Shown here: piece by piece, positions 1-64,000 of the stretch
Layout: each line of letters starts with the position of its first letter
How positions within the stretch are numbered: the first letter of the stretch is position 1
From: a virus
Strand: one strand, 5' to 3'
Length of the DNA: 64,000 nucleotides
IMG/VR virus record: IMGVR_UViG_3300005537_000023
Span: 9,233-73,232 of that record
Program-made: the position numbers and the translations under genes
The notes under the pieces: generated by a model
Told to the model about the DNA's origin: nothing
Seen by the model: only the letters and a program-made list of their open reading frames with translations
Database searches by the model: none

Positions 1-119
1 CGCCGTGGACGCGGTGTAGAGGAAAATCGGAGTCAACGTCGGCGCGGCTACGGGCAGAGCGTAGAGCAGGATGTTCGTCGGACTCGCATCGCCTTGGCGA
101 AGCTGGATGTCCGTCACGG

Positions 120-602
120 CTACACCGGGATCAGCGTGTTGGCCGTCGCGCCAGTGACGTCAGGCGATCCGGCCTTGTACGCCACGAGGTAGTGCTGGGC
201 GCCGGCGTACGTCGTCGTCAGCTCGTAGTAACCGCCCGTGTCCGACGTGACTTGTCCAACGCACACCTGCGTGGCCGTCACGAAACCGCGCACGATGCAC
301 GATCCGAGGTTGGCGCCGGTGGAGTCCTTAGTGGTGCCGATGATTTTCTTTACCTGCGCGCCGCCGAGAATGTCCTGCTGATCGTTGCCGTAGCGGCTGA
401 CATCGCAGCCGAGTGGCATCGCTGTCCCATCGTTGCCGCCGAAGCGAGAGCGAGGCCACAAGATGCCGTCATCCCAAGGCGACGAGTGCGCGCGCGTGCC
501 AGCGAAGTCCCACTCGTAATCGTGCTGCATCGCGCGGCCATCGGATGCTTGGAGGAGCGAGATGCCAAGGCCCCCGGACGGTTGGCCGGTGAGAGTGCTC
601 AC
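120..602 (-). CDS. Putative virion-associated protein with C-terminal beta-sandwich (carboxypeptidase-regulatory-like) domain
   Basis: KIIGTTKDSTGANLGSCIVRGF...VTSDTGGYYEL...YLVAYKAGSPDVTGAT pattern; coupled to neighbouring ORFs. Confidence 0.55.
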   Translation of the reverse strand: MSTLTGQPSGGLGISLLQASDGRAMQHDYEWDFAGTRAHSSPWDDGILWPRSRFGGNDGTAMPLGCDVSRYGNDQQDILGGAQVKKIIGTTKDSTGANLGSCIVRGFVTATQVCVGQVTSDTGGYYELTTTYAGAQHYLVAYKAGSPDVTGATANTLIPV

Positions 603-814
603 GGGATCGCCACGTCTTTCGCCGGCACAACAACATCCACCATGCGCGGGTCGCGATGATTGCGCACAGCGTCCTTCGCGTTTTCCAGGACAGATAGCGT
701 GTACTCTTTATTGGAGATCGGCCCCTCGATGGACAATGCGCCGTCCTCGCGAATGGTGATGACGTAGCGGGCCTGGATGGCGTCGGTGCCTTTGCGCGAG
801 GCGATTCGTGACAT
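599..814 (-). CDS. Hypothetical protein (71 aa)
   Basis: ATG start, overlaps next gene by GTGA, plausible composition. Confidence 0.6.
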   Translation of the reverse strand: MSRIASRKGTDAIQARYVITIREDGALSIEGPISNKEYTLSVLENAKDAVRNHRDPRMVDVVVPAKDVAIP

Positions 815-826
815 TGCATAGACTCG

Positions 827-1256
827 TTATTCGTCCGCGACTGCGTAGATGTCCAGTTGCGATAAGCAACTCGATCGTCCTGTGGATCATTGCTACGGCG
901 CCCGTCCCGAATCCGCGCGGGAAGGTGAAGATCGCTCCCACCCCGATCGTGGCCGCGCACGAGATGCGGCGGTTGAAGTTGGTAGGCACCGTCGGGCCGG
1001 TTCCCCACGCAACGGCGGCCGTTGTTTGCGCGGCGGGCGCGTTGCCGTCACCCTCGTCCACGAACGTCTGAGGCGACGTCGGCGTGACGCCGATCGCGCC
1101 AGGGCGCCCGATGCCGTAGACGCCAGCGGTCGCCGCGTTCTGCGAAAAACCAATCTCCATCAGCTTCGGCTTGTTGGTGGAGGTCGAGCGCACCTCCCAC
1201 GCCGCGGTTGCCGCCGTGCCTGACGTCGTGCGCTGGGAAAGTGCATAGAGGGCCAT
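827..1256 (-). pseudogene. Small beta-rich virion-like protein disrupted near its 3' end by a micro-inversion/indel
   Basis: Coherent protein to ...FTFPRGF; 856-906 codes VAISNSIVLWIIATAPV on the opposite strand; LDIYAVADE-stop resumes out of frame and ends at 827. Confidence 0.6.
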
Positions 1257-1265
1257 GAATACCTT

Positions 1266-1661
1266 TCACATGGAGATGACGAGCGAGGAGCACGAGACTG
1301 TGACGCCGGACGAAAACGCGGTGGTTGGCACGGTGGCGTCGCACCCGCTTGTGCCCACGGTGCCGTCCTGCACGCCAGTCGTGTCATCTGACTTCACGAG
1401 GCGATACCAGGACGCCGTGCCGGTCAACAGTGCGGCGGCGGACGTGATCGCGTTGGCCGTTTTCGTCCCGCCCGACGCGGCGCCGAAGGCGGTGGACGAG
1501 AGCGCGAGCTTCGCCAACTTGTTCTGCGTGGTGACGGCGACATCGGGTGACGCCGGCTGCGTACCATCATAGATCTCCACAAATCCTGAATTCAGGACAT
1601 TCAGGGCCGCGTCGAGCGCGAGATTCTTGCTGGCTGCGCTGAGGGTGGGGTTGTGGGCCAC
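1266..1661 (-). CDS. Small phage structural/decoration-type protein
   Basis: Ala/Thr/Gly-rich, IYDGTQPASPD...GTASWYR...DGTVGTSG motifs typical of a common small virion protein family. Confidence 0.7.
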   Translation of the reverse strand: MAHNPTLSAASKNLALDAALNVLNSGFVEIYDGTQPASPDVAVTTQNKLAKLALSSTAFGAASGGTKTANAITSAAALLTGTASWYRLVKSDDTTGVQDGTVGTSGCDATVPTTAFSSGVTVSCSSLVISM

Positions 1662-1961
1662 TGGCGCAAGTCAACCACGCTTGCGCCCTGACGTCCAGCC
1701 TCAACCCTTCTCGTCTGGATCCTCGTGCAGTGGAAACGGCGGCACCACGGCGCGCATGGACTGCGACGATCCGCGGCTCCTCGGCGTCTGCGGCAGTGTC
1801 GGCGTTTCGCTGCTCGGCAGCGGCGATGCCCGGATGCCGTCCTCGATGCTCGCGCGGATGGCGAGGATGTTGTCCTCGGGCATGCGCAGTTCTTCGCGGA
1901 ATCTGCGAATCAGGCGTTCGACGTCGGACGAAAGGAGGTCGAGGCTCACCGCGTGATTCTA

Positions 1962-3014
1962 TCACCCATCGGCCTCATCGTCCTCGCCATCCTCTTCCTT
2001 CGCCATCCGCCTCGCCACCAGTTCCTCCATCCTCTTGGCGAACGAGCCGGCCGGCTTCTTCGTTTTACGCTCCCCCGCTTCTATGTGCGGCTGCGCGGAA
2101 TTTCCCTCGGCGTTTTTTCGGGCGTTGCGCTTTTCTTCTTCGATTCGCTCTCGCGCCCTCTTGTCCGCCTCGCGCCGCAGCCGCGTGGCCTCGCGCACGG
2201 ACTCAATGCGCGCCGCAGCCGCTTCAATCTCCGCCTCCGTCCGATCGAGGCGTTGCACGGCGTGATCGGCGTTGGCGATCGCCTTGCGCTGCTCCAACTC
2301 TTGCCGCAGTAGCGCCTCGTGCGCTCGCGCCTCTTCCGCCGCGCGCACGTGCGCCCACCGCGCGCCGGCCTCGCGCCAGGCATCGGCGCTGGACAGGGCG
2401 CGCGCGACGAAGGGGGACACGATCGCCTCGCTGCCGCCGGCCGCCTTCCATTCGCCGTACTTCTCCACGGCTTCCTCGTGGGGCATGACGGCGAGTTTCG
2501 TGGCCAGCCAGGCGAACGAAGAAGGCACCAACGGCGCGCCGGACGCGGCTTCGCGCAGCATGGCGGCGTCCTCGCGCTGCCGGACGTCCGCCTTGATTGC
2601 CTCGATCTCCGCGATGGCGGCCCTATACTCGCGCAACGCCTTGGCGATCGCGTTCGGTGGCACACCGCGAATCATCAATGATTCCACCGACTCGCCTCGT
2701 GTGATGGACTGGGCAACGTCGATCGAATGTGCCAATGCTTGCGCTGCGTTCTTGGCACTCACCATCGCGCGTGTGGCGGCCTCGGTGATCTTGTATACGT
2801 GCACGCCATCCGGACGCTGCCTGAATGCGATTTTACCCTTCATTCCGTGGCGTTTGACTGTGGCTACAGACACGCCGAGGGCTTCCGCGGCGGCCTTCGG
2901 TGGTAGCCATTGAGCGGGTGTCTGATCGCCTAGATCCAACGCGTGCGTTGTGATGGTGGCACCCGCGGCCCCCTTCGGTTGGCACTCGGGCTTGTCCGAG
3001 TCGTGGATCATCAA
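1962..3014 (-). CDS. HTH (MerR/Xis-like) DNA-binding protein with coiled-coil C-terminus; start uncertain
   Basis: WLPPKAAAEALGVSVATVKRHGMKGKI HTH signature; E/R/A-rich heptads. Confidence 0.65.
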   Translation of the reverse strand: MMIHDSDKPECQPKGAAGATITTHALDLGDQTPAQWLPPKAAAEALGVSVATVKRHGMKGKIAFRQRPDGVHVYKITEAATRAMVSAKNAAQALAHSIDVAQSITRGESVESLMIRGVPPNAIAKALREYRAAIAEIEAIKADVRQREDAAMLREAASGAPLVPSSFAWLATKLAVMPHEEAVEKYGEWKAAGGSEAIVSPFVARALSSADAWREAGARWAHVRAAEEARAHEALLRQELEQRKAIANADHAVQRLDRTEAEIEAAAARIESVREATRLRREADKRARERIEEEKRNARKNAEGNSAQPHIEAGERKTKKPAGSFAKRMEELVARRMAKEEDGEDDEADG

Positions 3015-3037
3015 GCGGTCACCCTATCATAAAGGCC

Positions 3038-3106
3038 TTGACGCGTGTGCCACGACCGTGGAAGTATCCACCGCAACCGTGGCACATCGATGTGCCAACA
3101 TAGGAG
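3038..3106 (+). promoter_or_regulatory. Divergent control region with TTGACG, nested inverted repeats and RBS
   Basis: TTGACG 3038-3043; TGTGCCACG 3046-3054 pairs with CGTGGCACA 3078-3086; perfect 18 bp palindrome 3080-3097; AGGAG 3102-3106. Confidence 0.55.
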
Positions 3107-3111
3107 CCCCG

Positions 3112-3795
3112 ATGCCCGATCCCGCCGTCGCCCCCGTGGTCGAAACGCCCGCCCCTGCCCCGGCCAACGGCAAGGCGCCGGCGCCGGCCAAGCCCTCCCT
3201 CGCGGACGTGCTCCGTGGGCTCAGTCCGGCCGATGTCGAGGAAGCGAAGAAGGTTTTCGCCGATCTCGTCGGCGGCGCGGTTCCGAAAGCGGAAGCCAAG
3301 CCCGAGGAAAAGAAACCCGAGGCGGATCCGCACCCGATGCCCGACGGCCTCGTGGCACTGCCCACGAAATCCTTCCAGTGGACGCCCGATTGCTGGCGCG
3401 GCGACACGTACGCGATCAACGGCGAGACGCACTACCGCCCGATCCTCCACGGCGTCTACCTCGCCGCCGACACTCGCCCCGCCGTCCCCGCGCTCATCTT
3501 TGCGTTGTGGGAGCCGCTGCGGGTGATGGATCGGCGCGGCAAGATCGTTGAAGCGGCGCCCGATGGAAGCGTGGTGCTCGTGGACGCAACGCCCTCGCTC
3601 CTCACATTGCTGGACACGGACGTCAGCCAGGGATGCCCTCACGTCGCCGTCCGCCCGACTCGATCCACCGTCTCCACGAGCGGCGCCGAGGTGTGGTTTT
3701 TCGACGTGCAAGTGGAGCCCGATCGCCGCAATCCGCAGTTGCCGAAGCTCTACACGCGGGAAAGCGCCCTCGGAAAGCGAGGGGTGAAGCGATGA
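3112..3795 (+). CDS. Hypothetical protein, Pro/Ala/Lys-rich N-terminus
   Basis: AGGAG RBS then ATG 3112; first gene of the rightward module. Confidence 0.7.
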   Translation: MPDPAVAPVVETPAPAPANGKAPAPAKPSLADVLRGLSPADVEEAKKVFADLVGGAVPKAEAKPEEKKPEADPHPMPDGLVALPTKSFQWTPDCWRGDTYAINGETHYRPILHGVYLAADTRPAVPALIFALWEPLRVMDRRGKIVEAAPDGSVVLVDATPSLLTLLDTDVSQGCPHVAVRPTRSTVSTSGAEVWFFDVQVEPDRRNPQLPKLYTRESALGKRGVKR

Positions 3796-3983
3796 CGGAC
3801 GCACCGAAGCAGCGCCGCGGATTCGCCGTCATGTCGCCGGAGAAGCAGGCGGAGATCGCGAGCAAGGGCGGCAAGGCGGCGCACGCGAAGGGCACCGCGC
3901 ACGAGTTCTCATCCGAGGAGGCGCGCGAGGCCGGACGCAAAGGCGGGATGGCGGCGCGGGCGAAACGGGGAGCGGCGTCGTGA
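3792..3983 (+). CDS. KGG-repeat general stress protein
   Basis: RGFAVMSPEKQAEIASKGGKAAH...HEFSSEEAREAGRKGG. Confidence 0.85.
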   Translation: MTDAPKQRRGFAVMSPEKQAEIASKGGKAAHAKGTAHEFSSEEAREAGRKGGMAARAKRGAAS

Positions 3984-4717
3984 TCCCTCACGGCCTCTAC
4001 CTTCTCACCTTCATCGCCGCTGCCGTCGTCGCGGCTCTCGTCAGCACCGCCCGATTCCTCAGACGCGGCGCGGTGGTGCCGTGGGCAAGCGTGCAACTCC
4101 CAAGCAAGCCATTCGAGGGACGGCCGATTCCGTTGGGCGCTGGGCCGTGCAAGATCCCAGGGAGATCGGGGCCAGACGTCCAGTCGCTAGAGCGTCGAGA
4201 TGGATGCAACGCCATCACCCTGCTCCCAGTTGAGGCCTTCGTCCTGACTGAGATCGGCTTGTACTGTGACAAGCCCAATCGCCTGCACGTCACCAGCGTG
4301 AAGATCGGGCGAATGGAGTTGATCGAGAGCGGCGCCATCGTGGCGGACGCTTTCGGCAAAGGCGGGCCTTCCACGAAGATCGCCGCCGGTGCCACCATCT
4401 ATCCCACCACTGGCATCCGCTTCACCTTCACGAATCCAGACGTCGATCCGGTTGACGTGTCGCCCATGGTCATGGGCAAGCCAGTGGCATGCCCAATCAG
4501 TTCGCCCGGCCTCACCATCGCCGATGACATCGTTGCGATGGCGGGCACGGCTTTGGTGGCTGCGTACGCGCTTCACTCGCCGGGGCACATCCTCTTTGCC
4601 GCCGCCGGCCTCACCGCTGGCCTCGCCCTCGTGCGCGCCGTGGACTTCGCGCGGAAGGCCGTGAATTACAGCCGTTCGCTGGTGGCCAACTGGCGAGCGA
4701 GGAAGAAGAAGGCATGA
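3980..4717 (+). CDS. Membrane-anchored paralog of the candidate capsid protein at 6410
   Basis: Shares RPIPLGAGP, TLLPVEAFV, V.IGRM.L.E.G, GATIYPTTGI.FTFTNP with 6410-6994; N- and C-terminal hydrophobic helices. Confidence 0.75.
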   Translation: MIPHGLYLLTFIAAAVVAALVSTARFLRRGAVVPWASVQLPSKPFEGRPIPLGAGPCKIPGRSGPDVQSLERRDGCNAITLLPVEAFVLTEIGLYCDKPNRLHVTSVKIGRMELIESGAIVADAFGKGGPSTKIAAGATIYPTTGIRFTFTNPDVDPVDVSPMVMGKPVACPISSPGLTIADDIVAMAGTALVAAYALHSPGHILFAAAGLTAGLALVRAVDFARKAVNYSRSLVANWRARKKKA

Positions 4718-5142
4718 CCCGCAAAGACACCTCCAACGGCCGACTCTCCATCGACGAATCGCTGGAGGACTGGATCATCTTCTACGAGGGCGACGTCGCG
4801 AAGATCGGCCGCCTCGTGGGCACGAGCGAGGACGAGTTGCGCGACGAGATGGAGGACGGCACGCCCAGCGTCACCCTCGCGCCCGTCTTCGTCTTCTCGC
4901 GCACCGTCCTGCCGATGCGCACGCCGCAAGGGCAAGTGCTCACGCCCATCCCATCCGCCGATCGCTTGGAGTCCGCGTTCGATCTGGGCGACGGCGATTC
5001 GGAGGTGTACGTACTCCTTTCCGATTTCGAGTTTGCCTCCACGCGCACGCTCGCCTCGCGCCGTCACATCGCCGCGCGCTTGAATGAGGCGCAGCGGATT
5101 CACGCTGGCCAGATCGTTGTGCCGGCTGTGGAGGTGCGGTGA
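4714..5142 (+). CDS. Hypothetical protein
   Basis: ATGA coupling, GC3-biased codons. Confidence 0.65.
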   Translation: MTRKDTSNGRLSIDESLEDWIIFYEGDVAKIGRLVGTSEDELRDEMEDGTPSVTLAPVFVFSRTVLPMRTPQGQVLTPIPSADRLESAFDLGDGDSEVYVLLSDFEFASTRTLASRRHIAARLNEAQRIHAGQIVVPAVEVR

Positions 5143-5420
5143 TGGACGACGTCACCGCGGAGTACATCGCCAAGGTGCAAGAGGCGTTGCGAGGCAAGGG
5201 CGCGCCCGAGGAGATGATCGCGGCGCTGCCTGATCACATTCCCTTCCGCCTTCTTCGCGAGTCTGAGTCATCGGCACTCGATGGCATGTACGTTGTGGCG
5301 CGCGATGACGGCAGCGAGATCATCCGCCTCTCGTGGGCCACGTCGCCCGAGGAAGTGCCGGCGCTCGTTCAAGTGTTCATGCTCGTGATGAAAGCCTTCG
5401 CCCCCTCGCCCTCGCCGTGA
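5139..5420 (+). CDS. Hypothetical protein
   Basis: GGAGG RBS, coupled on both sides. Confidence 0.6.
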   Translation: MMDDVTAEYIAKVQEALRGKGAPEEMIAALPDHIPFRLLRESESSALDGMYVVARDDGSEIIRLSWATSPEEVPALVQVFMLVMKAFAPSPSP

Positions 5421-5698
5421 AGTGCGCGTGTGGCTGCGGCGCCGACGTGCCCCCGCGGCGTAAGTTTTTCGCGACGAAGAAGTGCGGCGATCGTATGCGT
5501 CAGCGGCGGCGATGGGCAAGGCATCACCCAAGTAGCGCCATCACGCGAAGCACAATTTGCCTCGTGTGCAAACACATCGTCATCCGCCACGGCCGAAGCA
5601 AAGCGAGATATCACGAGTGGTGCGCGCCGACTGCAAAGCGGGTGAGGGAAGCCATCAATTCGCTGCGACGTGAGTCCGGCCAGCGTGAGGGTGATTGA
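5417..5698 (+). CDS. Small basic zinc-finger protein
   Basis: CACGCG...KKC and CLVC...HEWC motifs. Confidence 0.55.
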   Translation: MKCACGCGADVPPRRKFFATKKCGDRMRQRRRWARHHPSSAITRSTICLVCKHIVIRHGRSKARYHEWCAPTAKRVREAINSLRRESGQREGD

Positions 5699-5779
5699 CG
5701 GCAAGGCAAACGTAGCGATTCCGAGGACTAAGCGCGAGACTCCACGTTGCGCAACACGCAACCGAGGAGATCGATCCGC

Positions 5780-6352
5780 ATGTACTCGCTCGCCAGCCTC
5801 AACGCCGCTCGCCGCCATCGTCGTCATCACCGCCATCATCACCGCCACAACCGGGCGGAGGCGATGAGTGGATCGAAGCGCGATCAGTTGGCGTACTTCG
5901 CCGGTCAGAAGGGCGTTGGAGGCGCGGTCTCTGGCCTCCTCGGCTACATGGACTCGTACAACGGCGAGCCCACCTTCTTCGCGACGGCGGGTGATCCCAC
6001 GAGCGGCGTCGGCCTCAAGGCGATGGTCGCGATCGCGGGCAACCTCGCGCAGGCCTTCCAAATCTGGACAGGCCGCTTCATGGGCAAGTCCATGGGCGCG
6101 CTCGGCAACGTGATCGACGGCGCGATCGCCGGTACCGCGGACGCGGGCTGGTTCTCGTGGACGTACGTGCAGGGCAACACCTACGGCGCCGCGAAGAAGG
6201 CGTCAGAGTCGCCGCCGCACAAGACGAGCGGTGTCGGCTTCAACTACGACGGCGCCCCCGAGCCTCGCGCGATGGGCGTCGGCACTCCTCGCGATCACGT
6301 CTCGCGCGCTGCGGCTGCGGTGCAGTCGAGCGGACTCGCCGGTTACATCTAG
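5780..6352 (+). CDS. Putative virion membrane/core protein with Arg/His-rich N-terminus
   Basis: GAGGAG RBS; RRHRRHHRHHHRHNR tract; Gly-rich hydrophobic helices; C-terminal SGVGF and MGVGT. Confidence 0.7.
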   Translation: MYSLASLNAARRHRRHHRHHHRHNRAEAMSGSKRDQLAYFAGQKGVGGAVSGLLGYMDSYNGEPTFFATAGDPTSGVGLKAMVAIAGNLAQAFQIWTGRFMGKSMGALGNVIDGAIAGTADAGWFSWTYVQGNTYGAAKKASESPPHKTSGVGFNYDGAPEPRAMGVGTPRDHVSRAAAAVQSSGLAGYI

Positions 6353-6409
6353 CCGGCCACACGGTTTCGCAAACGATTCGCAGAAAGAAGCAACAGGAGA
6401 ATCCACGCC

Positions 6410-6994
6410 ATGATGTCCTTTGGTCGCCGCAATCCCGCTACCGTCGCCGGTACCCCCTACGCTCGCACGGGCAACGTTGCCGTCCGCGGCGCCTTCGCTC
6501 CTCGCTCCGGCGCGGTTGTGGGCTACACGCCCCGTCCGCGTGGCGCGGGAGTCGGCGCGTGCGGCGATGGCAGCACGAATCCGCCCGGCGGCACGCAGGC
6601 GTGGTGCTACAACACGCAGGGCAGCCGCCCGATCCCCCTCGGCGCTGGCCCCGTCGCGATCCCGGCGTTCGCCGCGGGTGCGAGCGGTACCAACAACGTG
6701 ACGTTGCTTCCGGTCGAAGCGTTCGTCATCGAAGACATCGAGGTGACGGACCCGACGGGCCTGCTCTTCGTGTCGAGCGTCCAGATCGGCCGCATGCAGT
6801 TGCTCGAAGGCGGCACGATCTCGACCGACTACTTCCAGTCGGCGTCGACGAAGTGCAAGTTGGCGCAGGGCGCGACGATCTACCCGACCACGGGCATCGT
6901 CTTCACCTTCACCAACCCGACCAACGCGATCGTCAACGTCTCCGTGGTCGTCACCGGAACGCCGGTGCCGTGCCCGCAGGGCGGCTTGAAGTGA
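6410..6994 (+). CDS. Candidate single jelly-roll major capsid protein with basic N-terminal extension
   Basis: AGGAG RBS, strong codon bias, about 8 alternating beta-strands over ~120 aa, N-terminal RPRGAGVGA; fold is inferred. Confidence 0.55.
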   Translation: MMSFGRRNPATVAGTPYARTGNVAVRGAFAPRSGAVVGYTPRPRGAGVGACGDGSTNPPGGTQAWCYNTQGSRPIPLGAGPVAIPAFAAGASGTNNVTLLPVEAFVIEDIEVTDPTGLLFVSSVQIGRMQLLEGGTISTDYFQSASTKCKLAQGATIYPTTGIVFTFTNPTNAIVNVSVVVTGTPVPCPQGGLK

Positions 6995-7024
6995 TTGCCC
7001 CCACGGCAAAGGAATAACTGAGCC

Positions 7025-7354
7025 ATGGGAACCAGCGCAAGCAACCGATTCACGGGTCAGCCGGATGCGTTCTGCACCGGCACCACGTCGGCCGGAAACC
7101 CCTTGGTGGTCACGGCCACGAAGGATGCCCTCTTCACGAGGACGGCGGACGGCATCTACGTCGTCACCACAACGCAGAATTTCGATGCCGCGCACTGCAA
7201 AGTGGACGTGGACGTGGATGCGGCCAACCCCACCGTTCAGGTGGTGCACACCTCGGCGACGGTGAAGACGATCAACGTATTCACTGGCAGCACCGGCGTC
7301 GCGCTCGCGCCTACCCGCATCGCCGTCACGATCAAGAAGTTGCTCTCGCCGTAA
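7025..7354 (+). CDS. Small Thr/Val-rich beta-sandwich structural protein
   Basis: All-beta composition; follows the capsid candidate. Confidence 0.6.
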   Translation: MGTSASNRFTGQPDAFCTGTTSAGNPLVVTATKDALFTRTADGIYVVTTTQNFDAAHCKVDVDVDAANPTVQVVHTSATVKTINVFTGSTGVALAPTRIAVTIKKLLSP

Positions 7355-7381
7355 CCTCTCTCGCCCTGAGGGAGGCGCGCC

Positions 7382-8404
7382 GTGGCGTACGAGCCTACTT
7401 TCGCGATCGACTGTATCGGAAGGGATCCTGGCGCCATGGGCAAAGTGGCGCTTGGAAGGCTCGCGGCCGCTCTCGTGGACATCAACGCGGAGTACATCCG
7501 GACCTACCCCGGAAGCTTCGCGAGTGTCTATGAGAGCGGCTTCGTCATTGGCGAACCGCTTGGCCGTGGCGGCCTGTGCGGCGATCGCCGCTGGCAAGAC
7601 GTCGCCGTGATGAGGGATTCCGGCATCGTCAAGCCGGACGATCTCGTGATGGCGCGCGTCGCCGAGTTGAACGAGGTGGAGAAAATCGCCGCCAAGGTGC
7701 GGGTGTACTCGAACGATGACGGCCTATACGAGTTGCTGGTGGAGTGGCCTGCAACGCTTCCCGTCGGTGCCGTATACCCCGAGAGCGTCTACCCGCACCC
7801 GATCGACGGCGCCCTCGTCGAGTCCCCGTCGGAAGCGATGGGCTCGCGCGAAAAGGCGTCTTTCGTCGCGCCCAAGCGCCCGTATCGGCTGACGATCGCC
7901 GTCGACTGCATCGGCGAGGATCATCCCGAGGCCGTGCGGATGGCCGTGGATCACTGCATGGGATACCTGCTGCACGCGCTGACGGACATCGACGAGATGT
8001 ACCTCCGCGCCTTCCCGGACAAATTCCAGCTGCTGTACCAGTCGTGTGTTGTCTATGATCGCATGAATCCGCCCGCTGGCAGCGCGTGCGGCGACGACGA
8101 CTGGCAAGACATCGTTGTCACCTACGAGAGTTGCAAAGGCGACTGCGAAGACGTGGCGTGCATTCGCGCCGCGGAGGTCAATGTCCACTACAGCATCCCC
8201 GTTGTGCCCATGGTGATGCTGCAACAGAATCTTCAACCTGGCGCGCGCACTCGTCACCTCTACCACGTGATGGACAAGTGGCCCGATGGCCTTGGCAACT
8301 ACCCACCAAGCGTCTTCGCAGATCAGACGGATCAGGGTATGATGATGATGGAGTGCCCCTCAACGGTGTTGGGCATGACCGGAGATGAAGAGGCCGCGCA
8401 ATGA
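7382..8404 (+). CDS. Tandem transglutaminase-like (papain-fold) cysteine protease; domain 1 lacks the catalytic Cys
   Basis: Internal duplication (IDCIG/VDCIG, CGD..WQD, R.AE.N); domain 2 GDCEDVACIRAAE...YHV...ECPSTVLGM. Confidence 0.7.
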   Translation: MAYEPTFAIDCIGRDPGAMGKVALGRLAAALVDINAEYIRTYPGSFASVYESGFVIGEPLGRGGLCGDRRWQDVAVMRDSGIVKPDDLVMARVAELNEVEKIAAKVRVYSNDDGLYELLVEWPATLPVGAVYPESVYPHPIDGALVESPSEAMGSREKASFVAPKRPYRLTIAVDCIGEDHPEAVRMAVDHCMGYLLHALTDIDEMYLRAFPDKFQLLYQSCVVYDRMNPPAGSACGDDDWQDIVVTYESCKGDCEDVACIRAAEVNVHYSIPVVPMVMLQQNLQPGARTRHLYHVMDKWPDGLGNYPPSVFADQTDQGMMMMECPSTVLGMTGDEEAAQ

Positions 8405-8997
8405 CGCTCTGCCCGCTTGCAATCGGAATCGGCGCTGTACTCGGAGGCGTCGCCACGGCGTGGTGGTTCATGTCCGACAAGGGCAAGGGCTCGACGACGG
8501 CGCCGCTCGGCACCCCGTCCAAGCTCGCCGGCCATCTCGTCCCCGCGATCGCCGGCACCTCGCCCGCGCCGCCGCTCCTTGCCCCTACCGCCGGCCTCGC
8601 GTCGATGGACGGCTTCTCGTGGGACTATCAGGTTGGCCCCGGCGATTCCGTGGGAGGCATCACGGAGGCAATCGTTGGCGACGACGGCCGATACCAGGAA
8701 TTGCTCCTCGCAAACCCCGCTCTTCTGACGGTGGGCGAGCCTGGCGTATACCTCGGCGAAAGCGCGTGGGATGCGGCGCCCGGCGCGCTCGACGGGCAGA
8801 CGCTCGCGATCCCGCTTCCGTGGGGCCGCTACATCGATCAATTGGGCAACCCCCGCGGCGGCCGCGAGCCCTTCATCCAGGACGCGCGAGCGCCGATGAC
8901 GCTGCCCGCTCTTCCGCCCGCGCCGCCGGCCGCGTCCACGTCAGGATTCGGCCCCGCGCCGTACGGTGAAATGGTTTCGATGGAGGCCGCAGCATGA
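8401..8997 (+). CDS. Membrane-anchored LysM-domain protein
   Basis: N-terminal TM helix; YQVGPGDSVGGITEAIVGDDGRYQELLLANP...GQTLAIP. Confidence 0.75.
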   Translation: MTLCPLAIGIGAVLGGVATAWWFMSDKGKGSTTAPLGTPSKLAGHLVPAIAGTSPAPPLLAPTAGLASMDGFSWDYQVGPGDSVGGITEAIVGDDGRYQELLLANPALLTVGEPGVYLGESAWDAAPGALDGQTLAIPLPWGRYIDQLGNPRGGREPFIQDARAPMTLPALPPAPPAASTSGFGPAPYGEMVSMEAAA

Positions 8998-9905
8998 AAC
9001 CGCTTGAATGGCTCGCGCTCGCGGCACTCGGCGTCGTCGGCTACTTCTTCTGGAGGAGCCGGCAGACGCAGACGACGAGTCCAGCGTGCCCCGCGCAGAC
9101 GCAACTGGACGGCTGGCTTTCGGACATCGCCACAGGCAAGATGACGACGGACGACGCCAACAAGTTGGCGCAGTCCTACGCCGGCGCGACGCCCCCGTGC
9201 ACCGACGCCGTCTCTGCCATCAACGCGGCGATCGCGGCGAAGGGCGGGATCGTCAAGGCATCCTCGCTGGCGCCAATTCACAGCGCCGCGCCGCTGGGTA
9301 AGGCCCCGCCGCCGCCAGGTGGTGTGCTGTACACGCCGCCTGGCACCCTTGTGCCGCACAGCCTGACGGATGCAGAGGCCGCCGAATTCTTCGGCGACTT
9401 CGCGGACACGGCAGGATTCCCCGGGCTGCTGACGGACTTCCTCGCGGCGAATCCAAAGCTTGCCGTGTACGCGCCGCCGGGCGGATGGCCGCCCAACACC
9501 TCGTTTCGCTACACCTACAGCGATTCCGGCACCACGGCCTACCCGGCCGGGCATGCCACGACGTTCGTTCCAACCGGCCGATTCGGCCCCGGCGACGTCC
9601 CCACGTACACGAGCACCAACCCGGCGATCACAGGCGAATGGACCTTTGCCGCGTGGGACCAGTACACCAACGACGCGCCCGGCGGTGGATACCAGCCGGC
9701 CCGAGACGCATCCGGCAAGCCCATCGCCCCGGACCCCACGCCGGCAACGTCAAGCAGCGGGCAGCGCCTCAACAACTTGGGCGTGTGGATTTGGGAGCCT
9801 GGCACCCAGGTGATGATCAAAAACAACTCGCCCGCCGCCGCATCCACCGCCGGGGTGGGCTTTGCGCCCCCGCCTCTTCTACTCGCCGCGGAGCCCTGGC
9901 AATGA
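8994..9905 (+). CDS. Membrane-anchored Pro/Thr-rich virion protein
   Basis: N-terminal TM helix WLALAALGVVGYFFW; C-terminal STAGVGFAPPPLLLAA. Confidence 0.7.
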   Translation: MKPLEWLALAALGVVGYFFWRSRQTQTTSPACPAQTQLDGWLSDIATGKMTTDDANKLAQSYAGATPPCTDAVSAINAAIAAKGGIVKASSLAPIHSAAPLGKAPPPPGGVLYTPPGTLVPHSLTDAEAAEFFGDFADTAGFPGLLTDFLAANPKLAVYAPPGGWPPNTSFRYTYSDSGTTAYPAGHATTFVPTGRFGPGDVPTYTSTNPAITGEWTFAAWDQYTNDAPGGGYQPARDASGKPIAPDPTPATSSSGQRLNNLGVWIWEPGTQVMIKNNSPAAASTAGVGFAPPPLLLAAEPWQ

Positions 9906-10330
9906 CGCGCGCCCTCATCCCCATCCCCGGCAAGGGCACCGCCCTCGCCGAAGTCGACGTCTACCAGGACGGCGAAGGCGGCGTTGTCGTCCGTGGCCGC
10001 GTCGCACACTCGCGCCAGGTGCCGCACGGGCAGGTGACGACGCTCGGCCAATTCGAGACGCGCTTTACCACCATGGAAGCGTACAACTGGACGAAGGCGC
10101 GTGCGTTTGAACGCAACCCGGCGCTGTACTCACGCGTCGTTGGCATCCTCGGTGTGGATGACGACGCGAGCCGAGCGCCCATGCTCCCGCGACTTCCTCC
10201 GCGCCGTCCGCTTCACGAGGTGGACGACGAAGGCGCGATCGTGGCCGAAGTGAAGGATGCCGAATCGCGAAACGCAGTAGCAGGCGCTCCACTTCTGCTC
10301 GCGGCGAATGATGACGATGGGAGGCGCTAA
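9902..10330 (+). CDS. Hypothetical protein
   Basis: ATGA coupling; C-terminal AVAGAPLLLAA similar to the upstream protein. Confidence 0.6.
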   Translation: MTRALIPIPGKGTALAEVDVYQDGEGGVVVRGRVAHSRQVPHGQVTTLGQFETRFTTMEAYNWTKARAFERNPALYSRVVGILGVDDDASRAPMLPRLPPRRPLHEVDDEGAIVAEVKDAESRNAVAGAPLLLAANDDDGRR

Positions 10331-11011
10331 GTGCCGTCTCCCGCCGCACGACTGAACCACCTCGGCGGAGGTGCGCAGAGCAATCTCGGCCCGAAGGCTG
10401 AGAGGCAGTTCATTGCGCGCGTGTGTCAGTCGCGCTGCCGTGACGAGTCGTACGGCCTCGTGTGCAGCGTCAACGTCAAGCTCAGTGGCAGCGTTGCGGA
10501 CGTGGCCGCAAACGACATCTCATCGGCCTTCCTCGAAGTGGACTTTGGTGGCGGCGACTCCGACGAGTCGGCGTTCGCCATGGACTTGATCAACGGAACC
10601 TCGTTCCCCGCCATCGGCGGGTGCAACGTCTTCCTCAACTATCCGAAGACGGATGCGACGCAGCCCAACATTGACGTCAGCGTGTCCGTTGGGAAGTATG
10701 AGGTTGGCGCGCAAGCCGCACTCGGCTGCCGACGCACGATCAAGGCGCGCACCGTCAACGGGACGAGCGCGATCCTGCCCATCCCCAAGTTCGCCGTCCA
10801 AGCCGTCTACGCCAACACAGCAATCGGCGTCGCTGCGGCGCAATTCGATCAACTCCGCGCGCCTGTCGTCGGCGCCGCCATCCTTTCCACACTCAACCTC
10901 GGAAAGACGCAGGCCACTAGCGTCCCGATTATCAACGGCGCGCGCGGATTCCAACTCACCGTTGCCAACTCCACCGGCGATGCCGTCATCTTCAACCTGA
11001 GCCCCGCCTAA
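10331..11011 (+). CDS. Beta-rich structural protein, paralog A (capsid/penton candidate)
   Basis: All-beta pattern; full-length similarity to 11011-11745. Confidence 0.7.
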   Translation: MPSPAARLNHLGGGAQSNLGPKAERQFIARVCQSRCRDESYGLVCSVNVKLSGSVADVAANDISSAFLEVDFGGGDSDESAFAMDLINGTSFPAIGGCNVFLNYPKTDATQPNIDVSVSVGKYEVGAQAALGCRRTIKARTVNGTSAILPIPKFAVQAVYANTAIGVAAAQFDQLRAPVVGAAILSTLNLGKTQATSVPIINGARGFQLTVANSTGDAVIFNLSPA

Positions 11012-11745
11012 TGCCCCCCGCGATCTCCCGAGTCAACCACCGCGGCGGTGCTGCCCAGTCGAACCTTGGGCCGAAGGCGGAGCGTCAATTCATCGGCCGC
11101 GTCTGCACGTCCAACAGCGACACCGGGGCGGCCAACTACGAGTCCATTGGCCTCGTCTGCTCCGTCAACGTCAAGCCCAGCACGGGCCTCACTGGCTTCG
11201 TGGACGCGGCCAACGTGGACATCTCGGACGCCTTCCTCACGATCGAATTCGGCGGCGGTGACAGCGATCTGTCCGTCTTCGACATGGACTTGGTCGACGG
11301 GGTGAGTTTCCCTGCGATCGGCCAGATCAACGTCTTTCTCAACTACCCCATCCTCGTCCAGAATCCGCAGTCGCCGGTGGTCCAACCGCCGCTCGACATC
11401 TCGATCAGCGTGGGCAAGGGCTGCGTCGGTGCACAGGCGGCCCTCGGGTGCAGGCGGACGATCAAAGTGGGCGGACTCGGAAACAACGCCGCGAGCAACG
11501 TGCTGCCGATCCCCAAATTCGCCGTGCAGGCGATCTATGCGAACACGACGATCGGCGTCGCCACCGCGCAATTCGATCAAACCATCTCGACCGCAAACGG
11601 CTCCGCCGTCATCTCGACCATTTTGCTTGGGAAGACGCAGGCGTCGTGTGTCCCGATCATCAACGGGGCGCGCGGTTTCATCGTGACGTCCACGCAGGGC
11701 GCCACGACAGGAAATGCTATCATCTTCGAGTTGTCCCCCGCATAA
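11011..11745 (+). CDS. Beta-rich structural protein, paralog B (capsid/penton candidate)
   Basis: Shares AQSNLGPKAERQFI, FGGGDSD, GAQAALGCRRTIK, LPIPKFAVQA, VPIINGARGF with paralog A. Confidence 0.7.
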   Translation: MPPAISRVNHRGGAAQSNLGPKAERQFIGRVCTSNSDTGAANYESIGLVCSVNVKPSTGLTGFVDAANVDISDAFLTIEFGGGDSDLSVFDMDLVDGVSFPAIGQINVFLNYPILVQNPQSPVVQPPLDISISVGKGCVGAQAALGCRRTIKVGGLGNNAASNVLPIPKFAVQAIYANTTIGVATAQFDQTISTANGSAVISTILLGKTQASCVPIINGARGFIVTSTQGATTGNAIIFELSPA

Positions 11746-11759
11746 AGGAGATTCACGTC

Positions 11760-12869
11760 ATGGCCTTGTCTACTGGTGCAAAGATCGCGATCGGCGGAGC
11801 CGCGGCGCTCGCCGCGTACTTCCTGCTCGCCGGCACCTCCAAGGCCGCAACGGTGGATCCTCACGTTGCCGGCCAGTCAGCCGGCTGTGCGGACGGCAAG
11901 CGAGACGCACTCGCCGGCCAGGATCCCCTCGGCGCCGCCGACGTCACGGGATCGGCGACGATCACCGCGCAGGCCAACGCCAGCGGCGATCCCGTCGCGT
12001 ACCTCGATGGGTACATGAGTGGCTACAACCAGTGCTACTCGGCCAACAAGCCAGCGGCGCCCGTTGGCCCGTCCAAGGGGCCGGCCGCGAAGAAGCCGAC
12101 GGGGCCGAGTGCCCCGCCTGGTGCAGACAAGCCCGGCGCGATGGACGCGTATGGCAAGGGCTGCTTTCAGGGCGCGAAAGACGGCTACAACGACGGCCTC
12201 GGCGGCAACAGCAGTCGACCGCATCCGTCGGACTACGCCAGTGGCAACCCCACGGCATTCGCCGCCGGCTATCGTCGCGCGTACTCCACGGCGTACAGCA
12301 ACGGGAACTTCGGCTATCAGGCCGCGATCGATGCCGGCTTCCCGCCGGATGAGGCCGCGTCCACCGCGCTCGGCGCTGCCGATCCGACGTACCCGGACAC
12401 CGTGGCCTCGGGCTGCGATGGGTACTTCGACGGCTGGTGGAGCGCGACGACGGGCACCGGCGGCATCGAGGGCTTCTTCCAGAAGATTGAGGTGGGCGGG
12501 ATCGCTCTCGTGGGCATGCGTCGTCCTCGCATGGTGGTGCAGCGACTGGCGCCGCAACCGCTTGGATCCACCGCATGCCGTAAGGGTGCCGCGGATGGAT
12601 GGCGGTACGGGTGGGATCACGGCGACGCCAGCAGTATGGCCGGCACCGTTGGGAGCGATGACTACGCGCGCGCATTCAGGCTCGCGTCCAAGGAAGCCGC
12701 CAGCGTCGTTGCGAGCAACCCAATGCTTCCTGGCACCCCCCCGCCCATTCCGATGGACGTCCTGAATCGAGTGCTTGCTCAGTGCAGCACGCTCGGCACC
12801 GTCGCCCCTCATCCGCTCGGCTGGCCTGCGCCCCCGCCGGGATCGTCCCGCATCTACCGGAGCTATTGA
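11760..12869 (+). CDS. Membrane-anchored protein with repeated C..G..DG...Y..GY...Y modules
   Basis: AAGGAG RBS; N-terminal TM helix; three related Gly/Tyr modules. Confidence 0.7.
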   Translation: MALSTGAKIAIGGAAALAAYFLLAGTSKAATVDPHVAGQSAGCADGKRDALAGQDPLGAADVTGSATITAQANASGDPVAYLDGYMSGYNQCYSANKPAAPVGPSKGPAAKKPTGPSAPPGADKPGAMDAYGKGCFQGAKDGYNDGLGGNSSRPHPSDYASGNPTAFAAGYRRAYSTAYSNGNFGYQAAIDAGFPPDEAASTALGAADPTYPDTVASGCDGYFDGWWSATTGTGGIEGFFQKIEVGGIALVGMRRPRMVVQRLAPQPLGSTACRKGAADGWRYGWDHGDASSMAGTVGSDDYARAFRLASKEAASVVASNPMLPGTPPPIPMDVLNRVLAQCSTLGTVAPHPLGWPAPPPGSSRIYRSY

Positions 12870-12871
12870 TC

Positions 12872-13534
12872 ATGTCGACCAAGATCCTTTCGTTTCGTCC
12901 CCGCGCTGCCCTTCTGCCCGTGCCGCAGCCGAAGCCGCTTGTTCGCGTTGGGGCAACCGCTCCGGCGCCCGGCCCTTCGATGACGGATCAGGCCCTCACC
13001 ACGATCGGTGGCCCCAACTACTCCACGGAGGTGACGCTTGGCACCGCGGCCGGCGCCGTTGCCGGCTTCTTCGGCGGCGGCTGGCTGTGGAGCCTCCTCG
13101 GCGGCATCGGCGCGAACCTCGGCGGCCGGTACTTCGCGCAATCGCAGTGCGCGAAGAACGGCGGCGCGAAGTGCGCAACCCAGCCCGCGCAGGGTGGCTC
13201 GGCGCCGGCCGGAAGCGGCGGATCGATCGCCAAGGCGGCGGACGGATCCATGTCCATCTCTGTCGATCCGATGGTGGACGCCGTATTCTCGGACAACACC
13301 ACGGCGCCCGTCCCAGCCGGCGCTGTCCTCGCTGGCCGCACGGCGCATCTGCTGACGCCGTCGGGCTTCGGCCTCGATGCACTCGTCGTCGGCTATGACA
13401 ACTCCTCGGATGGCGTTGCGCTGCAACTCGCGAAGCTGCCCGACGGCACGCCGACGCCCCTGATCGCCCTCCTCGGTGGTGGCGGCCCGTCCACCTTCGC
13501 CATCCACCGCAGCAAACTGCAATCGGTTGCGTGA
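12872..13534 (+). CDS. RPR/VG-leader membrane protein (glycine-zipper helices)
   Basis: MSTKILSFRPRAALLPVPQPKPLVRVGA then GxxxG helices. Confidence 0.7.
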   Translation: MSTKILSFRPRAALLPVPQPKPLVRVGATAPAPGPSMTDQALTTIGGPNYSTEVTLGTAAGAVAGFFGGGWLWSLLGGIGANLGGRYFAQSQCAKNGGAKCATQPAQGGSAPAGSGGSIAKAADGSMSISVDPMVDAVFSDNTTAPVPAGAVLAGRTAHLLTPSGFGLDALVVGYDNSSDGVALQLAKLPDGTPTPLIALLGGGGPSTFAIHRSKLQSVA

Positions 13535-13740
13535 TGGGCTTCGTCACCGTTCGGCCGCGCCTATGTCTCACGCAGTCACCGCCGCCGGTGGTGAGGGTGG
13601 GAGACATGAGCTACGACAACACCAAGTCGCAGGTGCCGGCCGCGGGAGACTCCTCGTGGTGGATGCCGCTGGCTGCCGTAGGCCTGATCGGCGTCATCGT
13701 CCTCTTCGTCGTCTACGGCCACAAGTCAGGATGGACGTGA
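13534..13740 (+). CDS. RPR/VG-leader small membrane protein
   Basis: MGFVTVRPRLCLTQSPPPVVRVGD; C-terminal TM helix. Confidence 0.7.
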   Translation: MGFVTVRPRLCLTQSPPPVVRVGDMSYDNTKSQVPAAGDSSWWMPLAAVGLIGVIVLFVVYGHKSGWT

Positions 13741-14024
13741 TGCAATTCCTATCCACGAGGCCTCGCCTGGCGATTGCGGCGCCGACGCCGCGCGCAACCG
13801 TTCGCGTCGGCGCAATGGATCCGGTGCTGGCGGTAGAAACCTTCTACAGCGATCAGTGGTCGCGGCGTACCGTCGGCAGCTACGCACTGATCGGCGGCAT
13901 CCTCGGCGGTGGAGCCATCGCTGGATACCTCCTCGGGGGTAGCGTGGGGTGGGCGATCGGTGGTGCCGCGATCACTGGCGTGGCCGTGCCGGCCGCGATT
14001 GTGTATCTCGGATCCGCGAAATGA
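13740..14024 (+). CDS. RPR/VG-leader small membrane protein
   Basis: MQFLSTRPRLAIAAPTPRATVRVGA; two Gly-rich TM helices. Confidence 0.7.
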   Translation: MQFLSTRPRLAIAAPTPRATVRVGAMDPVLAVETFYSDQWSRRTVGSYALIGGILGGGAIAGYLLGGSVGWAIGGAAITGVAVPAAIVYLGSAK

Positions 14025-14030
14025 GACGCG

Positions 14031-15464
14031 ATGCTTTCCATCCGCCCCCGCGCAACCGTCACCGTCAAGCGCCGCGTGTCCGTCGGCGCGGCGGGGTGCA
14101 ACTGCGGCAGCAGTAGCGCCGTCAACGTCATGCGCGCGCTCGGCATGACGACGGCGGCGAGGATGCACGGGAAGACGGCCAAGGCGTCGGAGTGGACGGC
14201 GGACGATTGGCGGAAGCACATTGCCGAGGAAAGGACGATCCTTTTCCCGGCGCTGCTCGCCGTGGGTGCGCCAGCGGACGTCATCGCGTCCCTAGACATC
14301 GATCACTCGCTGTACCTCGCCCTCCTCGACGCGGGCCACCCGCTGCCCACGGGCGCGATGGCGCACTCGGTCGACCGGCATGGGAAGATCGAGGACGAGT
14401 TGGTGGAGAAGTACGCCAAGGCGCTGCTTGCGCGCGCGGGCAAGACGTCCGTGTCGGGCGCCGATCACGCCCTAGTGGTCGTTGCGCCGGAATCGGCATT
14501 TTCCGACAGCGCAATCACCAACTACATCGGTTCGCTACAGGATGTTATCGACGCCTCGATCACGACGGACGAGGACGACGCGAAGGCGAAGACGGCGGAC
14601 GCGCGGAAGAAGTACACCGGATGGGCTAGTTCGGTGGCCGGCTTCGCAGGTGGCCCGGCCGCCGCCAAGGTTGCCGGGGACTGGGCAGGGACTGTCTTCG
14701 ACGCTGGCCGGTGGATCGCCTCTACATTCGGGCCTGACGATCTGAAAGACGCCAACACCGACGATCAGAAATCTCGGATGCGCGATCGCGTAACCGTCAT
14801 GCTGAAAAAGGGCCTGCCGCCGCACGGCTTCGATGCCGGCGAGGAGATGGGGGCCAGGGACGTGGCAGACGTCATTGATGACGATCTGTCCATCGTTGCC
14901 GCCGTCTCGCCTCATGGCGAGGGCGACGCCATCGCGGCAGCAATCACCAACGCGTTGAAGGGCCAGGGTGATGCGTCCGCCGCAGTGGCCAAACTGTTCG
15001 CCGCGCTGGCCATCGTGCGCACCGACACGCGGCGCACGATGTGGGGCGGCGCCACCGCGACGTACCTTATCGATCAGGCCGGCAAGATGAGGCCCGGCAC
15101 GGACGATTGGCAAGTCACCCACCCCGAGGTGGAGATTGTGGCGGCCGCGTTTGCGGCCAACCGGCACATCCCATTGGCCACAGCGATCAGCGCCGCCTAT
15201 GACGCGCTGAATACGTACGCGTCCCGGCGGAATCTGACCAACCGAAACGATTTTCTTGGGCCCGCCTACCACCCGCGCGATCCGCAAGTGACGGACGACA
15301 TTGCGCGGTGGTACAACAAGTACGGCCGCGCGGACGCAATCATCGACGTGTGGGACACGCTGTCCATGCGATTCCCCGCCAAAGCATCGGCGGCGGCAAC
15401 CTCCGCGGCCGGATACCTCGCTGCCCTCGCCCTCGCCGGGTACCTCGCATGGAGGCTCGCATGA
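14031..15464 (+). CDS. RPR/VG-leader protein with hemerythrin-like domain and C-terminal TM anchor
   Basis: MLSIRPRATVTVKRRVSVGA; HIAEERTILFPAL...DH...HGKIED; C-terminal GYLAALALAGYLAWRLA. Confidence 0.65.
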   Translation: MLSIRPRATVTVKRRVSVGAAGCNCGSSSAVNVMRALGMTTAARMHGKTAKASEWTADDWRKHIAEERTILFPALLAVGAPADVIASLDIDHSLYLALLDAGHPLPTGAMAHSVDRHGKIEDELVEKYAKALLARAGKTSVSGADHALVVVAPESAFSDSAITNYIGSLQDVIDASITTDEDDAKAKTADARKKYTGWASSVAGFAGGPAAAKVAGDWAGTVFDAGRWIASTFGPDDLKDANTDDQKSRMRDRVTVMLKKGLPPHGFDAGEEMGARDVADVIDDDLSIVAAVSPHGEGDAIAAAITNALKGQGDASAAVAKLFAALAIVRTDTRRTMWGGATATYLIDQAGKMRPGTDDWQVTHPEVEIVAAAFAANRHIPLATAISAAYDALNTYASRRNLTNRNDFLGPAYHPRDPQVTDDIARWYNKYGRADAIIDVWDTLSMRFPAKASAAATSAAGYLAALALAGYLAWRLA

Positions 15465-15679
15465 GCAAAGCCTACAAGTGCGACGGCTGCGAAGGCTTTT
15501 TCGACGGCGAGCCCACCGGCGGCGTTGTCACGCGCGATGGCGTCAAGGAGTGCTGCTCGCCGGAATGTTTCCTGACGCTCCAGAAACGCATTGACGTTTG
15601 CACGCTTGGGGAGTTGGATGAGCTTCGCCGCCGCGACACTCTTCCGGCGCCGCCTGACTCGGACAAGAAAGCGAACTAG
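15461..15679 (+). CDS. Small zinc-finger (TRASH/MYM-like) protein
   Basis: YKCDGC...CCSPEC; GGAGG RBS. Confidence 0.65.
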   Translation: MSKAYKCDGCEGFFDGEPTGGVVTRDGVKECCSPECFLTLQKRIDVCTLGELDELRRRDTLPAPPDSDKKAN

Positions 15680-15683
15680 ACAC

Positions 15684-15959
15684 ATGAAAAGCGCCATCAA
15701 ACTTTGCGTCATCCTTCCGTTTTTCGCCATCGGTTGCCAGTCGTGGGCGCAGAGCCATCCCCAAGAGGTGACGGACGCGAAGGATCTCACCGTGTGCATC
15801 TTCGAGGGCGCGATCAGCGGGCTTTCCCCCGAGGTGATCGCCGTGAAGTGCGGCGGTCTTGCGGTGGAAGACGTGCTGACGATCCTCAGCGAGGGCGACA
15901 AGTTCGCGCAGTACAAGGCGGCGCGAGAGAAGTCGGCCGTGGACAAGGCGGCGCCGTAG
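15684..15959 (+). CDS. Small lipoprotein
   Basis: MKSAIKLCVILPFFAIGC lipobox-like signal. Confidence 0.65.
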   Translation: MKSAIKLCVILPFFAIGCQSWAQSHPQEVTDAKDLTVCIFEGAISGLSPEVIAVKCGGLAVEDVLTILSEGDKFAQYKAAREKSAVDKAAP

Positions 15960-15961
15960 CC

Positions 15962-17764
15962 ATGCGCTTCTACGTCGCCAGCGCCTCCACCCTCATCATC
16001 GATCCGGCCGCGTTGCCGATGATCGTGCAGGCGGTGGACCGGCAACTGATCGACGATGCTGGACCCGCGTGGGGCCATTACGGCAACGTCTTCTTCGTCG
16101 AGTCCGTGAGTGACATTCCGAAGGACGCCGTGCCGATTGTCGTTTACGACGACGCCGATCAAGCCGGCGCGCTAGGCTGGCACACGGAGGAGTTGGGCGT
16201 CTTCTTCGGACGTATTTTCGTCCGCCCCGTGCTGGACAACGGCGGCGATCTCTACTCCAACCCGGCGCTCTCGCTCTCGTCCGTCATCTCGCACGAGGTG
16301 TTGGAGACGCTGATCGATCCCACAGTGAGCGATTGGAGCCAGCGGGCGGATGGGACGTTGGTGGCGAGTGAGGTGTGCCTTACTGGTGACACGGAAATCC
16401 CTCTACTGGACGGCACCGCGAGAACGATCGAGAGTCTCAGCGGCGAGCAATCATTTTGGGTATACAGCTGCACGCCTGACGGGCGAATAGTCCCGGGCAA
16501 GGGCCACTCGGCACGAAAAACCAGGGAGAACGCCGAGATCGTTGAGGTTGAGTTGGATAACGGCGCCACCGTAAAGTGTACCGCGGACCATCCGTTCATG
16601 CTGCGCGATGGAAGTTACGCGCTGGCCGGGAGTCTTGGACCTGGCACATCTCTGATGCCGCTGTACCGGCGCAAGCAGAAGATAACCGGCGGCAACGACT
16701 ATGAGCAGGTACTCGTCCCGTCGACGGAGACGTGGGAGTTTACCCACCGCATCACCTCGGATGAATGCCCGCGCGGCTACGTCAGGCATCACGTTGACTT
16801 CAACCGATTCAACAATGAGCCTACGAATCTCCGAGTGATGCGTGCCAACGAACACATCGCACTGCACGGAAACTACGCCAAGCATCTCTGGGAGCTTGGA
16901 AAGCATGGCTGGTTGAAACCGGCTAGCCCGGAAAAGAAGGCGCGCGACGCGGCGAGATTTGCAGCGTACAACAAGACTCAGAAGCACAGAGACGAGGTAC
17001 GCGAGGTGGGCAGGAAGGCCATGCGCGCGCTGTGGGAGAAGCCTGGGTTCAGGGAGCACCACTCCGCGCGCGGCCGACGAATCATGGACGCGTACAATGC
17101 TTCGGAGGCGCAGGCGGCGGCGCACGCTAGATTCCTGGCGGATCCGGAACGACGGGCGGCGTGGAGAGCCAACATCGCGCGGTCGCAGAATGCACCGCAT
17201 CTGAAAAAACTGCACTCGGAAACAGGGAAGCGGGTGCAGGGACAGCGCAGTCCAGAGTACAAGAGCCGACTGAGTCAGTTTGCAATGCATACCAGGTGGC
17301 ATGAGCGTGGTAACCGAACGTCGGATAAATGCGAATTCTGCAAGATCGCGGCGTCTCCGCTAACGAATCACAAGGTTGTGGCGGTTCGCAAAGCTGGCAG
17401 ATCCGACGTATGGGACATCACGGTTGACGTGCACAACAACTTCGCCGTAAGCGCCGGCGTTTTCGTCCACAACTGCGATCCAGTCGAAAGCGACGCATAC
17501 CCCATCGCCGTCCTCGACAAGCCAGTGATGGTGTCCAACTTCGTCCTCCCCGCGTGGTTCGACGCGCAGGCATCGCAAGGGCCGTTCGACAAGATGGGCA
17601 AGCTCACCGCGCCTTTCACGATGACGCCCGGTGGCTACCTCGTGACGATGGTGGCCGGCCCTTCGTCCGAAGAAGGCGCGCGGCAGGTGGGCAGGCAACA
17701 GGCGCGCGCGGCGGCAGGACGCAGCGGCAAGCGGCGCAGCAGTGGCCGCATGACGTGGACGTGA
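15962..17764 (+). CDS. Putative zinc metallopeptidase-like protein (HExxE) containing an intein
   Basis: GALGWHT...SHEVLETLIDP...EV[intein]CDPVE...VSNFVLPAWF. Confidence 0.75.
   Translation: MRFYVASASTLIIDPAALPMIVQAVDRQLIDDAGPAWGHYGNVFFVESVSDIPKDAVPIVVYDDADQAGALGWHTEELGVFFGRIFVRPVLDNGGDLYSNPALSLSSVISHEVLETLIDPTVSDWSQRADGTLVASEVCLTGDTEIPLLDGTARTIESLSGEQSFWVYSCTPDGRIVPGKGHSARKTRENAEIVEVELDNGATVKCTADHPFMLRDGSYALAGSLGPGTSLMPLYRRKQKITGGNDYEQVLVPSTETWEFTHRITSDECPRGYVRHHVDFNRFNNEPTNLRVMRANEHIALHGNYAKHLWELGKHGWLKPASPEKKARDAARFAAYNKTQKHRDEVREVGRKAMRALWEKPGFREHHSARGRRIMDAYNASEAQAAAHARFLADPERRAAWRANIARSQNAPHLKKLHSETGKRVQGQRSPEYKSRLSQFAMHTRWHERGNRTSDKCEFCKIAASPLTNHKVVAVRKAGRSDVWDITVDVHNNFAVSAGVFVHNCDPVESDAYPIAVLDKPVMVSNFVLPAWFDAQASQGPFDKMGKLTAPFTMTPGGYLVTMVAGPSSEEGARQVGRQQARAAAGRSGKRRSSGRMTWT
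16376..17473 (+). mobile_element. Intein (366 aa) with HNH homing endonuclease
   Basis: Block A CLTGDTEI, block B CTADHPF, HNH RHHVDFNRFNNEPTNL, blocks F/G VWDITVDVHNNFAVSAGVFVHN followed by +1 Cys. Confidence 0.93.
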
Positions 17765-17767
17765 CGC

Positions 17768-18460
17768 ATGGAGAGTTGGTGGGGCTACATCGGCGGCGCG
17801 GCGTTGACGCTCGCCATCTTCGCGTGGTGGCGAAAGGGCCATGCCTCGCCTGCGTCCGGCCCCGCGCTTGACACGAGCGGCGGAAAGGCGCCGCCATGGT
17901 GGACGCCCGCGGACTACAAGGCGCTCGCCGCGACGTCCGCGCGCCTAGGCATCAACCCGGCCAACCTTCTCGCCATCATGCGCAGCGAGTCCGGGCTCAA
18001 CCCGTCGGCGATGTATCCAGGCGGCATCGCGCGCGGCCTCACACAAATCACTGAAGCCGGGCGCGCGTCCGCTGGCCTATCTGAGTCCGACTTCGAGGAC
18101 TTCCAGAATTGGTCAATCCAAGAGCAGTTGCCGCGCATCGAGAAGTACATGCGGGAGGAGTTCGCTGGCTCGCCTCCGCAGACGGCTGGCGGCTTATACG
18201 CGTACAACTTCCTCCCTGCCTACGCGCGCGAAAAGGGCACGGCGCCGGATACGGTGCTCGCGAGCGTGGAGGACTTCCCCGCTGATTCCGCGCTGGACTA
18301 TGACGACGACGGCCAGTACGAAGTACGCGATCTTTCCAACCGCCTCGCCCGCTACGGTGCGCGGAAGGATGACGGCTCGCCTGTAGACACGCTCTACTTG
18401 GGCGCCTTGCAGGGCCTTCGCGACGCCACCGGGGATCAGTCCATCTCGCCGGTGTGGTAA
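17768..18460 (+). CDS. Membrane-anchored lytic transglycosylase (SLT-like)
   Basis: N-terminal TM helix; LLAIMRSESGLNPSA...ARGLTQI. Confidence 0.8.
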   Translation: MESWWGYIGGAALTLAIFAWWRKGHASPASGPALDTSGGKAPPWWTPADYKALAATSARLGINPANLLAIMRSESGLNPSAMYPGGIARGLTQITEAGRASAGLSESDFEDFQNWSIQEQLPRIEKYMREEFAGSPPQTAGGLYAYNFLPAYAREKGTAPDTVLASVEDFPADSALDYDDDGQYEVRDLSNRLARYGARKDDGSPVDTLYLGALQGLRDATGDQSISPVW

Positions 18461-18469
18461 GAAAGGCGC

Positions 18470-18892
18470 ATGGAAACCATGTTCGCCATCCTTCTCCGCC
18501 TCGCTTCCATGGCCCCCGCCCACATCGCGCCGCAGACGGTGCCCGGCCTCATGTCCGATCTCGTCACCGCCACCGCCGACATGAGCGGCACCGTGGAAGA
18601 GATGGCACTCGCAGCTACCTTCGCGACGTGCGAGGGCGGCGGCCTGCAACACGTCATCGGCGACGGCGGCGCGGCGGTGGGCACGACGCAGCTTCACGAG
18701 GAGCACTGGCACGGCTACTCGCGCGCGGATGTCCTCGGCAGCCGCGTCCTCCAGATCGAGCTTTGGATCCTGAGCCTGCGCGAAGCCACGGAGCGGTACG
18801 GCTCGACGGAGAAGGCGTTGCGCGCGATTGCCAGCGGATCGCCCAACGGTGCGAAGGCGTTGGTGCGGCGCCGGATGGCGGGGAAGTGCTGA
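18470..18892 (+). CDS. Hypothetical protein, possibly lysozyme-like fold
   Basis: CEGG...IGDGGAAVGTTQLH resembles SLT E...G..Q motifs. Confidence 0.5.
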   Translation: METMFAILLRLASMAPAHIAPQTVPGLMSDLVTATADMSGTVEEMALAATFATCEGGGLQHVIGDGGAAVGTTQLHEEHWHGYSRADVLGSRVLQIELWILSLREATERYGSTEKALRAIASGSPNGAKALVRRRMAGKC

Positions 18893-18995
18893 AAAGCGTA
18901 AGGAAGAAGAGCCTACCGGACGCTACCGGACCGCACCTAAGCTTGCCATAGACGACGAGAAGACATTTAGACAGGCGCACCACGCGAGCGATTCA

Positions 18996-19709
18996 ATGCC
19001 CGATGCCTTCTGGAAAGCACTTGGTTGGTTAGGGGCCGGCGGCCTCGCGATCTACTTCTGGAGACGTCTCATGCCCCAAGGCCCCGCCGCCCCCACGTGC
19101 TCGCGCCAGTATCCCGCCTTCAACCACGGCGGCGCACGCGACATGGCCAATGTCAGCCTGATCGTGCTGCACTCCACCGAAGGGCCGTCCGCGCTATCCA
19201 CTGCGCGCTGGTTCGCCACGCCCCTCCCCGTGTCCGAGGGCGGCCCGTACTCCGCGCACGTCGTGGTTGGCGATGATGGCTGCTATCGGTGCGTGGACGA
19301 TGGAGACGTGGCGTGGGCGGCGAGTATCGTGAATCCGTTTTCCCTCAACCTCGAACAGGCCGGGTACGCCGCCTGGACGCGGGACGAGTGGCTTTCCCAC
19401 GACGCCACCCTTCGCGCCGCCGGTGGCCAGGTGGGCGGATGGTCCAGGGAATTCGACATCCCCTTGCGCTTCCTTCGCGCCGCCGATCTCCTCGCCCTTC
19501 AAGCATCCGGCTGGGATAAGGCGCACGGGGGCGTCACGACGCACCACGAAATCAGCCGCGCGTGGCCCGCGTCCAGCACCCACGTGGATCCCGGCGATGG
19601 CTACCCGCTAGACGTACTTTTTTCGTACGCCGGTGGTACAATCACCCCCGGAGCCCCCATCGCTCGCATCTCCGGTTTTCTCCACCTGAACAGAAAGGAC
19701 AACCAATGA
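18996..19709 (+). CDS. N-acetylmuramoyl-L-alanine amidase (Amidase_2) with N-terminal TM helix
   Basis: LIVLHSTEG, SAHVVV, VAWAA...N..SLNLE, TTHHEI, HVDPG. Confidence 0.88.
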   Translation: MPDAFWKALGWLGAGGLAIYFWRRLMPQGPAAPTCSRQYPAFNHGGARDMANVSLIVLHSTEGPSALSTARWFATPLPVSEGGPYSAHVVVGDDGCYRCVDDGDVAWAASIVNPFSLNLEQAGYAAWTRDEWLSHDATLRAAGGQVGGWSREFDIPLRFLRAADLLALQASGWDKAHGGVTTHHEISRAWPASSTHVDPGDGYPLDVLFSYAGGTITPGAPIARISGFLHLNRKDNQ

Positions 19710-19876
19710 CGTACTACGTGATTCTGGATGGTAGTCGGCAGGCGTCGACACATCGTTCGCTCGCAGTCGCGAAAAAAGAAGCGGAAAAATGGGTCCGCAA
19801 AGGGCACAACGCGAGTGTCTATCGCACGGAGCGACCTGGTACGCCTTCGCACTGGATTTGGGATGCGAAGGGGTGA
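19706..19876 (+). CDS. Small hypothetical protein
   Basis: AAAGGA RBS, ATGA coupling. Confidence 0.55.
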   Translation: MTYYVILDGSRQASTHRSLAVAKKEAEKWVRKGHNASVYRTERPGTPSHWIWDAKG

Positions 19877-19901
19877 AAACCGGAGATGCGAGCCCCATCG
19901 C

Positions 19902-20330
19902 ATGAACGCCCCGAAGGAACCCCCGGTGATCGATGCCGTCTTCGTGGACTTGCCCGCCGATCCGCCCAAGCCCCCGCCGGCGGATCAGCGCCCGCCCGAG
20001 GGCTATGGCCGCCGCACGGTTGCCGGCCGTGGCCGCCGCGTGGTTGAGGTGATCGCCGGCACCTTGGAAGACGCCGCCCCCGTTGCCCGCTTGCTTGGCG
20101 CCGACGACGCGGCCGAGGTTGCGGAGAAGGGTGCGGCCGTCGCGCGCGAGGCCCCGCGCTTCGTCGAGGCCGTCGTCCGCGAAAGCGCTCCCCTTCGCAG
20201 CCGCGTTGGCGAATTGCTGGACGTGGCAAAGAAACGGGGCTGGTATCAGGTGCGGGAGCCGAAGCCGGCCGCGAAGGCGCCGCGTAGGCCGGTGGGGCCG
20301 CAGCGGAAGGCGAAGGAGAAGACGCCGTGA
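19902..20330 (+). CDS. Hypothetical basic protein
   Basis: Open frame with GC3 bias. Confidence 0.55.
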   Translation: MNAPKEPPVIDAVFVDLPADPPKPPPADQRPPEGYGRRTVAGRGRRVVEVIAGTLEDAAPVARLLGADDAAEVAEKGAAVAREAPRFVEAVVRESAPLRSRVGELLDVAKKRGWYQVREPKPAAKAPRRPVGPQRKAKEKTP

Positions 20331-20460
20331 GTGCCTACAACATGTGGCGTCAGCTTCTGCTAACTGGCGATTACGAGTCCCGATGCTTCGCCGCGGCCGT
20401 CCTTTCGGCGATGGAGCCGGTGCACTTCCGCCGCGTCCGCGTCACCTACGAGGACGCCAC

Positions 20461-20751
20461 ATGAGCAAGCGCTACGTCTGCGGCGCGTGCGGCGAGGTGG
20501 CCAACTTCGCCGGCGGCAACCATGATCCGACGGACGACGGCGCCTTTCAGAAGGTGATCGACGGGACGGGCTGGCGTGACGTCCTCGCGCAGGCACCAGG
20601 CGTACATATTCACGGCCAGTTCTGCTCCGTCGAATGCGCTGTGGCGTTCGCCAACGTGATGGAGAGGCTTGGCGATCTGCCAGCATTCAGGCGCCGCCGC
20701 GAAGCATCCACTGTCGTCTCATTCACCCCGAGGCACCCGGTGCTGACATGA
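20461..20751 (+). CDS. Small zinc-finger protein, paralog of 15461-15679
   Basis: MSKRYVCGAC...FCSVEC...LGDLPAFRRRR versus MSKAYKCDGC...CCSPEC...LGELDELRRR. Confidence 0.65.
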   Translation: MSKRYVCGACGEVANFAGGNHDPTDDGAFQKVIDGTGWRDVLAQAPGVHIHGQFCSVECAVAFANVMERLGDLPAFRRRREASTVVSFTPRHPVLT

Positions 20752-21098
20752 ATCTCCTCTCTCACCGTGATCCCTTCTACGTCCACACCGCGGCGCACGC
20801 GCACGTGGCCGTTGGCTTCGATCTGCTGTCCGCCAACGCTAGCCGTGACGGCGCCTTCAAGGAATTGCTGCTTCTCGAAAAGCATCTCGCGCAGGAAGGC
20901 TGCCCCGAGTGCTGCAACAAGCACCTCAGCACGGCGATCGCCTACCTCGAAGAGGCGCGCACGCTGGCCGGCGGGGACGATGAGGACACGGAGACGGCGC
21001 GGGAGTTGGAAGCCATGCGCGATCGCCTGCCCACGTCCGGCGGCGAGATTCGACAGATCAGGAAGCGCCTCGCGGTGCGATTGGGGTATGCGGGATGA
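20748..21098 (+). CDS. Helical protein with LLEKHL...CPECCNKH motif
   Basis: Conserved-looking His/CxxC cluster; coupled on both sides. Confidence 0.65.
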   Translation: MNLLSHRDPFYVHTAAHAHVAVGFDLLSANASRDGAFKELLLLEKHLAQEGCPECCNKHLSTAIAYLEEARTLAGGDDEDTETARELEAMRDRLPTSGGEIRQIRKRLAVRLGYAG

Positions 21099-21412
21099 TC
21101 CTCGCCCTCGCCTCCATCCTCTACCTCGCCATCGCCGCCGTGATGGCGTGGGGCCTCTCCGTCTTCCTTGGCAGCCCCGAGGCGCACGATCTCCGCGTGG
21201 CGGCGCGCGCGATGGGCACGTCCGCCTTCCTGCGCATCGCCGTCTACTTCGCCTTCTGCTGTCTCTGCTGGCCCGCAACGATCGTGTGGTTGGCAATGCA
21301 GAAGCAGGTGCGGGACACGATCGTCAATGCGTACCGTAAGGCGCGCGCGGCCAACAAGGCTGAGGCGAAGGTCACGGGCCGCATTGACGCGGAGTTTGAG
21401 GAGGGGCCGTGA
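21095..21412 (+). CDS. Small membrane protein (2 TM)
   Basis: Two hydrophobic helices. Confidence 0.65.
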   Translation: MILALASILYLAIAAVMAWGLSVFLGSPEAHDLRVAARAMGTSAFLRIAVYFAFCCLCWPATIVWLAMQKQVRDTIVNAYRKARAANKAEAKVTGRIDAEFEEGP

Positions 21413-21717
21413 CGGAGTCGGCTTGCCCCTGCGAAACGTCTCATCCGCCCGATCCGCGCTGGGTGGGATGGATCGCGTGGGTGCTCGTCATCGGCTTTTT
21501 CACGTTGCTGACGGTGTCATCGGCTTGGCCGCACTCCCGATTCTTCCGCCCGGCCTACCTCACCTATTTCGTTGCCTTCGCGTACGGACTGCCGATCGTC
21601 AATCGCGGGCGCGGCTGCGATTACCTATCCATCCGCGCGCGCCTCGTCTTCTCGGTCTTCTTCGGCACGCTCATCGTGGGCATCTGCGCCTACGCCATCC
21701 TCACGGAGGCCAAGTGA
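21409..21717 (+). CDS. Small membrane protein (3 TM, holin-like topology)
   Basis: Three hydrophobic helices in 102 aa. Confidence 0.6.
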   Translation: MTESACPCETSHPPDPRWVGWIAWVLVIGFFTLLTVSSAWPHSRFFRPAYLTYFVAFAYGLPIVNRGRGCDYLSIRARLVFSVFFGTLIVGICAYAILTEAK

Positions 21718-22247
21718 TCTTCAACCCCATCACCAACGTCATCGCCGAGGGCGTCGTCTTCGTTGGCCGCCTCGGCGCGCGCAAAGGGATGTACGTCCGC
21801 GCCATCGATCGAGCGAACGAGACAGGCCGGCCGCTCGTCGTCGTCGGCGCACCGTCGGCGGGTTGGGTGACGGGGACGCTGGCGCAGTACGCGTGCGGCC
21901 ATCTTCCGTGCGTGGACTTGCGTGGGTGCGAGGCGTGCGGCGCTGCCCCCGCGGACGTGACGAAGGTGGGGGCGATCCAGGCAAAGGACAACTCCGCGGT
22001 GGTGATGGTGGCGTACGTCCTTGAATACGTGGAGGATCCGAAGGCGGCCGAGGCTGAGATCATGCGCGCGGCCGGGCACCCGTCCAACGTCTTCGTGGCG
22101 TGCGCGGGGATGTCGGGGGTGACGCAGCTTGCAACGAATGCACGCCGCGTCGTCGTGTCCGCACCCCCCAACTCGCCCGATTTCAGGTATCGTGACGTCA
22201 TGCGCCCGAGGCGGACGGTGAAGGTGATGCGGAGGCCGATATGGTGA
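21714..22247 (+). CDS. Degenerate class I SAM-methyltransferase-like protein
   Basis: PLVVVGAP...CVDL...KDNSAVVMVAYVLEYVEDPKAAEAEIMR resembles Rossmann MTase motifs. Confidence 0.5.
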   Translation: MIFNPITNVIAEGVVFVGRLGARKGMYVRAIDRANETGRPLVVVGAPSAGWVTGTLAQYACGHLPCVDLRGCEACGAAPADVTKVGAIQAKDNSAVVMVAYVLEYVEDPKAAEAEIMRAAGHPSNVFVACAGMSGVTQLATNARRVVVSAPPNSPDFRYRDVMRPRRTVKVMRRPIW

Positions 22248-22510
22248 CGCTGATTTCTACTCGCCCACGTCTCTGCGTCCAATCGCCAACGTCGGCGGTG
22301 CGCGTGGGCGCAGTTCGTGTTGGTGCCGATGCCAGCAGCCTCATTGGGGCGCCGATCGAGGCGATCGGCGGGCATAATCACCCCATCGCGGTTGCGCTGG
22401 CCACCGCTGGCGGAGTTGTCATCGGCATGATGAAGTGGGGCGTGATCGGCGGACTGGCTACCGGGGCAGCCGTAAACATCGCCGGACGCGTCGTTGCCCC
22501 AAGGGAATGA
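22241..22510 (+). CDS. RPR/VG-leader small membrane protein
   Basis: MVTLISTRPRLCVQSPTSAVRVGAVRVGA (duplicated VRVGA); TM hairpin. Confidence 0.7.
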   Translation: MVTLISTRPRLCVQSPTSAVRVGAVRVGADASSLIGAPIEAIGGHNHPIAVALATAGGVVIGMMKWGVIGGLATGAAVNIAGRVVAPRE

Positions 22511-22513
22511 GCC

Positions 22514-23287
22514 ATGATCCTCCTCTCCACCCGCGCCCCCGCCCCCGTCCGCCTTGCACGAGACGCGAAGCCGCGCGTGGCCGTGGGCGACATCGTCACT
22601 ACCAACGCGGATGCCCAGCAAGCGGCCGACGCCCTCAACGCCGCCATCAACGCGCTGGACATCGACGCGCACGGCACGCTGACGACGGACCCGGCCGAGG
22701 ACTGGAGTCTCGGGTGCGCGATGGGCTTCGATGACGCCTATCGGCGCGGATGCCGCGGGGACACGGGCGGCGCGAGTCCCGCAGGATCGCCCGCGTACGT
22801 GGCCGCCTACTCCTTTTCCTTCGGCAAGGGCTACGGCTACGACCTGGGGAAGGCCAACCTCACGACGGACCCCACGAAGTCCTGCCCGGACCCGGACCCC
22901 ACGTATGTGAAACTGGATGCCACCACGTGCAGCGCGCAGTACGACGCATGGATCGCCGCACACCCGCAGGCGAAGCCAACACCCGCCGAGGCCTCTTTCT
23001 GGGCGGACTGGAATGATTTCGTTGGCCGGTGGCGATCTGCGTACGGCAAGGCGTACAGCCTCGGCCTCTTCGATTCGGCCGGCACCGCGCTGAAAGACAT
23101 CGCCAACTACTGCGCCACCTATCAACAATTCGTCCAGCAGTACAAGGCGCTGGGCGGCAAGGTTTCGCATCCGTATGCGTGTCCAGCCGCACCCACGGAC
23201 TGGACGGACTGGATTCCGTGGATGATTGCCGTGGCCGGCATCGGCGCCGTCGCGTGGTTGATGTCCAGCGTGAGGGCGATCGTATGA
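22514..23287 (+). CDS. VG-leader protein with C-terminal TM anchor
   Basis: MILLSTRAPAPVRLARDAKPRVAVGD; C-terminal WMIAVAGIGAVAWLM. Confidence 0.7.
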   Translation: MILLSTRAPAPVRLARDAKPRVAVGDIVTTNADAQQAADALNAAINALDIDAHGTLTTDPAEDWSLGCAMGFDDAYRRGCRGDTGGASPAGSPAYVAAYSFSFGKGYGYDLGKANLTTDPTKSCPDPDPTYVKLDATTCSAQYDAWIAAHPQAKPTPAEASFWADWNDFVGRWRSAYGKAYSLGLFDSAGTALKDIANYCATYQQFVQQYKALGGKVSHPYACPAAPTDWTDWIPWMIAVAGIGAVAWLMSSVRAIV

Positions 23288-23439
23288 CGGCGGCCCCCAA
23301 CGGCTTCGGCGGTGGATTCGGCCCGCCCGCGCCTTTCCAGCGTCCTGCCGCCGAGCTATTTTGGGGCCTCGTCATTGCCGGCGTCGTCGCGGCTGGCATG
23401 CTTCTCGGGAATCTGCGCCGGATAGCTGCGTAAAAGTGC

Positions 23440-23469
23440 TTGACGTTGGATATCGCGCCTGATATCCAA
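23440..23469 (+). promoter_or_regulatory. Sigma70-like promoter overlapped by a 9 bp inverted repeat
   Basis: TTGACG 23440-45, 17 nt, TATCCA 23463-68; TTGGATATC-N6-GATATCCAA at 23446-23469. Confidence 0.55.
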
Positions 23470-23475
23470 TGGCGC

Positions 23476-23655
23476 ATGTGGGATGGTTACTTCGACGCTC
23501 TCGACTCGCCATCGATGCCGGGGTCGCTCGTCGAGGCGCAAGCCGAGTACGTGACGGCGAAGGAATGGGATGGATCGGCGCTTTGGATCGGTTTCCTCGG
23601 CGCCGCTGCGCTGACCGCGGTCGGCTTGACGTTGAAGACGAAGGGGCGACGATGA
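23476..23655 (+). CDS. Small membrane protein
   Basis: C-terminal TM helix followed by a basic tail. Confidence 0.55.
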   Translation: MWDGYFDALDSPSMPGSLVEAQAEYVTAKEWDGSALWIGFLGAAALTAVGLTLKTKGRR

Positions 23656-23921
23656 TTACGCGTCGTCCGCGATTGGCCGTGGCAACGGCCCTAGCAGGTT
23701 CGGCGACCAGCGTCGGCGCACTGGACACCGGCGGTGCGGCGCTTGGTGCCGCGCAGGTCGTCGAGGTCGTCGGCGGGCATTCGCATCCGGTTGTGGTGAC
23801 AGGGGCGACGATCCTTGGCGCCGCGTTCGGCTTCCTCAAATTCGGCCCGCTTGGCGGTGTCGCCATCGCGGCCGGGACAAACATCGCCGGTCGGCTTATC
23901 GCCGCTCAGGTGCGAGACTGA
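23652..23921 (+). CDS. RPR/VG-leader small membrane protein, paralog of 22241
   Basis: MITRRPRLAVATALAGSATSVGA; GGHSHP...NIAGR matches GGHNHP...NIAGR. Confidence 0.7.
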   Translation: MITRRPRLAVATALAGSATSVGALDTGGAALGAAQVVEVVGGHSHPVVVTGATILGAAFGFLKFGPLGGVAIAAGTNIAGRLIAAQVRD

Positions 23922-24082
23922 GCCGCGGCGCGCGGGTTACTCGGGGAGCTTGCCGCCAGCGGGTACGCCAACCTTGGAGGCATCCAACATGCTGCCGATG
24001 CCGTTTACGGCTGGACTTGCATCGCGCGCCCCTAGCGCACCCACGTGAGACGGGCCGAGGAAGTTCCACTCCAGGCGCTTGC

Positions 24083-24475
24083 TCATGTGGCGTCCTCGCC
24101 GGGCGTCCCGAGCGTTGCCCGGCGCTCCGCAAGCAGACGACGAGCAAGGGCGGAGACCCAGACGAGACTTGGGCGATCAAGCATCGCCAATCCAACCAAG
24201 GTCTTCGCAACGCCATCGATCCCCGTTCCGCCAAGGGCGGCAAGAATGGTGGCGAGTTCAACTTCCTGCTCGCTACGGCGGTCGGCCGACAGAAGTTCGA
24301 TAGCCAATCTTTGCGCTCGCAAGAGAAGCCGCGGGCCATAGCCGGGATCCATCACTATCCGCCGCCGCAGCGGTGCTGCAGCTCTCCTTGCTTCGCGCTC
24401 GTACCCGTCGACTGTGCTGCTCGTCAGCAGACCAAAGGCGGCGTTTGCGAGCGCCGAGTCGTCGAGTTCAGGCAT
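24083..24475 (-). CDS. Helical hypothetical protein (second gene of inverted cassette)
   Basis: ATG 24475 overlaps the upstream stop. Confidence 0.5.
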   Translation of the reverse strand: MPELDDSALANAAFGLLTSSTVDGYEREARRAAAPLRRRIVMDPGYGPRLLLRAQRLAIELLSADRRSEQEVELATILAALGGTGIDGVAKTLVGLAMLDRPSLVWVSALARRLLAERRATLGTPGEDAT

Positions 24476-24926
24476 TGGGATCAAGCCTCCAATACTCCAC
24501 CACGCCAAAGTGTTCCGGAACGTTATTTGCCGGATGTTCGTACTCGCCCAGCATGCCCCACTTGCTCCACACAAATACGGTCGGAATCAGGTTAGAGTCG
24601 CGCGAGGAAACGCTGGAGACAAGGCCCGTGTGCTCAACCTGACGCGGACCCGTTCTGTAGACGGCGACGTCTCCGATTTTGGGCGACCCCTGCACGGGAG
24701 CATAGCCATCCCTGCGCAGAATGTCGTCAACATCAACCGTTGGTACGCCGCACGGCGGAATGTTGCTACGCCTGCTCGCAAACACGAGGCCGTGGCAGCG
24801 CATGGGTGGTTGAGGTGCAACGTCAGTCGGGGACGGCCAACCCCACATTCGTTGCGCGTAGAATTCTCGGCGCGGCAAGGCTGAGGCCAGGCGTACGCGC
24901 GGCATCGGTAAGGCTGGCCTGGGCAT
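24468..24926 (-). CDS. Papain/NlpC-P60-fold-like protein (DUF7689-like); N-terminus uncertain
   Basis: CHGLVFASRR...DGY...GDVAVY...EHTG...WSKWG. Confidence 0.6.
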   Translation of the reverse strand: MPRPALPMPRVRLASALPRREFYAQRMWGWPSPTDVAPQPPMRCHGLVFASRRSNIPPCGVPTVDVDDILRRDGYAPVQGSPKIGDVAVYRTGPRQVEHTGLVSSVSSRDSNLIPTVFVWSKWGMLGEYEHPANNVPEHFGVVEYWRLDPNA

Positions 24927-24941
24927 GGCAGGGACTAGAGA

Positions 24942-25000
24942 GGCGACGCGCCTACCCGCGTCGCCGTTTGCTTGTCAAGCGCGCTCGCTTGGGGCACTAT
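24942..25000. promoter_or_regulatory. Hairpin and overlapping divergent promoter-like elements
   Basis: GGCGACGCG 24942-50 pairs with CGCGTCGCC 24957-65; TTGTCA-N17-CACTAT 24972-25000; TTGACA on the minus strand at 24973-78. Confidence 0.4.
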
Positions 25001-26156
25001 GTGGGGCGTGAACGACCCTGCCCGCCCCGGCAGTCCGCCGGCCCCGTTCGGCTTTCAACGTCCTGCCATGGACAGGCCGGCGCCGCCGCCGCCGGATCTC
25101 CTCGCGTCGGCGCGCACGTGGAAGCGTGGCCGTATCTTCAACAGGGACGGCACGGGCAAGCTGTTGCCATGGGTGGCGGTCGAGGTTCGAGATTGCGACA
25201 ACGGCCTCACGATCCACCAAGTGGATGACCTCGGCGACCAAACGGACGCCGAAACGCTGGCCGGCGAAATTTGGGGCCGAATCAACCAGTCCGTCAGGTC
25301 AAGGAACGACGGGATCAGCCATCATTACCTCGTCGAGTGCGTCTTTGCTGATCTAGAAGGTCGCGTCACCAAACTATCGTGGGAAGGCAGTTTGATGCTT
25401 CCTGTCGAAAGTCAGGTTTGGGGATCTGGGCCAATGAGCCGACTCGGCCACGCCAGTTTCTTGGCAAAGCGCGATTTTCAGGAAGCGTCTCGCGAGCGCG
25501 ATCGCATCGAGTTGATGGGCGTGGGCCTCGCCATGATGCAGTCGGCGCAAGGGGCCATGCTCACGATGCACCAGGAATCGCGCGCGGAGTTGGACTCGCT
25601 TCGCGGCGAGCGCGTGCAATTCCTCAACATGTGGAAGAGCATGATGGAGGACAAGCGCAAGCAGGATCGAGAGGACGCGTGGGACGAGAGGAAATTCGCG
25701 CTCCTCAACCAACTCGTGGGCCGCCTTGGACACCTCGCGGCGCCGCTCGGCATGTCCGTCACCAAGTGGCTTGGCCACAAGCTGGGCATGATTCAGCCGC
25801 GGACGCCGCGCGAGGAGAAGTCGTTCGCCACCCTCCGCCGCCTCGTGGAATGCGCGCAGGGCAAGATCAAAGAGAAGGCCGTTGCCGCTGGCCAGGCGAT
25901 GGGCCTGTCGCTCGCGCAAGCCGTCGAGCAGTCCAAGATGATCGCGGACGATCCAGCCGCGTTGATGAATGCGCTCGCGGACATGGGCGTGGCGGAGGAC
26001 GATCCAGTCATTGACGATCTCATGGATCTCCTCATGGAGATGCGCATGGAGATGTCGAGCGAGAAGAGCGCGCGCCTCGCTGCACGCGAATCAATGTTGA
26101 ATTCTGAGCCCACCGTCGAAACGCCGGCCCCCACGCCGGAGAAGGAGGATCCGTAA
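24999..26156 (+). CDS. Hypothetical protein with Met-rich helical/coiled-coil C-terminal half; start uncertain
   Basis: Long ORF, GC3 bias. Confidence 0.65.
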   Translation: MWGVNDPARPGSPPAPFGFQRPAMDRPAPPPPDLLASARTWKRGRIFNRDGTGKLLPWVAVEVRDCDNGLTIHQVDDLGDQTDAETLAGEIWGRINQSVRSRNDGISHHYLVECVFADLEGRVTKLSWEGSLMLPVESQVWGSGPMSRLGHASFLAKRDFQEASRERDRIELMGVGLAMMQSAQGAMLTMHQESRAELDSLRGERVQFLNMWKSMMEDKRKQDREDAWDERKFALLNQLVGRLGHLAAPLGMSVTKWLGHKLGMIQPRTPREEKSFATLRRLVECAQGKIKEKAVAAGQAMGLSLAQAVEQSKMIADDPAALMNALADMGVAEDDPVIDDLMDLLMEMRMEMSSEKSARLAARESMLNSEPTVETPAPTPEKEDP

Positions 26157-26310
26157 TGGCTGGCCGTCGAGTCACCGTCCGTCTGAGTCCCGAGCAGCGC
26201 GCCGAAGCGAAGTGGCTGCGCGAAAACGGTTACATGGTTTTCGTGGACAACTCGGGCAACATCCAAGCAGCACCGCGCGCGAAGGGCGGACGGAAGCGGG
26301 GGAAGCGGTA

Positions 26311-26654
26311 ATGTGCCGCCACGTCGAATCGTCGCACGTGATGCCCGGCTGGATGTGCTGCGCGTGCCGCGGGTACAACGGCATGCAACGGCTCGCTTGC
26401 AAGGACTGCGGACGCACGCGCTGTCTGCCGCTGGGAAAGGCGGCGCCGTGATGGTCCCGCGCCCCAACTTCACCTGCCCCATCTGCGGCTCGCACTGCTT
26501 CGGCAGCAGCGACAACGGCGACGGCACGCGCACGTACAACTGCCAGGAAGGGCCGCGTGGGCCTTGCCTTTTCAGCGTGCATGAGAAGTCCGCGGCGCGG
26601 TACGGGATCGTCAGCCCTCCGCAGCAAGTCGTCCGCTCGGGAAGAGTCGCGTAG
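26311..26654 (+). CDS. Two tiny zinc-ribbon proteins (26311-26451 and 26451-26654)
   Basis: WMCCACRGYN...CKDC and FTCPICGSH...YNC...C motifs. Confidence 0.5.
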
Positions 26655-26663
26655 GGTTGCGCC

Positions 26664-27098
26664 GTGGCCCACAAGCACCGCTGCATCCATCGCAAGCCCG
26701 CACGTCCGAAGCTGGAGACGTGGGATTCGGCGCGCGCAGCGATTGAAGCCAACACGGCCGCGATGGGCGGCTGGCTCATGGCGCAGGCGTACTACGCCAA
26801 GTCGTTCACGCCCGAGGCGCGCGCCAAGCTCCTCAAGATCGCGCAGGACGGCGTTGACCAACTGCCGGACGTGTTGAAGCCGCTGGCGCGCGGCTTCCGC
26901 GATGGCCTGCTGGCTCAGCAGATGTACGCAATGGGCGAGAAGTTTGCAGCGCAGTCCAAGGCAAAGGGAAACGCCGGCGTACCGGCAAACGCGCCGCCTG
27001 CGTCCGGCCCCACACGGACGACGTACGCCGATGCAGCGCCGCACACTCAGGAAGACGATGGGCCGATGTTCGCGCCCATCGGAGGCAAGGACGAATGA
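26664..27098 (+). CDS. Hypothetical protein
   Basis: GC3-biased ORF, ATGA-coupled to the next gene. Confidence 0.55.
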   Translation: MAHKHRCIHRKPARPKLETWDSARAAIEANTAAMGGWLMAQAYYAKSFTPEARAKLLKIAQDGVDQLPDVLKPLARGFRDGLLAQQMYAMGEKFAAQSKAKGNAGVPANAPPASGPTRTTYADAAPHTQEDDGPMFAPIGGKDE

Positions 27099-28054
27099 GC
27101 CTCATCTCCACCGACGTCGCTTCCTCCACCCTCGGCGATGCCTCCACCACGGCAGACGTGGACGCAGCCGTCATGGAGATGACGAAGAACGGCGGCGTGC
27201 CGGACTACATCGCGAAGAACTTCTGGCGCTGGGTGGAGATCACCGGCGGCGGCCACACCCTTCGCTTCCTCGCCGCACCCACGTGCTACGCGATCGGAGA
27301 TGAGGACGCTCCCTTCTTCTGCGCGCGCGGCACCCCCTACGGCGCGCAGGCGATCGCGGACTACTGGGATTGCATCCTCCCGAGCCGCGTCCTCTTGCGC
27401 CACATCCAGGCGTCCAGCGATCCGTCGATCCGCTACATCGACGTCAAGGGCGCGCCGTACAACATCCCGCTTGCGAAGATCGAGACGCCAGCGGCAACGC
27501 AGGCGGCGAGCGATGCGGCCAACGCGAAGTTTGCGAGCCTCGGCGCCAACCCCGGCGATGGCCTGTCCGTCGGCTTCAAGAAATCGATCGTGGTTGGGCC
27601 GAATCTCGACGGCTCGCACGTGGCCATCTACGGCGGCATCGGCGGCGGCTACGATCCGCCGTGGAATGTTGTGCAGCCGTACAGCACGATCCACGGCAGT
27701 GCGTACGGCGACTACTCGCACGGCATCACGCTCGTCTCGCGCAAGTGCCAGTTGGATGGCAGCGACGCGGACCTACGCTTCGACGTCTTCGGCTCCACCG
27801 ATCCGACCATCTACGGCCTCGTGACGGATCAGAGCCGCTTCGATCCCATCTTCCCCAACGCCGGCCCGGACTCGCGCGCTGAATTCAGCGGCGGAAGCGC
27901 CGCACCCTCGGGGCCGCGATCGCCTGGTGGCGGCTTCAAGCCGACGGGGCCGACGACGCATCCAGCCGCGCAGGCGAGCGGTGGACTTTCCATGCCGGCG
28001 AAGATCGGCATCGCTGCGGTGATTGGCGCCGCGGCGTGGTATGCGATTGGGTGA
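27095..28054 (+). CDS. Uncharacterised enzyme-like protein with C-terminal TM anchor
   Basis: AQAIADYWDCILPS...GFKKSIV...VAIYG...VQPYSTIH...DYSHGITLV; C-terminal hydrophobic helix. Confidence 0.7.
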   Translation: MSLISTDVASSTLGDASTTADVDAAVMEMTKNGGVPDYIAKNFWRWVEITGGGHTLRFLAAPTCYAIGDEDAPFFCARGTPYGAQAIADYWDCILPSRVLLRHIQASSDPSIRYIDVKGAPYNIPLAKIETPAATQAASDAANAKFASLGANPGDGLSVGFKKSIVVGPNLDGSHVAIYGGIGGGYDPPWNVVQPYSTIHGSAYGDYSHGITLVSRKCQLDGSDADLRFDVFGSTDPTIYGLVTDQSRFDPIFPNAGPDSRAEFSGGSAAPSGPRSPGGGFKPTGPTTHPAAQASGGLSMPAKIGIAAVIGAAAWYAIG

Positions 28055-28059
28055 GGCGC

Positions 28060-28191
28060 ATGCATTTCATTCGACTCGGCAAATTCGTTGGAGTTGGCGC
28101 GGTGATCGGCGACTGCGATTGCGGCCATTCGGTGCTCTACCACCTACCGCTCGCCGGTTGCCTGAAGTGCGACTGCGACGAATTCCATTGA
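28060..28191 (+). CDS. Tiny Cys/His-rich protein (43 aa; not in ORF track)
   Basis: GAGG RBS; MHFIRLGKFVGVGAVIGDCDCGH...H...CLKCDC. Confidence 0.5.
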   Translation: MHFIRLGKFVGVGAVIGDCDCGHSVLYHLPLAGCLKCDCDEFH

Positions 28192-28194
28192 CCC

Positions 28195-28413
28195 ATGGCC
28201 TTCCGCGGCGCCTTTCATCTCCCCGTTGCGCACCGGCCGGTGATGCAGGTGCCGAAGCGAGGCGCGTTGTGCATCACGTGCGTCGCCATTCGCCAGCACG
28301 AAGACGGCTCGTACCACTGCGCTTCGCGGTACTTCCAAGAGTACATGCGGACGAGTAAACTGCCGTACCCGCCCGATCAGATGTGCAGCGATTGGTACGA
28401 GCCGAGGGAGTAG
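28195..28413 (+). CDS. Small Cys-rich protein
   Basis: CITC...C...CSDWYEP. Confidence 0.55.
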   Translation: MAFRGAFHLPVAHRPVMQVPKRGALCITCVAIRQHEDGSYHCASRYFQEYMRTSKLPYPPDQMCSDWYEPRE

Positions 28414-28415
28414 CC

Positions 28416-28946
28416 ATGCCATACCGCCACGGATTCAGTGAAGAGTCCATCCACCACAACATCGCCCTCTTCATCCGCGAGGGCTACCCGCAAGATCAGG
28501 CCGTCGCCATGGCCCTCGACATCGCGCGCAAGGCGTGGCGGCGGGAGCATCCGCGTGGCAACTACCCGGCGCACTTGAAGGGGATGCGGGGGCCGAGGAA
28601 GAGGCGGAGGGGGAAGCGGGCGCGGAGGAATCGCGCCTCGTCATCCGCAACACTGCAACTCGGCCCAGGTAGAGAGATGCCGGAGAATACGGCCATCCTG
28701 CGGCGGTCAACGTTGAAGGCGCGATACGCCGCCGGCGATCTGAATGGAGCGGTCAAGTCGGCCGGGCACTACGCGCGCAAGCACCGGCGGACGATGTACG
28801 TGTACGAGGGCAATTCGTACATGCACCGCGCGTTTCGCGTCAGCGACAAGCCGAGTGAATACCTGAGTCCGATCAACAATACCGGCGATCGCGTTGTGTC
28901 GGTGACGCCCGATCTCATCGTGTCGATTCACGAAGTCTACCGATGA
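28416..28946 (+). CDS. Basic phage protein
   Basis: NIALFIREGYPQDQAVAMAL resembles a common small phage domain; Arg/Lys tract. Confidence 0.6.
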   Translation: MPYRHGFSEESIHHNIALFIREGYPQDQAVAMALDIARKAWRREHPRGNYPAHLKGMRGPRKRRRGKRARRNRASSSATLQLGPGREMPENTAILRRSTLKARYAAGDLNGAVKSAGHYARKHRRTMYVYEGNSYMHRAFRVSDKPSEYLSPINNTGDRVVSVTPDLIVSIHEVYR

Positions 28947-29167
28947 CCCCCCACGCCCTCGCCACCCTCTTCTGGCTCCTCGCCCTCGTCGCCTTCCTCG
29001 CGCACGGCTGGGGCCTTTCCGGCCTCGGCCCCATCCCCGGCGTTGCCCCCGATTGGGCGTATCGCGCGGGCGCGGCGGCCGGGTACCCGCTGGCGGTGGC
29101 GTTTGCGTGCGTGGCGATGGCGCTGCACGCGGTAGGATGGAAGCGTGGCCGCGCCGATTCCGCCTGA
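28943..29167 (+). CDS. Small membrane protein (2 TM)
   Basis: Two hydrophobic helices. Confidence 0.55.
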   Translation: MTPHALATLFWLLALVAFLAHGWGLSGLGPIPGVAPDWAYRAGAAAGYPLAVAFACVAMALHAVGWKRGRADSA

Positions 29168-30308
29168 GTACGACACCGACGACGCCGATCCCCTCGTGGA
29201 CGCGCCCGCCCTCACAGCGCCCCCACCGCCGAAGTCCTACGAGTGCACCGCGTGCCTCCGCCGCGTTGCCGCGCGCGTCACCCGCTGTCCTTGCTGCAAC
29301 CAGATCGCAACGTGGCAGCCGTCCGACGAGCCGCCCGAGGTGCGCAAATTCAAGCTCGCGCGCCCGGCGCCGCAACCGTCCTTTTTCGGCCGTGGCCTCT
29401 CCCACGTCCCCGCCGGCCTCGTGTCCGCGTGGATGTCGGGCGGCCCGAAGGTGGACGCACGCATCTCGCTGCCGGGCGCAGGGGCGAAAGAGGCCGAGAG
29501 GGAAGGGCCGGCGAAGGCGCGTCCGCGGCTGCTCGCCAACGTGGAGTACGAGAAGCGCGATCGATTCACCACCGGCATCATCCCCGTGGACATCGCCTTC
29601 GGTGGCAAAGACGATCCGGGCATTCCCATCGGCGCCTCGTACATGCTCGCGAGTCCGCCCAACGCAGGGAAGTCCTCGATCGCCCTTCGCATCTGCGCCG
29701 CGATCGCCCAGCGCTACGGCGTGCCCGTCCTCTACGTCACCACGCCGGACGAGATGGGCGTAGACATGGTGGCCGAGTACGCGCGCGAAAGAGGCATCTG
29801 GCGCGAGTACCCATCGGCGGCGCGCTTCCTCCAGGTGGCGGTGGCCGAGACGGTGGAGGAGTCGATCGCGCTGGTCGACGAGGTGGATGCGCCCTTCTAC
29901 GTCCTCGATTCCACCAACGGCGGGCTCACGACGAGCAACCCCACCGTCAGCGGGAGCAAGGATTCGATCCTGCTCTACATCTCGAAGCTGCACGCGCACC
30001 GCTGCGGCAGGAAGATCGCGAAGTGGAAGGAAGCGCCGGGGCGCACCGGCCTCATCCTCGCGCACGGCACGAAAGACGGGGACATGTCCGGGCCACTCGC
30101 CGCGCGCCACAACGTGGACGGTACCTTCCTGCTCGAATACTTCGACCCCGCGACGGGCTGGGCGCTGGAGCCGCGCGCGCGCAAGGAATGGGTGCGCCTG
30201 ATCCAAGAGAAGTCGCGCGTATCCCCACCGCCGCCGCAAGGGCTTCTCCTCGCCTTCTACACGGACCAGAAGCGCGGCCCCGTGCCCGCGCAGCCATCCA
30301 CCGAATGA
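29145..30308 (+). CDS. RadA/Sms-like RecA-fold ATPase lacking the Lon-like domain
   Basis: N-terminal C4 finger YECTAC...RCPCC; TGIIPVDIAFGG; Walker A SPPNAGKS; VLDS; HGTKDGDMSGPLAARHNVD. Confidence 0.8.
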   Translation: MAAPIPPEYDTDDADPLVDAPALTAPPPPKSYECTACLRRVAARVTRCPCCNQIATWQPSDEPPEVRKFKLARPAPQPSFFGRGLSHVPAGLVSAWMSGGPKVDARISLPGAGAKEAEREGPAKARPRLLANVEYEKRDRFTTGIIPVDIAFGGKDDPGIPIGASYMLASPPNAGKSSIALRICAAIAQRYGVPVLYVTTPDEMGVDMVAEYARERGIWREYPSAARFLQVAVAETVEESIALVDEVDAPFYVLDSTNGGLTTSNPTVSGSKDSILLYISKLHAHRCGRKIAKWKEAPGRTGLILAHGTKDGDMSGPLAARHNVDGTFLLEYFDPATGWALEPRARKEWVRLIQEKSRVSPPPPQGLLLAFYTDQKRGPVPAQPSTE

Positions 30309-30417
30309 CGGCGTGAGGGCGAGTGACGGCAAGTCCTCGCCGTGGTTGCGCATGCCGCAGCGGTAGGCTTCACCTCAGCGCAAAGCCCCGCGTGGGTGCG
30401 CGAGGAGAGTCAAGCCG

Positions 30418-32415
30418 ATGGCGCTGGTGAATACGGCAAACAACCCCAACGGTGTCCTTGGCCTCGGCCAGTCCGCAGCGATGGATCAGTACGTCACCTT
30501 CGGCGGGCGTACGCTGCCGCCGGACGAAAACGCGATCCTCGCCTCGTTCAACTCGCTTACCGGCGTGGTGGCCACCGTTGCCCCGCTGCTCCCTCTCTCC
30601 CCCGCTGGCAACGACGGCGCCTCCATCACCGCCGCACTCCAGTCCGGCGACGTCGTCCTCCAGCAGGGCGCCACGTACAACATTCAGACGGCAATCAACC
30701 TCAATGGCCTGACGGATCGTACGCTCGATCTGAACGGCGCGAAGCTCGTCGGAAAGTTCAGCGGCGTCCTCACGGTGGCGAACTCCGTCATCTTCGGCCA
30801 GGCAGTCAACGCGGCGCTGGCCCCGACAACCTGCAACGGCACGCCCGTGGTCGGATCGAACCAGCTTGTTGTTACGCTTGCTGCTGGAATCGTTGCGGGC
30901 AACTCGATCAAGGTGGTTTCGGCCGCGTCCGCAAACCTCGTTGCTGTCTACCGAGTGACGTTGGTGGTGGCGAACACACTCACTCTCGACCGGCCGATCC
31001 TACTGCCGTTTGCGAACCTCGACGTTGTTACGCTCTTGCAGTCGGTCCCGACGAGGCTCGTCATCATCGGTCGCGGCGCGGTCATCACGGGCGACTCGTT
31101 CGCCGCGATCGACATCCTGCACGCATACCAGTGCTCGGTTGTAGGGCCGATCTATGCGGACGTCGAGGGTGGCCACGGCCCCCTGCGCGGCTTCGCACTC
31201 GACATCGGCTCGTTCTCGTCGTCAATGTCGCAGACCTACGTCGACGGATACGACCACTCGTCTAACACGGACTTCCCGGACTTCGGCGTGGCGATGCTAG
31301 GTACCGAGCAGTGCTCGGTCATGGATAGCCGCGCCGGACACTGCAACGTGGCCGGCCTCATCTGCCTCGACGGCTACCAGTCGCGCATGTCCCGGTGCGA
31401 CGGCTACTCGTGCAACACCGCGCTTGCGTCTGCGGCGGCGTTCGGCACGCAAGCTGTCGCGGCGACGACGCAGGGGTGCGAGGACTGCGAGTTCGATTCG
31501 ATCTCTGGAAGCCAGTCCGTCTTCGGCGTCGCGGTAACGAATGCGACGCGGTGCACGTGGCGCAACGTCAGATCGATCGGATGTACGACGAGAAACCTCG
31601 ACGTTGGAGGCGGCGCTACGGCATGCATGGACTGTGTGTTCGATGGAGTGTCCGTCGGCATAGGGACCCCTACGACCGCGTCGATTCTCGTCAGCGCTAC
31701 GGTCGTGAGGCCGTCGTTCTTCAACGTTCGTTTCAGCGGCGTCCTTGGCACGGCGGCATGCATGTCTCTAGGCTGTCCTGGCGCTCTGAGAGGACTGATT
31801 GCGATCTCTTCAAACACTACGACCGGCACCGTCCTAGTGACGTCTGGCGCCGCAGACGACGACACAGTCATCTCGGACGTCAGAATCACGCTGAAAGCGT
31901 CGGCAGCAAACACGATCGGTGTCAACGTTCAGAACAGCGCCGGAAGAGTTTTCATCAGAAACGCTCTGATCGCACTCGGCGTAGCGAGCGACGTCGGTAT
32001 CTTCCAGAACGGTATCTGCGTCGTGGAGATGGACGACGTGACCGTGTCGAATCCGAACGCCGTCGCGACAACCGTGGGGTTCATCGCGAACGGCGCGACA
32101 TCCGTCACGAGGCGCAAGGGCAGGATCAACATGTCCGCCACCGCTACTCCGTTCACGCTCGTGCAGTCGGACGTGGGAACGTTCACCACGAATGGCGCGG
32201 TGGCAGTAACGGTGCCGTTCAAGGATATCCCAGACGTCACCGGCGGAGGCGTGGCGCCGGTGAGTTTGACGGGCGCCAAGGTGAATACGTGGATGATCGC
32301 GGCAGCTGGCACGCCCGCACCTGATCAGACGATCGTTATCACGCTCGCCACTGGGTTTACGTCCACCGGGAAGAACCTAGATACGTCCGTCCGCGGATAC
32401 AAGGTTATGGACTGA
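30418..32415 (+). CDS. Spike/receptor-binding protein with right-handed beta-helix
   Basis: GAGGAG RBS; pectin-lyase-like opening (NDGASITAAL...GATYNI...LDLNGAKL); Val/Asn/Cys beta repeats. Confidence 0.75.
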   Translation: MALVNTANNPNGVLGLGQSAAMDQYVTFGGRTLPPDENAILASFNSLTGVVATVAPLLPLSPAGNDGASITAALQSGDVVLQQGATYNIQTAINLNGLTDRTLDLNGAKLVGKFSGVLTVANSVIFGQAVNAALAPTTCNGTPVVGSNQLVVTLAAGIVAGNSIKVVSAASANLVAVYRVTLVVANTLTLDRPILLPFANLDVVTLLQSVPTRLVIIGRGAVITGDSFAAIDILHAYQCSVVGPIYADVEGGHGPLRGFALDIGSFSSSMSQTYVDGYDHSSNTDFPDFGVAMLGTEQCSVMDSRAGHCNVAGLICLDGYQSRMSRCDGYSCNTALASAAAFGTQAVAATTQGCEDCEFDSISGSQSVFGVAVTNATRCTWRNVRSIGCTTRNLDVGGGATACMDCVFDGVSVGIGTPTTASILVSATVVRPSFFNVRFSGVLGTAACMSLGCPGALRGLIAISSNTTTGTVLVTSGAADDDTVISDVRITLKASAANTIGVNVQNSAGRVFIRNALIALGVASDVGIFQNGICVVEMDDVTVSNPNAVATTVGFIANGATSVTRRKGRINMSATATPFTLVQSDVGTFTTNGAVAVTVPFKDIPDVTGGGVAPVSLTGAKVNTWMIAAAGTPAPDQTIVITLATGFTSTGKNLDTSVRGYKVMD

Positions 32416-32437
32416 GAGAGAAAACGCAGGCCGCAGC

Positions 32438-32776
32438 ATGTCTACCAAAACAGATCACGGAGATCACGAGCGAGGAACGTTCGTGCACCCTTGCGACAAC
32501 AACTCGTACAGGTACCCGTCCAGCATCGAGTCCGAGCATCACGTTGGGTTTGACGGAAGGCCAATATACTCCAAGGCTCAGAGAGGCGCGCTCAAGCTTG
32601 TGAGTGATCTACCAGTGACCTCGACAGATGACGAACACGTCCCGTCGTTCGTTGGCCATGAGAGACATTACTATCTTGATACAACTGTATCAGTAAATGA
32701 GTCAGTCGTACACGCAGAACCTCTGACTGATGCGCAAGACGCGCAAGACGCAGAGAGTAAGAATGGCGCTGCGTAA
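32438..32776 (+). CDS. Acidic His-rich hypothetical protein (possible spike chaperone)
   Basis: Lies between the two spike genes; AT-richer codons. Confidence 0.5.
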   Translation: MSTKTDHGDHERGTFVHPCDNNSYRYPSSIESEHHVGFDGRPIYSKAQRGALKLVSDLPVTSTDDEHVPSFVGHERHYYLDTTVSVNESVVHAEPLTDAQDAQDAESKNGAA

Positions 32777-34685
32777 CAATGGAATTGACGCCAGCGGCGT
32801 GATAGGGCTCATATCTGTTGCGTCATTTGATGACTACCAAACGTCTGGTAGTAGGACTCTTCCTGGCGATGAGTCGGCAATTGTAAAAACAATTGACAGC
32901 ATTTCGTCAGTTCTAAATACGGTAGTTCCTGCATCTGGAGTCAGGACCATGTGGTTTGGTGACTCCATCACCGGACTAGGAGGTACCGGAGCGGCCGTGT
33001 CCGCTAGGGACCAGTTCTGGACAGACTCTAGGTCTAGAGGTCTAGACGTTCGTGCGTTCGCTCGTACGTATCAGGGAACCGTCGGGGAGCCTCACCCATA
33101 CGAGCCATGGTCGGACGGAAACAGCGGATACATGATCGAGGATCTCACCGCCCTCATGGGCGGTGCGCCAACCATCACCGCTCCGTCTCCTCTCACGAAG
33201 AACTTCATCGGCCTGAACGGCCAGCCGGACCTGATCGTACTCGGAGCAGGAACAAACAACATTGACACGTCTGGCGATTCGGCCGCGACGTGCGAAACGA
33301 AGCTGACGACGCTGCTTGCGCAGATCACCGCGACGTGCCCGAACGCGCGCGTCATCGTCACGACGATCCCGAGTTTCTATTCGCCCGCGACGCCCTCCGG
33401 CGGGATCGCGGCGGCGAATGCGAGCGTCGCTGCGTACAACGCATGGATTCTCGCCAACGTCCCCGGACTCAGCCCTCTCTATTCGGTAGTTGATCCTACG
33501 CCGCAATGGTCCAACGATACGGCGTACCCACCGGACGGGACACACCTCACGGAGGAGGGGGCGGCAGCCAGGGGCAGGTCCGTCACGGACGAGGCTGCCA
33601 GGCTATTCTCTGGCAGACGAGGCCCGGTATCCCCGAGGCCGTTCAAACCTCGCTCTCAGCAGGCATCCGTCCGGCTGCCGACCGCAGGCACTAGCAAGAT
33701 ACAGACGAATGCGCCGGATGCTGGATGGATTTTGCCCGCGGCAAGCTTCGCTGTCGGTGCGCGCATCCAGATACTCGGACTCAGTGCTGGGGTAGACAAC
33801 TACGTTTTTTCGTCCTGTCCCGTCGGAGGCAACGGGCCGGCTAACGGGTTCTCAGTCACGATCGACGCGTCGGTAAGTCCGCCCAAGTGGACTATCTATC
33901 TGAAAGGTATCGCGGGCGCCGCTGCCTCGTTCGCTGCTCCAGTCGTGGCCGATCTTCCAATATGGCTGTCCTGGCACGTGGATGACGTAGCGCGCACGAT
34001 CACTCTCTGGATCGCTATGCCGCACAGCCTGTCTGTCGCCGGCTCCGTGTACGTGTGCGCATGCGTTGGCGGCGCGACAGGGATAGCGGCGTTCTCACAA
34101 GGAGATCCTAACCCTCTCTTCAACATCGGCACAGACAGCACTGGCGTTCGTGGTGGCCCAGCCATGATCGTGGACAACGTCTGGATGGCGAGCGGAAAGA
34201 ACCTGCCAGGTGTTTTCTCTTTCCGGCCTGCGTTCGAGGCGTGGGTATACGACGGTACGGACATTCCAGGAGTGACTGCGTCTCTACACTGCGCGGAGGG
34301 TACAGGAGCCGTCGTCGCCAGCGGAAGCGGAGGCCAGTCAGCGACGATAGCCACTGGAGACTGGAGCGCTTCGGGTGAAGTGTCGTGGCCGAGCGACGAG
34401 AACGGGGATGCCACTCCTACCGCGTGGACTACGGTAGACATGAACGACGCTAATCAAGTCCTTCCGTCATCTTCGTTCAACGCCACGACGATTGAGCTGA
34501 CGGGTCCAATGACGGGGGACCACACGATTACTCTACCAAGAAGGAAGGGGAGGATCGTAACTCTAAATAATAAGACGATCGGTGGACACAACACCCCAGG
34601 GATTGGACTTACTGGAGTAAGCGCCGGGGGCTCTCCTGGCATATCCAGGGTGTACTGGGACGGAGTGAACTTCGTGCCTGCCTAA
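32763..34685 (+). CDS. Spike/receptor-binding protein with SGNH hydrolase and lectin-like domains
   Basis: WFGDSIT, GNSGY, LGAGTNN, PDGTHL blocks, then a ConA/LamG-like beta region. Confidence 0.8.
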   Translation: MALRNNGIDASGVIGLISVASFDDYQTSGSRTLPGDESAIVKTIDSISSVLNTVVPASGVRTMWFGDSITGLGGTGAAVSARDQFWTDSRSRGLDVRAFARTYQGTVGEPHPYEPWSDGNSGYMIEDLTALMGGAPTITAPSPLTKNFIGLNGQPDLIVLGAGTNNIDTSGDSAATCETKLTTLLAQITATCPNARVIVTTIPSFYSPATPSGGIAAANASVAAYNAWILANVPGLSPLYSVVDPTPQWSNDTAYPPDGTHLTEEGAAARGRSVTDEAARLFSGRRGPVSPRPFKPRSQQASVRLPTAGTSKIQTNAPDAGWILPAASFAVGARIQILGLSAGVDNYVFSSCPVGGNGPANGFSVTIDASVSPPKWTIYLKGIAGAAASFAAPVVADLPIWLSWHVDDVARTITLWIAMPHSLSVAGSVYVCACVGGATGIAAFSQGDPNPLFNIGTDSTGVRGGPAMIVDNVWMASGKNLPGVFSFRPAFEAWVYDGTDIPGVTASLHCAEGTGAVVASGSGGQSATIATGDWSASGEVSWPSDENGDATPTAWTTVDMNDANQVLPSSSFNATTIELTGPMTGDHTITLPRRKGRIVTLNNKTIGGHNTPGIGLTGVSAGGSPGISRVYWDGVNFVPA

Positions 34686-34692
34686 TCAAGAT

Positions 34693-35328
34693 TCACCACC
34701 AATTCACCGCCGTCCCCACCGTCGGACACTGCGCCACATCCGATCCCGCCTGCGCATACCTCCCCGCCACCGTCCCTCCCCAGCACCACGTAGCCGTCCG
34801 CGAGTCCCCTGGCGGCGTGATGAATAGGCGCGAGACGCAGTTAGCATCCCCGCTCGCCGCCGGCGTCACCGACACGCCATCGCATCGCACTGGCGTCTGC
34901 GGCCCCCACGTCCACGTCACGGGCGTGGTGGCGATCGCGTGATCCATCTGCTCGGCCACGAGGGCGGCGCTGTACGTGCCCGGATCGTCTGCGTTGCCAG
35001 TGGGCAGGCATGAGTTGAAGTCCACTGCCTCGCCGATTGGGCAGTGATGCGCATACGGCCCCTCGCACGGCGTGGCGTCGTAACCGATCGCGCCGCCATC
35101 CTCGCTCGCCACGGCGTCCACGGTGCCCCCCGGCGCCGAATCCTCCCCCGCCACCCCACCCGCATCCTCCCCCGCCGTCTCCCCCTGCTTCGCCTCGGCC
35201 ACGTCGAAGCTGGCGCCGCTGCACCCAGCCAGCATCCACACGGCGGCGATGAAGGCGACGGCGCCGCAGAGGAAGGCGAGGAGGCGGCAGAGGACGTGTT
35301 TCCACAAGGCCAATGGATGCGGCAACAT
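34693..35328 (-). CDS. Cys-rich lipoprotein (myxobacterial style)
   Basis: MLAGC lipobox; EDAG/EDSA/EDGG linker; paired Cys. Confidence 0.65.
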   Translation of the reverse strand: MLPHPLALWKHVLCRLLAFLCGAVAFIAAVWMLAGCSGASFDVAEAKQGETAGEDAGGVAGEDSAPGGTVDAVASEDGGAIGYDATPCEGPYAHHCPIGEAVDFNSCLPTGNADDPGTYSAALVAEQMDHAIATTPVTWTWGPQTPVRCDGVSVTPAASGDANCVSRLFITPPGDSRTATWCWGGTVAGRYAQAGSDVAQCPTVGTAVNWW

Positions 35329-35330
35329 GG

Positions 35331-35645
35331 CTATTCCTCCACCGTCTCCACGAAAATCTCCGCCGCTTCGAGGGCGTTGCAGGCAAGAGAGGTGATGCGC
35401 TTGCGGGCGCCCTCCGCAGTAATGTCGTCCTCGCCGAGGCCGTCCAGATCGCGCGGCGACATCCGCTGCACGAAAATCTCCCACGCCTTGGCGTTGAGTC
35501 GGGCCTCGCGGGCCTTGGACGCCTGCGCGGCGTCGGCCTCGGCGCGCTCCTTCTTCCAAGCCGCCTCTGCCTTTTCGTACTCGGCCTGCGCTTCCGGCGT
35601 GCGGTTGGATGGCGTGGGCGGCACCGGCGGGACGGGGCGGGACAT
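35331..35645 (-). CDS. Hypothetical protein
   Basis: GGAGG RBS, TAATG coupling. Confidence 0.6.
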   Translation of the reverse strand: MSRPVPPVPPTPSNRTPEAQAEYEKAEAAWKKERAEADAAQASKAREARLNAKAWEIFVQRMSPRDLDGLGEDDITAEGARKRITSLACNALEAAEIFVETVEE

Positions 35646-36520
35646 TATTCACCTCCGTGCGCCGCGAGCTTGGCGCGCGTGATCGACGTCTGCTTCGTGC
35701 TCTTGTACTCTCCGTGGCCCTTGATCGTCGCCGCCACGATGCGGAGCCGGTCGCCCTTGTCAAAGCCGTGGTAGTGGCCGTCTTCCTCCCAGAATCCGAT
35801 GCCGCTCGTCGTGCCCCACACGAGGATTTCCCCCGTGCCAACCACCGCGAAGTTGGCGAGGCGCTTGATGCCGTAGGCGGACTCGAAAACCGGGCCGCCG
35901 AGGTAGATGACGTCCAGGTTGCGGACGCGCGCGCCGACGCCGCCGAAGTGCGAGGACACCGGAAGAGACGCCGTAAGCCAGGCCTCGCCGAGGATGTCCA
36001 CCTCGGCATCCGTGAGGCCATCACGCTGGCCCTCGGTGAGGGCGGCCACGATCACCTTGACACGCGAGGCGGTCCATTCGCTCGTACGCGCGTCGGCGAG
36101 GACAACCGCGCACGCGTGAAGCGTCAGCGCGTGGTCAATCACGTTGGCGGCGGCTACCTTGGCGCGCAACTCCGATTCCGCGCGCTCCCGCGCCTCACGC
36201 TCCGGGCGCGCGGCCTCCCACAGCGATCGCTCGTACGCACGCTTCGCCGCCTTCTCCTCGCGGCGCATGGACGCGATAAGCTCCGTGTCGCCCGTCTTCT
36301 GGACGCAATCGCAGCCCACCTTGAAGGCCACGCCATCCGTGCTGGTGATGGTGTACGAGTGACGGATGGACGTCCCGCAGACGTCGCACGAGCCGCCGGC
36401 CTTGGTGTAGCCGTCCGGGCCAACCCAAACCAACTCCTGATAGCCGGTGCAGCGGTAGGGCGCGCGCCCGAAGCCGGCACGCTCGAAAGGATGCACCCAG
36501 GTAGACGCGGCTGCTTCCAT
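35645..36520 (-). CDS. Zinc-binding plus OB-fold phage protein
   Basis: SCDVCG...VGCDCV; C-terminal IKGHGEYKSTKQTSITR. Confidence 0.7.
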   Translation of the reverse strand: MEAAASTWVHPFERAGFGRAPYRCTGYQELVWVGPDGYTKAGGSCDVCGTSIRHSYTITSTDGVAFKVGCDCVQKTGDTELIASMRREEKAAKRAYERSLWEAARPEREARERAESELRAKVAAANVIDHALTLHACAVVLADARTSEWTASRVKVIVAALTEGQRDGLTDAEVDILGEAWLTASLPVSSHFGGVGARVRNLDVIYLGGPVFESAYGIKRLANFAVVGTGEILVWGTTSGIGFWEEDGHYHGFDKGDRLRIVAATIKGHGEYKSTKQTSITRAKLAAHGGE

Positions 36521-36590
36521 CTCCACACCCTCCATTCGCCCTGTCAGACGGGGCTTGCCGGGTAGTATTCACCGTGGTAACTGTACCGCC

Positions 36591-36821
36591 ATGGCAGCGA
36601 AAAACAAGACGAAACCGAAGCACCCCGGTGGACGTCCGTGCAAGAATCCGAGCGGTGAGCCAGCAGATTCGGTAGTTTACGTGTACGTGACGCGTGCGCA
36701 GTACGAGGATTTCTGCCAACGCGCCGTCGAGGCGAAGGTGAGCCTAAGCACGTGGGGCGCACTGGCCATGATGGCGACGCCTGCGCGAGCGGGGCTGGCG
36801 TACGGGCGGCGGAGCCGGTGA
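36591..36821 (+). CDS. Small ribbon-helix-helix-like regulator
   Basis: GGRP...VVYVYVTRAQYEDF...VSLSTW. Confidence 0.6.
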   Translation: MAAKNKTKPKHPGGRPCKNPSGEPADSVVYVYVTRAQYEDFCQRAVEAKVSLSTWGALAMMATPARAGLAYGRRSR

Positions 36822-37370
36822 TCTGGCTCCTCTCAAACCGCGCCGACGACGAGGTGCGCCGCAACCTCGCCGATCACCACTACAACCGCCAGTCCCCGGG
36901 CGCGAAAAACTTCGTCCCGCCCGGCCGATGCCTCGTCCTGCGCACGCCTGCCGCCGATGCATTTTGGGTGACGTCGTGGCCCTTCGCTGAGTACGTAAAG
37001 CATCGCTGGGGGGGGGGCTTGGGTATGCAGCGCCTTCCGCAACGAAAGTCCTCACCTGTCCAGCGCCATGATCGAGGAGGCGCTTCGTTGCACGCTCGCC
37101 AAGTGGCCCGAGCCGCCGCGGGTGCCCACGTGGATCGTCATCGCGCGGCATCGGCACTGGACGGAGATCGTGCGGGACGAGTGCGCGTTGGTGACCTTCG
37201 TGGACGAGGACAAGACGCGGAGGAAGCGCGACCCGGGCCGTTGCTATCGGCGCGCGGGCTTCGAGGAAGCAGGGCGGACGAAAGCGGGCCTACTCGCCCT
37301 CGTGATTCGTACGGCGCGGCTCCCGTCGGCGCGCGCAGCTGGCACGATGCAGACGGCGCTACCCTTCTAA
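36818..37370 (+). pseudogene. Putative Mom-like/GNAT-fold DNA-modification protein, frameshifted at a G10 tract (37008-37017)
   Basis: ADHHYNRQSPG..FVPPG...VKHRWGG joins AWVCSAFRNE...TFVD...DPGRCYRRAGF if the tract were G9. Confidence 0.6.
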
Positions 37371-37846
37371 AACCTCTCCGCCTCCGCCTGCTCCGCCGCG
37401 CAGGGGTCTGGGTGGAGGACATGAAAGCCCCACCGATCGCCCGAGTCGTCCACGTCGTACGCCGACATGACGAGGCGATATCTGGCATGCTCGTTGTGCA
37501 CGTCCGCTGGCCTGCGTCCGTCGAATGCCACCTCGTAGACGCCGCGCTCCGGGTACGGCCTGGAGATGATCTCAAACGCCTCCGTGAAGTCGTTGCGCGG
37601 GTGATCGCTCTGCCCGTCTCGCGTGCGCGTGACATCCCAGTCCGCGACGCAACAGAAAGCCCACATACGGCGCGTCTGCTCCAACCGCCATTCCAGGTCC
37701 GGGTCCGCGTCTTCCTCGAAGGGCGCCATCACCAGCGAGGCAAACTCCGCCCATCCGCACCGCTTCAACGGGATGTCGCCGTACCACTTGCCGAGGTAGA
37801 AGAGGCGGCGATGCTTGCGGTCAACCAACATGGATTCAACGCCCAT
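37367..37846 (-). CDS. Hypothetical protein
   Basis: GGAGG RBS; end of the leftward operon. Confidence 0.55.
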   Translation of the reverse strand: MGVESMLVDRKHRRLFYLGKWYGDIPLKRCGWAEFASLVMAPFEEDADPDLEWRLEQTRRMWAFCCVADWDVTRTRDGQSDHPRNDFTEAFEIISRPYPERGVYEVAFDGRRPADVHNEHARYRLVMSAYDVDDSGDRWGFHVLHPDPCAAEQAEAERF

Positions 37847-38340
37847 GGCCCCTCCGATGTTCGCCGCGCTCGATCTGGTTGGCGAGCATGCCCACGTACT
37901 CGGCGATTCGCGCGCGCATGTTCCGAAGCTCGCGCGAGGCGTCCGCGATGCACGCGGCCTCGCGTTGGCGTAGGGCCGCAGCGCGCAGGAAGGCAACGGC
38001 GGCGGCGCGTTCGTTGTCGCCGGCGCTCACTTCATCCACCGCCTCTCCACCAACCGCATCGCTCTCCCGTCCGCGTCCGCGCATTCCTGCCGCGGCGCCC
38101 GCTCCAACGGATGCGCGATGTCCGCCCACGCGCGCGAGTGATCATCGGGCGACAAGGCGATTGTGGCGATTTCCACCGCCTCCGCGTCCGCCTTCACGGC
38201 ATCGGCGAGGCGAGCGGCCAGGGCAACGAGGGCGGCTCGGCTCGCTCGCCCCTTCGCGGCCTTCGCACGCAGGGTGAGGTAGTCGCCGTACAGCGCCACG
38301 AAGGAATCGGCCGAGGGGGCGGAGATGCGGGCGGAGCCGC

Positions 38341-38565
38341 TCACGGCGCCCTCCACCGCTTCCCCGTCGTCTCGCGCGGGTACTCCATCGCGAAGAGCCA
38401 CAGGGCGAAGAAGACGGGCCAGCAAGAGAAGACGGCGAAGGCGAGGACGAGGACGGGGTACCAGCCTCCCCACCCGCGCGCGGTGCCGCCGTTGACGAGG
38501 TAGATGCCCAGCGTGGACAGGCCGCAGAGAGTGTAGAGGGTGGCGAGGTATTGAGGGGCGGTCAT
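38341..38565 (-). CDS. Small membrane protein
   Basis: Two hydrophobic helices. Confidence 0.55.
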   Translation of the reverse strand: MTAPQYLATLYTLCGLSTLGIYLVNGGTARGWGGWYPVLVLAFAVFSCWPVFFALWLFAMEYPRETTGKRWRAP

Positions 38566-39182
38566 TCGGCCAACTTCCCGTCCACCTCGTCGATGGACAT
38601 CGCGGCAATGAGCGTCTCGGCCGCGAACGTCAATTCCTTGGCGAACGCCTCCGCGTACATCGCCCGATCCGACGCGGCCACGTGGACGACGTTATCGTTT
38701 TCGATGTATGTGCCGTGCAGTTTCATCCGCGCGTACTTCCTCGCGGCGCGCAGAACACGCTCCTCATGCTGCGTTCGCAGTGGCATCTTGCTCATCACCA
38801 CGCCCTCCTCGGTTCATGCTCCGCACACCTCGCCATCCCCATCGCCGTCCACGTGTGCAGCGCCGGATCGTGGCCGGGGACGTTGCAGCAGTACAACCGC
38901 CAGCCAGGGCCGGGTGCATGGCATGGACGGCCGCACACGAGGCAGCGGAAGGTGGCGCGGCGGGGACGGCGGGTGGCGTGGCCGCGGATCACCTCCCGCC
39001 TCCGTGCTTCCGCCGCCTGTCCATCTCGCAAAGCATCTGTGCCCAGCCCACAACGGGCGTCGCGTCGATCGTCTCCATGTAGTGGCGGCGCACCACGCGG
39101 TTGATGGTGGCGAGGCACGCGTCCGCGCGGGCGCACTCGCGATCGGCGCGGGCGATTTCGGCGGCCAAGGCTTCTTCTGTCG

Positions 39183-40289
39183 TCACTTCCCACCTCCCCA
39201 CCCGTAGCCGAGTTTTTCGATGGCTTCTTTCGCGACGCGATCGCCGCGGCGATCGTAGCCGGCCGTCGTCTTTGGATTCGCATGCCCCGCGATGCCCTGC
39301 ACCGTCACCAAGTCCACGCCCTTGTCTAGCAAGCGCGAGATGAGGGTGCGCCTGAAATCGTGCGGCGACACCTTCTCCTTCAACTCCACGCTTTGCCAGT
39401 GCCGTTGCACGGCGAGATAGATGCCGGCAGGCGAGATGTGGCGGTAGATGACTTTGCCCACGCGCGTCATCGGGCAAACGAGTGGCCCCGCCGCCGTCCC
39501 GCGCACGCGCAGCCACGCGTCCATCCCCGCCTTCATGTCCGACGGGAACGGCACCTCGCGAGGCTTGCCGCCCTTGCCCTTGCCGCGCTGGACGGTGATC
39601 GATCCAGCATGCCCTGGCGACGGCGGCGCCTTGTAGTCCGCCGTGTCGAGGCCAGCGATCTCGAAACGGCGCAGGCCGCAACCGAGGCCGATGGCGAGGA
39701 TCGCGGCATCGCGGGCGCCGATGGGCGTGGCGAGATCGCAGGATGCCAGCAAGTCCACGATTTCTTGCTGTTCCATCATGCGTCCGGCCTTGGGCGAGTC
39801 CACCTTCACGCCCTTGCACGCCTCTTTGATGCCGTCGAAGTCGTCGCTGTTGATCAGCGTCTTGCCCCCCGCATCCTCGATGTAGCGGCATTGGTGCATT
39901 ACGCCTTTGAGTGCAGAGAGGGCCTGGCGGATGGTTGCCGGCGAGATCATGCCTGGCGCCCTCGCTCGCCTGCCGGCCCGCTTCGCTGACGGCCGCCCAG
40001 CCGCTAGCTTCGTCGTGTTGGTAAGCGTCAGCCTAATGAGGCGCGCGGACGTGTAACGGATCTTCGTCCAGTCGACGGAATAGATCGCCGTCATCGCATC
40101 CAAGCCGGCAAGCTTGGCATTGATAATTCGGGCGATGCGGGCGAGGGCGTCACGCATCGCACGCATGCCGCTGGGGCGGAGGCCGGCGAGGTAGAGGGTG
40201 ACCGGGTGCTGCATCCGATCGCCGGCCGGCGCCGGGAGGACGAGGGCGGAGAATGCGTCGGGTTTGGCGGTGGCAAGGGCGGTGGTCAC
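39183..40289 (-). CDS. int: Tyrosine recombinase/integrase
   Basis: RDAAIL...GLRRFEI, GKGKG, HDFRRT, GHANPKTTAGYDRR catalytic residues. Confidence 0.92.
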   Translation of the reverse strand: MTTALATAKPDAFSALVLPAPAGDRMQHPVTLYLAGLRPSGMRAMRDALARIARIINAKLAGLDAMTAIYSVDWTKIRYTSARLIRLTLTNTTKLAAGRPSAKRAGRRARAPGMISPATIRQALSALKGVMHQCRYIEDAGGKTLINSDDFDGIKEACKGVKVDSPKAGRMMEQQEIVDLLASCDLATPIGARDAAILAIGLGCGLRRFEIAGLDTADYKAPPSPGHAGSITVQRGKGKGGKPREVPFPSDMKAGMDAWLRVRGTAAGPLVCPMTRVGKVIYRHISPAGIYLAVQRHWQSVELKEKVSPHDFRRTLISRLLDKGVDLVTVQGIAGHANPKTTAGYDRRGDRVAKEAIEKLGYGWGGGK

Positions 40290-40491
40290 TGGCCCCCCGC
40301 GCGGCGTGCGGCCGACCACTCCGAATCCAACCTATCCAACTTGTCGAGCGCGCGGCGCATCTCTGCGCTGACGTGGCTATTCCGCCGCATCTCCGCGGCG
40401 GCAGCAGCCACACGGAGAAGTTGCCGCACGTAGCGCGGGTGCGAGCCATCGCCATGCTCCGCGAGCATCGTCACCCATTCCGCCAGGGTAG

Positions 40492-41988
40492 TCATCGATA
40501 CACCCACCCGATCATGTCCGAGTACCCTTCCCGGCAGACTCGTCCGAACCGCGCGCCCAGCCTGCACAGCGCATCATGGTAGCGCGCGCTCAGGTGGTTG
40601 CCTTCCGTGTGGTGCGCGAATTCGTGAAGCACCAACTCGATCACCTTGTCCGCCAGCGGATCGTCGAAGAAGCGCGCGCCCAGCGTGGACACGTTGAACC
40701 ACAGGTGCGGGCGCTTGTCACCGCCGCCCCACTGCGCCTGCACGGTGATCACCGGACTCTCGAAAAACTCCACGTCGATACCCTCAGCGCCGTCGAGGAT
40801 GCGCGTGCTGAGGAAGTCCACGAGACGGCGTGTGGACTTCATGCCCATCGTCTGCCTGTCCGGCGGGATCGTCGTGAAGTCGTCGCTGGACGGCGTGGAC
40901 ATGTGCGAGGGCGTCACCTTGCTGGCCGGAAGGATGGCGCCGGCGCGGCGCGCATTCTCCCATTCGCCCGCGGACATGGATCCGCCATGCACCACCACGT
41001 AGCCCTCACTCTTGGCGATGTCCTCGGCCTCGCGATCGTTGGGGTCCGGCGAGACGCGCTTGTCACCGAAGCGCAGATCGAGCACGCGCTTGATGGCCGC
41101 GTCGCTGCACCCGCTGGCGTCCGCCGCCTCGCGCACCCACTCGGCGGTGGCGTCCGTGGCGCCCAGCATGTCGTGCGCTTCGTTCAGTACGGCCACGCGG
41201 ATGTCTTTCAGGTAGCCGGGCGTCACGTTGTCCCGATCGGTGTTGAGCGGGATTTTCTGCCGGACGTCCACGTCGAAGGCGTCGCCGGTTTCCACCACGG
41301 GGATGCCCAACTCGTACAGCCAGCCGCTTTCGCCGGTGCGCGGGCGATGGAGGCGAAGAGACGTGTGGCGGTACTTGCGCGTCATGCGGCCAGTCTCATC
41401 CGCAAGCTCCGTAGCGAGGCACACGCTACCAACCGTCCGCACGGGCGCCGGCGATCGGATGTCCTCGCGGTTGATCCGCAGCGTCACGCCCTCGGGGACG
41501 AGGATGCGTGAGGCGCGGGTGATCGCGCGCTGCATCTCATCTCGCGTGATGCGCACCTCGGCGCGGAAGACGCTGCCCACAACCGTCTTCTCCTTCATCT
41601 TCCGGCGCGTGCCATCGGCCTCGAAGCGGACGCCGCCGGTGGTGCTGACGATCTCGGCCCACTCGCACCGCGCAATGACGAGTTTTTCGCCGAGGTTGAA
41701 GCGGCCACGCAACTCGGGGTCACCCTTCTTCGCGCTCTCGGCAAAGAGGACATAGGCGTGCGAGAGATCCACGAAGCCGGTGGGATCGTCGTCGCCCACC
41801 ACCACGAGGGCACGCGGCGCGTTGGGCATGGGCTCCACCGTCACCTCGACGGTGCGCGCCTTGGTGTCCAGCGCGTTCTGGATCAATTCGAAGAGGATGC
41901 TGGCCGGGTCGCGCGTGGCCAGCGTCTTCTCCAGGCCGCGCGCGTCCACCTCGAACCAGCCGCGGGCGAAAGGCTTCCGATCGTTCAT
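40492..41988 (-). CDS. GHKL (HSP90/MutL-like) ATPase with C-terminal HExxH motif
   Basis: ELIQNALD, DDDPTGF, RGRFNLGEK; LHEFAHH. Confidence 0.85.
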   Translation of the reverse strand: MNDRKPFARGWFEVDARGLEKTLATRDPASILFELIQNALDTKARTVEVTVEPMPNAPRALVVVGDDDPTGFVDLSHAYVLFAESAKKGDPELRGRFNLGEKLVIARCEWAEIVSTTGGVRFEADGTRRKMKEKTVVGSVFRAEVRITRDEMQRAITRASRILVPEGVTLRINREDIRSPAPVRTVGSVCLATELADETGRMTRKYRHTSLRLHRPRTGESGWLYELGIPVVETGDAFDVDVRQKIPLNTDRDNVTPGYLKDIRVAVLNEAHDMLGATDATAEWVREAADASGCSDAAIKRVLDLRFGDKRVSPDPNDREAEDIAKSEGYVVVHGGSMSAGEWENARRAGAILPASKVTPSHMSTPSSDDFTTIPPDRQTMGMKSTRRLVDFLSTRILDGAEGIDVEFFESPVITVQAQWGGGDKRPHLWFNVSTLGARFFDDPLADKVIELVLHEFAHHTEGNHLSARYHDALCRLGARFGRVCREGYSDMIGWVYR

Positions 41989-42230
41989 GGGCAACCTCCT
42001 ACGCCTGGTTTGACGGGCGAGGCTTCTACTTATTCATACCAGCCATTCGCGTGAGGATCAATCGGTGGCCGGCAACGCTTCCACGCGCCGCACAAGGCGC
42101 TCGTATTGCTCCATGGCCTCCGCTTCTGTCTCGCAACGCTCTTGCGTCTGATCGAGCGGGCCGCCGAAAACCATAGTCTCGTAATACCCCATCCTCCAAC
42201 GGCAATTCGACGACGCGCGGTCGAATACGG

Positions 42231-42939
42231 CATGCTTATCCGGTTGTCACCCACAGCGATTCGCCTTCCACAAATTCCCCAAAGCTGCACGCGCGCATTC
42301 GAGAACGTGAACGAGCAACGCCGCGTCTTCGTCGTGTCCGAACGCCGGAACGAATGGAGCGCTCGCCGGGTGAAGAATGCGAGCCGGATCGGTTCGTTGT
42401 TGGTGCTTTTCGACGATTGTCACCGCGAGGTCGACGACGGGGCTCCGATGAAACGCTCGGGCGGGGAAGCTGTAGCGATACCCGGCCGGAATGACGAACC
42501 TGACCGTCTCGACGGCGTAGCGTTCATCTGTCGGCGTCGTTGGACCGTGATATTTGCTGTCCGCCGCCGCGCGGGCGTGCGTAAGAAGCGTCGCCGTGAA
42601 GTCCCCACGGGGTTCCGCGGTCGCGTGCCACTCCTCGTGCACGACGTCACCAATGAGCACGTGGGAAACCATATCGAAGCGGTGATCGTGCACGTCGCCG
42701 TTCGCCTCGATGCCTGGCTTGATCAGGTCGGGATGCCACACGTGGACCCGGACCTCCGGCTCCGTGTGCTCGACGAGATATCCCTGCAACACGCCGATGC
42801 CGTGGTGTCGCCACGAGATCGACGGGAACGCGTGAAGCAGAGTGGCGGCGAGAGCGTGGTGCGCGTCGTCGCGAACGATTCGAGTCAGAGCGCTCATTTC
42901 CAAATCTCCCAAGTTGGGGGTGCTAACCGGATAAGCATG
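42231..42939 (-). mobile_element. Non-autonomous IS1595-type cassette (709 bp) carrying one passenger gene
   Basis: Perfect 15 bp IRs CATGCTTATCCGGTT (42231-45 and 42925-39); 8 bp direct repeat GAATACGG (42223-30 and 42940-47); no transposase. Confidence 0.88.
42247..42897 (-). CDS. Cupin/double-stranded beta-helix-like passenger protein
   Basis: RVHVWHP...DVHDHRFDMVSHVLIG...YSFPARAFH. Confidence 0.7.
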   Translation of the reverse strand: MSALTRIVRDDAHHALAATLLHAFPSISWRHHGIGVLQGYLVEHTEPEVRVHVWHPDLIKPGIEANGDVHDHRFDMVSHVLIGDVVHEEWHATAEPRGDFTATLLTHARAAADSKYHGPTTPTDERYAVETVRFVIPAGYRYSFPARAFHRSPVVDLAVTIVEKHQQRTDPARILHPASAPFVPAFGHDEDAALLVHVLECARAALGNLWKANRCG

Positions 42940-43517
42940 GAATACGGCAGTCCGCGCAGCCGACACCACTCCGCCAGCGTGTGCGTCACGCCGTCCAGTG
43001 TGATCCGAACGTTGGTGCTCATGTTGTTCTGCTGAACGAGCCGCGTTGTCCATCGGCAGTTGAAGGTATCGCCTCTTCGCAGGCAGTCGTCGCAGTGACC
43101 GCACGTGTACCCGCGCGCGTTGTCGATGCGGTCGATCTCCAACGTGGCCAGCGGGCGAAGGCCCATGTCTTTCAGGAACGATGCATACGAGTTCGACCAG
43201 CCGTCACACACACGGATTCCCTTCGCGCCGTAGAACTTGAAGGCGAAGTGTGACGGCCGTTGGCACTTGTGCCGTATCCGTTTCCACACCTCGTATTCCG
43301 GCTGCCGAGACATCCGATCTTTCGGGTCTCGTCCCAAGACGCGCGAGCACCCGCACGACGTGGCATGCCCGGACACAAGGTCGGTGGCGCGCAGCGTCTT
43401 CATTCGACCGCAGTCGCACAGGCACGACCAAAGGTGATGGCTGTTTCGTTTATCGACGTAGGCCACGCACGTCAGTCGACCAAATCTGTGGCCTTTCATT
43501 CCGTCGCACGCCATCAT
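42894..43517 (-). CDS. HNH homing endonuclease with C-terminus interrupted by the cassette
   Basis: RFGRLT, WSCLCDCG, SCGC, YGAKGIRVC, IDRIDN, NCRW; GLPYS continues as TARRRIAVGGW beyond the cassette. Confidence 0.85.
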   Translation of the reverse strand: MMACDGMKGHRFGRLTCVAYVDKRNSHHLWSCLCDCGRMKTLRATDLVSGHATSCGCSRVLGRDPKDRMSRQPEYEVWKRIRHKCQRPSHFAFKFYGAKGIRVCDGWSNSYASFLKDMGLRPLATLEIDRIDNARGYTCGHCDDCLRRGDTFNCRWTTRLVQQNNMSTNVRITLDGVTHTLAEWCRLRGLPYSMLIRLAPPTWEIWK

Positions 43518-43649
43518 CGCGCATCCCTCAGCCAGGCGAGGACGGCGCGGCGAAGGTCCAACAACGCGAACGTCTCTTTGAGTTGCCGCTGCGAACTGAC
43601 ATGCATGTCCGGCGGCTCCTCTTCGCCAACCACACGCTCGGCCGAGGGG

Positions 43650-44036
43650 TCATGGTGCGTTGTTCCTTCGATCGCACTCGGCCTGCGCTTCGCCGGTAGG
43701 CCACAATCGCGATTCAGGGTGCAACGTCCCGCACCCGTTGTCGGTGAACATGTAGACGAACAGCACCGGCCCCGACTCCTCATCGTCATCGATACCCGGC
43801 CGCACTGTTTCGGCGCGGATATTCCTGATTGTTCCGCGGTCGGTGATTACCCAACCGAAGCCGCGCGCCTCCGTCTCTTTTTTGCCGTGGCACTTCGGGC
43901 ACGCGTATCGCTCGCCGCGAAGCATGCACGTCCCTTCGCCCTCACATGCGCTGCATCGTTCTGGTGGGAGACGCACCGACGTCCGCGTGATCACCGACAC
44001 GACATCGCCAAGGTTGTACTTCGACTCGAACTTCAT
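43650..44036 (-). CDS. Phage protein with DnaJ-like CxxCxGxG zinc finger
   Basis: KYNLGD...CSACEGEG...CPKCHGK. Confidence 0.65.
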   Translation of the reverse strand: MKFESKYNLGDVVSVITRTSVRLPPERCSACEGEGTCMLRGERYACPKCHGKKETEARGFGWVITDRGTIRNIRAETVRPGIDDDEESGPVLFVYMFTDNGCGTLHPESRLWPTGEAQAECDRRNNAP

Positions 44037-44601
44037 CGCTCTCTCCTCTCGCTCTCGCTCGCCCGAGTCATCTCCGCCCTTCCTTCGCCGCCACAGCCTC
44101 GATCGCCTGCATCGACGCCTCCATGTATTCGTCCGTCGGGTCCTTGCGAATCTCCTGGCCAGACACGTACGTGGCCCAGATCCGATCGCGCATCGGCTTC
44201 GGCACCATGAACCAGTGCCGCTTGCACATGAACATCTTCGGCGGCACCTCGACGTTGCACCCGTCGGCGTGACAGACGTGCTCCGGTCCGGCCATGCGTC
44301 CGCAGTGGCGGCACCTCGCGCGCACCGGCGGGTCCGGCTCGTCGTAGCAAACGCACCGCTTCTCGCTCTCGCTCGTCCTCGGCGTCATCGGCGGGCCTTT
44401 CGTAGGTAGTTCCGCGACGTAATCACTCGGTAGCCGTCCTCGAATTCGACCTCGCACGAGTTCATCGCGCCGCGCACGTTCACGCGGCAGAGCGTGCCGA
44501 ATCGATCGGGCAATCGCGTGCGCACGCGCCACACGTAGGGGAAGCCGTCGCTCATCCCCTCCCCCTTCCTCCGCCGCGGTGAGGCGCGGTGTCGTCGTGC
44601 G

Positions 44602-44853
44602 TCAGCATCGGATAAGAGGCCCCCTGCCTCCCGGCCTTCCGGGCGGGCCTTGGGGACCAGGTGGCCCCGGTGGTCCGGGTGGCCCTGCATGGATGGCATC
44701 CAACTCCTCGCCCGGCATGCCCGGATCGATCTCGTGCTTGAATACGAGCGCGAGGTGGCGCTTCACTAACTCGGTTTGCCGCTCGTCGAGCGTCTTCGGA
44801 TCGGTCAACTCGAACATGCCTTGCAGCCAGTAAACGAAGTCGCGTGCTTTCAC
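44602..44853 (-). CDS. Small phage protein with collagen-like GPP tail
   Basis: DFVYWLQGMFEL...HLALVF; GPPGPPGPPGPQGPPG. Confidence 0.65.
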   Translation of the reverse strand: MKARDFVYWLQGMFELTDPKTLDERQTELVKRHLALVFKHEIDPGMPGEELDAIHAGPPGPPGPPGPQGPPGRPGGRGPLIRC

Positions 44854-45255
44854 GTCCCACCTTCTTTCGCGTCCGTCTCGTCGTCATCGGCGAAACAGAG
44901 TCGATGGAGCGCCAGCAGCCAGCACTCCGAGCACAGCTTCGGCGGCGTCCACGGCTTGCCGTCTTTCGCGTGTAGCCGCGCGTGGAGCTTGCGCTTCATC
45001 TCGAATGCGCCCTCGTCGATGCGGCCGTGACAGTCGCGGCACGTAACGCCGTCGCTCATCTCCTCGCCTTCCCCTTCTTCGCCGCCTTCGGAGCGGGGCG
45101 GTAGGTGCGGAGGACGACACGCGCAGCACCCATGAATCCGGCTCGCCACGACGAATGCATCTCATTCCAGGACACGCCAAACGCGGCTGGCTGCTCGCGC
45201 TGAAACCCGGCCCACATCTCCCTCGCCAACCTCTCCACATCCTCGGGGCGCGGGG

Positions 45256-46110
45256 TCATGGCGAGGGCTCCAGGGCGGAGCGGAGGCGAGCGATTGAGTA
45301 GCCGTCGGTTTTCGAACCGCCGCTGCGCGGACCGCCTTGGCCGAGGTGCCAGAATTTGTGCATGCGCTCCCACCCATCAATGGCTTCCGCGGCCAACGCC
45401 CTCAGCCTCTCCGCCTCGGCGCGGGCGGCGTCGCGTTCCTCCCACGCCTGTTGCAGCGACGGATTCGATTCCAGGTTGCGCGTCACGAGAGCGGCATCGC
45501 GCGCTCGCTCCACCTCCGCCAGCTTGGCCCTCAGCGCCGCGCACTCCTCATCCCCCACGAAATCGCGCAGCTTGCGATACAGCTCTCTGGCCCGCTCGAT
45601 CGTCATGCTCCACTCGCTGGACCCAGGCCACGCTCTGATATTCACGTAACCCTGTCCGCCGTCGCGCACCCGCACGCCCTGCTCGAGGGCGCGAAGGCGG
45701 GCGATGTCCACGATCGACTCGTCGTCGCAATACGCGCCCAGCACCGCTTTCTCGATCAGATCGGTCGCCTCCCTCAGCCCCGCTCTCAGGGTGGCGATCT
45801 CTTTCCCGTACGCCACGAGCGCGTCGTATGCCGCGATGTCGCGCGCGCGGAGTTGCTCGTTTTCCTCCGCCGCGGCGAGGCGGTCGGCCAGCGCCGCTAT
45901 CTTCTCAACCGCCAAACTCACACGCGCATGGCCGACGAGCCCGCCGATACCGGCCGGGTCGGTCGCTCTCGCCTTGCCCAACTCCACCAACGCCGCCCGC
46001 ATCTCGACGATGAGGGCGGCGTCTGAGCGCGTTTCGCACGAGGCTACCGATCCGCCGACTCCGCGCACCGCCCAATCCGACTGCACCCACGGCCCTTTCG
46101 TCGCGCTCAC
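45256..46110 (-). CDS. Ead/Ea22-like coiled-coil phage protein
   Basis: ATKGPW...DAALI start followed by coiled coils. Confidence 0.55.
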   Translation of the reverse strand: MSATKGPWVQSDWAVRGVGGSVASCETRSDAALIVEMRAALVELGKARATDPAGIGGLVGHARVSLAVEKIAALADRLAAAEENEQLRARDIAAYDALVAYGKEIATLRAGLREATDLIEKAVLGAYCDDESIVDIARLRALEQGVRVRDGGQGYVNIRAWPGSSEWSMTIERARELYRKLRDFVGDEECAALRAKLAEVERARDAALVTRNLESNPSLQQAWEERDAARAEAERLRALAAEAIDGWERMHKFWHLGQGGPRSGGSKTDGYSIARLRSALEPSP

Positions 46111-46300
46111 GCCGCCACCCTCCCTTCCCCCTCAGCCGCCGGCCACACCCTCCGCGCAATCACCGCGCGGCGCTCGGCGTACGGCAACTCCCACACCCGC
46201 GCCCACTCGTCGTCGGTGAAGGGCGCAACGTCCAACCACTTCGCCAGCGTCCGCCACGACGGCATGTGGAATGGGGAGACGGCGATGGGAGGGGATGGTT

Positions 46301-47470
46301 TCATTGGCGGCCTCCCAGCACCTTGTTCCGCTCCGACGACGCCTCGATAAACGCCACTCGCTGGCCCTCCGGCAACGCGTCAATCTCGGCGGCCTTCTCC
46401 GCCCACAACGCGTTGACGTCCGTGGCTTTCGCGAGCGCATCGAGGAGCGCTTGATACGCGTTGGGCGGCGCAGCCGGCTTGGCCGCTTCCTTCGACTCCT
46501 TCGCTGCGGCGGCAGGCTGCGCCTTCCCCTTCTTCTCCGCCAGTTTCTCCTTCAACTTCTCCGCCGCCGGGTTGACGGGCTTGGCCTCCACGGCTCCTTC
46601 CTGCGCCGGCGCCTTCTTCGCTGCGAGGACGTCCGCCCACTTCTCATCGCCGTCCGCGATGGCCTGGCCGAGTCCGCGCAACTCCGTCAACTCGTCCACC
46701 GTGGCCTCGTCCAGCGGGTGCCCGAGGTACTCCGCCAACTTGTCCGGGTAGATGCCCAGGGCTGCGAAGGCGCCGGCGATCCACTTCTTCTCCGCCGCCG
46801 GATCCGCCGCCGCCGAATCGTTTGCCGTCCGGATGGCGATGGCCATTGAATCGTCCAGCACGTCCCTCGGGATCAACTTCTGCCCCAGCGTGCGCAGCGC
46901 CTTGGATACGAGCGAGTTGCGCTTCTGCAACATCTCGTCTTCCGTGGCGTGGAGAAGATACGTCTTCGCCCCTTGCGAGTTGGTGCGCGACGAGATGGGG
47001 ATGCGCCCGTCGGCCACGGACTTGCGCTCCACCGTTTTTAGGATGGTGACGTCCGCCGAGTGCGTGATGTTGCGCTCCAAGTCCGTCACCTGGACGCGGA
47101 TCGTCTGCTTGTCGGCGTCATCGAAGACGGCCACGGCGGAGGACACGACGTTACCCATCTCCTGCATCGACGTCTCCACGAAACGGATGGACGGCCCCTC
47201 GATGCGCTTGTCGCCGCCGCGAGGCGGTAGGGAGTAGCGCGCGATCTTGGCGAAGCCGGGGCGGCGGCAGTGATCGGCGAGGCGCGTCGAGACATTCAGC
47301 CACGAGCGCGGACGGCCGAGGGCGACGGCGAATTGTGCCTTCACCAACGCTTCCGCGTGGGCTGCGGCGGCCTCGCCAGCCGTCTCCGCCGAGCGCGCGA
47401 GGGACTTCTCTCCGATGGCCTCCGCGGCCGTAGTGCCAGCCGGCACGATCTGCTGTCCGTTGTTGCTCAT
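46301..47470 (-). CDS. Putative recombination (single-strand annealing) partner of YqaJ
   Basis: RPR...ARYSLP...IEGPSIRFVE...MGN motif; directly downstream of the exonuclease. Confidence 0.6.
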   Translation of the reverse strand: MSNNGQQIVPAGTTAAEAIGEKSLARSAETAGEAAAAHAEALVKAQFAVALGRPRSWLNVSTRLADHCRRPGFAKIARYSLPPRGGDKRIEGPSIRFVETSMQEMGNVVSSAVAVFDDADKQTIRVQVTDLERNITHSADVTILKTVERKSVADGRIPISSRTNSQGAKTYLLHATEDEMLQKRNSLVSKALRTLGQKLIPRDVLDDSMAIAIRTANDSAAADPAAEKKWIAGAFAALGIYPDKLAEYLGHPLDEATVDELTELRGLGQAIADGDEKWADVLAAKKAPAQEGAVEAKPVNPAAEKLKEKLAEKKGKAQPAAAAKESKEAAKPAAPPNAYQALLDALAKATDVNALWAEKAAEIDALPEGQRVAFIEASSERNKVLGGRQ

Positions 47471-48336
47471 GTCCGCTTTCCTTTCTTCGTCTCCCTGAGA
47501 TCGAATGCCCGAAACGGTGCCCGCTCGTACGCTTCCACGCGCGAAGCCTCTCGCCAGCGCCACGTCGCGCGCCAGCCGTCACCCTCGATGCCGTCGTGCT
47601 CGCCGATGGCGGCGCACATCTGCGCCTTGGCCTTCTCCATCATGGCCTCCGCGTCCGCCTTGGCGCCCTTCGCGAAGTTGTAGACGCGCGCCCACTCGGC
47701 CAATTCACTCGGCGCCGGCACAATGTCCCCGCGAGACTTCTGGAAGAGGGCCTGTAACGCCTTCGCCGTCGTCCTGTCGTCCACCGGCGGCGGACTGTCG
47801 GCGAGGACGTGATCCACGTGGAAGCGGCGCACCACGTCCAGCACGGCGGATTCCAACTCCACATCGCGATCGATCGTGAAGTGCCGGAAGTCTGTCCCGC
47901 CGATGAAGGCGGCCACGTAGCCCTTCTCCGCGTTGGTGCACGCGATCTGCGTCACCACCTGCACCAGCACGTAATCCGGCACGCCGCCATCCCAGTGGTG
48001 AGCCTGACGCGCTCCCACGAGCTTGCATTCGAGGACGGCGGACTCGCCGAGTACGACGCGATCGGGCGTGGCGCAGATACAGTCATGCAGCGGGTGGACG
48101 ACTGTGCCGCGGTACTCCACCGGCTTGCCCGTCTCGGCGCACCAAGCATCGACGATCGAGGCTTCCCAGCGGTGCCCGTGGCGCATCGCGGGCGAATCCT
48201 CGCGCATGGCGCGGCCGGTGAGCGTGAGGAAGGCATCGAGAGGGCCGGCCCATGGACTCACGCCAACGATAGCGGGGACGAGCGAGGCGCCGATGCGGCC
48301 GGCGCGCAGGGCGAGATCGGATGCAGAAAGCGTCAT
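47467..48336 (-). CDS. YqaJ-like viral recombinase/exonuclease
   Basis: IGAS...IVGVSPW, GHRWE, ATPDR, LECK, PDYVLVQV. Confidence 0.9.
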   Translation of the reverse strand: MTLSASDLALRAGRIGASLVPAIVGVSPWAGPLDAFLTLTGRAMREDSPAMRHGHRWEASIVDAWCAETGKPVEYRGTVVHPLHDCICATPDRVVLGESAVLECKLVGARQAHHWDGGVPDYVLVQVVTQIACTNAEKGYVAAFIGGTDFRHFTIDRDVELESAVLDVVRRFHVDHVLADSPPPVDDRTTAKALQALFQKSRGDIVPAPSELAEWARVYNFAKGAKADAEAMMEKAKAQMCAAIGEHDGIEGDGWRATWRWREASRVEAYERAPFRAFDLRETKKGKRT

Positions 48337-48647
48337 CGCTTCACCACCCAATACGCAACCGCACTCCTACCTGAGCGCGTCGTCCGCCGCCCACGCCCCT
48401 CTATCAGGCCCCCGTTGGCCAATTCGTTGACTCGCGCCGACGCCGTTTGATGGCGCATGTCCAAAATTCTTTCAATGTCGTCACTCGTGGTGCCGTTGCC
48501 GATGAAACTGCGCGCGGCGATCAGGTTGTAGACTTTCGCGCGCAGCCCCTTCAGCGTCTCCGGCGTCAGCGATTCCGCCGCTTCCTTTGACGTCGGGGTG
48601 CCGTTGTGGGGTGCGTCGCCCATGTCTGCGAGGTTGGGATCGCTCAC
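48333..48647 (-). CDS. Winged-helix DNA-binding protein
   Basis: TSKEAA...GTTSDDIE...HQTASARVNEL...RRTTRSGRSA. Confidence 0.75.
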   Translation of the reverse strand: MSDPNLADMGDAPHNGTPTSKEAAESLTPETLKGLRAKVYNLIAARSFIGNGTTSDDIERILDMRHQTASARVNELANGGLIEGRGRRTTRSGRSAVAYWVVKR

Positions 48648-49378
48648 GACGTCACCTCCACGAGGTTCCCCTTCTCGTCCGCGCGATACTTCACATTGGG
48701 CTTGATGCCGTTTTCGCCGACATATCCAACGGCGAGCCGGTACCGCGTGCCGTCGTACCAGCGGATGCGGAGTTCGCCGCCGTCGCCGCTCGTCGAGGTG
48801 CCGCGGTCGCCGCTCGTCGAGGTGCCGCCGTCGCCGCTCGTCGAGGTGCCGCGGACGCCGCTCGTCGAGGTGCCGCCGTCGCCGCTCGTCGAGGTGCCGC
48901 CGTAGCCGCTCGTCGAGGTGCCGCCGTCGCCGCTCGTCGAGGTGCCGCCGTAGCCGCTCGTCGAGGTGCCGCCGTCGCCGCTCGCTACGGTTGCTCCATG
49001 CACCGCATGCCCCGCCTCGCCGTACTGGACGAGATACGACGTCGCTGTCAGCCGGTCCCCGCAGCACAACACCTCGCCGCGCGGAAACTTCACCTTCGCA
49101 TCGTCGATCTTGACGACTTCATCCGCACGCACCTTGACCACGAGCCACTTGGCGTCGTCGCTCCAATTCATCAGAGACGCGTCGCCCTCGCCCCAAAGCA
49201 AACCGTGCAACCCATTGCCGCACGTGGGCGTCGGCTTCCAATCCTTACACTGGACGCGACCTTTCTTCGGCCACTTGAATCCGCCATGACTCGTCATGTC
49301 CGCGGCGCAGGTGCGGAGGATGAGGACGTAACGCGGCGCTGGCTTCTTCTTCGCCCGCGCCCTCTTCTTCGTTGCCAT
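48644..49378 (-). CDS. DUF7666-like domain plus octapeptide-repeat protein
   Basis: GGFKWP...CGNGLHG...KVKFP then (SG[DYV][GR]GTST) repeats. Confidence 0.75.
   Translation of the reverse strand: MATKKRARAKKKPAPRYVLILRTCAADMTSHGGFKWPKKGRVQCKDWKPTPTCGNGLHGLLWGEGDASLMNWSDDAKWLVVKVRADEVVKIDDAKVKFPRGEVLCCGDRLTATSYLVQYGEAGHAVHGATVASGDGGTSTSGYGGTSTSGDGGTSTSGYGGTSTSGDGGTSTSGVRGTSTSGDGGTSTSGDRGTSTSGDGGELRIRWYDGTRYRLAVGYVGENGIKPNVKYRADEKGNLVEVTS
48776..48984. repeat. 24 bp coding tandem repeat, 8 copies plus a partial
   Basis: GCCGCTCGTCGAGGTGCCGC recurs every 24 nt from 48785 to 48953. Confidence 0.9.
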
Positions 49379-50246
49379 CACTTCACCTCGCTTCCGCGGT
49401 AGTCTTTCGGATCGGGGGCGGCCTTGTAGGCGGCGGCCTTGGCCTTCGCTGCCTCTTTCGCGGCCAACGCGCTGGCCTCGCGCCATGTGATGATTTTCTC
49501 CGTGGCCATCTTGGAAAGCAGGGCTGGCAGCGCCAGCGGCCAGCCAGCCATCGCCGTCCTCCTCCTCCATGTGCGTCTCGCCGCGCATCGCCGTCACTTC
49601 GGCCACGGCCCTGTCAATGCGCGCCTCCACCGCGGGGTTGATTAGAGCGCCCCTTCGCTGCCAGTTGCGCAGCTGCGGCGGCGTCGCGTTGGCGCGGGCG
49701 CAGACAAGGGCGAATTCCTCGCGCGTCAAGTAGCGGCCAGCGAGGGGGCTGCGGGGGAGGGGCATTACTTGCGCGCCTCCCACGCGTGGACGAGATCGGC
49801 GAGGACGGCGATTGGGATGAGGGCCGTTTGAGAGGGATCTTTCGCCGTGTCTTCTTCCACGGCGATGTCCACCTCAACCTCGCCGTCCTCGTCCAGCGCG
49901 ACGAAAACGCGGTTGTACGAGGTGTCGTGGGATTCGCCAGATCCGTAGGGCCCTCGCCACATCACGCGGTGCCGATCCGCGCTGCGCTTCCACCCCTCGA
50001 CGGCGGGCAGGGTGTACTCACTCGCCATCGCCGTGCCCCTCCGCCTCACCACAGTCATTCGCCGGCGCCGGCATCGTGTCCCGAAGCGCATCCTCCATGT
50101 CCGCCCTCTCCGATTCGACGAGGAGGGCCGCCGCGACGGCCAAGGCTTTTTCGGACGCGTGGCTGGTGAATGCGTCGGCGTGCAGTCTGCCGTGGAGGTC
50201 GTCGTCGAAGGTGCGGGGCATGGGGGCTCCTTTCGGGGTGGCTGCG

Positions 50247-50360
50247 ATACTGCGCGCCTGTCAGACGTCTGTCAAGTGGACAGATTCACCCGGCCGCGCA
50301 GATTTATTTTCGGTTGAACGCGCGAGGGCCCTTGACTGTCTGACTCGGGGCCAGTACAAG
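50247..50360. promoter_or_regulatory. Divergent early promoters (PL/PR-like)
   Basis: Plus strand TTGACT 50332-37, N17, TACAAG 50355-60; minus strand TTGACA 50275-70; GTCTGAC in both spacers. Confidence 0.6.
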
Positions 50361-50369
50361 AGGCGTTGC

Positions 50370-50567
50370 ATGAAGAAATCACCAGGCATGCGGTTGGCGG
50401 AGGCGATCAAGGCGAGGGGCCTCACGCACGAGAAAGTGGAGAGAGCGTTGCGCGTTTCGCGCGGCGTCGTCAGTCGCTGGATCCATGGCGACAGGCGGCC
50501 GACGATTGAGAATGCGCTGCGCCTGCGAAAACGCTTCGGCATCGAGGTGGAGGCGTGGGCGGCATGA
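50370..50567 (+). CDS. Cro/XRE-family HTH regulator
   Basis: RGLTHEKVERALRVSRGVVSRWIHGDRRPTIENALRL. Confidence 0.85.
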   Translation: MKKSPGMRLAEAIKARGLTHEKVERALRVSRGVVSRWIHGDRRPTIENALRLRKRFGIEVEAWAA

Positions 50568-50738
50568 CGACTCAACCGAAAACCTGGACGTACTACGAGG
50601 TGCGCACACGCGATCGCCTGCACTTCGAGACGCTGTACCTGAACCACGCGCAAGGCTTCGTAAAGGAACGTTTCGAGGCCACTGGTGAAATCGCCGAAAT
50701 CTTCGCGGTCGACAGGGCCGCCGGAAAGGACACGTGAC

Positions 50739-50990
50739 ATGCCCCCCAACATCAACAGCCTGGCCCAATTGATGACGGACATTTCCAACATCAAAGCGCA
50801 ACTCACCACCGTCGAAAGCCGCCTCACCACCGTGGAAGGGCAGGTGGCCACCGCCGCGAAGAACGCCGAGATCGAGCGACTGAACGCCCTCGTTGCCACC
50901 CTCCGCGCCGATCTCGACGCCGTCCGCGAGGCCACCAGCGGCTTCGGGGTGAGGCTGACGGCGGTGGAGAAGAAAGGGAAGGGCAAATGA
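50739..50990 (+). CDS. Small coiled-coil protein
   Basis: Heptads LTTVESRLTTVEGQV; AAAGGA RBS. Confidence 0.6.
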   Translation: MPPNINSLAQLMTDISNIKAQLTTVESRLTTVEGQVATAAKNAEIERLNALVATLRADLDAVREATSGFGVRLTAVEKKGKGK

Positions 50991-51298
50991 GCGCCAAGGG
51001 CAAGCCGGACGGCAAGCGCGCCGTCCTCATCACCGACACGCATCGCGGCATCTACTTCGGCTACCTCGTGGAGGAGTTGGAGGGCGGGAATGCGGTGCGC
51101 CTCGAAAACGCGCGCCACTGCTGGTCGTACGTCTGCCTCCCCGATCATCCTGGCGTGTACGGACTTGCGTCCGGTGGCCCCGGCCCTGGCAGCCGCATCG
51201 GCCCACGATGGAATGGCAAGGTGCGCGACGTCTCCAAAGTCGTCGACGTCAGCGCGTCCGCCGTCGCCAAGTGGGAGGCCGCGGAGTGGAAGCGGTAA
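50987..51298 (+). CDS. DUF6948-like (Sm-like fold) phage protein
   Basis: VLITDTHRGIYFGYL...LENARHCWSY...GLASGGP. Confidence 0.7.
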   Translation: MSAKGKPDGKRAVLITDTHRGIYFGYLVEELEGGNAVRLENARHCWSYVCLPDHPGVYGLASGGPGPGSRIGPRWNGKVRDVSKVVDVSASAVAKWEAAEWKR

Positions 51299-51822
51299 AC
51301 CGGAAAGTCATCTCGGCTGGCGACGGCGGCGGCGACGGCGGCGGCGACGGCGGCGGCGGCGGCTACGGCGACGGCGGCGGCTACGGCGGCGGCGACGGCT
51401 ACGGCGACGGCGACGGCGACGGCTACGGCGACGGCGACGGCGGCGGCGACGGCTACGGCGACGGCGGCGGCTACGGCGACGGCGGCGGCTACGGCGGCGG
51501 CGGCGGCTACGGCGGCGGCGGCGAGATCGAGGTTGAAGAATCGCAACCAATCGCCGCCTATCACTTCGTCCCCAAAAATGGCCTACTCCGCCATGCCCAC
51601 GGCGGCCAGCGCCCGAAGGCGGAGGTGGGCCTCGTGCTGCGGTGGGAAAGCGAGTTGTCCATGTGCTCGGCCGGCCTGCACGCCTCACTCGAAATCGAAC
51701 AAGCGCGCAGGTACTGCAACGGTATCCTCACCCGCGTTGCCTGCTACGGCCGCATTCGCTTCGGCGAAGACAAGCTGGTTTGCCAGGTGCGCGAGGTGAT
51801 TGAAGTGCTGGGCGAGGTCTGA
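51286..51822 (+). CDS. Gly-Asp-Gly-Tyr repeat protein with DUF7666-like C-terminal domain
   Basis: (GDG/GYG) repeat then MCSAGLHAS...EDKLVC. Confidence 0.7.
   Translation: MEAVNRKVISAGDGGGDGGGDGGGGGYGDGGGYGGGDGYGDGDGDGYGDGDGGGDGYGDGGGYGDGGGYGGGGGYGGGGEIEVEESQPIAAYHFVPKNGLLRHAHGGQRPKAEVGLVLRWESELSMCSAGLHASLEIEQARRYCNGILTRVACYGRIRFGEDKLVCQVREVIEVLGEV
51318..51522 (+). repeat. GGC/GAC/TAC low-complexity coding repeat
   Basis: Run of GGCGAC, GGCGGC and GGCTAC units. Confidence 0.85.
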
Positions 51823-51826
51823 CGCC

Positions 51827-52315
51827 ATGCCTCACCGCCACGCCACCCCCAACCCCGCCGATCCGCGCTACCCCGACATGCTGGCCAAGCGCGCCAGCGG
51901 CCTCACCATGCAGGCCATCGGCGCCGAGTACGGCATCTCACGGGAGAGGGTGCGGCAGATCATCGGCAACCAAGGGTATCTGCCGCCCGAGGACTGGACG
52001 GGGCGGAAGCGCCGATGGCTGACGGTGATCGATGGCACCACCTCTCCGCGCATCACTGTCCAGTGCAAGTGCGGGACGGTAAAGGAGGTGAGGCGCGGCA
52101 ACTTCATGCATCCTCGCGCGTGGTCGTGCGGCTGCTACCAACGGAAGGTGGTGGGCGCCCTTCGCCGGAAGCTTTCGGACGCCGACGTGCGGCGACTGCG
52201 GCGCTGGCGCGACAACGGATGGACGTTCAAGGCGCTCGCGGCGCACTTCGGGATTAGTCACATGTACGCATGGCAACTTTACAATCGATGGCATGGAAGG
52301 AGGGCCGGGGCATGA
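51827..52315 (+). CDS. Double-HTH protein with HNH-family N-terminal-like zinc module
   Basis: GLTMQAIGAEYGISRERVRQI; QCKCG...SCGC; TFKALAAHFGIS. Confidence 0.65.
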   Translation: MPHRHATPNPADPRYPDMLAKRASGLTMQAIGAEYGISRERVRQIIGNQGYLPPEDWTGRKRRWLTVIDGTTSPRITVQCKCGTVKEVRRGNFMHPRAWSCGCYQRKVVGALRRKLSDADVRRLRRWRDNGWTFKALAAHFGISHMYAWQLYNRWHGRRAGA

Positions 52316-54312
52316 CTGACCTAGAGGCCTATCGCGCGTTCATTGCGCGGAAGCTTGCGACGGCGCCCGTCGAAGGCATCCCCAACCACGGCCCCATCTC
52401 GCCGCTACTCTTTCCGCACCAACGGACGATGGTGGACGTGGCGTTGCGGAAGGGACGATTCGCGCTCTTCCACGACACAGGGCTGGGCAAAGGGTGGCAA
52501 ATCCTCGAATGGGCGCGGCTCGTTGGCGAGCACACCGGCAAGCCCGTGCTCGTCCTAGCGCCGCTCGCCGTCGCCCGGCAATTCGAGCGCGAGGCCGCCA
52601 AACTCGGGACGGCCGTGCGCATCGTCTCGTCCGCCGCCGACGTCGGGCCTGGCATCAACGTCACCAACTACCACAAGCTGCACAAATTCGACGTATCGGT
52701 CTTCTCGGGCGTGGCGCTGGACGAGTCCTCGATCTTGAAGTCTTTCGACGGCACGACACGCACGGCCTTGATCGAAGCCTTCGCCAACACGCCGTACCGA
52801 CTTTGCGCGACGGCGACGCCTTCGCCCAACGATCACACGGAGTTGGGCAATCACGGCATGTTTCTCGGCGTCATGTCGTACGCGGAGATGCTGTCCATGT
52901 TTTTCGTGCACGACGGCAGTAGCAGCGCGTCGACGGGCGGATGGAGGTTGAAGGGGCACGCGCGCGACGTTTTCTGGCGATGGGTTGCGACGTGGGCGGC
53001 AAGCCTTCGCCGTCCGTCGGACCTTGGATTCGCTGACGACGGCTACGACCTCCCGCCGATGACTTTCCACGAGCACGTCATCCCCGGCGATTTGAAGCAG
53101 GCGCACGCGTCCGGCGCGCTATTCGTCACCGCCGCGTCCACGCTCGCAGAGCAACGCGCGGCACGGCGCGGGACGTTGGACGCACGCGTGGCGAAGTGCG
53201 CGGAGATCGTTGCCGCGGAACCGGACCAAGATTTTCTGATATGGGTGGACCTGAATGACGAGGGCGACGCGATTGAAGCAGCCGTGCCTGGCGCCGTCCA
53301 AGTGTCTGGTTCTGACGACGACGATTTCAAGGTATCGGCCGCCGAGTGGTTTTCTGGAGGTTGCGCGTGTCCGTGCGGAAAAACTACTGGAACGAGCGAT
53401 ATCACTCGGATGAGGACTGGCGACGCGAGCGCATCGCAAAATCCAAGCAGAGATGGGAGTCGCTTCCAATCGACGCGAGACGCAAATATCAGCGAGAGTA
53501 CATGCGTGAGTACTCCAAGCGACCAGACGTCATCGCCAAACGCGCGGCCAAGCGACTTGAACGACTCGCCAAGCGACGCCAGCAGTACGCGTCCGACCCA
53601 TCGCTCAGGGAGCGGTACCGACGATACGCCAAAGAATGGGCGGCAAAAAACCCGGACAAGCGTGAGGAGTGGAGGCTCAGCGCCTACGGACTCACTCAAC
53701 CACAATGGGACGCCATGCTCGCCAAGCAGGGCGGGTGTTGCGCAATCTGCGGAAGGGCTAACGGGACAGAGCGTACCAGACTATCCAGGAACGGCCGTAG
53801 ACGGTTGCATATCGACCACTGCCACGCGACCGGAATCGTGCGTGGACTCCTTTGCGGGCCATGCAATCTTGGGATCGGGTACTTCTCTGACGACATCGGC
53901 AAGCTCAGAAAGGCGATTCTGTACCTGCGGAAGGCCTCTCGGAGGAAGAAAGGTGCTCGTCTCTAAGAGTGCGATTTTTGGCTTTGGGCTTAACTTCCAG
54001 ACTTGCTCGCGCGTCGTCTTCTGCGGCGTCTCTCACAGTTTCGAGGGGTGGTACCAGGCCATTCGCCGCGTGTGGCGATTCGGCCAGCGCAACCCCGTCA
54101 ACGTGCACATGGTCACGAGCGAGTTGGAGGGGCGTGTCGTGGAAAACCTGAAACGGAAGCAGCGCGACGCGGAGGACATGGCGCAGTCCATGGTGGCTGC
54201 GATGGCGGACTTCTGTCGCGCGGAGATTGGTGCGACGCAGAGGCAGACGATCGACTACAGCCCGACGGTACCCATGAGGGTGCCGGCGTGGTTGAGGACG
54301 GAGGGGACGTGA
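52312..54312 (+). CDS. SNF2-like SF2 helicase with a ~195 aa Ser/Thr-rich in-frame insertion
   Basis: LFPHQ, DTGLGKG, LDESSILK, TATPSPND, FGFGLNFQ, YQAIRRVWRFGQ. Confidence 0.88.
   Translation: MTDLEAYRAFIARKLATAPVEGIPNHGPISPLLFPHQRTMVDVALRKGRFALFHDTGLGKGWQILEWARLVGEHTGKPVLVLAPLAVARQFEREAAKLGTAVRIVSSAADVGPGINVTNYHKLHKFDVSVFSGVALDESSILKSFDGTTRTALIEAFANTPYRLCATATPSPNDHTELGNHGMFLGVMSYAEMLSMFFVHDGSSSASTGGWRLKGHARDVFWRWVATWAASLRRPSDLGFADDGYDLPPMTFHEHVIPGDLKQAHASGALFVTAASTLAEQRAARRGTLDARVAKCAEIVAAEPDQDFLIWVDLNDEGDAIEAAVPGAVQVSGSDDDDFKVSAAEWFSGGCACPCGKTTGTSDITRMRTGDASASQNPSRDGSRFQSTRDANISESTCVSTPSDQTSSPNARPSDLNDSPSDASSTRPTHRSGSGTDDTPKNGRQKTRTSVRSGGSAPTDSLNHNGTPCSPSRAGVAQSAEGLTGQSVPDYPGTAVDGCISTTATRPESCVDSFAGHAILGSGTSLTTSASSERRFCTCGRPLGGRKVLVSKSAIFGFGLNFQTCSRVVFCGVSHSFEGWYQAIRRVWRFGQRNPVNVHMVTSELEGRVVENLKRKQRDAEDMAQSMVAAMADFCRAEIGATQRQTIDYSPTVPMRVPAWLRTEGT
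53367..53966 (+). CDS. Endonuclease VII-type HNH homing endonuclease nested out of frame in the helicase
   Basis: GGAGG 53356-60 then GTG 53367; YGLT...QGGCCAIC...LHIDHCHATGIVRGLLCGPCNLGIG...AILYL. Confidence 0.88.
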   Translation: MSVRKNYWNERYHSDEDWRRERIAKSKQRWESLPIDARRKYQREYMREYSKRPDVIAKRAAKRLERLAKRRQQYASDPSLRERYRRYAKEWAAKNPDKREEWRLSAYGLTQPQWDAMLAKQGGCCAICGRANGTERTRLSRNGRRRLHIDHCHATGIVRGLLCGPCNLGIGYFSDDIGKLRKAILYLRKASRRKKGARL

Positions 54313-55409
54313 GCGATCTTGCGGCACGCCCAACGTTGCTAGTCTCCGTGGAGAAGGCGCGCGATCTGCTGGCCAAGGCGCGCACGTTCGATGACGTGAA
54401 ACGCGTGCGCGATGTCGCCGTGGCGATGCGTGCGTACGCTAGGACGCAGAAGGCCGGCCGGGAGATCGCACTCGACGCAGCCGAGATAGTCTTCCGCGCC
54501 GACGCGCGCATGGGGGAGTTGGCGAGGGGGTTGGCGAAGGTGCCGGCGGGACGTGAAAAGAATAGGTCCGGCCCTCGGACCAATTCCAAGCTCGCCACCC
54601 TCGCCGACCTCGGGGTGACGAAGCAGAGGGCGAGCGAGCAGCAGCGGGTGGCGTCCATGGGCGAGGACGTGTGGGAGAAATACCTGCGCGCGTGCCGCGG
54701 AGAAGGCCGTGCTCCAGTGACATCCGAAGCGGCCAAGATTGCAGCGATGCCCCCGCGCGCGATGACCAGCGTTATCACCAGGATGGCGAAGGGGGAGGCA
54801 ACAAGAAGCGTCCTCGCCGAAGCCTGTCGGGCGATCCGCGTCGGCAAGTTGGCCGAGATCGCGAAAGGCGAGGTGCCATTAACCGGATCGATGGGGCGGT
54901 TTCCTGTGATCTTGGCCGATCCGCCATGGCGATACGAGCACGTGAAAACGGAGAGCCGGGCGATCGAAAACCAGTACCCGTCCATGGATCTAGACGACAT
55001 CCGCCGAATGCCCGTCGCGGATATCGCCACGACAGACTCCATCCTTTTTCTGTGGGCGACGTCGCCCAAGTTGACGGAGTCCCTGTCAGTTGTGGACGCG
55101 TGGGGATTCACCTACCGGACGTGCGCCGTGTGGACCAAGGACATGATTGGTATGGGGTACTACTTCCGTCAGCAACACGAACTGCTTCTCGTATGCACTC
55201 GCGGAAACCCACCGACGCCGGCACCGTCCGATCGCGTATCGTCGGTTGTGTCCGCGTCGCGAGGCAAGCACTCCGCCAAGCCGGTGGAATTCTACGAGAT
55301 CATTGAGCGGATGTACCCGACCCTACCAAAGGTTGAGTTATTCTGCCGATCGCCGCGCAGTGGTTGGCAGGCATGGGGCAATCAGGCCAGCAAGGAGGCT
55401 GCCGAATGA
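54309..55409 (+). CDS. MT-A70-family adenine methyltransferase
   Basis: VILADPPWRY, YPSM, LFLWAT, GMGYYFRQQHELLL, HSAKP, KVELFCR, WGNQ. Confidence 0.9.
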   Translation: MSDLAARPTLLVSVEKARDLLAKARTFDDVKRVRDVAVAMRAYARTQKAGREIALDAAEIVFRADARMGELARGLAKVPAGREKNRSGPRTNSKLATLADLGVTKQRASEQQRVASMGEDVWEKYLRACRGEGRAPVTSEAAKIAAMPPRAMTSVITRMAKGEATRSVLAEACRAIRVGKLAEIAKGEVPLTGSMGRFPVILADPPWRYEHVKTESRAIENQYPSMDLDDIRRMPVADIATTDSILFLWATSPKLTESLSVVDAWGFTYRTCAVWTKDMIGMGYYFRQQHELLLVCTRGNPPTPAPSDRVSSVVSASRGKHSAKPVEFYEIIERMYPTLPKVELFCRSPRSGWQAWGNQASKEAAE

Positions 55410-55972
55410 CGTGGCGGGACGATCTTGATTGGAGCAACGGGGCACGCGTGTCCCCGATTTGGGATGCTGCCTACGGCGCGCTGTTTCCGAAGTCTCGGAT
55501 CGAAAGACCGGTTGCCGATCTGACCATGCAGCGCCGTGGAATCGACGCCAGGATCTGGACAGGAACTGACCATCAGCAGACGATCGACGAGAAGACTCGC
55601 CGTGTGAACTACGGCGACATCGCGCTGGAGTACGTTCACGTTTACGCCTCTGGCGGCGAGTCGGCGGGGTGGATGAACCTTGATTTGTCGATCGACTGGC
55701 TTGGGTACGCCGTGCCGAGTGTTGCCGGCGGCGTCGGCTGCGTAACGTTTATTCCGTGGGCGCCGCTCCGTCGCGCATGGGGGAAATTGCGCACCGAATG
55801 GATCGGTCTGGCCGAACGATCGGAGGCCGGTTTTCAGTTGGTGAAGAGCGGGCGAAATAACAACGGGTACATGACCTATTCCGTCGCCGTCCCTCGTCGC
55901 GTGCTGCTTGATTCAGTTAGGGATTCCATGATGGTGGAGATTACTCAGGCAATGATCGGTGGGGCGCGATGA
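55406..55972 (+). CDS. PD-(D/E)XK nuclease-like protein
   Basis: QRRGID...TIDEK...DIALE. Confidence 0.65.
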   Translation: MTWRDDLDWSNGARVSPIWDAAYGALFPKSRIERPVADLTMQRRGIDARIWTGTDHQQTIDEKTRRVNYGDIALEYVHVYASGGESAGWMNLDLSIDWLGYAVPSVAGGVGCVTFIPWAPLRRAWGKLRTEWIGLAERSEAGFQLVKSGRNNNGYMTYSVAVPRRVLLDSVRDSMMVEITQAMIGGAR

Positions 55973-56865
55973 ACGTTCTCAATCAGGCCGAGGGCGCCGG
56001 CTGGACGGCATTCCATGGCGACTGTGCCGAGGTGATGCTGGGCATGCCGGAATCAAGCGTGCACCTCACGGTCACGTCCATCCCCTTTGCCAGCCTTTTC
56101 ACCTACAGCAACTCGGATCGCGACTTCGGCAACTGCAAATCGCACGCGCAGTTTTTCGAGCAATTCGGCTTCTTCGCGCCGGCCCTACTGCGCGTGACGA
56201 AACCGGGACGACTCGCCGCGATCCACTGCATGAATTTGCCGACGTCCAAGACGCGCGACGGCCACATCGGCCTAAGCGACTTTCGCGGCGAGGTGATCCG
56301 CTCGTTCGAGGACGCTGGCTGGATCTTTCACGCCGAGACTGTGATCTGGAAGGATCCAGTCACTGCGATGCAAAGGACGAAGGCGCTCGGCCTGCTGTGG
56401 AAGCAACTGAAAAAGGACTCCGCGATGAGCCGTATGGGCATCCCCGACACCATCGTCTTTTTTCGCAAGCCCGGCGAAAACGAGTGCGCCGTCTCTCACT
56501 CCGCCGCGGACTTCCCGGTGGACCAATGGCAACGGTGGGCATCGCCGGTGTGGATGGACATCGACCAATCCGACACCCTCCAATTCCGCAGCGTCCGCGA
56601 AAACGAAGACGAGCGTCATCTTTGCCCTCTCCAGCTCGAACCGATCCGCCGTTGCCTCACCCTCTACAGCAACCCCGGTGACGTCGTCTTCGATCCGTTC
56701 GGCGGCATCGGAAGCACAGGCGTCGTCGCGCTCCACAACAATCGCAAGACCGTCATCGCCGAGTTGAAGGAAGTTTACTGGAAGCAGGCCGTGGCCAACT
56801 TGCGCGAGGCGGAGACGGCGGGGAAGCGGCAGCCGTCGCTGGACTTCGGGAGGGCGGCGCCGTGA
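55969..56865 (+). CDS. N4/N6 DNA methyltransferase (beta-class motif order)
   Basis: TSIPF catalytic motif precedes HLCPLQL and FDPFGGIGSTG. Confidence 0.88.
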   Translation: MNVLNQAEGAGWTAFHGDCAEVMLGMPESSVHLTVTSIPFASLFTYSNSDRDFGNCKSHAQFFEQFGFFAPALLRVTKPGRLAAIHCMNLPTSKTRDGHIGLSDFRGEVIRSFEDAGWIFHAETVIWKDPVTAMQRTKALGLLWKQLKKDSAMSRMGIPDTIVFFRKPGENECAVSHSAADFPVDQWQRWASPVWMDIDQSDTLQFRSVRENEDERHLCPLQLEPIRRCLTLYSNPGDVVFDPFGGIGSTGVVALHNNRKTVIAELKEVYWKQAVANLREAETAGKRQPSLDFGRAAP

Positions 56866-57118
56866 TCCAGATTTCCTCCTTCGATTGGGTTGGCTTCGAC
56901 TGGTGGACGCTTCCGCATAGCGAGTGCGTCCACATTCACGAGTTGTGCAAGCGTGTGAAGACGTGGGCCGAATTCCAATCGATGGCCTGGCGTGTCCTCA
57001 TGGACTTGCGCAAGAGCCGCGGTGGCGTGATCGGCCACCTCCCTACCTGCTGCATCACGTCCCGGCCTGGCGGCCGTCCGTGCGACTGCGGCCTCATCAA
57101 ACGAAGGGCCTCCGACGA

Positions 57119-58243
57119 ATGAACCTCACCATCCCCCGCGACATCCTCTCATCCCTCGCCGAAATCGCCGCGTCCGTCGTGGAAGCGCGCCCGGCCCAAC
57201 CCATCCGCGCCAACGTCCTGATCGTCGTCGGCACCGGCCGCATCGCCGTCCGCGGCACCGATGACGTCCGATCGATCGCCGCCTTCGCGAACGTGCCGGC
57301 CACGTCCAAGCCCGGCTGCATCGCCGTCCCCAAGGGCGATCTCCTCGGCGCCGTCAAGGTGATGCCGGCCGGCGATGTCAGCGTCACGTCCGACGGAAAG
57401 AAGTTCACGCTCAAGTCCGGCAAGCGCACCATCAACGTGCCTTGCATCGACGGAGGTGATTTCCCGGCCGCGCGCGCGATGCCGAAGAATCCCGACGTCC
57501 TCACCATCCCCGCCAAGGCCCTCGCCGACATCCTCGGCCGTGTGGCGTACGCGCGAAACGAGGACTCGACGACGCCCTACATGCACGGGGCACTACTCGA
57601 CTTCGACGGTAAGGCGATGCGCGCCGTGGCAACCAACCGGCACAAGCTCGTGGCGGTGGCGGTGCCGTACGAGTCCAAGGTGGGCGCGATCATTGTCCCG
57701 TACTACGCCGTGGACTCGCTCATTGCGCTCTGCGGCAAGGGCGAGGAAGTGCGCCTCACGATCGGCGTGGACTGCTTCTCCGCCGCCGCCGGCAACGTGG
57801 AGTTGGTGTCCGCCGTGTGCGCCGACGCGGCATCATTCCCGCCGTGGCGCCTCGTCATCCCCGCGGACAGGGACGCGCGCGCCGTGTGCAGCCGTACCGC
57901 GCTCGCCGATGCCGTTCGCGCCGTCATCACCACCGCGCAGAGTTTCGAGGGGGCGCGGCGGATTGCGCTCGACATCGGGCCAAGGCGCATCGCGCTGTCC
58001 TCGGCGAATTCGGACGCGTCCTCGGCTGACGAGGTGGAGTGCGGATTCGAGGGGAAGCCGACGACGCTGCTTTTCAATGGCGCGTACGTGGCCGAAACCT
58101 TGGCCGCCATGCGCACCGATGACGTGGCCATTGAGTACGCCATCGGGCCGCAATTCTCGCCAGTGATTTTCCGCGGGGTGGGCGATGAGTCCGCTACCGC
58201 ACTCGTGATGCCACAGGTGAATACCAAAGGAGCCGGTCAATGA
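57119..58243 (+). CDS. dnaN: DNA polymerase III beta sliding clamp homolog
   Basis: PIRANVLI, GTD, DFP, AVATNRHKL, FPPWRLVIP, FNGAYV, LVMP. Confidence 0.85.
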   Translation: MNLTIPRDILSSLAEIAASVVEARPAQPIRANVLIVVGTGRIAVRGTDDVRSIAAFANVPATSKPGCIAVPKGDLLGAVKVMPAGDVSVTSDGKKFTLKSGKRTINVPCIDGGDFPAARAMPKNPDVLTIPAKALADILGRVAYARNEDSTTPYMHGALLDFDGKAMRAVATNRHKLVAVAVPYESKVGAIIVPYYAVDSLIALCGKGEEVRLTIGVDCFSAAAGNVELVSAVCADAASFPPWRLVIPADRDARAVCSRTALADAVRAVITTAQSFEGARRIALDIGPRRIALSSANSDASSADEVECGFEGKPTTLLFNGAYVAETLAAMRTDDVAIEYAIGPQFSPVIFRGVGDESATALVMPQVNTKGAGQ

Positions 58244-58599
58244 AGTACGGAGCAAAGTCAGCATTCGTCCGCAAGCACCCCAATCTCAGCGCCAAGGCCA
58301 TCATCGCGCTGGCGAAAAGCAAGGGACTCGACATCAGCGAGCAAACCGTCCATTCGACGCGCGCCGCCGATCGGAAGAGCGGGCGCAACGGCAACGGCAA
58401 ACCCATCCCCCTCGTCCCCACCGCCAAGGCGCTCGCGGACATGGCGCCGCTGCCGGCGCCCACCAACGGCGCCGCCTACCCGACGGAATTCGACGACATC
58501 CGCACGCTGCGGCGCATGGTTTCGCAGCAGGGTTTCGATCGCGTGCTCGCCATCGCCCGGACGATCCAGGTGTGCGCGACGGAGACGGTGGGGGCCTAG
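58240..58599 (+). CDS. Small basic DNA-binding-like protein
   Basis: KSAFVRKHPNLSAKAIIALAKSKGLDIS. Confidence 0.55.
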   Translation: MKYGAKSAFVRKHPNLSAKAIIALAKSKGLDISEQTVHSTRAADRKSGRNGNGKPIPLVPTAKALADMAPLPAPTNGAAYPTEFDDIRTLRRMVSQQGFDRVLAIARTIQVCATETVGA

Positions 58600-58601
58600 C
58601 C

Positions 58602-59282
58602 ATGGGCTGCGATATCCACCTGCACGTGGAGGTGCGCCGCGACGGCAAATGGACGCACTACGCCAGCGACGATGCCGTGGACGATGATCCGCGGCGCGTC
58701 GTTGATGAGTGGGGCGGCGTGGGCCTGGCGGGCGCATCCGGAGAGATTGATTGGGAGTTGCGGTGCGACTTCGACGTTGGCCGCAACTACGCCCTATTCG
58801 CCATGCTGTCAGGCGTGCGTGACTACGGCGGAGGGACGGTGCCGGTGGCGGAGCCGAGAGGTGTCCCCGACGACGCATCGCCGGAGACGGCCGCCGATGC
58901 TGCAGAGTGGGATGCCGACGGGCACACACACTCTTGGCTGACGCTGGCCGAGTTGGATGCGTACGATTGGTGCGGCGCGCGCACGGAGTCAGGCCTGGTG
59001 CCGTTTGCCGCGTACGTGGCCCACAAGGAAAGCGGCGCGATGCCGGATACGTGGTGCCAGGGTACCAACATGCCTGTCGTCACCACCGCGCAGGCGGATG
59101 AGATGCTTCGCGCTGGGGAGATGCCCGCGCGAAACACTTTCGTCGAGTACACGTGGCAAACGAAGCGGCGCGACGACGCGACGCACTTCGTCGAAAGCTT
59201 CCTGCCGTCACTGCGTGACGTGGCCAAGAAATTCAACGTTGGGCCGGAGGACGTGCGCATCGTCTTCTGGTTCGATAACTGA
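58602..59282 (+). CDS. Conserved phage protein (MGCDIH family)
   Basis: MGCDIH...RNYALFAMLSGVR...PRGVPDDAS...HTHSWLTLAEL...RIVFWFDN. Confidence 0.75.
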   Translation: MGCDIHLHVEVRRDGKWTHYASDDAVDDDPRRVVDEWGGVGLAGASGEIDWELRCDFDVGRNYALFAMLSGVRDYGGGTVPVAEPRGVPDDASPETAADAAEWDADGHTHSWLTLAELDAYDWCGARTESGLVPFAAYVAHKESGAMPDTWCQGTNMPVVTTAQADEMLRAGEMPARNTFVEYTWQTKRRDDATHFVESFLPSLRDVAKKFNVGPEDVRIVFWFDN

Positions 59283-59291
59283 GGGGCGGCC

Positions 59292-59858
59292 ATGCGCGAG
59301 CCCTGGAAGCAGATGCGATCGGGCGCGGCGTTGTACATCCTGACGCCGCGCCCCGAGGACTTCGAGATCACTGAGATCGCCCACGTCCTCGCCAACATGC
59401 CGCGCTTCGATGCGCACACGCTGGGCGATCGAAAGTACAGCGTCGGGGAGCACTCAGTGCGTGTCAGCTACGCTTGCGAGCCAGCGGACGCGCTGGAGGG
59501 GCTACTTCACGACGCCCCGGAAATTGTAACCGGAGATTGCAGCCAGCCTATGAAGCAGGCCATGCGCGCGCTGCAAAGCACCTGGCACGGATCCACCCGA
59601 TCCCCCTTCGACGTCATCGAGGACACCATCGCCCGCGCCCTCGCCGAGCGCTTCGGCTGCCGCTGGCCGTGGCCTCCGAGCGTGAAACGGGCGGACTTGA
59701 CCTTGCTGGCGACCGAGGCGCGCGACCTCATGGCCCCGCCGCCGATATCGTGGGAGCTGCCCTACCCGCCGCTGCCGGAGCGGATCGATCCGTGGGCGCC
59801 GGACAAGTCGGAGGCGGAATTCCTCGCGCGGTTTCGGGAGTTGACGCCCGCGCGGTGA
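59292..59858 (+). CDS. HD-domain phosphohydrolase (YfbR/5'-deoxynucleotidase-like)
   Basis: IAHVLANMPRF, YSVGEHS, LLHDAPE, VKRAD...EARDL. Confidence 0.85.
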   Translation: MREPWKQMRSGAALYILTPRPEDFEITEIAHVLANMPRFDAHTLGDRKYSVGEHSVRVSYACEPADALEGLLHDAPEIVTGDCSQPMKQAMRALQSTWHGSTRSPFDVIEDTIARALAERFGCRWPWPPSVKRADLTLLATEARDLMAPPPISWELPYPPLPERIDPWAPDKSEAEFLARFRELTPAR

Positions 59859-60303
59859 TTCCGCTTGACGCAACGAAGCCCGACGCGGCAATATTGATCC
59901 CCTGCCCTAGAAAGGGCGAAGGCGCCGCAGCGGTTGGACGCTGGGCACCTTCTACGCCGAAACCTGATGCGGAGGTGCGACGGTGACTCTGGACGTACAG
60001 GAAAACGGGACGCAAGGCAAGCCGGAACGCGTCGCCATCATCGGATCCCGCGCGAAATACTGGCCGCACACCGACGTCATTTTCGCGCGTGATGCCGTGA
60101 TCGCCATCGTTGGCGGCCTACCCGCGGACGCTACCGTAATATCGCATGCTCATCCGGTTAGAGGGGATAGCCACGTGCATTCGGGTACTTAGGCCGATTC
60201 GACCGAAATCGACACCAATCCGCTTGACGGGGAGAATATCGAGGCTATCCTGTACTTCAGATGGATGACGGCGGGGCGCCAGACCCGCGGAAATGAGGAG
60301 ACC

Positions 60304-60543
60304 ATGATTACGATCACCAGCGCTCGAATCTGCCAGGGCTACACGGGCTGCGACCACCTGATCTCGCAGTCGGATTGCGACACCGTCGCGAACTTCGTCG
60401 GTCGTCGATTCGGTTCGCGCGCCGCTGCGCTGCGCGCCGTCAATCGTGCCTATTCGCGCGGCTGCGACCGTCGAGTGCGCACTGCGCGAGTCGAGATCGA
60501 CGTTCGGCTCGCGGACGGCTCGAACGTCTACAACATCGGCTGA
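60304..60543 (+). CDS. IS passenger hypothetical protein 1
   Basis: GAGGAG RBS; downstream of TTGACG-N16-TATCCT (60224-60251). Confidence 0.6.
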   Translation: MITITSARICQGYTGCDHLISQSDCDTVANFVGRRFGSRAAALRAVNRAYSRGCDRRVRTARVEIDVRLADGSNVYNIG

Positions 60544-60564
60544 GAAAAGAAAGGAGCCTGAATC

Positions 60565-60765
60565 ATGTACGCCGTCATCGATCAAGACTCTCCGAATTAC
60601 GGGCGCGTGCTCTCCACCCATCGAACCGAGAACGGCGCGGAAACGGCCGTCGAGAAGATCAACGCACGCATTCAGCGCAAATACGGACCCGAGAGTTACT
60701 TCGGCGGCCGAATCGTCGAAGTCGAAGGCGCGGTCAAGAAGGGCCAGCGGATTCGCTGGCGCTGA
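60565..60765 (+). CDS. IS passenger hypothetical protein 2
   Basis: AAAGGAG RBS. Confidence 0.65.
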   Translation: MYAVIDQDSPNYGRVLSTHRTENGAETAVEKINARIQRKYGPESYFGGRIVEVEGAVKKGQRIRWR

Positions 60766-60768
60766 CCG

Positions 60769-60930
60769 ATGGCCGTCCACGTCACCGAGATTCGGTTTGA
60801 GGTTGTCGTCGATGGCAAGCGCATCGTCGCCAGTTTCTTTCGCGACGAGAAGATCGCTTCGCTCGTCGCGTCGACCGATACGCTTGGAGGATTCTTGCGC
60901 GCGCTGATTGACAGCAGACAATCGAAATAG
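60769..60930 (+). CDS. IS passenger hypothetical protein 3 (53 aa; not in ORF track)
   Basis: MAVHVTEIRFEVVVDGKRIV... fills the gap before the transposase. Confidence 0.4.
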   Translation: MAVHVTEIRFEVVVDGKRIVASFFRDEKIASLVASTDTLGGFLRALIDSRQSK

Positions 60931-60987
60931 ACGGCCGCGCGTGGCGCCAACCACCGCGGCCCGGACCGAGAGGAGACCTCGATCACC

Positions 60988-62025
60988 ATGGAGTCTACAC
61001 CGTTGCCGTTCGCTCGTTCGCTCCCCGAATTTCAGAAGCTCTTCCCTGACGACGCCGCGTGCGCCGCGTACTTGGAGCGGTTGCGCTTCCCCGACGGATT
61101 CACTTGCCCCAAGTGCGAGGAGTGCGGCGAGCCGTGGCGCGTCGCGACGAGCGCGATCGTGCTTCAGTGCCGGGTGTGTAAGGCGAAGATGTCGCTCACC
61201 GCGGGCACCGTCATGCACCGCACGCATTCGCCGTTGCTCACGTGGTTTTGGGGCGCGTACTTGCTCACGTCGTCGACCCCCGGAATGTCGGCGGTCCAAT
61301 TCGCTCGGCAGATCGGCGTGAAGCGGTACGAGACGGCATTCCAGATTCTCCACAAGCTCCGCGCCGGTATGGTTCGGCCTGGCGTCGACCGCATCGGCGG
61401 CGATGGCGTCGACGTCGAGATGGACGAAACGCTCGTCGGCGGCGTGACACGCGGCGAGGGTAAGGGCGTGCACCACAAAGTCTACGTATGCGGCGCCGTC
61501 GAGGTGAAGCATCGTCCGCCTATTGCCGAGGGCGTCGAGCCGACGAAGGCGATGATGCGCCGTGCGGGCACCTACGCGGGCCGTCTGCGCCTCCGCGTGC
61601 TCGCCGACCGCACGAGTGACTCCCTGCTCGCGTTCGCGCGGGAGAGTGTCGCGCCGGGCTCCCACGTGACCACGGACGACTTCGGCGGATACGACCGGCT
61701 CGACATCGAGTGCGGATTGAAGCACACCGCCGTGCGCGAGGGCGGAGACCCGAGCATCGCGGAGAAGTTTCTCCCGCTGATCCATCTCGTGTTCTCGAAT
61801 CTCAAGTCGTGGTTGCTCGGCGTGCATCACGGCGTCTCCAATCAGCACTTGCAGGCGTATCTCAACGAATTCACGTTCAGGTTCAACCGCAGGTTCTACC
61901 CCTTCAACGCGTTCCGATCGTTGCTCGGACTCGGCGTCGCGTCGGAATCGCCGACGTACGACGCGCTCTACAAAGGCACGTGGGAGCACCCCGTTGCCGC
62001 TGGGCCTTTTCAGCTAACCGGATAG
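60988..62025 (+). CDS. IS1595-family (ISXO2-like) DDE transposase
   Basis: CPKC...CRVC zinc ribbon; VEMDET; TTDD; HLQAYLNEFTFRFNRR. Confidence 0.95.
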   Translation: MESTPLPFARSLPEFQKLFPDDAACAAYLERLRFPDGFTCPKCEECGEPWRVATSAIVLQCRVCKAKMSLTAGTVMHRTHSPLLTWFWGAYLLTSSTPGMSAVQFARQIGVKRYETAFQILHKLRAGMVRPGVDRIGGDGVDVEMDETLVGGVTRGEGKGVHHKVYVCGAVEVKHRPPIAEGVEPTKAMMRRAGTYAGRLRLRVLADRTSDSLLAFARESVAPGSHVTTDDFGGYDRLDIECGLKHTAVREGGDPSIAEKFLPLIHLVFSNLKSWLLGVHHGVSNQHLQAYLNEFTFRFNRRFYPFNAFRSLLGLGVASESPTYDALYKGTWEHPVAAGPFQLTG

Positions 62026-62400
62026 GTGTCATGTGCGATCGACCTTTCGTCACCGAAAACCGGATGAGCATGTAATATCGGGCGATTCGCCTGGCGGAGG
62101 CGCCGATCAGTGGGCACGCACGGCCGCAGACCTTCACGCCGCGCCTTTCATCGCGCATTGGCCGGGCACGTACACGAAGCGCGGCATGCCGTTTCGCGAG
62201 GCCTGCTTCACACGCAACACCGATATCGCCGCGGACTGCACGCGCCTAATCTCCGTCTGCCCAACGCGCAAGCCCACGGCGGGCACGCTGGACACGATGC
62301 GGAAGGCGAGGGCGCTGGGGAAGCGGGTGACGCTCGTCGTTGTGGCGAATGGGCGAGTTGAGGCGTTGGAGTGGGATGGCGGGGAAGGGGAGGCGTTGCG

Positions 62401-63741
62401 GTGAGCGAATGGATCAAATTCCACGCTGAGCTTTGCGACGGCGAAAAGCGTGGCATTCCCAGAAGCGCCAGGTTTATTTTCCTGGAACTGTCCCTGTTAG
62501 CACGCAAGCGTCAGGGCGAAGTGGTGTGCGTGAAGGCTCCAACGCTGGTGAAGGCGGTTTGCGATCTGATCCGGGGGGACATGGCTGAGGTGAAGCGTGC
62601 GATCCCGGTACTGATGCACCACCAGATGATAGAGGCCGAAGAGACGGAGTCATCCTGGATCGTGCGAATCCCGTCATGGGCTCGCTGGAATTCGTTCGAC
62701 AAATCGACCGATCGGGTTAGCGCCATGCGCACCCGTAGGCGCGAGAATCAGGCCGAGGACCTTGTGTATTTTGCGCAGCGAGAGAGCGGCGGGCCGGTGA
62801 AGATAGGCCACTCCGATAACGTCAGGGACCGTCTGACGAACATCGCGCGCGAGTGTAAGGAAAGAATCCGCGTACTGCTGCTGCTTCCTGGTGGGCAGCC
62901 AGTCGAGGCGGAATTGCACAAGAGGTTTGAGGTGACGCGGCTTCGCGGCGAATGGTTCGCTGTGGAAGATCGACTGACTGAATTTATCGCCGCGAACGCG
63001 TTACACGACAAGTTGCACGAGGTGTTTCGTGGTGTGTTTCCCGAACCGTTGCTTGGCCCGTTGCGCGAATCGTTGCCCGATCAGCCGCGCGCACCCGCGC
63101 ACCCGCCCGCGCCCTCTCCCTCTTCTTCTCTCTCTTCTATTTCTTCTCTTATTTCACAGTCTTATCTCGTAACTGCACCGTCTCAGCCCCGCGCGCGCGA
63201 GGACTTCGACCCGGCCGACAAGGCCGCCCGCTTGGTGCTGGCTCGACGCGACTTGTGGCCGGCGGAGTTCGTGACGGACGCGGAGATCGCCGCCGTCGTG
63301 TCGCGCTGCCGTGCCGCCTGGCGTGACGAGCCGGCGGCGAAGCGCCTCGGGCTGACGCTGGAGCATGCCTTGCGCGAGGCGATCAACGACGCGCAGATGT
63401 ACGGCAAGCGCTACACGTCCGCGACGCCGGAGCAACTCCTCGCACGCATCGAGCAGCGGGTGGAGTGGATTCTTGGCGAGTGCCGCAGTGGGCGCCGCAA
63501 GGCCACCGTGGTGGCAACGGAGTCCGACGTGGCCGACGACGCGCGGGACAGTAGGGAGGCCACGGAGAGGTGCCTGGCCGCCGATCGGGCCCACGCCGAG
63601 GCCGAGCGTGAGAAGACGCGCGCCTTCGCCAACGATCCGGCGGCGAAAGCGAAGCGCGCGGCGGACTTGGCGAAGCTGGCCCAATCGGCAGCGCCGGAGC
63701 AATTCACGAGGAAGGCTGCGCCGGAAGGGGGTGGGAAGTGA
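62401..63741 (+). CDS. Phage replication-initiator-like protein with internal GIY-YIG (T5orf172-like) domain
   Basis: WIKFH...IPSWARWN...STDRV N-terminus; VYFAQ...VKIGHS...EAELHKRF...GEWF. Confidence 0.7.
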   Translation: MSEWIKFHAELCDGEKRGIPRSARFIFLELSLLARKRQGEVVCVKAPTLVKAVCDLIRGDMAEVKRAIPVLMHHQMIEAEETESSWIVRIPSWARWNSFDKSTDRVSAMRTRRRENQAEDLVYFAQRESGGPVKIGHSDNVRDRLTNIARECKERIRVLLLLPGGQPVEAELHKRFEVTRLRGEWFAVEDRLTEFIAANALHDKLHEVFRGVFPEPLLGPLRESLPDQPRAPAHPPAPSPSSSLSSISSLISQSYLVTAPSQPRAREDFDPADKAARLVLARRDLWPAEFVTDAEIAAVVSRCRAAWRDEPAAKRLGLTLEHALREAINDAQMYGKRYTSATPEQLLARIEQRVEWILGECRSGRRKATVVATESDVADDARDSREATERCLAADRAHAEAEREKTRAFANDPAAKAKRAADLAKLAQSAAPEQFTRKAAPEGGGK

Positions 63742-63977
63742 TCTCGGAAGCGGCCGCCCGCGTCCTCGCCGACCTCCGAGCGAAAAAGGATCTCGACATC
63801 GGCGATTTCATCAACCGCCCCAAGTCCGCGACGATGGCGGAGACGGTGGCGTGCCTGCCGCAGTTGATCGCCGATGGGTACGTGAGCAGTTGGGGCAACA
63901 CGCGGGACGTGGCGCGCACGCCGGAGATCACGCGCAAGGGGCGGGTGGCGTTGGAGGAAGCGGAGGCGAAAACATGA
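63738..63977 (+). CDS. Small winged-helix-like protein
   Basis: LIADGYV...ITRKGRVAL. Confidence 0.5.
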   Translation: MISEAAARVLADLRAKKDLDIGDFINRPKSATMAETVACLPQLIADGYVSSWGNTRDVARTPEITRKGRVALEEAEAKT

Positions 63978-64000
63978 GCAGATCGGGATACAGCGATGAT

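What the first reader, a model, noticed from the sequence alone, without database searches (positions are those of the whole stretch)
3112..34685. 31 kb morphogenesis module without tailed-phage hallmarks: probable large tailless, membrane-containing jelly-roll virus
Seen: no terminase, portal, HK97 capsid, tail tube or tape measure is recognisable here. Instead there are small all-beta proteins (6410, 7025, 10331, 11011), more than 15 small TM proteins, TM-anchored muralytic enzymes and spike-like proteins. Established: internal-membrane viruses (PRD1, PM2, sphaerolipoviruses) have this kind of inventory but much smaller genomes. Inference: an undescribed lineage of at least 64 kb that joins a jelly-roll-type virion to a lambdoid-style early region. 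Caveat: head and tail genes could lie outside the window.
Basis: partly seen in the sequence, partly recalled or inferred. Interest (0 to 1): 0.87.

Follow-up and report, generated by a model that had tools for sequence, protein, structure and literature searches.

The report
Large tailless double-jelly-roll soil phage
This 73-kb circular virus genome from soil has none of the genes of tailed phages and instead seems to build its shell from two copies of a double jelly-roll capsid protein, which would make it several times larger than the known bacterial viruses of that kind.

Summary
The window is bases 9233-73232 of a complete 73,232-bp virus record with a 90-bp direct terminal repeat. Pfam, PHROGs and NCBIfam scans of 118 ORF translations covering the whole record found no terminase, portal, HK97 capsid, tail tube or tape measure. 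Six-frame searches with four of these hallmark families (two terminase, portal, HK97 capsid) also found nothing.

Around these genes lie 12-17 membrane proteins, eight with a shared N-terminal leader. There are also an SLT transglycosylase, an amidase, a LysM-like protein, a RadA-like ATPase, an intein-split gene and two spike proteins.

My best reading is a temperate, tailless, probably membrane-containing double jelly-roll virus of a new lineage. The penton, the packaging motor, the membrane and the host are unproven.

The parts
3112..3795 (+). First ORF of the + strand module (227 aa from the ATG at 3112), function unknown
   Evidence: GC3 frame signal; start located; no family hit
3980..4717 (+). 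Membrane protein carrying the '6410-type' beta domain, flanked by hydrophobic segments
   Evidence: 52% identity over 125 aa to 6410-6994, E 7e-35; hydrophobic segments
5747..6352 (+). 201-aa protein with an Arg/His-rich basic N-terminus, possibly a DNA-binding core protein (inference)
   Evidence: Translation; no family hit
6410..6994 (+). 194-aa protein with a loose leader-like N-terminus and a ~115-aa beta domain; penton or vertex candidate, unresolved
   Evidence: Two paralogs in the record, 3980-4717 and record 7003-7746; only 5 database homologs; AF2 pLDDT 44.7; generic beta-sandwich matches only
7025..7354 (+). 109-aa Thr/Val-rich protein, probably all-beta; not modelled
   Evidence: Translation; no family hit
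7382..8404 (+). 340-aa internally duplicated protein conserved next to the capsid gene in distant relatives; candidate cysteine protease by motif only
   Evidence: Both halves match the 174-aa ORF L006:659-1183 (E 2e-10 and 2e-5); no Pfam hit even at E<=1
8401..8997 (+). N-terminally anchored protein with a LysM-like segment (label from my reading; no Pfam hit)
   Evidence: Hydrophobic segment at residues 1-19; 36% identity, E 3e-18, to L006:1732-2469 in the same relative position
8994..9905 (+). 303-aa Pro/Gly-rich protein with an N-terminal hydrophobic anchor (by eye)
   Evidence: Translation
10331..11011 (+). [quoted passage not shown]
   Evidence: 65% identical to 11011-11745; matches the family profile at E 8.8e-70; both paralogs are kept on related 59-kb and 82-kb contigs
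11011..11745 (+). [quoted passage not shown]
11760..12869 (+). 369-aa N-terminally anchored protein with Gly-Tyr-rich repeats
   Evidence: Frame plot and translation; start located; hydrophobic segment at residues 5-23
12872..15464 (+). Four consecutive ORFs (12872-13534, 13531-13740, 13740-14024, 14031-15464) that each begin with the leader (L/I)S-x-RPR(L/A)...V-R-V-G; three have C-terminal hydrophobic segments
   Evidence: Regex hits; alignment A5; hydrophobic segments
15962..17764 (+). Gene of unknown family interrupted by an intein with an HNH endonuclease; the junction residues look intact
   Evidence: Pfam Intein_splicing 1.2e-12, above cut-off; NCBIfam intein N-terminal region 1.6e-10; PHROGs HNH hits; Cys at the intein start and His-Asn-Cys at its end are visible
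17768..18460 (+). Lytic transglycosylase with an N-terminal hydrophobic stretch
   Evidence: Pfam SLT 2.6e-5, 24.2 bits (cut-off 21.3); phrog_13530 7.3e-16
18996..19709 (+). N-acetylmuramoyl-L-alanine amidase with an N-terminal hydrophobic stretch
   Evidence: Pfam Amidase_2 4.3e-12; phrog_12609 endolysin 1.9e-28
21095..21717 (+). Two small proteins (105 and 102 aa), each with two hydrophobic segments
22241..23921 (+). Three more leader-bearing membrane proteins (22241-22510, 22514-23287, 23652-23921)
24972..26156 (+). 394-aa largely helical, charged protein; scaffold or size-determining candidate (inference)
   Evidence: Translation; only a weak coiled-coil Pfam hit
27095..28054 (+). 319-aa protein with a C-terminal hydrophobic anchor (by eye)
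   Evidence: Translation
28943..29167 (+). 74-aa protein with two hydrophobic segments; its end overlaps the start of the ATPase gene
29145..30308 (+). Zn-ribbon plus RecA/RadA-like ATPase, the only P-loop ATPase found in the module; candidate packaging motor (inference)
   Evidence: NCBIfam RadA/sms 4e-11, 42 bits against a cut-off of 403; RecA and RadA chains in the PDB; weak Pfam AAA_25; one homolog only, 86% identical, on the 59-kb contig
30418..32415 (+). 665-aa spike candidate that shares its N-terminal ~56 residues with the next spike; the beta-helix body is my reading only
   Evidence: no Pfam, PHROGs or PDB sequence hit
32730..34685 (+). 651-aa spike candidate with an SGNH/GDSL esterase domain
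   Evidence: Pfam Lipase_GDSL_2 7.6e-12; shared N-terminus
1..3014 (-). Divergent minus-strand cluster that continues outside the window. It includes a phrog_3758 'virion structural protein' (1266-1661) and an HTH plus coiled-coil protein (1962-3014)
   Evidence: phrog_3758 3.9e-26; translations
39183..40319 (-). Tyrosine integrase (temperate lifestyle)
   Evidence: Pfam Phage_integrase 1.5e-18; phrog_1 7.8e-31

Best explanation
The 31-kb + strand block is the virion, entry and lysis module of a temperate, tailless, icosahedral dsDNA virus of a bacterium with peptidoglycan. Its shell is built from double jelly-roll (DJR) capsid proteins, as in PRD1, PM2, FLiP and STIV.

Shown or predicted:
- Two tandem paralogs (10331-11011 and 11011-11745) have a compact DJR fold.
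- The modelled paralog is predicted to form head-to-tail trimers, which is the pseudo-hexagonal capsomer of this virus kind.
- No tailed-phage machinery exists anywhere in the complete 73.2-kb genome.

Inferred:
- The 12-17 membrane proteins populate an internal lipid vesicle under the shell.
- The shared N-terminal leader on eight of the module's proteins is a sorting or processing signal for incorporation into the particle.
- The two 650-aa proteins, which share an N-terminal adaptor, are interchangeable vertex spikes. One carries an SGNH esterase that would act on a surface polysaccharide.
- The anchored SLT, amidase and LysM-like proteins open the cell wall at entry or at lysis, as the virion transglycosylase P7 does in PRD1.
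- The Zn-ribbon RadA-like ATPase, with the small two-segment membrane protein just upstream, packages the DNA in place of the usual FtsK/A32-type ATPase.
- The integrase and the recombination/regulation half of the genome give lysogeny.
For: 1. Completeness. The record is 73,232 bp with a 90-bp direct terminal repeat, and the window is 9233-73232.

2. No tailed-phage genes. There is no terminase, portal, HK97 capsid, tail tube or tape measure among 118 ORF translations. Six-frame family searches also found none.

3. Capsid protein model. 11011-11745 was modelled with a 73-row alignment at pLDDT 88.4 and pTM 0.85, giving two beta domains.

6. Homotrimer prediction. The score is 0.79 and the best of 3 controls is 0.00. 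In the tool's calibration this mark was reached by 20 of 30 proteins solved as pairs of one chain and by 1 of 23 proteins solved as single chains. The runs agree in at least 84% of contacts, and the partner's pLDDT is at least 83. The counts hold only roughly, because I used my own alignment and three copies. Each copy uses two different surfaces, which fits a ring.

7. Duplication. Exactly two family members exist in the genome. Both are kept on related contigs of 58,984 and 82,108 bp. Those contigs also carry the ATPase homolog and the 6410 homologs.

8. Conserved neighbourhood. In a 31%-identical relative (L006), the capsid gene lies beside homologs of 7382-8404 and 8401-8997.

9. Membrane proteins. 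14 of 40 module ORFs are flagged as hydrophobic, against 2 of 32 in the rest of the window.

10. Wall enzymes and spike. SLT, Amidase_2 and GDSL domains are present.
Against: - The top rows are cellular glycosidases, not capsid proteins.
- The model has about 14 strands, not a textbook 16, and no clear helices after strands F and F'.
- There is no sequence similarity to FLiP or PRD1 capsid proteins.
- No FtsK/HerA/A32 packaging ATPase is detectable. The only ATPase is RadA-like and could simply serve recombination.
- No penton was identified.
- No lipid evidence is possible from sequence.
- A minus-strand cluster carries a PHROG 'virion structural protein', a label that comes from tailed phages.
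- The record is a single soil-metagenome assembly with no isolate, host or micrograph.
- The trimer pass could come from resemblance to solved DJR or GH172 trimers.
Confidence: 0.7

Rival explanations
1. It is a very divergent tailed phage. Its terminase, portal, HK97 capsid and tail proteins have drifted beyond profile detection. The two DJR-like proteins would then be fibre, decoration or receptor-binding proteins.
For: - Most module ORFs have no family at all: 42 of 47 have no PHROG.
- phrog_3758 'virion structural protein' is present on the minus strand.
- The SLT protein also touches PHROGs named baseplate hub and lytic tail fibre.
- BFVD Foldseek hits to the capsid model include tail fibre and spike entries.
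- Jelly-roll domains are common in phage fibres.
Against: - Terminase large subunit is normally among the easiest phage genes to detect. Six-frame searches with two terminase families, one portal family and one HK97 family gave nothing at E<=1, while controls matched.
- No soluble ORF of portal or terminase size remains unassigned. The ORFs of 300 aa or more are membrane-anchored, coiled-coil, internally duplicated, intein-split, RadA-like or spike-like.
- The rigid full-length structural matches are capsid-type DJR proteins only.
- A ring trimer is predicted.
Confidence: 0.13
2. It is not a capsid-forming virus. It would be an integrative plasmid or another mobile element, for example one spread in membrane vesicles. 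The DJR-like proteins would be GH172-like carbohydrate-active or surface proteins, and the membrane and muralytic proteins would serve transfer.
For: - Many membrane proteins plus SLT and amidase enzymes also characterise Gram-positive conjugation systems (recalled).
- A ParB-like gene lies outside the window (weak PHROGs hit, 2.5e-4), and an integrase is present.
- No packaging ATPase of the usual type was found.
Against: - No relaxase, VirB4, VirD4 or FtsK-type protein was found in any scan.
- No Pfam hit to DUF2961 or any other family for the two proteins at E<=0.01.
- The proteins are 226 and 244 aa, against 369-447 residues for the matched GH172/DUF2961 chains.
- They have no signal peptide or hydrophobic segment.
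- Two spike-like proteins with a shared adaptor and the many phage-type genes in the other half of the genome fit a virus.
Confidence: 0.1
3. The record is a chimeric metagenome assembly that joins a small DJR virus to an unrelated temperate phage fragment. The large genome size would then be an artefact.
For: It is a single soil-metagenome source. The structural and early halves have different database affinities.
Against: - GC content is even across the window, 0.59-0.68 in 2-kb windows.
- The record closes on a 90-bp terminal repeat.
- The DJR module alone is 31 kb.
- Homologs of the capsid pair, the ATPase and 6410 sit on independent contigs of 58,984 and 82,108 bp from other collections.
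Confidence: 0.04

Closest known systems
PRD1 and other Tectiviridae (Bamfordvirae)
   Same: - The gene inventory is similar: many small membrane proteins, a transglycosylase annotated in the structural block (P7), spike proteins at the end of the module, and small membrane proteins beside the ATPase gene (P20 and P22 beside P9).
   Different: - PRD1 is 14,927 bp and linear, with a terminal protein and its own DNA polymerase. This genome is 73,232 bp with a direct terminal repeat, an integrase and no polymerase hit.
- There is no sequence similarity of the capsid proteins or of the ATPase to P9.
- This genome has two capsid paralogs instead of one, each 226-244 aa against 395 aa.
- It has a RadA-like ATPase, not an FtsK/HerA-type one.
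FLiP and phiCjT23 (Finnlakeviridae) capsid proteins
   Different: FLiP is a 9,174-nt circular genome, described as ssDNA in the ICTV profile abstract listed. This genome is 73 kb with dsDNA-phage-type recombination, methylation and clamp genes. There is no sequence similarity.
GH172 / DUF2961 cellular double jelly-roll proteins (4kq7, 7v1v, 8ic8, 8ah3)
   Different: They are 369-447-residue enzymes encoded in carbohydrate-use loci. The present proteins are 226-244 aa, have no Pfam hit, are duplicated in tandem, and sit in a virus structural module.
PM2-like temperate corticoviruses (Vinavirales)
   Same: These are temperate DJR viruses with internal membranes, widespread as prophages (PMC5894146, passage).
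   Different: Prokaryotic DJR genomes found by that survey were 'roughly between 7 and 18 kb', with an FtsK-HerA ATPase as the most prominent shared gene. Here the genome is 73 kb and no such ATPase exists. PM2 structures did not appear in the listed rows, so that comparison is inconclusive.
   Same: Two adjacent capsid genes and a membrane-virus-like inventory.
   Different: In those viruses the two genes each encode a single jelly roll (PMC8328091 abstract). Here each gene encodes two beta domains, and the two genes are 65% identical paralogs.

Membership tests
Caudoviricetes (tailed phages) | Terminase large subunit | tested here: not met
   No hit in Pfam, PHROGs or NCBIfam scans of 118 ORF translations. 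Six-frame PF03354 and PF03237 gave 0 matches at E<=1 while controls matched. This is sequence profiles only.
Caudoviricetes (tailed phages) | Portal protein | tested here: not met
   Six-frame PF04860 gave 0 matches. No portal PHROG. Sequence profiles only.
Caudoviricetes (tailed phages) | HK97-fold major capsid protein | tested here: not met
   Six-frame PF05065 gave 0 matches. No capsid PHROG or Pfam hit. The folds of most ORFs were not modelled, so a fold-level HK97 protein is not formally excluded.
DJR-capsid viruses (Bamfordvirae, Varidnaviria) | Major capsid protein with two jelly-roll domains in the DJR arrangement | tested here: met
   [not shown]
DJR-capsid viruses (Bamfordvirae, Varidnaviria) | Trimeric pseudo-hexagonal capsomer | tested here: met
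   This is a prediction only. The homotrimer score is 0.79 and the best of 3 controls is 0.00. The mark was reached by 20 of 30 solved one-chain pairs and by 1 of 23 single chains. Contact agreement is at least 84% and the partner's pLDDT is at least 83. The pass may reflect likeness to solved trimers.
DJR-capsid viruses (Bamfordvirae, Varidnaviria) | Single jelly-roll penton protein | tested here: inconclusive
   [not shown]
DJR-capsid viruses (Bamfordvirae, Varidnaviria) | FtsK-HerA (A32/P9-type) packaging ATPase; common but not universal, as FLiP-like and Odin groups lack it | tested here: not met
   Six-frame PF04665 and PF01580 gave 0 matches at E<=10. No similarity of 29145-30308 to PRD1 P9. 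The only strict Walker A matches lie in ORFs with no ATPase family hit.
DJR-capsid viruses (Bamfordvirae, Varidnaviria) | Internal lipid membrane | not testable with these tools
   There is only the indirect excess of hydrophobic ORFs: 14 of 40 against 2 of 32.
Tectiviridae | Linear ~15-kb genome with inverted terminal repeats, terminal protein and protein-primed DNA polymerase B | tested here: not met
   The genome is 73,232 bp with a 90-bp direct terminal repeat. No DNA polymerase family hit in any scan. An integrase is present.
Helvetiavirae (sphaerolipovirus-like) | Two different capsid proteins, each a single jelly roll | tested here: not met
   The modelled protein has two beta domains, at about residues 10-137 and 145-244. 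The neighbouring gene is a 65% identical paralog.
GH172 / DUF2961 glycoside hydrolases | Sequence match to the DUF2961 family | tested here: not met
   No Pfam family at E<=0.01 for either paralog. No PDB sequence hit with profiles A1 or A2 at E<=1. The resemblance is of fold only.
RadA/Sms DNA repair protein (for 29145-30308) | Zn ribbon, RecA-like ATPase and C-terminal Lon-like domain, scoring above the equivalog cut-off | tested here: not met
   TIGR00416 gives 42.3 bits against a cut-off of 403 and matches only profile positions 57-244 of 454. The Cys-rich N-terminus is visible. The protein ends about 56 residues after the matched ATPase region (residues 122-331 of 387), so there is no room for a Lon-like domain.

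The most novel reading that the evidence does not exclude
This is the first representative of a high-rank lineage (order or above) of bacterial DJR viruses whose genomes are 59-82 kb, four to ten times the 7-18 kb reported for prokaryotic DJR viruses. On this reading, three inventions made the size increase possible:
- a duplicated minimal DJR capsid protein that builds a large lattice;
- a RadA-type ring ATPase recruited as the packaging motor in place of FtsK/A32;
- a cleavable N-terminal leader that sorts eight module proteins, most of them membrane proteins, into the particle, perhaps processed by the conserved duplicated protein 7382-8404.

It would be a bacterial parallel to the growth of eukaryotic DJR viruses towards giant viruses.
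Probability: 0.3. Interest if true: 0.92.

Novelty: new variant of a known kind. Interest (0 to 1): 0.78.

Why it matters
Bacterial and archaeal viruses with double jelly-roll capsids have so far looked uniformly small. A metagenomic survey put them at roughly 7-18 kb (PMC5894146), and the ANME-1 families are about 10 kb (PMC9894754). Large genomes in this virus kingdom were therefore thought to be a eukaryotic development.

A complete 73-kb temperate bacterial genome with this capsid type has relatives on 59-kb and 82-kb contigs. It would show that the architecture also scales up in bacteria. It would give a new capsid protein family (74 clusters, none matching a PHROG family) for finding tailless phages that current pipelines miss or mislabel. 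It would also raise testable questions:
- how DNA is packaged without the canonical ATPase;
- what the shared leader peptide does;
- why two capsid paralogs are kept.

My three literature searches listed no description of such a virus. They cover only the held open-access library, and supplements could not be read.

Tried and rejected
**Searches for close relatives that found nothing**
- GenBank phages by DNA.
- GenBank phages by protein, with 14031-15464, 1266-1661 and 11011-11745.
- IMG/VR.
- GTDB species genomes.
- The first JGI metagenome scan. The second scan gave three short loci.

**Sequence links of the capsid family to known proteins**
- None to the PDB.
- None to PHROGs: 0 of 73 members hit.
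- None to FLiP or PRD1 capsid proteins by hhalign.
- The ESM Atlas model of the capsid protein was poor (pLDDT 0.41) and its neighbours were uninformative.

**6410-6994 as penton**
- The alignment of 6 rows gave pLDDT 44.7, so the fold search carries little weight.
- Its similarity to L006:1204-1683 was not supported (hhalign E 0.39; profile search).

**7382-8404 as a transglutaminase-like cysteine protease**
- The Cys...His...Asp motif is my recollection of that superfamily.
- Pfam gives nothing even at E<=1. I keep it only as an idea.

**Extein of the intein-split gene**
- No Pfam or PDB hit.
- The Atlas structural neighbours are about 257-aa viral hypothetical proteins (TM 0.74-0.80), and one cluster is 13% Peptidase_M10. 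This is a lead only.

**Leader motif**
- The loose regex occurs 6 times, against a mean of 1.2 and a maximum of 4 in 30 dinucleotide shuffles.
- It was defined after seeing the data, so the positional pattern (all at ORF starts, all on the + strand of the module) matters more than the count.

**Host**
- The nearest phage homologs of the clamp, the exonuclease and DUF7666 come from Alphaproteobacteria, Actinomycetota, Firmicutes and Betaproteobacteria phages at under 50% identity.
- There are no tRNA genes, so no host call is possible.

**Other**
- Rfam: no RNA family in the window.
- Sequencing runs: one DNA holder, a soil metagenome that may be the source. No RNA holder is listed.

Full report
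**What the record is.** The window is bases 9233-73232 of a 73,232-bp virus record whose ends repeat 90 bp directly, so it is a closed or terminally redundant genome. GC content is about 65% and even along the window. Because such DNA is full of spurious ORFs, I called genes by third-position GC and corrected several starts.

**Check of the observation.**
- I scanned 47 ORFs of the finding, 51 of the rest of the window and 20 that include the 9.2 kb outside it against Pfam and PHROGs. A further 45 ORF translations, mostly of the module, went against NCBIfam.
- No terminase, portal, HK97 capsid, tail tube or tape measure family appeared.
- Six-frame searches of the whole record with PF03354, PF03237, PF04860 and PF05065 gave no match at E<=1, while the control genomes matched.
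- Inside the finding only four proteins pass a curated Pfam cut-off: an intein, an SLT transglycosylase, an Amidase_2 and a GDSL esterase.
- A hydrophobicity scan flags 14 of 40 module ORFs against 2 of 32 elsewhere in the window. Two of the 14 are the long spike proteins and are probably false. Five more anchors are visible by eye only.

**The capsid proteins.**
- ORFs 10331-11011 and 11011-11745 are 65% identical. In a database of 5.8 billion proteins they have only six close relatives. These always come as a pair where the contig is long enough, on contigs of 58,984 and 82,108 bp.
- A profile search of 1.84 billion representatives found 74 clusters at E<=0.001, mostly 220-310 aa long. None of the 73 aligned members hits a PHROG, and the profile finds nothing in PDB sequences.
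- With this alignment, AlphaFold2 gives a confident all-beta, two-domain model: pLDDT 88.4, pTM 0.85.
- In a structure search of 48,161 chains, most rows align one domain only. Of the 8 rows that align 175 residues or more, 7 are double jelly-roll proteins at rmsd 5.4-6.7 A:
  - capsid proteins of FLiP (6.5), STIV (6.3), phiCjT23 (6.3) and PRD1 (5.9).
  - The eighth row has rmsd 23.6 A.
- A second look at Foldseek's top 1000 chains gives 9 such rows, all double jelly-roll, adding GH172 8ah3 and PR772 P3.
- 4kq7 and 7v1v are the cellular proteins published as nesting among viral capsid proteins in structure searches and as forming capsomer-like trimers (PMC8812541, passages read). That 8ic8 belongs to GH172 is my recollection.
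- A three-copy complex prediction scored 0.79, with the best of 3 controls at 0.00. The mark was reached by 20 of 30 proteins solved as one-chain pairs and by 1 of 23 solved as single chains. The runs agree in at least 84% of contacts, and the partner's pLDDT is at least 83. The counts hold only roughly, because I used my own alignment and three copies. Each copy uses two different faces, as in a ring. The pass may owe something to solved DJR trimers.
- A profile built locally finds exactly two family members in the genome.

**The rest of the module, in gene order.**
- A membrane protein (3980-4717) and a soluble protein (6410-6994) share a ~115-aa beta domain at 52% identity, E 7e-35. A probable third copy lies outside the window. 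This is the natural penton or vertex candidate, but with six sequences the model reached only pLDDT 44.7, so the question is open.
- 7382-8404 is an internal duplication.
- 8401-8997 is an anchored protein with a LysM-like segment. That label is my reading; Pfam gave no hit.
- After the capsid pair comes an anchored Gly-Tyr-repeat protein (11760-12869).
- Four consecutive ORFs follow whose products begin with the same ~25-residue leader, consensus M-x-x-(L/I)-S-x-R-P-R-(L/A)-x-V...V-R-V-G-A. Three more such ORFs lie at 22241-23921, and a looser version heads 6410-6994.
- The loose pattern occurs 6 times, against 1.2 expected. Every occurrence sits a few residues after a start codon on the + strand of the module. 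Most of these proteins end in a hydrophobic segment.
- 15962-17764 is a gene of unknown family split by an intein with an HNH endonuclease. The junction residues look intact.
- An SLT transglycosylase and an amidase follow, each with a hydrophobic N-terminus.
- The module ends with a 74-aa protein with two hydrophobic segments, overlapping the start of a Zn-ribbon RecA/RadA-like ATPase. Last come two ~650-aa proteins with a shared 56-residue N-terminus; the second carries an SGNH/GDSL esterase.

**Relatives and conserved neighbourhood.**
- Three short metagenome contigs encode a capsid homolog at 31% identity.
- In the longest, L006, this gene lies about 1.5-2.8 kb downstream of homologs of 7382-8404 (E 2e-10 and 2e-5 to the two halves) and of 8401-8997 (E 3e-18). 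An anchored Gly-Tyr-rich protein lies between them.
- So the capsid gene travels with the same partners across a wide sequence distance.
- These relatives have one capsid gene on the stretch held, so the duplication may be specific to the window's clade.
- No relative was found in GenBank phages, IMG/VR or 185,579 GTDB species genomes.

**How it most likely works.**
- Shown or predicted: a DJR-type capsid protein pair that trimerises, no tailed-phage machinery, wall-degrading domains, and an integrase.
- Inferred: trimers of the two paralogs tile a large icosahedral shell over a lipid vesicle that carries the many membrane proteins.
- Inferred: the leader directs these proteins to the assembling particle and may be removed on maturation.
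- Inferred: the spikes, exchangeable through their common adaptor, bind and modify a surface polysaccharide.
- Inferred: the anchored SLT, amidase and LysM-like proteins breach the wall on entry, on exit or both.
- Inferred: the RadA-like ATPase, docked on its small membrane partner, fills the shell with DNA.
- Scaling from the ~66-nm particle I recall for PRD1 and its 14.9-kb genome suggests a particle of roughly 100-115 nm. This is my estimate, not a result.
- The other half of the genome provides lysogeny and replication support. It holds the integrase, a YqaJ/RecE-like exonuclease, HTH regulators, an SNF2 helicase, two DNA methyltransferases and a sliding clamp.

**Comparison with what is known.**
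- It works like PRD1, PM2 or FLiP-type viruses, but it fails membership of each named family.
  - It is not a tectivirus: no linear genome with inverted repeats, no polymerase, and five times the size.
  - It is not sphaerolipovirus-like: each capsid gene has two domains.
  - It lacks the FtsK-HerA ATPase that is the most prominent shared gene of prokaryotic DJR viruses. FLiP-like and Odin-group viruses lack it too.
- Published prokaryotic DJR genomes are 'roughly between 7 and 18 kb' (PMC5894146, passage). The structurally discovered ANME-1 families are about 10 kb (PMC9894754, passages).
- Larger tailless membrane phages that I recall, such as SSIP-1 at about 44 kb, were not checked in any call.
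- Three literature searches listed nothing like a 73-kb bacterial DJR virus. The supplements were closed.

**Rivals.**
- A tailed phage diverged beyond recognition is the main rival. Against it stand the complete failure of terminase, portal and capsid profiles and the lack of any unassigned soluble ORF of suitable size.
- A non-viral element with GH172-like proteins is possible, because the top structural rows are enzymes. However, no transfer genes exist, and the proteins are small, unannotated, duplicated and set among spikes.
- Assembly chimerism is unlikely, given the independent 59-kb and 82-kb contigs that carry several module genes.

**Limits.**
- Everything here is computational and rests on one soil-metagenome genome.
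- The host is unknown.
- The membrane, the penton, the motor, the leader's role and the protease idea are all inferences.
- The protease idea has no profile support.

Noticed in passing
window 12872-15464 and 22241-23921 (also 6410-6994): Eight ORFs begin with a shared ~25-residue leader, (L/I)S-x-RPR(L/A)...VRVG(A/D). Most also end in a hydrophobic segment. I know of no described signal of this form. It could be a sorting or cleavage signal.
   Followed up: partly
window 15962-17764: An apparently intact intein with an HNH endonuclease splits a ~240-aa protein of unknown family inside the structural module. The N-extein's Atlas model resembles ~257-aa viral hypothetical proteins (TM 0.74-0.80).
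   Followed up: partly
window 60988-62025: An IS1595-family transposase (Pfam DDE_Tnp_IS1595 3e-29 plus its zinc ribbon) sits inside the virus genome, among the replication-associated genes.
   Followed up: no
window 40492-41994 (-): A 500-aa protein with a weak GHKL-type ATPase hit (HATPase_c_3, 0.0012) lies next to the integrase. It may be a defence or accessory gene.
   Followed up: no
record 8210-9349 (-), ending at window 117: A 379-aa protein has about ten tandem ~16-residue Ala/Leu/Thr/Pro-rich repeats, then a charged helical stretch and a hydrophobic C-terminus. It belongs to the divergent minus-strand cluster that also holds phrog_3758 (window 1266-1661).
   Followed up: no
window 23921-24972: About 1 kb inside the module has no convincing coding frame by third-position GC and slightly lower GC content. 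It may be a regulatory region between two operons. No Rfam family was found.
   Followed up: partly
window 42894-43517 (-) and 51800-52315 (+): A free-standing HNH endonuclease (phrog_374, 2.9e-45) and an HTH protein with weak similarity to HNH-endonuclease PHROGs lie in the early region.
   Followed up: no
L006 1-619: The distant relative's contig starts with two paralogous ~120-aa beta-rich ORFs upstream of the conserved duplicated-protein homolog. I did not test their relation to window 7025-7354.
   Followed up: no
window 5747-6352: The protein has an N-terminal run rich in Arg and His. This is unusual, and it may be a nucleic-acid-binding or metal-binding core protein.
   Followed up: no

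Follow-up and report, generated by a model that had tools for sequence, protein, structure and literature searches.

A window of 64,000 nucleotides from a soil-phage record of 73,232 bp (IMG/VR record IMGVR_UViG_3300005537_000023) was analysed and was shown to harbour a nuclease gene interrupted by a mobile unit of 709 bp (positions 42231-42939), as well as an autonomous insertion sequence (IS) of the IS1595 family located 17 kb away (Table 1). The 5' part of the interrupted gene matched HNH endonuclease groups in PHROG, and its alignment with an intact homologue from another viral contig stopped at the insertion point: the final residues preceding the unit are GLPY, compared with GLAY in the homologue, which continues from there for a further 65 residues. 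Furthermore, in silico removal of the unit together with one copy of the duplication restored an ORF of 257 aa, and the proposal of an earlier note on this DNA that the unit interrupts an HNH gene is borne out. The downstream remnant alone exhibited no BLASTP similarity to the homologue and no Pfam or PHROG match. By eye, a motif-level likeness was seen between RRRIAVGGW of the remnant and KYRLNKGW of the homologue.

Table 1. Features of the interrupted HNH gene, the 709-bp unit and the autonomous IS (window positions)
Feature	Position	Strand	Basis
HNH endonuclease gene, 5' part (192 aa before the insertion)	42940-43517	-	phrog_374, 4e-44; phrog_3377, 3.6e-33
Putative HNH 3' remainder (66 in-frame codons beyond the duplication)	42030-42230	-	In silico removal
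Target-site duplication of the unit, copy 1	42223-42230		GAATACGG; identical 8-mer abuts both unit ends
Target-site duplication of the unit, copy 2	42940-42947		GAATACGG, 8/8
Terminal inverted repeat, cargo-distal end (IRR in cargo orientation)	42231-42245	+	CATGCTTATCCGGTT, exact match
Terminal inverted repeat, cargo-proximal end (IRL in cargo orientation)	42925-42939	-	CATGCTTATCCGGTT, exact match
Cargo gene, 216 aa, predicted cupin / double-stranded β-helix fold	42247-42897	-	ORF; phrog_4784, 5.4e-15
Left-end leader; Shine-Dalgarno sequence GGGAG at 42906-42910, spaced 8 nt from the cargo ATG	42898-42924	-	Read directly
Autonomous IS1595-family transporter IS, 1928 bp	60145-62072	+	Repeats, duplication, transposase
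Terminal repeats of the autonomous IS	60145-60159; 62058-62072	+; -	CATGCTCATCCGGTT, perfect over 15 bp
Target duplication of the autonomous IS, copy 1	60137-60144		TAATATCG
Target duplication of the autonomous IS, copy 2	62073-62080		TAATATCG
Three small passenger ORFs of 92, 66 and 53 aa, preceding the transposase gene	60265-60930	+	ORF list
Transposase, 345 aa, N-terminal Zn ribbon and DDE_Tnp_IS1595 domain	60988-62025	+	Pfam, NCBIfam
Inner degenerate right-end copy, AACCGGAT...CATG, overlapping the transposase stop codon	62016-62033	-	Read directly

The empty-site alleles that the earlier note had proposed to look for were not found in viral contigs, metagenome contigs or two public sequencing runs. 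In viral contigs, the HNH gene has relatives at three loci (42-45% identity, none a near relative), while relatives of the neighbouring 500-aa gene were recovered at 20 metagenome loci with at most 48% identity, none of which carried an HNH gene upstream. The run that is the probable source was assembled independently, and a 48-kb contig of that assembly extends across the region without differences; contigs of the second run reached only ~200 nt of the neighbouring gene and were less identical. In the assembled contigs of both runs, neither joints nor polymorphism were seen, which is uninformative with regard to excision.

Anatomy and cargo of the 709-bp unit

The inverted repeats of the unit are perfect (15/15), and beyond the 15-bp core the repeat was shown to extend as AGCACCCCCA at the cargo-proximal end and as GTCACCCACA at the cargo-distal end. 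A repeat search of the window returned four exact 15-mers (two of the unit and two of the autonomous IS) and one 13/15 match at position 23778, compared with a chance expectation of 0.21 matches at up to two mismatches, and five matches were reached in none of 100 shuffles. The same four copies were the only ones in the whole phage record, and the backwards control returned none. The insertion site at 42223-42230 carries T at -2 and A at +2, in agreement with the target consensus of the family described below.

No transposase match was obtained within 42231-42939 using Pfam, PHROG and transposase searches, and the sole long ORF, the cupin gene, covers 94% of the unit. According to excerpts of PMC3913671, mobile insertion cassettes (MICs) are bracketed by IS inverted repeats, lack a transposase gene and are flanked by a target duplication. 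The 709-bp unit displays two inverted repeats and a target duplication, contains no transposase gene and, in addition, has ends that match those of an autonomous IS (14/15 positions with respect to the resident IS): it is a real cassette. Its description in the earlier note as a unit with perfect 15-bp repeats and an 8-bp duplication that carries only a cupin-like gene was thereby reproduced, through exact matches, an 8/8 duplication and a single long ORF with a predicted cupin fold. Assignment of the unit to the MITEs was rejected, as the 94% represents one conserved ORF rather than non-coding DNA.

The stop codon of the cargo gene lies 1 nt from the terminal repeat, while the truncated HNH frame ends at a TGA (42894-42896) that overlaps the cargo ATG (ATGA). 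No sigma-70-like promoter and no terminator were detected between positions 41900 and 43900. The cargo, being co-oriented with the interrupted gene, would probably be transcribed by read-through and translated from its own Shine-Dalgarno sequence, with the truncated HNH frame presumably stopping on the cargo start codon.

The cargo protein has 268 homologues, yet searches of Pfam (including its cupin models) and NCBIfam returned no match, and a PDB sequence search produced a chance-level match only. Its AlphaFold model (pLDDT 93.2) confidently predicts a cupin / double-stranded β-helix fold. Foldseek comparison of this model with the PDB gave 135 matches at E≤0.001, the top-listed of which are of the cupin/JmjC type (TM≤0.41), and, outside the PDB, an uncharacterised Caulobacter phage protein was matched (TM 0.68). 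Atlas clusters and structure rows matching the cargo are named cupin, and nothing more specific than this term emerged from the fold and Atlas searches. Across 36 homologues, residues H70, H72, D75 and H150 show little or no variation, with a spacing that, judged by eye, resembles that of cupin motifs.

A scan of viral contigs with the single protein did not reveal a second cupin cassette. A profile scan identified 13 cupin homologues, all 13 of which are without a repeat (at up to three mismatches) within 100 nt of the gene, and no other copy of the cupin cassette was present among the at least 107 catalogued elements; the case for mobility of the 709-bp unit is therefore drawn from its family. 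Three of the homologue contigs contain single three-mismatch repeat matches, at chance level, 137 to about 2,000 nt away from the gene.

The resident autonomous IS1595-family element

According to excerpts of PMC8101967, members of the IS1595 family generate 8-bp duplications and encode a single DDE_Tnp_IS1595 transposase with an N-terminal zinc finger, which is absent only in the IS1016 group. An 8-bp duplication, a C-terminal DDE_Tnp_IS1595 domain and an N-terminal zinc finger were all identified for the element at 60145-62072. The transposase matched the family profiles over their full length, namely PF12762 (3e-29, profile positions 6-153 of 153), PF12760 (1.3e-10, residues 20-66) and NF033547 (4.6e-50; 170.5 bits versus a cut-off of 75). 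In all transposase sequences compared, the D, D and H..K residues of the motif can be seen and, by hand alignment, correspond to MDET, TDDF and IHLVFSNLK (D, D, H, and K at +7). Judging from its sequence, this transposase, the only copy in the phage, looks intact.

Rather than a single gene between its repeats, the resident IS contains three extra ORFs at 60265-60930 and thus represents a passenger-carrying form. These ORFs yielded no family matches in Pfam, PHROG or NCBIfam, and are not conserved in other autonomous elements. A DUF2493/SLOG-type assignment of the gene split by this IS was dropped, as neither half matches Pfam or PHROG.

The closest named relative is ISAcr1 of Acidiphilium plasmids (designated by PGAP as IS1595-like element ISAcr1 family transposase), the transposase of which is 59% identical to the resident one over 97% of its length. 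The ISAcr1 terminal repeat (CTTGCCTATCCGGTTGAC) shares 12 of 15 positions with the window core, and its transposase ATG is positioned at nt 48, following the same ACCTACTAGAT leader. ISAcr1 is a minimal 1080-bp IS of bacterial plasmids which encodes a transposase only, whereas the window IS is a phage-borne element of 1928 bp with three passengers; the ISAcr1 copy examined did not exhibit a clean 8-bp duplication. In the ISfinder table, the ISSod11 subgroup of IS1595 is characterised by nnnGcnTATC ends and a D-D-H-K motif, a pattern that the ends (CATGCTTATC / CATGCTCATC) and the hand-aligned D-D-H-K residues appear to fit. Passenger-carrying IS1595 forms are listed for other subgroups (ISPna2+, ISNwi1+). 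ISSod11-type elements are about 1.0-1.1 kb, while each of the 17 autonomous elements listed from viral contigs contains 550 nt or more of additional DNA. The ISSod11 subgroup is named in excerpts of PMC7371123 and PMC8101967. When GenBank phage records were searched, the transposase matched a single record, at 26% identity, and neither the conserved 60-nt left end nor the whole cassette found a match, so that no cultured phage carrying the family was encountered there.

A family of cassettes in viral contigs

A scan for repeat pairs with an accompanying cargo catalogue, as suggested in the earlier note, revealed a large cassette family with very diverse cargo in viral contigs, their viral status being a computational call. 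The scans yielded at least 107 distinct elements that share these ends and are flanked by 8-bp duplications (235 viral loci plus the window), comprising at least 17 autonomous elements, at least one with a partial transposase and at least 89 others, i.e. at least 90 non-autonomous elements in total; one exact repeat was required in these scans, meaning that the counts are lower bounds and that proportions may be biased. Not all entries are independent, with one insertion being represented twice (L006/L097) and two entries (L035 and L391) comprising abutting or nested elements.

In 71 of the 90 listed non-autonomous elements, a single ORF spans at least 70% of the element length. In these 71 cassettes, the ORF begins at nt 44 (median) and a median of 28 nt separates its stop from the opposite end of the element, and the ACCTACTAGAT class of leader motif was found in 35 of them. 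Repeat cores inside the elements are more frequent in the family than expected (12 matches versus about 2.6). A cassette of 365 bp was found in two contigs (L008 and L076) with 98% identity, different duplications and unrelated flanks. Moreover, a 241-bp non-coding relative (a MITE) occupies four viral-contig sites with 95-99% identity. MITEs of the family, of 101 and 111 bp, were also observed in bacterial genomes.

The consensus of 106 insertion sites is palindromic, T(-2) N | N W W Y R W W N | N A(+2), and the duplications are richer in AT than their flanks (0.66 versus 0.41). The AATA core that the earlier note had reported for both targets in the window agrees with the N-W-W-Y-R-W-W-N consensus. 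Replacement of one cassette by another at the same site was considered for two elements that share a duplication string (GGAGAAAC, L024 and L064), and was rejected as their flanks are unrelated. Approximately 34 of 54 cargo ORFs are on the majority strand of their flanks according to a hand count based on crude ORF calling, which is too noisy in GC-rich DNA. Many insertion sites appeared, by the same ORF calling, to be without a spanning ORF of at least 100 aa.

The cargo is highly diverse, with at least 76 clusters from 88 cargoes, and its nameable fraction is dominated by DNA-modification enzymes, which account for 16 of 78 scanned cargo ORFs. A C5-methyltransferase carried as a passenger by an autonomous element (L027) is 53% identical over 212 aa to that of a cassette (L103), and the passenger of a second autonomous element (L122) matches another catalogue entry (L112), indicative of cargo families that are common to autonomous and transposase-less forms. 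In bacterial genomes, a 15-mer scan returned at least 120 loci across all phyla, mostly single chance-level matches, and viral and bacterial abundance are consequently not comparable. Bacterial genomes were also seen to hold the IS1595-type family in many copies.

Origin of the cassette and comparison with known systems

The 709-bp unit is very probably a mobile insertion cassette, i.e. a transposase-less member of an IS1595-type lineage in which a cargo ORF occupies the place of the transposase. A DDE transposase of this lineage would bind the 15-25-bp terminal repeats in trans and would have inserted the unit into the phage HNH endonuclease gene, with a staggered cut giving rise to the 8-bp duplication, while the cupin-fold cargo may have been drawn from the ordinary phage gene pool. 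We infer mobilisation in trans, by an enzyme from the resident IS, another phage or a host chromosome, as well as expression of the cargo and a benefit conferred by it.

The earlier note had presented the unit as a cassette matched to the resident IS, the transposase of which (60988-62025) would have mobilised it and would still do so. The two 15-bp repeats are indeed identical at 14 of 15 positions, as confirmed by exact repeat search, both elements generated 8-bp duplications with an AATA core, the apparently intact transposase is the sole one in the phage, and perfect repeats and duplications in both elements suggest recent insertion. However, the single difference, at repeat position 7 (C in the resident IS and T in the cassette), tracks transposase phylogeny: among the 17 listed autonomous elements, the four C-variants fall within one group of the transposase tree (support 94/96; effectively two lineages, as L303-L305 are near-copies), and the other 13 are T-variants. 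All 13 of these T-variant elements, from viral contigs, carry the exact cassette 15-mer at one end at least, with no more than two mismatches at the other, and the cassette ends beyond the core resemble the T-variant lineage, whereas the subterminal sequence of the resident IS has diverged. Co-residence furthermore appears unnecessary, since, of the 25 cassette-bearing viral records checked, 16 have a completeness of 90% or more and 11 of these 16 gave no IS1595-type transposase, suggesting that the enzyme usually comes from elsewhere, and bacterial genomes with many family copies could provide it. Mobilisation by the resident enzyme is thus considered possible but rather doubtful. While the unit is non-autonomous and of the same IS1595-type family as the resident IS, as had been proposed, a specific match between the two is not supported, the cassette ends appearing to match a sister lineage. 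The notion of a gene-delivery system in phages is a fair description of the family.

It may also be envisaged that the unit never moved as a cassette and represents the in-place remains of a passenger-carrying autonomous element that lost its transposase following insertion. Decay of this kind is exemplified by an intermediate with a partial transposase (L011) and by a remnant in one record in which transposase residues 6-30 and 294-339 adjoin, and the cargo families common to forms with and without transposase are compatible with it. For the unit itself this is nevertheless very unlikely, as only 1 nt separates the cargo stop codon from the repeat and nothing of a transposase 3' end is seen there, near-identical transposase-less elements occur at different sites, and the common layout (start at ~nt 44, stop ~28 nt from the end) would imply that one and the same exact deletion had recurred many times. 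Finally, the repeats could be due to chance or an assembly artefact, with the HNH gene being short by nature and the adjacent cupin gene a normal phage gene, a scenario in keeping with the repeat-free contexts of the cupin homologues in 13 other viral contigs and with read support at the contig level only. It is contradicted by the repeat statistics (four exact 15-mers versus 0.21 expected, plus two 8/8 duplications), by the independently assembled 48-kb contig, by more than 100 other elements bounded by the same ends and by a homologue alignment that breaks exactly at the junction, and can be discounted for practical purposes.

What is new here is a phage-borne form of an already known kind of element, the mobile insertion cassette. 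MIC231 of Bacillus cereus is mobilised in trans by the IS231A transposase, according to excerpts of PMC3913671, and the 709-bp unit resembles such elements (MIC231; the qnrD and qnrS2 mic elements), as far as these are covered there, in having IS-type repeats, a target duplication and cargo replacing the transposase. Unlike MIC231 (IS231/IS4), the phage cassettes are of the IS1595 type and reside in phage genomes; in addition, their family is very large and modular (at least 90 non-autonomous elements and 76 cargo clusters), with nameable cargo that consists mainly of DNA-modification enzymes rather than resistance genes. MPME1 and MPME2 are described in excerpts of PMC3029335 as ultra-small mycobacteriophage elements bounded by inverted repeats, without their own transposase and present at different sites in close relatives; a copy of MPME1 measures 439 bp and has a 6-bp addition at its left end instead of a duplication. 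The cassettes are likewise small, repeat-bounded elements in phage genes that lack a transposase of their own, but MPME identity was rejected for the unit in view of its 709 bp and 8-bp direct duplication. The MPMEs are two related elements for which the passages of PMC3029335 mention no autonomous partner, whereas the cassettes described here belong with a known transposase family, share a target consensus and carry dozens of different cargo genes. In the literature searched, comprising main texts and few subscription journals, no description of IS1595-type cassettes in phages was found.

The window element is an ordinary member of this family, and it is in the family that the interest lies. 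We tentatively propose, while regarding it as somewhat short of an even chance, that soil phages share a transposase-driven system of cassette exchange, integron-like though without an integrase, in which one IS1595-type chassis, moved in trans, spreads counter-defence cargo among unrelated phages, with nested or abutting ends as a route of capture. The chassis would consist of the terminal repeats, a leader of ~45 nt that provides a stop, a ribosome site and an ATG, and ~30-40 nt of right end, such that nearly any single ORF could replace the transposase, and the movers would be transposases encoded by sister elements that reside in phages or in host chromosomes. Phage genomes are mosaics, and the movement of single accessory genes is mostly credited to illegitimate or homologous recombination; one transposon chassis with at least 76 cargo families in uncultivated phages would represent a sequence-defined vehicle for it. 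DNA-modifying enzymes are of the kind that phages deploy against restriction, and the putative counter-defence cargo would include orphan DNA methyltransferases, Mom, PAPS-reductase-like enzymes, NADAR and possibly the cupin. Should the cassettes prove active, a mechanism would be at hand for some of the turnover of phage counter-defence genes, cassette boundaries would mark cargo such as the cupin as candidate host-interaction genes, and a compact natural tool for placing genes into phage genomes may become available.

Integron gene cassettes have also been reported in phage genomes, according to excerpts of PMC9892861. The phage cassettes are similar to these in being exchangeable units of single promoter-less ORFs with short conserved ends, some of which abut (L035 and L391). 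In contrast to integrons, in which a tyrosine integrase acts at attC/attI, their movement would rely on a DDE transposase, with terminal inverted repeats and a target duplication, and their insertion is dispersed rather than confined to one platform.

A cupin-encoding cassette within an HNH endonuclease gene

The 709-bp unit and the resident IS, with their terminal repeats and 8-bp duplications, proved to have been described correctly to the base in the earlier note. Four exact repeat matches are present in the window, where 0.21 would be expected at up to two mismatches, and no further copies were found in the phage. The viral record (73,232 bp) has direct terminal repeats and is rated complete, and its phage is temperate and tailed, based on the gene content of the window (endolysin, tail-fibre-like protein, integrase, helicase, DNA methyltransferase and sliding clamp). 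The sole run fully holding the record is a soil metagenome, which is probably the source of the phage.

Coordinates of features in the window and in other records (L, loci in other, mostly viral, contigs; G, records or genomes holding loci)
Feature	Record	Position	Strand	Remark
Integrase gene	window	39186-40319
709-bp cassette	window	42231-42939
Cassette terminal repeats	window	42231-42245; inverted copy 42925-42939		CATGCTTATCCGGTT
Cassette direct repeats	window			GAATACGG; perfect, 8 bp, flanking
Cargo ORF, 216 aa	window	42247-42897	minus	only ORF of the unit
Resident IS, 1928 bp	window	60145-62072
IS terminal repeats	window	60145-60159; inverted copy 62058-62072		CATGCTCATCCGGTT
IS direct repeats	window			TAATATCG; perfect, 8 bp, flanking
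ORF interrupted by IS	window	60137-62404		162 aa restored on IS removal
Inner degenerate right end of IS	window	62016-62033		overlaps transposase stop; 25 nt (62034-62057) inside functional right end
Lone 13/15 repeat match	window	23778-23792		CATTCGCATCCGGTT; partnerless, within chance expectation
241-bp non-coding element	L023; L362; L369; L379	3334-3574; 6787-7027; 6883-7124; 4245-4479		95-99% identical
Full internal repeat copies	L035; L391; L102; L343	4470-5985; 3546-4580; 6784-7872; 8906-9794
NADAR cassette, 594 bp	L330	127-720		PF08719, 2.7e-26
TnpB cassette, 1156 bp	L063	1253-2408		sole cargo, 367 aa
Autonomous element, 2253 bp	L099	6158-8410
Three tandem 59-bp units	L141 (G026)	6344-6520		each opens with the repeat
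Transposase remnant	G015:C1	26954-27163		record holding L069

The stop codon of the cargo ORF is located 1 nt from one repeat and its ATG 42 nt from the opposite unit end, with GGGAG 8 nt upstream of the ATG. The deduced protein matched no Pfam or NCBIfam family, belongs to phrog_4784 (a PHROG of unknown function) and has 268 metagenome homologues. A confident structure model built from 36 homologues (pLDDT 93.2) shows a cupin, or double-stranded β-helix, fold, which supports the previous label 'cupin-like'. Among solved structures, JmjC-type ribosomal oxygenases, sugar isomerases and cysteine dioxygenases come nearest (TM ≤0.41), and among viral models only uncharacterised proteins do, with the Atlas contributing just 'cupin'. 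The conserved residues H70, H72, D75 and H150 are, by eye, spaced like cupin metal ligands. Elsewhere the gene for this cupin occurs as an ordinary gene of phages: all 13 homologues examined in other viral contigs lacked adjoining repeats at up to three mismatches, with three of these contigs containing a single chance-level three-mismatch match 137 to ~2,000 nt away. No second copy of the cupin cassette was found among the viral-contig matches listed.

The interruption of an HNH endonuclease gene was borne out, the 192 codons upstream of the unit matching phrog_374 (4e-44). The alignment with an intact homologue (L123) reaches the final residue ahead of the junction, beyond which the homologue extends for another 65 residues, and a 257-aa ORF is restored when the unit is removed together with one copy of the duplication; the downstream remnant exhibited no similarity detectable by BLASTP and, by eye, only a G-W-containing motif is similar. 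The broken HNH frame crosses the repeat and ends at a TGA overlapping the cargo ATG, and no promoter-like or terminator-like sites were found within 41900-43900. Since the cargo has the same orientation as the interrupted HNH gene, its sequence context suggests that it is likely expressed by read-through transcription, with translation that would be coupled or independent. An empty site was not found in the assembled contigs carrying relatives of the HNH gene or of the neighbouring gene.

The resident IS encodes a 345-aa transposase in which both domains typical of IS1595, a Zn ribbon (PF12760) and a DDE domain (PF12762), were identified (170.5 bits against NF033547, cut-off 75). The IS1595 features given in PMC8101967, i.e. 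an 8-bp duplication, a DDE_Tnp_IS1595 domain and a Zn finger, are all present, the one exception being that the element is not single-gene: three small ORFs, none with a family match, precede the transposase gene. Neither half of the ORF broken by the IS matched a Pfam or PHROG family, and a further ORF, which begins within the IS (GTG 62033), crosses the right repeat to continue in frame with the downstream half. Its ends (nnnGcnTATC) and D-D-H-K motif would place the IS in the ISSod11 subgroup of the ISfinder table, as a lead only.

A modular family of phage-borne cassettes

The repeat-pair scan proposed in the earlier note was performed; across 235 viral loci and the window it yielded at least 107 distinct elements. 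With position 7 set to Y, the 15-mer occurred at no fewer than 118 viral-contig loci; among the matches listed for it, 41 inverted pairs were less than 4 kb apart, 32 of them with a perfect 8/8 duplication. Scans for the C variant (complete, 53 loci) and the T-variant extension (20 specified bases, at least 119 loci) were added, and relaxed criteria allowed up to two mismatches in one repeat and one in the duplication, with the other repeat exact. L006 and L097 are double entries of one insertion in near-identical contigs, and the abutting or nested elements L035 and L391 were entered as found.

A full transposase is encoded by at least 17 elements (1628-2563 bp), and each of the 17 listed has 550 nt or more of additional DNA, which precedes the transposase gene in 15 and follows it in two. 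Across 10 autonomous elements, the passenger ORFs are mutually unrelated, except for one 41-residue match, and therefore represent cargo rather than accessory transposition genes. An intact transposase is absent from at least 90 elements (192-1983 bp, median 529; one with a partial gene), and 71 of the 90 listed have a single ORF covering at least 70% of their length. In these 71, the median ORF start is nt 44, and the median distance between the end of the ORF and the far end of the element is 28 nt. The top ORFs of 88 listed cassettes fell into 76 clusters.

Of the named relatives, ISAcr1 from Acidiphilium plasmids is closest (transposase 59% identical). It is a minimal IS of 1080 bp bounded by CTTGCCTATCCGGTTGAC, in which ACCTACTAGAT precedes the transposase ATG at nt 48. 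This leader motif class was observed in 35 of the 71 listed single-ORF cassettes, with ATGTTG opening the ORF in 22; from ORF start position and common leader motif, the cargo therefore occupies the place of the minimal-IS transposase gene. End modules of 40-75 nt are 86-100% identical around unrelated cargo (e.g. L034 versus L103 and L025 versus L070). Cargo families are common to both forms: the passenger C5-methyltransferase of autonomous L027 shares 53% identity over 212 aa with the cargo of cassette L103 and 44% with that of L085, and the passenger of autonomous L122 matches cassette L112.

With repeats, a target duplication and no transposase, the 709-bp unit corresponds to a mobile insertion cassette, the prototype of which, MIC231, moved in trans according to PMC3913671. 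Classification as a MITE was rejected, as the unit is coding, as was MPME, the mycobacteriophage small mobile element, which in PMC3029335 has 439 bp and a 6-bp addition versus 709 bp and an 8-bp duplication here. Searches of main texts in a literature largely from outside subscription journals turned up no account of phage-borne IS1595-type cassettes, and GenBank phage records contained no close transposase match and none to the conserved end or cassette. We consider the window element an ordinary member of its family; the family, in our view, is a new form of this known kind of element, carried by phages and unusually modular.

Mobility and the source of transposase

Support for mobility of the cassettes comes from similar copies at different sites and from a shared target consensus. 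L008 and L076 share a 365-bp cassette (98% identical) whose duplications differ between the two and whose flanks are unrelated, and two further pairs among the matches listed are 83-86% identical at different sites. The 241-bp relative lacking a convincing ORF, found at four sites in four viral contigs, is a true MITE beside the coding cassettes. The 106 non-redundant sites listed share the palindromic consensus T(-2) N / N W W Y R W W N / N A(+2), with slashes delimiting the duplication, and an AT content of 0.66 in the duplication versus 0.41 in the flanks. This consensus accounts for the 'AATA core' noted previously, as the window cassette site has T at -2, AATA at positions 2-5 and A at +2.

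The earlier note had the resident transposase mobilising the cassette, a reading that the present results weaken. Repeat identity of 14/15 makes such cross-mobilisation possible, but repeat position 7 is C in the resident IS, with diverged subterminal sequence, and T in the cassette, with typical T-lineage extensions. In a tree of 17 listed transposases, four C-variant elements formed one group (94/96), amounting to two lineages as L303-L305 are near-copies, and the window transposase is 67-68% identical to these three versus 57-62% to T-variant enzymes. Furthermore, an IS1595-type transposase was present in six of 25 cassette-bearing viral records (5/16 of those at least 90% complete). A host or co-infecting source of transposase is at least as likely as the resident enzyme.

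The family is also resident in bacteria. Terriglobia genome G026 contains 36 repeat copies, and most of these lie ~110 nt from the end of a contig, which is the mark of a multi-copy IS that broke the assembly. A second Terriglobia genome carries two 101-bp MITEs and a Nitrospira genome three 111-bp MITEs, with an 8-bp duplication at the one copy examined of each. Transposase relatives comprised at least 6812 clusters at E ≤0.001 among 8000 scored, including a Hyphomicrobium chromosome copy 65% identical to that of the window. The complete 104,614-bp record holding L039 (G011) encodes four IS1595-type transposases, 27-65% identical to the window's, and thus several family lineages within one phage.

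Cargo repertoire and nested ends

Cargo with a functional name (20 of the 78 cassette ORFs that were compared with Pfam and PHROG families)
Cargo	n	Loci	Remark
DNA methyltransferase (D12, N6/N4, C5, Dam-type)	10	L016, L079, L035, L070, L033, L085, L103, L107, L113, L388	L113: split between two ORFs
Mom-like	2	L013, L372
PAPS-reductase-like (phrog_424)	4	L006, L102, L109, L343
NADAR	1	L330
Radical SAM	1	L350	below Pfam cut-off, PHROG-supported
RlaP-type nucleotidyltransferase	1	L366
TnpB	1	L063

DNA-modification-type enzymes represent 16 of the 20 named cargoes. Because NADAR enzymes undo ADP-ribosylation of DNA, the NADAR cargo would fit a counter-defence role. The TnpB (Cas12f1-like TNB and OrfB_IS605 domains; phrog_506, 1.9e-68) is encoded by an ORF that stops 16 nt before the element end, leaving no space for the usual downstream guide-RNA region, so that an RNA-guided nuclease is carried in a cassette of a DDE transposon.

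Internal copies of the repeat core are enriched (12 in 10 elements versus ~2.6 expected) and include the inner right end of the window IS, the inner left ends of L303-L305 and L084, and the back-to-back ends of L035 and L391. The inner copies in the resident IS, L303-L305 and L084 suggest end replacement or nesting; in the other three C-variant elements the transposase ORF stops 5 nt from the element end, within the repeat. Cargo could plausibly be captured, and passenger-carrying forms arise, by way of nested or abutting ends. In L035 and L391 the back-to-back ends mean that two cassettes adjoin, and small cassette arrays may exist.

Upstream of its transposase gene, the autonomous element L099 carries an 83-aa ORF, the first 17 residues of which are 88% identical to a transposase N-terminus before diverging to Zn-ribbon-like sequence; this ORF represents a duplication of the 5' end of the transposase gene and hints that recombination took place there. 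In G015, transposase residues 6-30 and 294-339 adjoin in one 126-aa frame, an internal-deletion derivative and a possible intermediate from autonomous to non-autonomous forms.

Follow-up and report, generated by a model that had tools for sequence, protein, structure and literature searches.

How can a phage helicase gene hold a complete gene for a homing-type nuclease in another reading frame and still be read as one helicase? The question is posed by a locus in the window, i.e., the 64,000-nucleotide stretch of viral DNA analyzed here (positions 9,233 to 73,232 of the IMG/VR record IMGVR_UViG_3300005537_000023). An earlier note on this DNA, made from the letters alone, had described an Endonuclease VII-type gene inside a helicase whose own frame stays open, and had proposed that a homing endonuclease may occupy a coding gene without splicing while the host tolerates the extra loop. 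The features on which our analysis relies are collected in Table 1.

The host ORF runs straight across the insert. Pfam gave weak matches to SNF2-rel_dom and Helicase_C, the former with 23.0 bits, just below the cut-off of 24.9. In Foldseek searches against the PDB, Snf2-type ATPases made up the best 49 of the 50 matches listed, with Mot1, CSB, ISWI, RapA and Rad54 at the top (E between 3e-14 and 1e-9). The protein has the two-lobe RecA-like core with Snf2-specific helical protrusions that marks the Swi2/Snf2-family ATPases, and it is a member of that family. The sequence search returned at least 7,995 homologues at E ≤ 0.001 (8,000 candidates scored). The helicase motifs are invariant in insert-bearing and insert-free alignment rows alike, and the core of the AlphaFold2 (AF2) model has pLDDT above 90.

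The nested gene, with its own GGAGG and GTG, lies exactly where it had been placed before, in a frame different from that of the helicase. Its predicted product matches Endonuclease_7 (PF02945) with E = 1.6e-22 and 79.6 bits, against a cut-off of 23.6, and belongs to the Endonuclease VII group of HNH nucleases. The columns of the catalytic and zinc motifs (CxxC...H-x-DH-x-H...CxxCN) are invariant in 9/9 nested HNH genes, and the nuclease of the window looks intact. The HNH ORF occupies the entire insert, and its last codons and stop overlap the VLVSK motif of the helicase. A sigma-70 promoter scan found none in the window's insert; the same scan marked one weak promoter-like site in the 5′ arm of L045, one of the other nested loci.

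Table 1. Features of the nested locus (positions in the window).
Feature	Position	Strand	Remarks
Snf2-family helicase/ATPase ORF	52270..54312	+	680 aa (680 codons), open straight across the insert
Mobile cassette in the helicase frame	53347..53949	+	W360 to R560: Trp marker, 5′ Cys pair, HNH gene, 3′ Cys pair
Shine-Dalgarno-like GGAGG	53356..53360	+	six bases ahead of the HNH start codon; read from the sequence
5′ half of the Cys bracket, CACPC in the helicase frame	53362..53376	+	AF2 block 361-370, pLDDT 92
Endonuclease VII-type HNH gene	53367..53966	+	199 aa, GTG start, TAA stop; frame -1 relative to the helicase
HNH motif CAICG	53739-53753	+	
HNH motif HIDHCH	53808-53825	+	
HNH motif CGPCN	53853-53867	+	
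3′ half of the Cys bracket, CTCG in the helicase frame	53920..53931	+	CTC 53920-53928; AF2 block 551-560, pLDDT 89
GGAGG (53941-45) and in-frame GTG (53953)	53941..53955	+	possible restart of the helicase C-terminal part; not favoured

The junctions of the insert, for which an alignment with uninterrupted helicases had been suggested, were set by alignment A4 (110 homologues) against its 99 insert-free members. The conserved spacing from F to the K of VLVSK is 11-12 residues in 99/110 homologues and 206 in the window. As had been described, the helicase frame is stop-free and Ser/Thr-rich across the insert (196 codons, C365..R560, 588 nt), after which it resumes at KVLVSK...FGFGLNFQ. Ser and Thr account for 31% of these codons and ILMFVWY for 11%, compared to 12% and 32%, respectively, in the remainder of the helicase. 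Residues 382-544 of the AF2 model have pLDDT below 50 and no secondary structure, and the insert is thus predicted to be disordered; the Ser/Thr-rich extra “domain” of such helicases is not a domain. A Trp at residue 360 is found in 10/11 rows bearing the insert or only its Cys pairs (below), and in 0/99 insert-free rows.

Homologous inserts with stops in the host frame were the finding that the earlier note had named as speaking against its reading. None was encountered: in 10/10 distinct nested loci for which DNA was available, spanning 29-63% GC and two insertion sites, the host frame is free of stops. They include the cultured Gordonia phages Malisha and Squiddly (gp71 and gp64, respectively), where it is likewise open. 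Nine distinct nested loci, all stop-free (9/9; HNH-gene G+C 29-59%), came from searches that did not demand an open frame. The HNH gene is in the -1 frame relative to the host in all ten, and the helicase frame is also open at low G+C (30% in L044 and 35% in L045). The free-standing HNH relatives, on the other hand, were open in the same frame in 0/78 cases (0/30, 0/43 and 0/5), every one carrying at least two stops (Fisher p = 2e-13). At the level of sequence comparison, these counts demonstrate that the open host frame is not a chance outcome and is evidently under selection.

Synonymous shuffling, another check proposed beforehand, agreed in that an open frame was infrequent, and proved a weak test when taken by itself. 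After codon permutation of the window's HNH gene, the helicase frame was open in 3.2% of 20,000 and 3.9% of 3,000 permutations, and the third frame in 0.02%. The result for the window alone is only mildly unusual, and it is the comparative controls that are decisive. With the HNH gene of L043, up to 72% of the shuffles were open, which is uninformative. The test is weak for nested genes because their codons and residues are already adapted, with codons that create stops in the +1 frame depleted.

The substitution pattern indicates which of the two readings dominates. Differences among the nested loci, sorted by HNH codon position, decrease from the third (0.60) through the first (0.49) to the second (0.40). 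The nested genes share 40% of their amino acids when read in the HNH frame and 23% in the helicase frame, with the HNH frame higher in 36/36 pairs. The pattern is that of the HNH frame, and the main demand on the host frame is therefore to remain open. The word “overprinted”, by which the arrangement had been described, is loose, since of the two readings it is the HNH gene that is older and constrained, with the helicase-frame reading as its passenger.

We must also note the scope of the surveys. In the protein-level survey, which leans towards open frames, 20 proteins start within the insert and one (P0246) ends within it, which may reflect contig ends or real breaks. The profile search described below added 148 representatives (P0121-P0268). 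A metagenome scan with a single protein gave 45 loci, among which the only nested case was the known L042 contig, and a scan of a genome collection, also with a single protein, gave one short MAG contig. Viral re-scans with the L002 and L041 HNH genes found no further nested lineage.

An open host frame is not needed by any mechanism that removes the insert before the helicase is finished, whether an intron, an intein-like element or a ribosomal bypass as in T4 gene 60, and yet it is kept in 10/10 nested loci and in 0/78 controls. Group I and II introns with an ORF usually carry host-frame stops. Here, the ORF spans the insert, the host frame is open, and Rfam (E ≤ 10, positions 52000-55000) matched no intron family and no other RNA family; moreover, the HNH ORF leaves no space for a ribozyme core. 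In bypass of the T4 gene 60 type, the ribosome leaves at a take-off codon followed by a stop and resumes at a matching landing codon ~50 nt further on, whereas no stop follows a take-off codon in the window and the insert is 588 nt long. RNA splicing and bypass had both been held in reserve as alternatives by the earlier note, and neither is borne out. An intein might be suspected, as the first residue of the insert is Cys and a profile search placed the helicase-frame “shadow” of the Endonuclease VII gene inside terminase inteins as well. However, the absence of intein blocks claimed earlier was confirmed by Pfam, which detected neither a Hint nor an intein domain in the helicase, while the same library gave Intein_splicing in 7/7 terminases carrying the shadow. 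An intein would have Hint blocks in the host frame, a terminal His-Asn and a +1 nucleophile; the insert lacks the terminal His-Asn and ends ...RRF before CTCG, and AF2 gives residues 382-544 no fold. Removal of the insert in any of these ways is highly improbable.

It is also very unlikely that the helicase is effectively split into two parts that assemble in trans, the N-terminal one ending in a junk tail and the C-terminal one having its own translation start. Such a split would exert no selection against host-frame stops within the insert, and both halves of the helicase share one frame in every nested locus. The window does have a GTG in the helicase frame shortly before VLVSK, with a Shine-Dalgarno-like GGAGG seven bases upstream of it, but no comparable pair of Shine-Dalgarno sequence and start codon is present at the 3′ junctions of L041-L046. 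Splitting of phage genes by homing endonucleases is known, e.g., T4 gene 39/60, as described in the part of that account available to us (PMC5009743). As for a dead helicase whose open frame reflects composition or an assembly artefact, the controls already contradict it, and we assign it a negligible probability. Long spurious ORFs are indeed common at the 63% G+C of the window (one of 220 aa lies on the minus strand at 53043..53705), but L044 and L045 are open at 30% and 35% G+C, free-standing relatives of similar G+C always carry stops, and the helicase motifs are all intact. The same arrangement is present in cultured viable phages (Malisha, Squiddly and Pacc40), whose records annotate one continuous CDS.

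We therefore return to an unspliced, read-through cassette, an explanation that, taken as a whole, we consider likely. A homing-type Endonuclease VII/HNH cassette would have entered the gene of a phage Snf2-family helicase at a place that encodes a surface loop in the second RecA-like lobe, and would be excised at neither the RNA nor the protein level. The nuclease would be translated separately, in the -1 frame, from the internal GGAGG-GTG. As the cassette is stop-free in the helicase frame, ribosomes would read through it and produce a full-length helicase bearing a hydrophilic, disordered loop of ~190 residues; selection on the frame points to such read-through. At site A, the insertion site used in the window, the cassette would also bring two Cys pairs (CxC ... 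CxCG) that may form a metal knuckle closing the loop ends, and the knuckle would remain once the nuclease gene is deleted. The proposal in the earlier note of a homing-type nuclease within a coding gene, unspliced and tolerated as a loop, is thus supported by the ten open nested loci against none of 78 controls and by the lack of any intron or intein signature.

The Cys bracket itself, CACPC and CTC at the two ends of the insert, is located where it had been reported. Both Cys pairs are present in 33 of the 38 site-A representatives and both are missing from the other 5; none has a single pair (p = 2e-6). Three helicases lacking the HNH gene (P0042, P0080 and P0104) also keep both pairs, and in P0080 the knuckle was modelled as a hairpin with pLDDT 75-89. 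A search of other out-of-frame inserts for terminal CxC, as had been advised, was positive at site A (33/38) and negative at site B (0/18), so the putative clasp is specific to site A. The two pairs probably make up a single small metal-binding knuckle by which the loop ends are held together. The sequence pattern and the covariation fit a clasp of four Cys residues in two pairs around one metal ion, and these, with the model confidence, suggest that the metal may be zinc. We also considered the knuckle as an ancestral feature of the helicase that was later invaded by the HNH gene, and rejected this candidate: the knuckle rows are scattered among insert-free relatives, and CxC occurs at the insertion place in 0/99 insert-free rows.

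The Cys pairs might alternatively be no clasp at all but by-products of start codons in the HNH frame, of the C-terminal [M/L]YLR of the nuclease, or of direct repeats at the two ends of the cassette. We regard this as unlikely, although parts of it have substance. Wherever ATG, GTG or TTG stands in the -1 frame, the host frame must read Cys or Trp, and the C-A-C-P-C of the window is underlain by TTG, GTG and GTG. In L041-L045, however, the 5′ CxC precedes the HNH ATG by ~40 nt and stops in the HNH frame lie in between, and the caveat in the earlier note that the nuclease frame may produce the Cys codons as by-products does not hold for this pair. It is also weakened by the persistence of both pairs in helicases without the HNH gene. 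The 3′ CxCG is a shifted reading of the conserved [M/L]YLR (LYLR under CTCG in the window), and the cassette ends of L042-L045 share a 9-11-base DNA repeat built on ATGTATTTGC (9 bases in L044, 10 of 11 in L045); conservation of the Cys residues could therefore be partly a matter of the DNA or of the HNH frame. Site-B inserts, moreover, do without a clasp (0/18). Against these points, the pairs are present or absent together (33/5/0), and the Cys residues are conserved while both TGT and TGC are used for them and the residue in the middle may be A/P, V, I, T, E or L. L044, a locus of 30% G+C (HNH ORF 29%), retains the rare Arg codon CGG that belongs to CxCG, and in Pacc40 gp60 CRCLC...CPC flanks a different HNH family at a third site.

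Besides occupying two insertion sites (A and B) in one helicase family, the cassette is patchily distributed. On a helicase tree of 123 rows (FastTree only), the well-supported branches require that the cassette was gained or lost at least 8 times, and in the well-supported clade of the window, which has 51 rows, the other 50 lack the insert. The tree thus demonstrates, for the sequences sampled, the scatter expected of a homing element. The G+C content is 0.55-0.61 in the cassette and 0.63-0.69 in its flanks. The nuclease would be expected to cleave empty alleles and to home into them.

As reported by Arsenault, Gosselin & Gogarten (2025, Genes 16:178, PMC11855218), the general arrangement is already known from the ShiLan domain and Pacc40 gp60. 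In the portion of that paper available to us, the HNH gene is fully contained in a phage gene and uses the “third” frame, no stop interrupts the host frame, no intein or intron signature is present, the host-frame product is predicted to loop out, and the distribution is disjunct and homing-like. Judged by the same features, i.e., nested frame, stop-free host frame, no splicing signature and disjunct distribution, the predicted element of the window is an out-of-frame HNH insertion element of the ShiLan type. The helicase domain of Pacc40 gp60 is homologous to the helicase of the window (39% identity over 244 residues). The host in the window differs from those described there in being a stand-alone Snf2-type helicase, with another insertion site. 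The nuclease of the window is an Endonuclease VII, that of ShiLan an HNH with flanking zinc fingers (PMC11855218) and that of Pacc40, in our reading, an HNH_3-like ORF. The window has a clear Shine-Dalgarno sequence ahead of the HNH start, where that paper proposes leaderless starts. In the same portion of the paper, we found no Cys bracket, HNH-less remnants, free-standing control set or low-GC cases, and the parts of the published literature available to us do not mention the Cys bracket, quantitative evidence of selection or several sites in one helicase family.

The T4 case of mobA with gene 39/60, in which, in the portion of the account we had, free-standing homing endonucleases split phage genes (PMC5009743), likewise has a homing endonuclease gene inside a replication-type phage gene without an intron. 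There, the host gene becomes two genes, with bypass in gene 60, whereas the window keeps one continuous frame. The terminase inteins share with the window the nuclease type and the frame relation (“frame 3”), and the helicase-frame shadow profile matches them directly, which indicates that the nuclease lineages are related. Unlike in the window, Hint splicing domains flank their host-frame reading, which is excised as protein; given that the window's insert has no Hint domain and no fold, the loop should remain in the helicase. The occurrence of the same Endonuclease VII lineage out of frame in terminase inteins may point to a clade adapted to living nested in other genes.

An intron, an intein or an intergenic site is generally regarded as necessary for a homing endonuclease to spare its host gene. 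The nested helicase loci, with their natural controls, indicate that selection can instead keep stops out of the host frame along the nuclease gene, the insert then being carried by the host protein. Such genes are invisible to gene callers, by which Malisha, Squiddly and all metagenomic homologues were called one long “helicase”. If it binds metal, the Cys bracket would be a natural, transferable means of placing ~200 residues in a folded enzyme. Read-through, homing and the clasp can be tested directly in two cultured Gordonia phages and one mycobacteriophage. We tentatively raise the possibility, to which we give somewhat less than even weight, that a portable metal clasp combined with a nuclease gene that is stop-free in the +1 frame constitutes a third intragenic lifestyle of homing endonucleases besides introns and inteins, with nothing spliced, the insert pushed out as a loop tied at its base, the clasp left behind as a scar once the nuclease decays and a nuclease clade shuttling between intein- and clasp-protected sites.

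Mini-inteins and ORF-less introns represent a stage of the homing cycle in which the endonuclease is lost and the tolerated insert retained. The knuckle-only proteins P0042, P0080 and P0104 resemble this stage. Unlike a mini-intein, what they retain is not a splicing element; a four-Cys hairpin of ~15-30 residues simply remains part of the protein.

An earlier note had described an Endonuclease VII-type HNH gene nested in a helicase gene, with the helicase frame kept open and bracketed by cysteines; every coordinate it gave proved correct on re-reading the window. The helicase frame crosses the whole nuclease gene without a stop. The predicted fold of the helicase ORF resembles the Swi2/Snf2 ATPases Mot1, CSB, ISWI, RapA and Rad54 (Foldseek E 3e-14 to 1e-9), and its Pfam matches to SNF2-rel_dom and Helicase_C both lie below threshold. 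The G+C of the insert is 0.55-0.61, against 0.63-0.69 in the flanks. The source viral record is complete (73,232 bp, with direct terminal repeats). A protein with Sigma70_r4 and HTH_23 is encoded directly 5′ of the helicase, and the MT-A70 methylase gene on the 3′ side probably starts at a GTG overlapping the helicase stop; an ORF further downstream resembles a DNA methylase by eye. Another ORF encodes a long Gly/Asp/Tyr repeat (GGGDGYGDG...), with local G+C up to 82% and Arg- or Ala-rich repeats on the opposite strand and in the other frames.

Features of the nested locus and its neighbours in the window, and of phage Pacc40 gp60
Feature	Position	Strand	Basis or remark
Gly/Asp/Tyr-repeat ORF	51208-51822	+	
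Sigma70_r4 + HTH_23 protein	51800-52315	+	
Helicase ORF	52270..54312	+	680 codons
GGAGG ahead of the GTG of the HNH gene	53356-60	+	sequence reading
CACPC, 5′ start of the helicase-frame crossing	53362-76	+	sequence reading
Endonuclease VII-type HNH gene, complete, one base off the helicase frame	GTG start 53367, stop 53966	+	PF02945 E=1.6e-22
CTCG, 3′ end of the helicase-frame crossing, directly ahead of KVLVSK	53920-31	+	sequence reading
MT-A70 methylase	54003/54309-55409	+	
ORF resembling a DNA methylase	55969-56865	+	
Pacc40 gp60	L054:7102-11127; nested ORF 7866-8345		insert after RPSDI in helicase domain

Most helicase homologues are 464-470 aa long, and alignment with uninterrupted ones fixed the junctions. 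From a conserved Phe to the Lys of VLVSK there are 11-12 residues in 99/110 homologues versus 206 in the window, and in four viral loci that lack the insert (L048-L051) two codons stand in place of the window's 196. Trp precedes the conserved Phe in 10 of the 11 rows with an insert or a knuckle (two Cys pairs, CxC...CxCG, at the insert ends) versus none of the 99 insert-free rows (p = 2e-13); thus, the Trp codon moves together with the cassette.

The helicase frame stayed open in 3.2% of 20,000 synonymous permutations of the window's HNH codons. By this measure an open frame is only mildly unusual, and the window alone provides thin evidence. Moreover, shuffled versions of several nested genes were frequently open (maximum 72%, in L043), a sign that the residues and codons of these genes have themselves become adapted, so that the shuffle test makes the effect look smaller than it is. 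The decisive sequence evidence against chance is comparative. An HNH-based scan of viral contigs gave 39 loci; in two of them (L002 and L003) the HNH gene lies within a member of this Snf2-type helicase family at a second site, site B, ahead of the W.VWC.LN strand. Seven further loci, at the window's own site A, came from a scan that used the downstream helicase motif as its anchor (L041-L047, L047 duplicating L045), and the two best HNH matches by tblastn in cultured phages, Gordonia phages Malisha and Squiddly, lie at site B under an annotated 'DNA helicase' CDS. An open host frame was not a criterion in any of these searches. In all ten distinct nested lineages of this DNA-level sample (loci of 30-63% G+C), the HNH gene occupies frame -1 relative to the host, whose own frame is free of stops over 177-243 codons; the host-frame stops that the earlier note had named as counting against its reading, if usual in homologous inserts, were thus absent. 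Free-standing HNH relatives from the same searches served as control. Their corresponding frame contained 2-14, 2-20 and 4-11 stops in three sets (0/30, 0/43 and 0/5 open). The contrast of 10/10 with 0/78 gives a Fisher p = 2e-13, identical control rows having been removed within each set (8, 1, 1) and not between sets.

Comparison of nine nested genes in all 36 pairs indicated which frame is constrained. Differences were most frequent at HNH codon position 3 (0.60), followed by positions 1 (0.49) and 2 (0.40). Mean amino-acid identity was 40% in the HNH frame and 23% in the helicase frame, with the HNH frame more conserved in 36/36 pairs. As the zinc and catalytic motifs are also invariant in 9/9 genes, the nested nuclease is, by these measures, a working gene. 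Its helicase-frame reading appears constrained mainly to remain open and hydrophilic: in the window's insert, Ser+Thr make up 31% and large hydrophobic residues 11%, and the apparent helicase-frame motif STTAT is a shifted reading of IDHCHAT.

Four alternatives to read-through were weighed. An intron with an ORF is disfavoured by the lack of an Rfam match at E ≤ 10 and by the HNH ORF, which occupies the whole insert. The earlier note had seen no intein blocks, and this holds: the insert does not end in His-Asn, and Pfam finds no Hint domain in the helicase, although the same library detects Intein_splicing in 7/7 terminases with an EndoVII shadow (the host-frame reading of the nuclease gene). 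Ribosomal bypass would have to span 588 nt where there is no stop. A split gene, with the C-terminal helicase part separately initiated, agrees with the GGAGG-N7-GTG directly ahead of VLVSK in the window; this signal is absent from the other loci, and with the gene split there would be no need to keep the frame open. Judged on these sequences, none of the four explains the contrast between 10/10 and 0/78.

A further question is whether the Cys pairs are by-products of coding, a caveat already raised in the earlier note. A start codon in the -1 frame obliges the host frame to encode Cys or Trp, and in L042-L045 both cassette ends share 9-11 bases; both points weigh against reading the pairs purely at the protein level. 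The caveat fails for the 5′ pair: in L041-L045 this pair precedes the HNH ATG by ~40 nt, HNH-frame stops intervene, and coding for the nuclease protein therefore cannot account for it. Moreover, in three homologues without an HNH gene (P0042, P0080 and P0104), CxC and CxCG are joined by a loop of 9-21 residues. The 3′ CxCG overlaps [M/L]YLR at the HNH C-terminus, its Arg codon CGG being retained even in L044 (30% G+C). A helicase-frame insert profile searched against 1.84 billion representatives matched 191 clusters at E ≤ 0.001. Among the 150 matches listed, 94 contain both helicase halves, 38 of which were assigned to site A by motif rules; 33 of these 38 have both pairs, five neither and none a single pair (p = 2e-6, the rows not being phylogenetically independent). 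At this protein level contig ends and broken frames look alike; 20 matches have their start within the insert, and one, P0246, has its end there. The bracket, which the earlier note had proposed to look for in other out-of-frame inserts, thus recurs at site A, with L046 lacking both pairs, and is absent from site B (0/18 inserts). Together, these findings point to the bracket as a protein feature. The shared bases in L042-L045 form a direct repeat built on ATGTATTTGC, with copies at the 5′ CxC and 3′ CxCG; the 5′ copy, read in the HNH frame, is a four-codon mini-ORF, MYLQ followed by a stop.

In the AlphaFold2 model of the window helicase (110-row alignment), the core is predicted with pLDDT above 90, and residues 382-516 and 518-544 fall below 50 without secondary structure. 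The Cys-pair blocks are confidently predicted (361-370, pLDDT 92; 551-560, pLDDT 89). For the knuckle-only P0080 (mean pLDDT 89.1), the knuckle is modelled as a small hairpin at 75-89, with Cys346, Cys348, Cys359 and Cys361 by manual count.

A FastTree phylogeny of 123 helicases, insert columns left out, forced at least eight changes of the knuckle-plus-HNH state on well-supported branches, two rows being mislabelled by the motif rule (L041 as 'none' and P0009, with a short HNH insert, as 'knuckle_only'). The window belongs to a clade of 51 helicases with 99% support, the other 50 without insert. The Cys pairs, Trp and HNH gene thus travel together, as a single cassette. Knuckle-only forms are most plausibly what remains once the nuclease is lost; P0080 is the sister of the HNH-bearing P0038. 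In P0009 (551 aa, site A), only ~85 residues separate the Cys pairs and the shifted DHCH core is still visible, so the nested HNH gene in it would be minimal or else truncated at its N-terminal end, and this form may be an intermediate towards the knuckle-only state. In an HNH tree of 41 rows, 11 nested genes of both sites group with two long-branch genes, both confirmed free-standing (SH-aLRT 88); a single origin of the nested habit is thus possible.

Narrower full-text searches for overprinted or nested homing endonucleases gave nothing direct; a broader one led to Arsenault, Gosselin & Gogarten 2025 (PMC11855218), and the window's arrangement belongs to this already published kind, out-of-frame HNH insertion. 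According to the portions of that paper available, the 'ShiLan domain' of mycobacteriophage methylases is an out-of-frame HNH gene with a stop-free host frame, no splicing signature found and a product predicted to loop out; its insert start resembles the downstream flank, similarly to the repeat in L042-L045. In the literature searched, the term 'ShiLan domain' occurs in only two papers. Mycobacteriophage Pacc40 gp60 is given in PMC11855218 as a second case. Its helicase domain is homologous to the window's (39% identity over 244 residues). The nested ORF, also in the -1 frame, is HNH_3-like, unlike the window's EndoVII type, and lies at a third insertion site, with CRCLC...CPC as its host-frame bracket. 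In the record this CDS is called 'anaerobic ribonucleoside reductase large subunit', apparently a mis-annotation. In the same portions, cysteine and zinc are mentioned for inteins and HNH zinc fingers, and a host-frame bracket was not found. Nor did the accessible literature yield the covariation of the Cys pairs, nuclease-less knuckle remnants, a control with free-standing HNH relatives, low-GC nested cases, three insertion sites within one helicase family, or a link of nested HNH genes to intein-borne relatives.

Among the matches listed, seven terminase large subunits (P0239, P0240, P0255, P0262, P0263, P0265 and P0266) match the shadow profile inside their Intein_splicing domain, hence inteins, too, are home to this out-of-frame EndoVII lineage. 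Two RNA ligase (PF09414) proteins, P0238 and P0258, likewise contain a matching stretch; since the RNA_ligase match of P0238 covers residues 39-351 for a 171-position profile, RNA ligase genes may also host a nested EndoVII. L041-L045 share a conserved TTT(C/A)GTG(C/G)TA(A/T)A(C/T)T block in the stretch ~6-25 nt ahead of the HNH ATG, ending 6-8 nt before the start. It resembles an extended -10 element and might yield a leaderless HNH mRNA; a sigma-70 scan picked a different, weak site in L045 (2283-2311), not this block. In P0127, P0156, P0208 and P0219, the HNH-nested helicase is fused to a DNA methylase (N6_N4_Mtase or MethyltransfD12), mirroring the helicase-then-methylase gene order of the window, Malisha and Squiddly. 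The helicase P0205 combines a site-B shadow insert with a Hint_2 intein-like insert directly after the DE of motif II, and in P0074 (583 aa), a helicase homologue without internal insert, an HNH_3 domain is fused in frame at the N-terminus.
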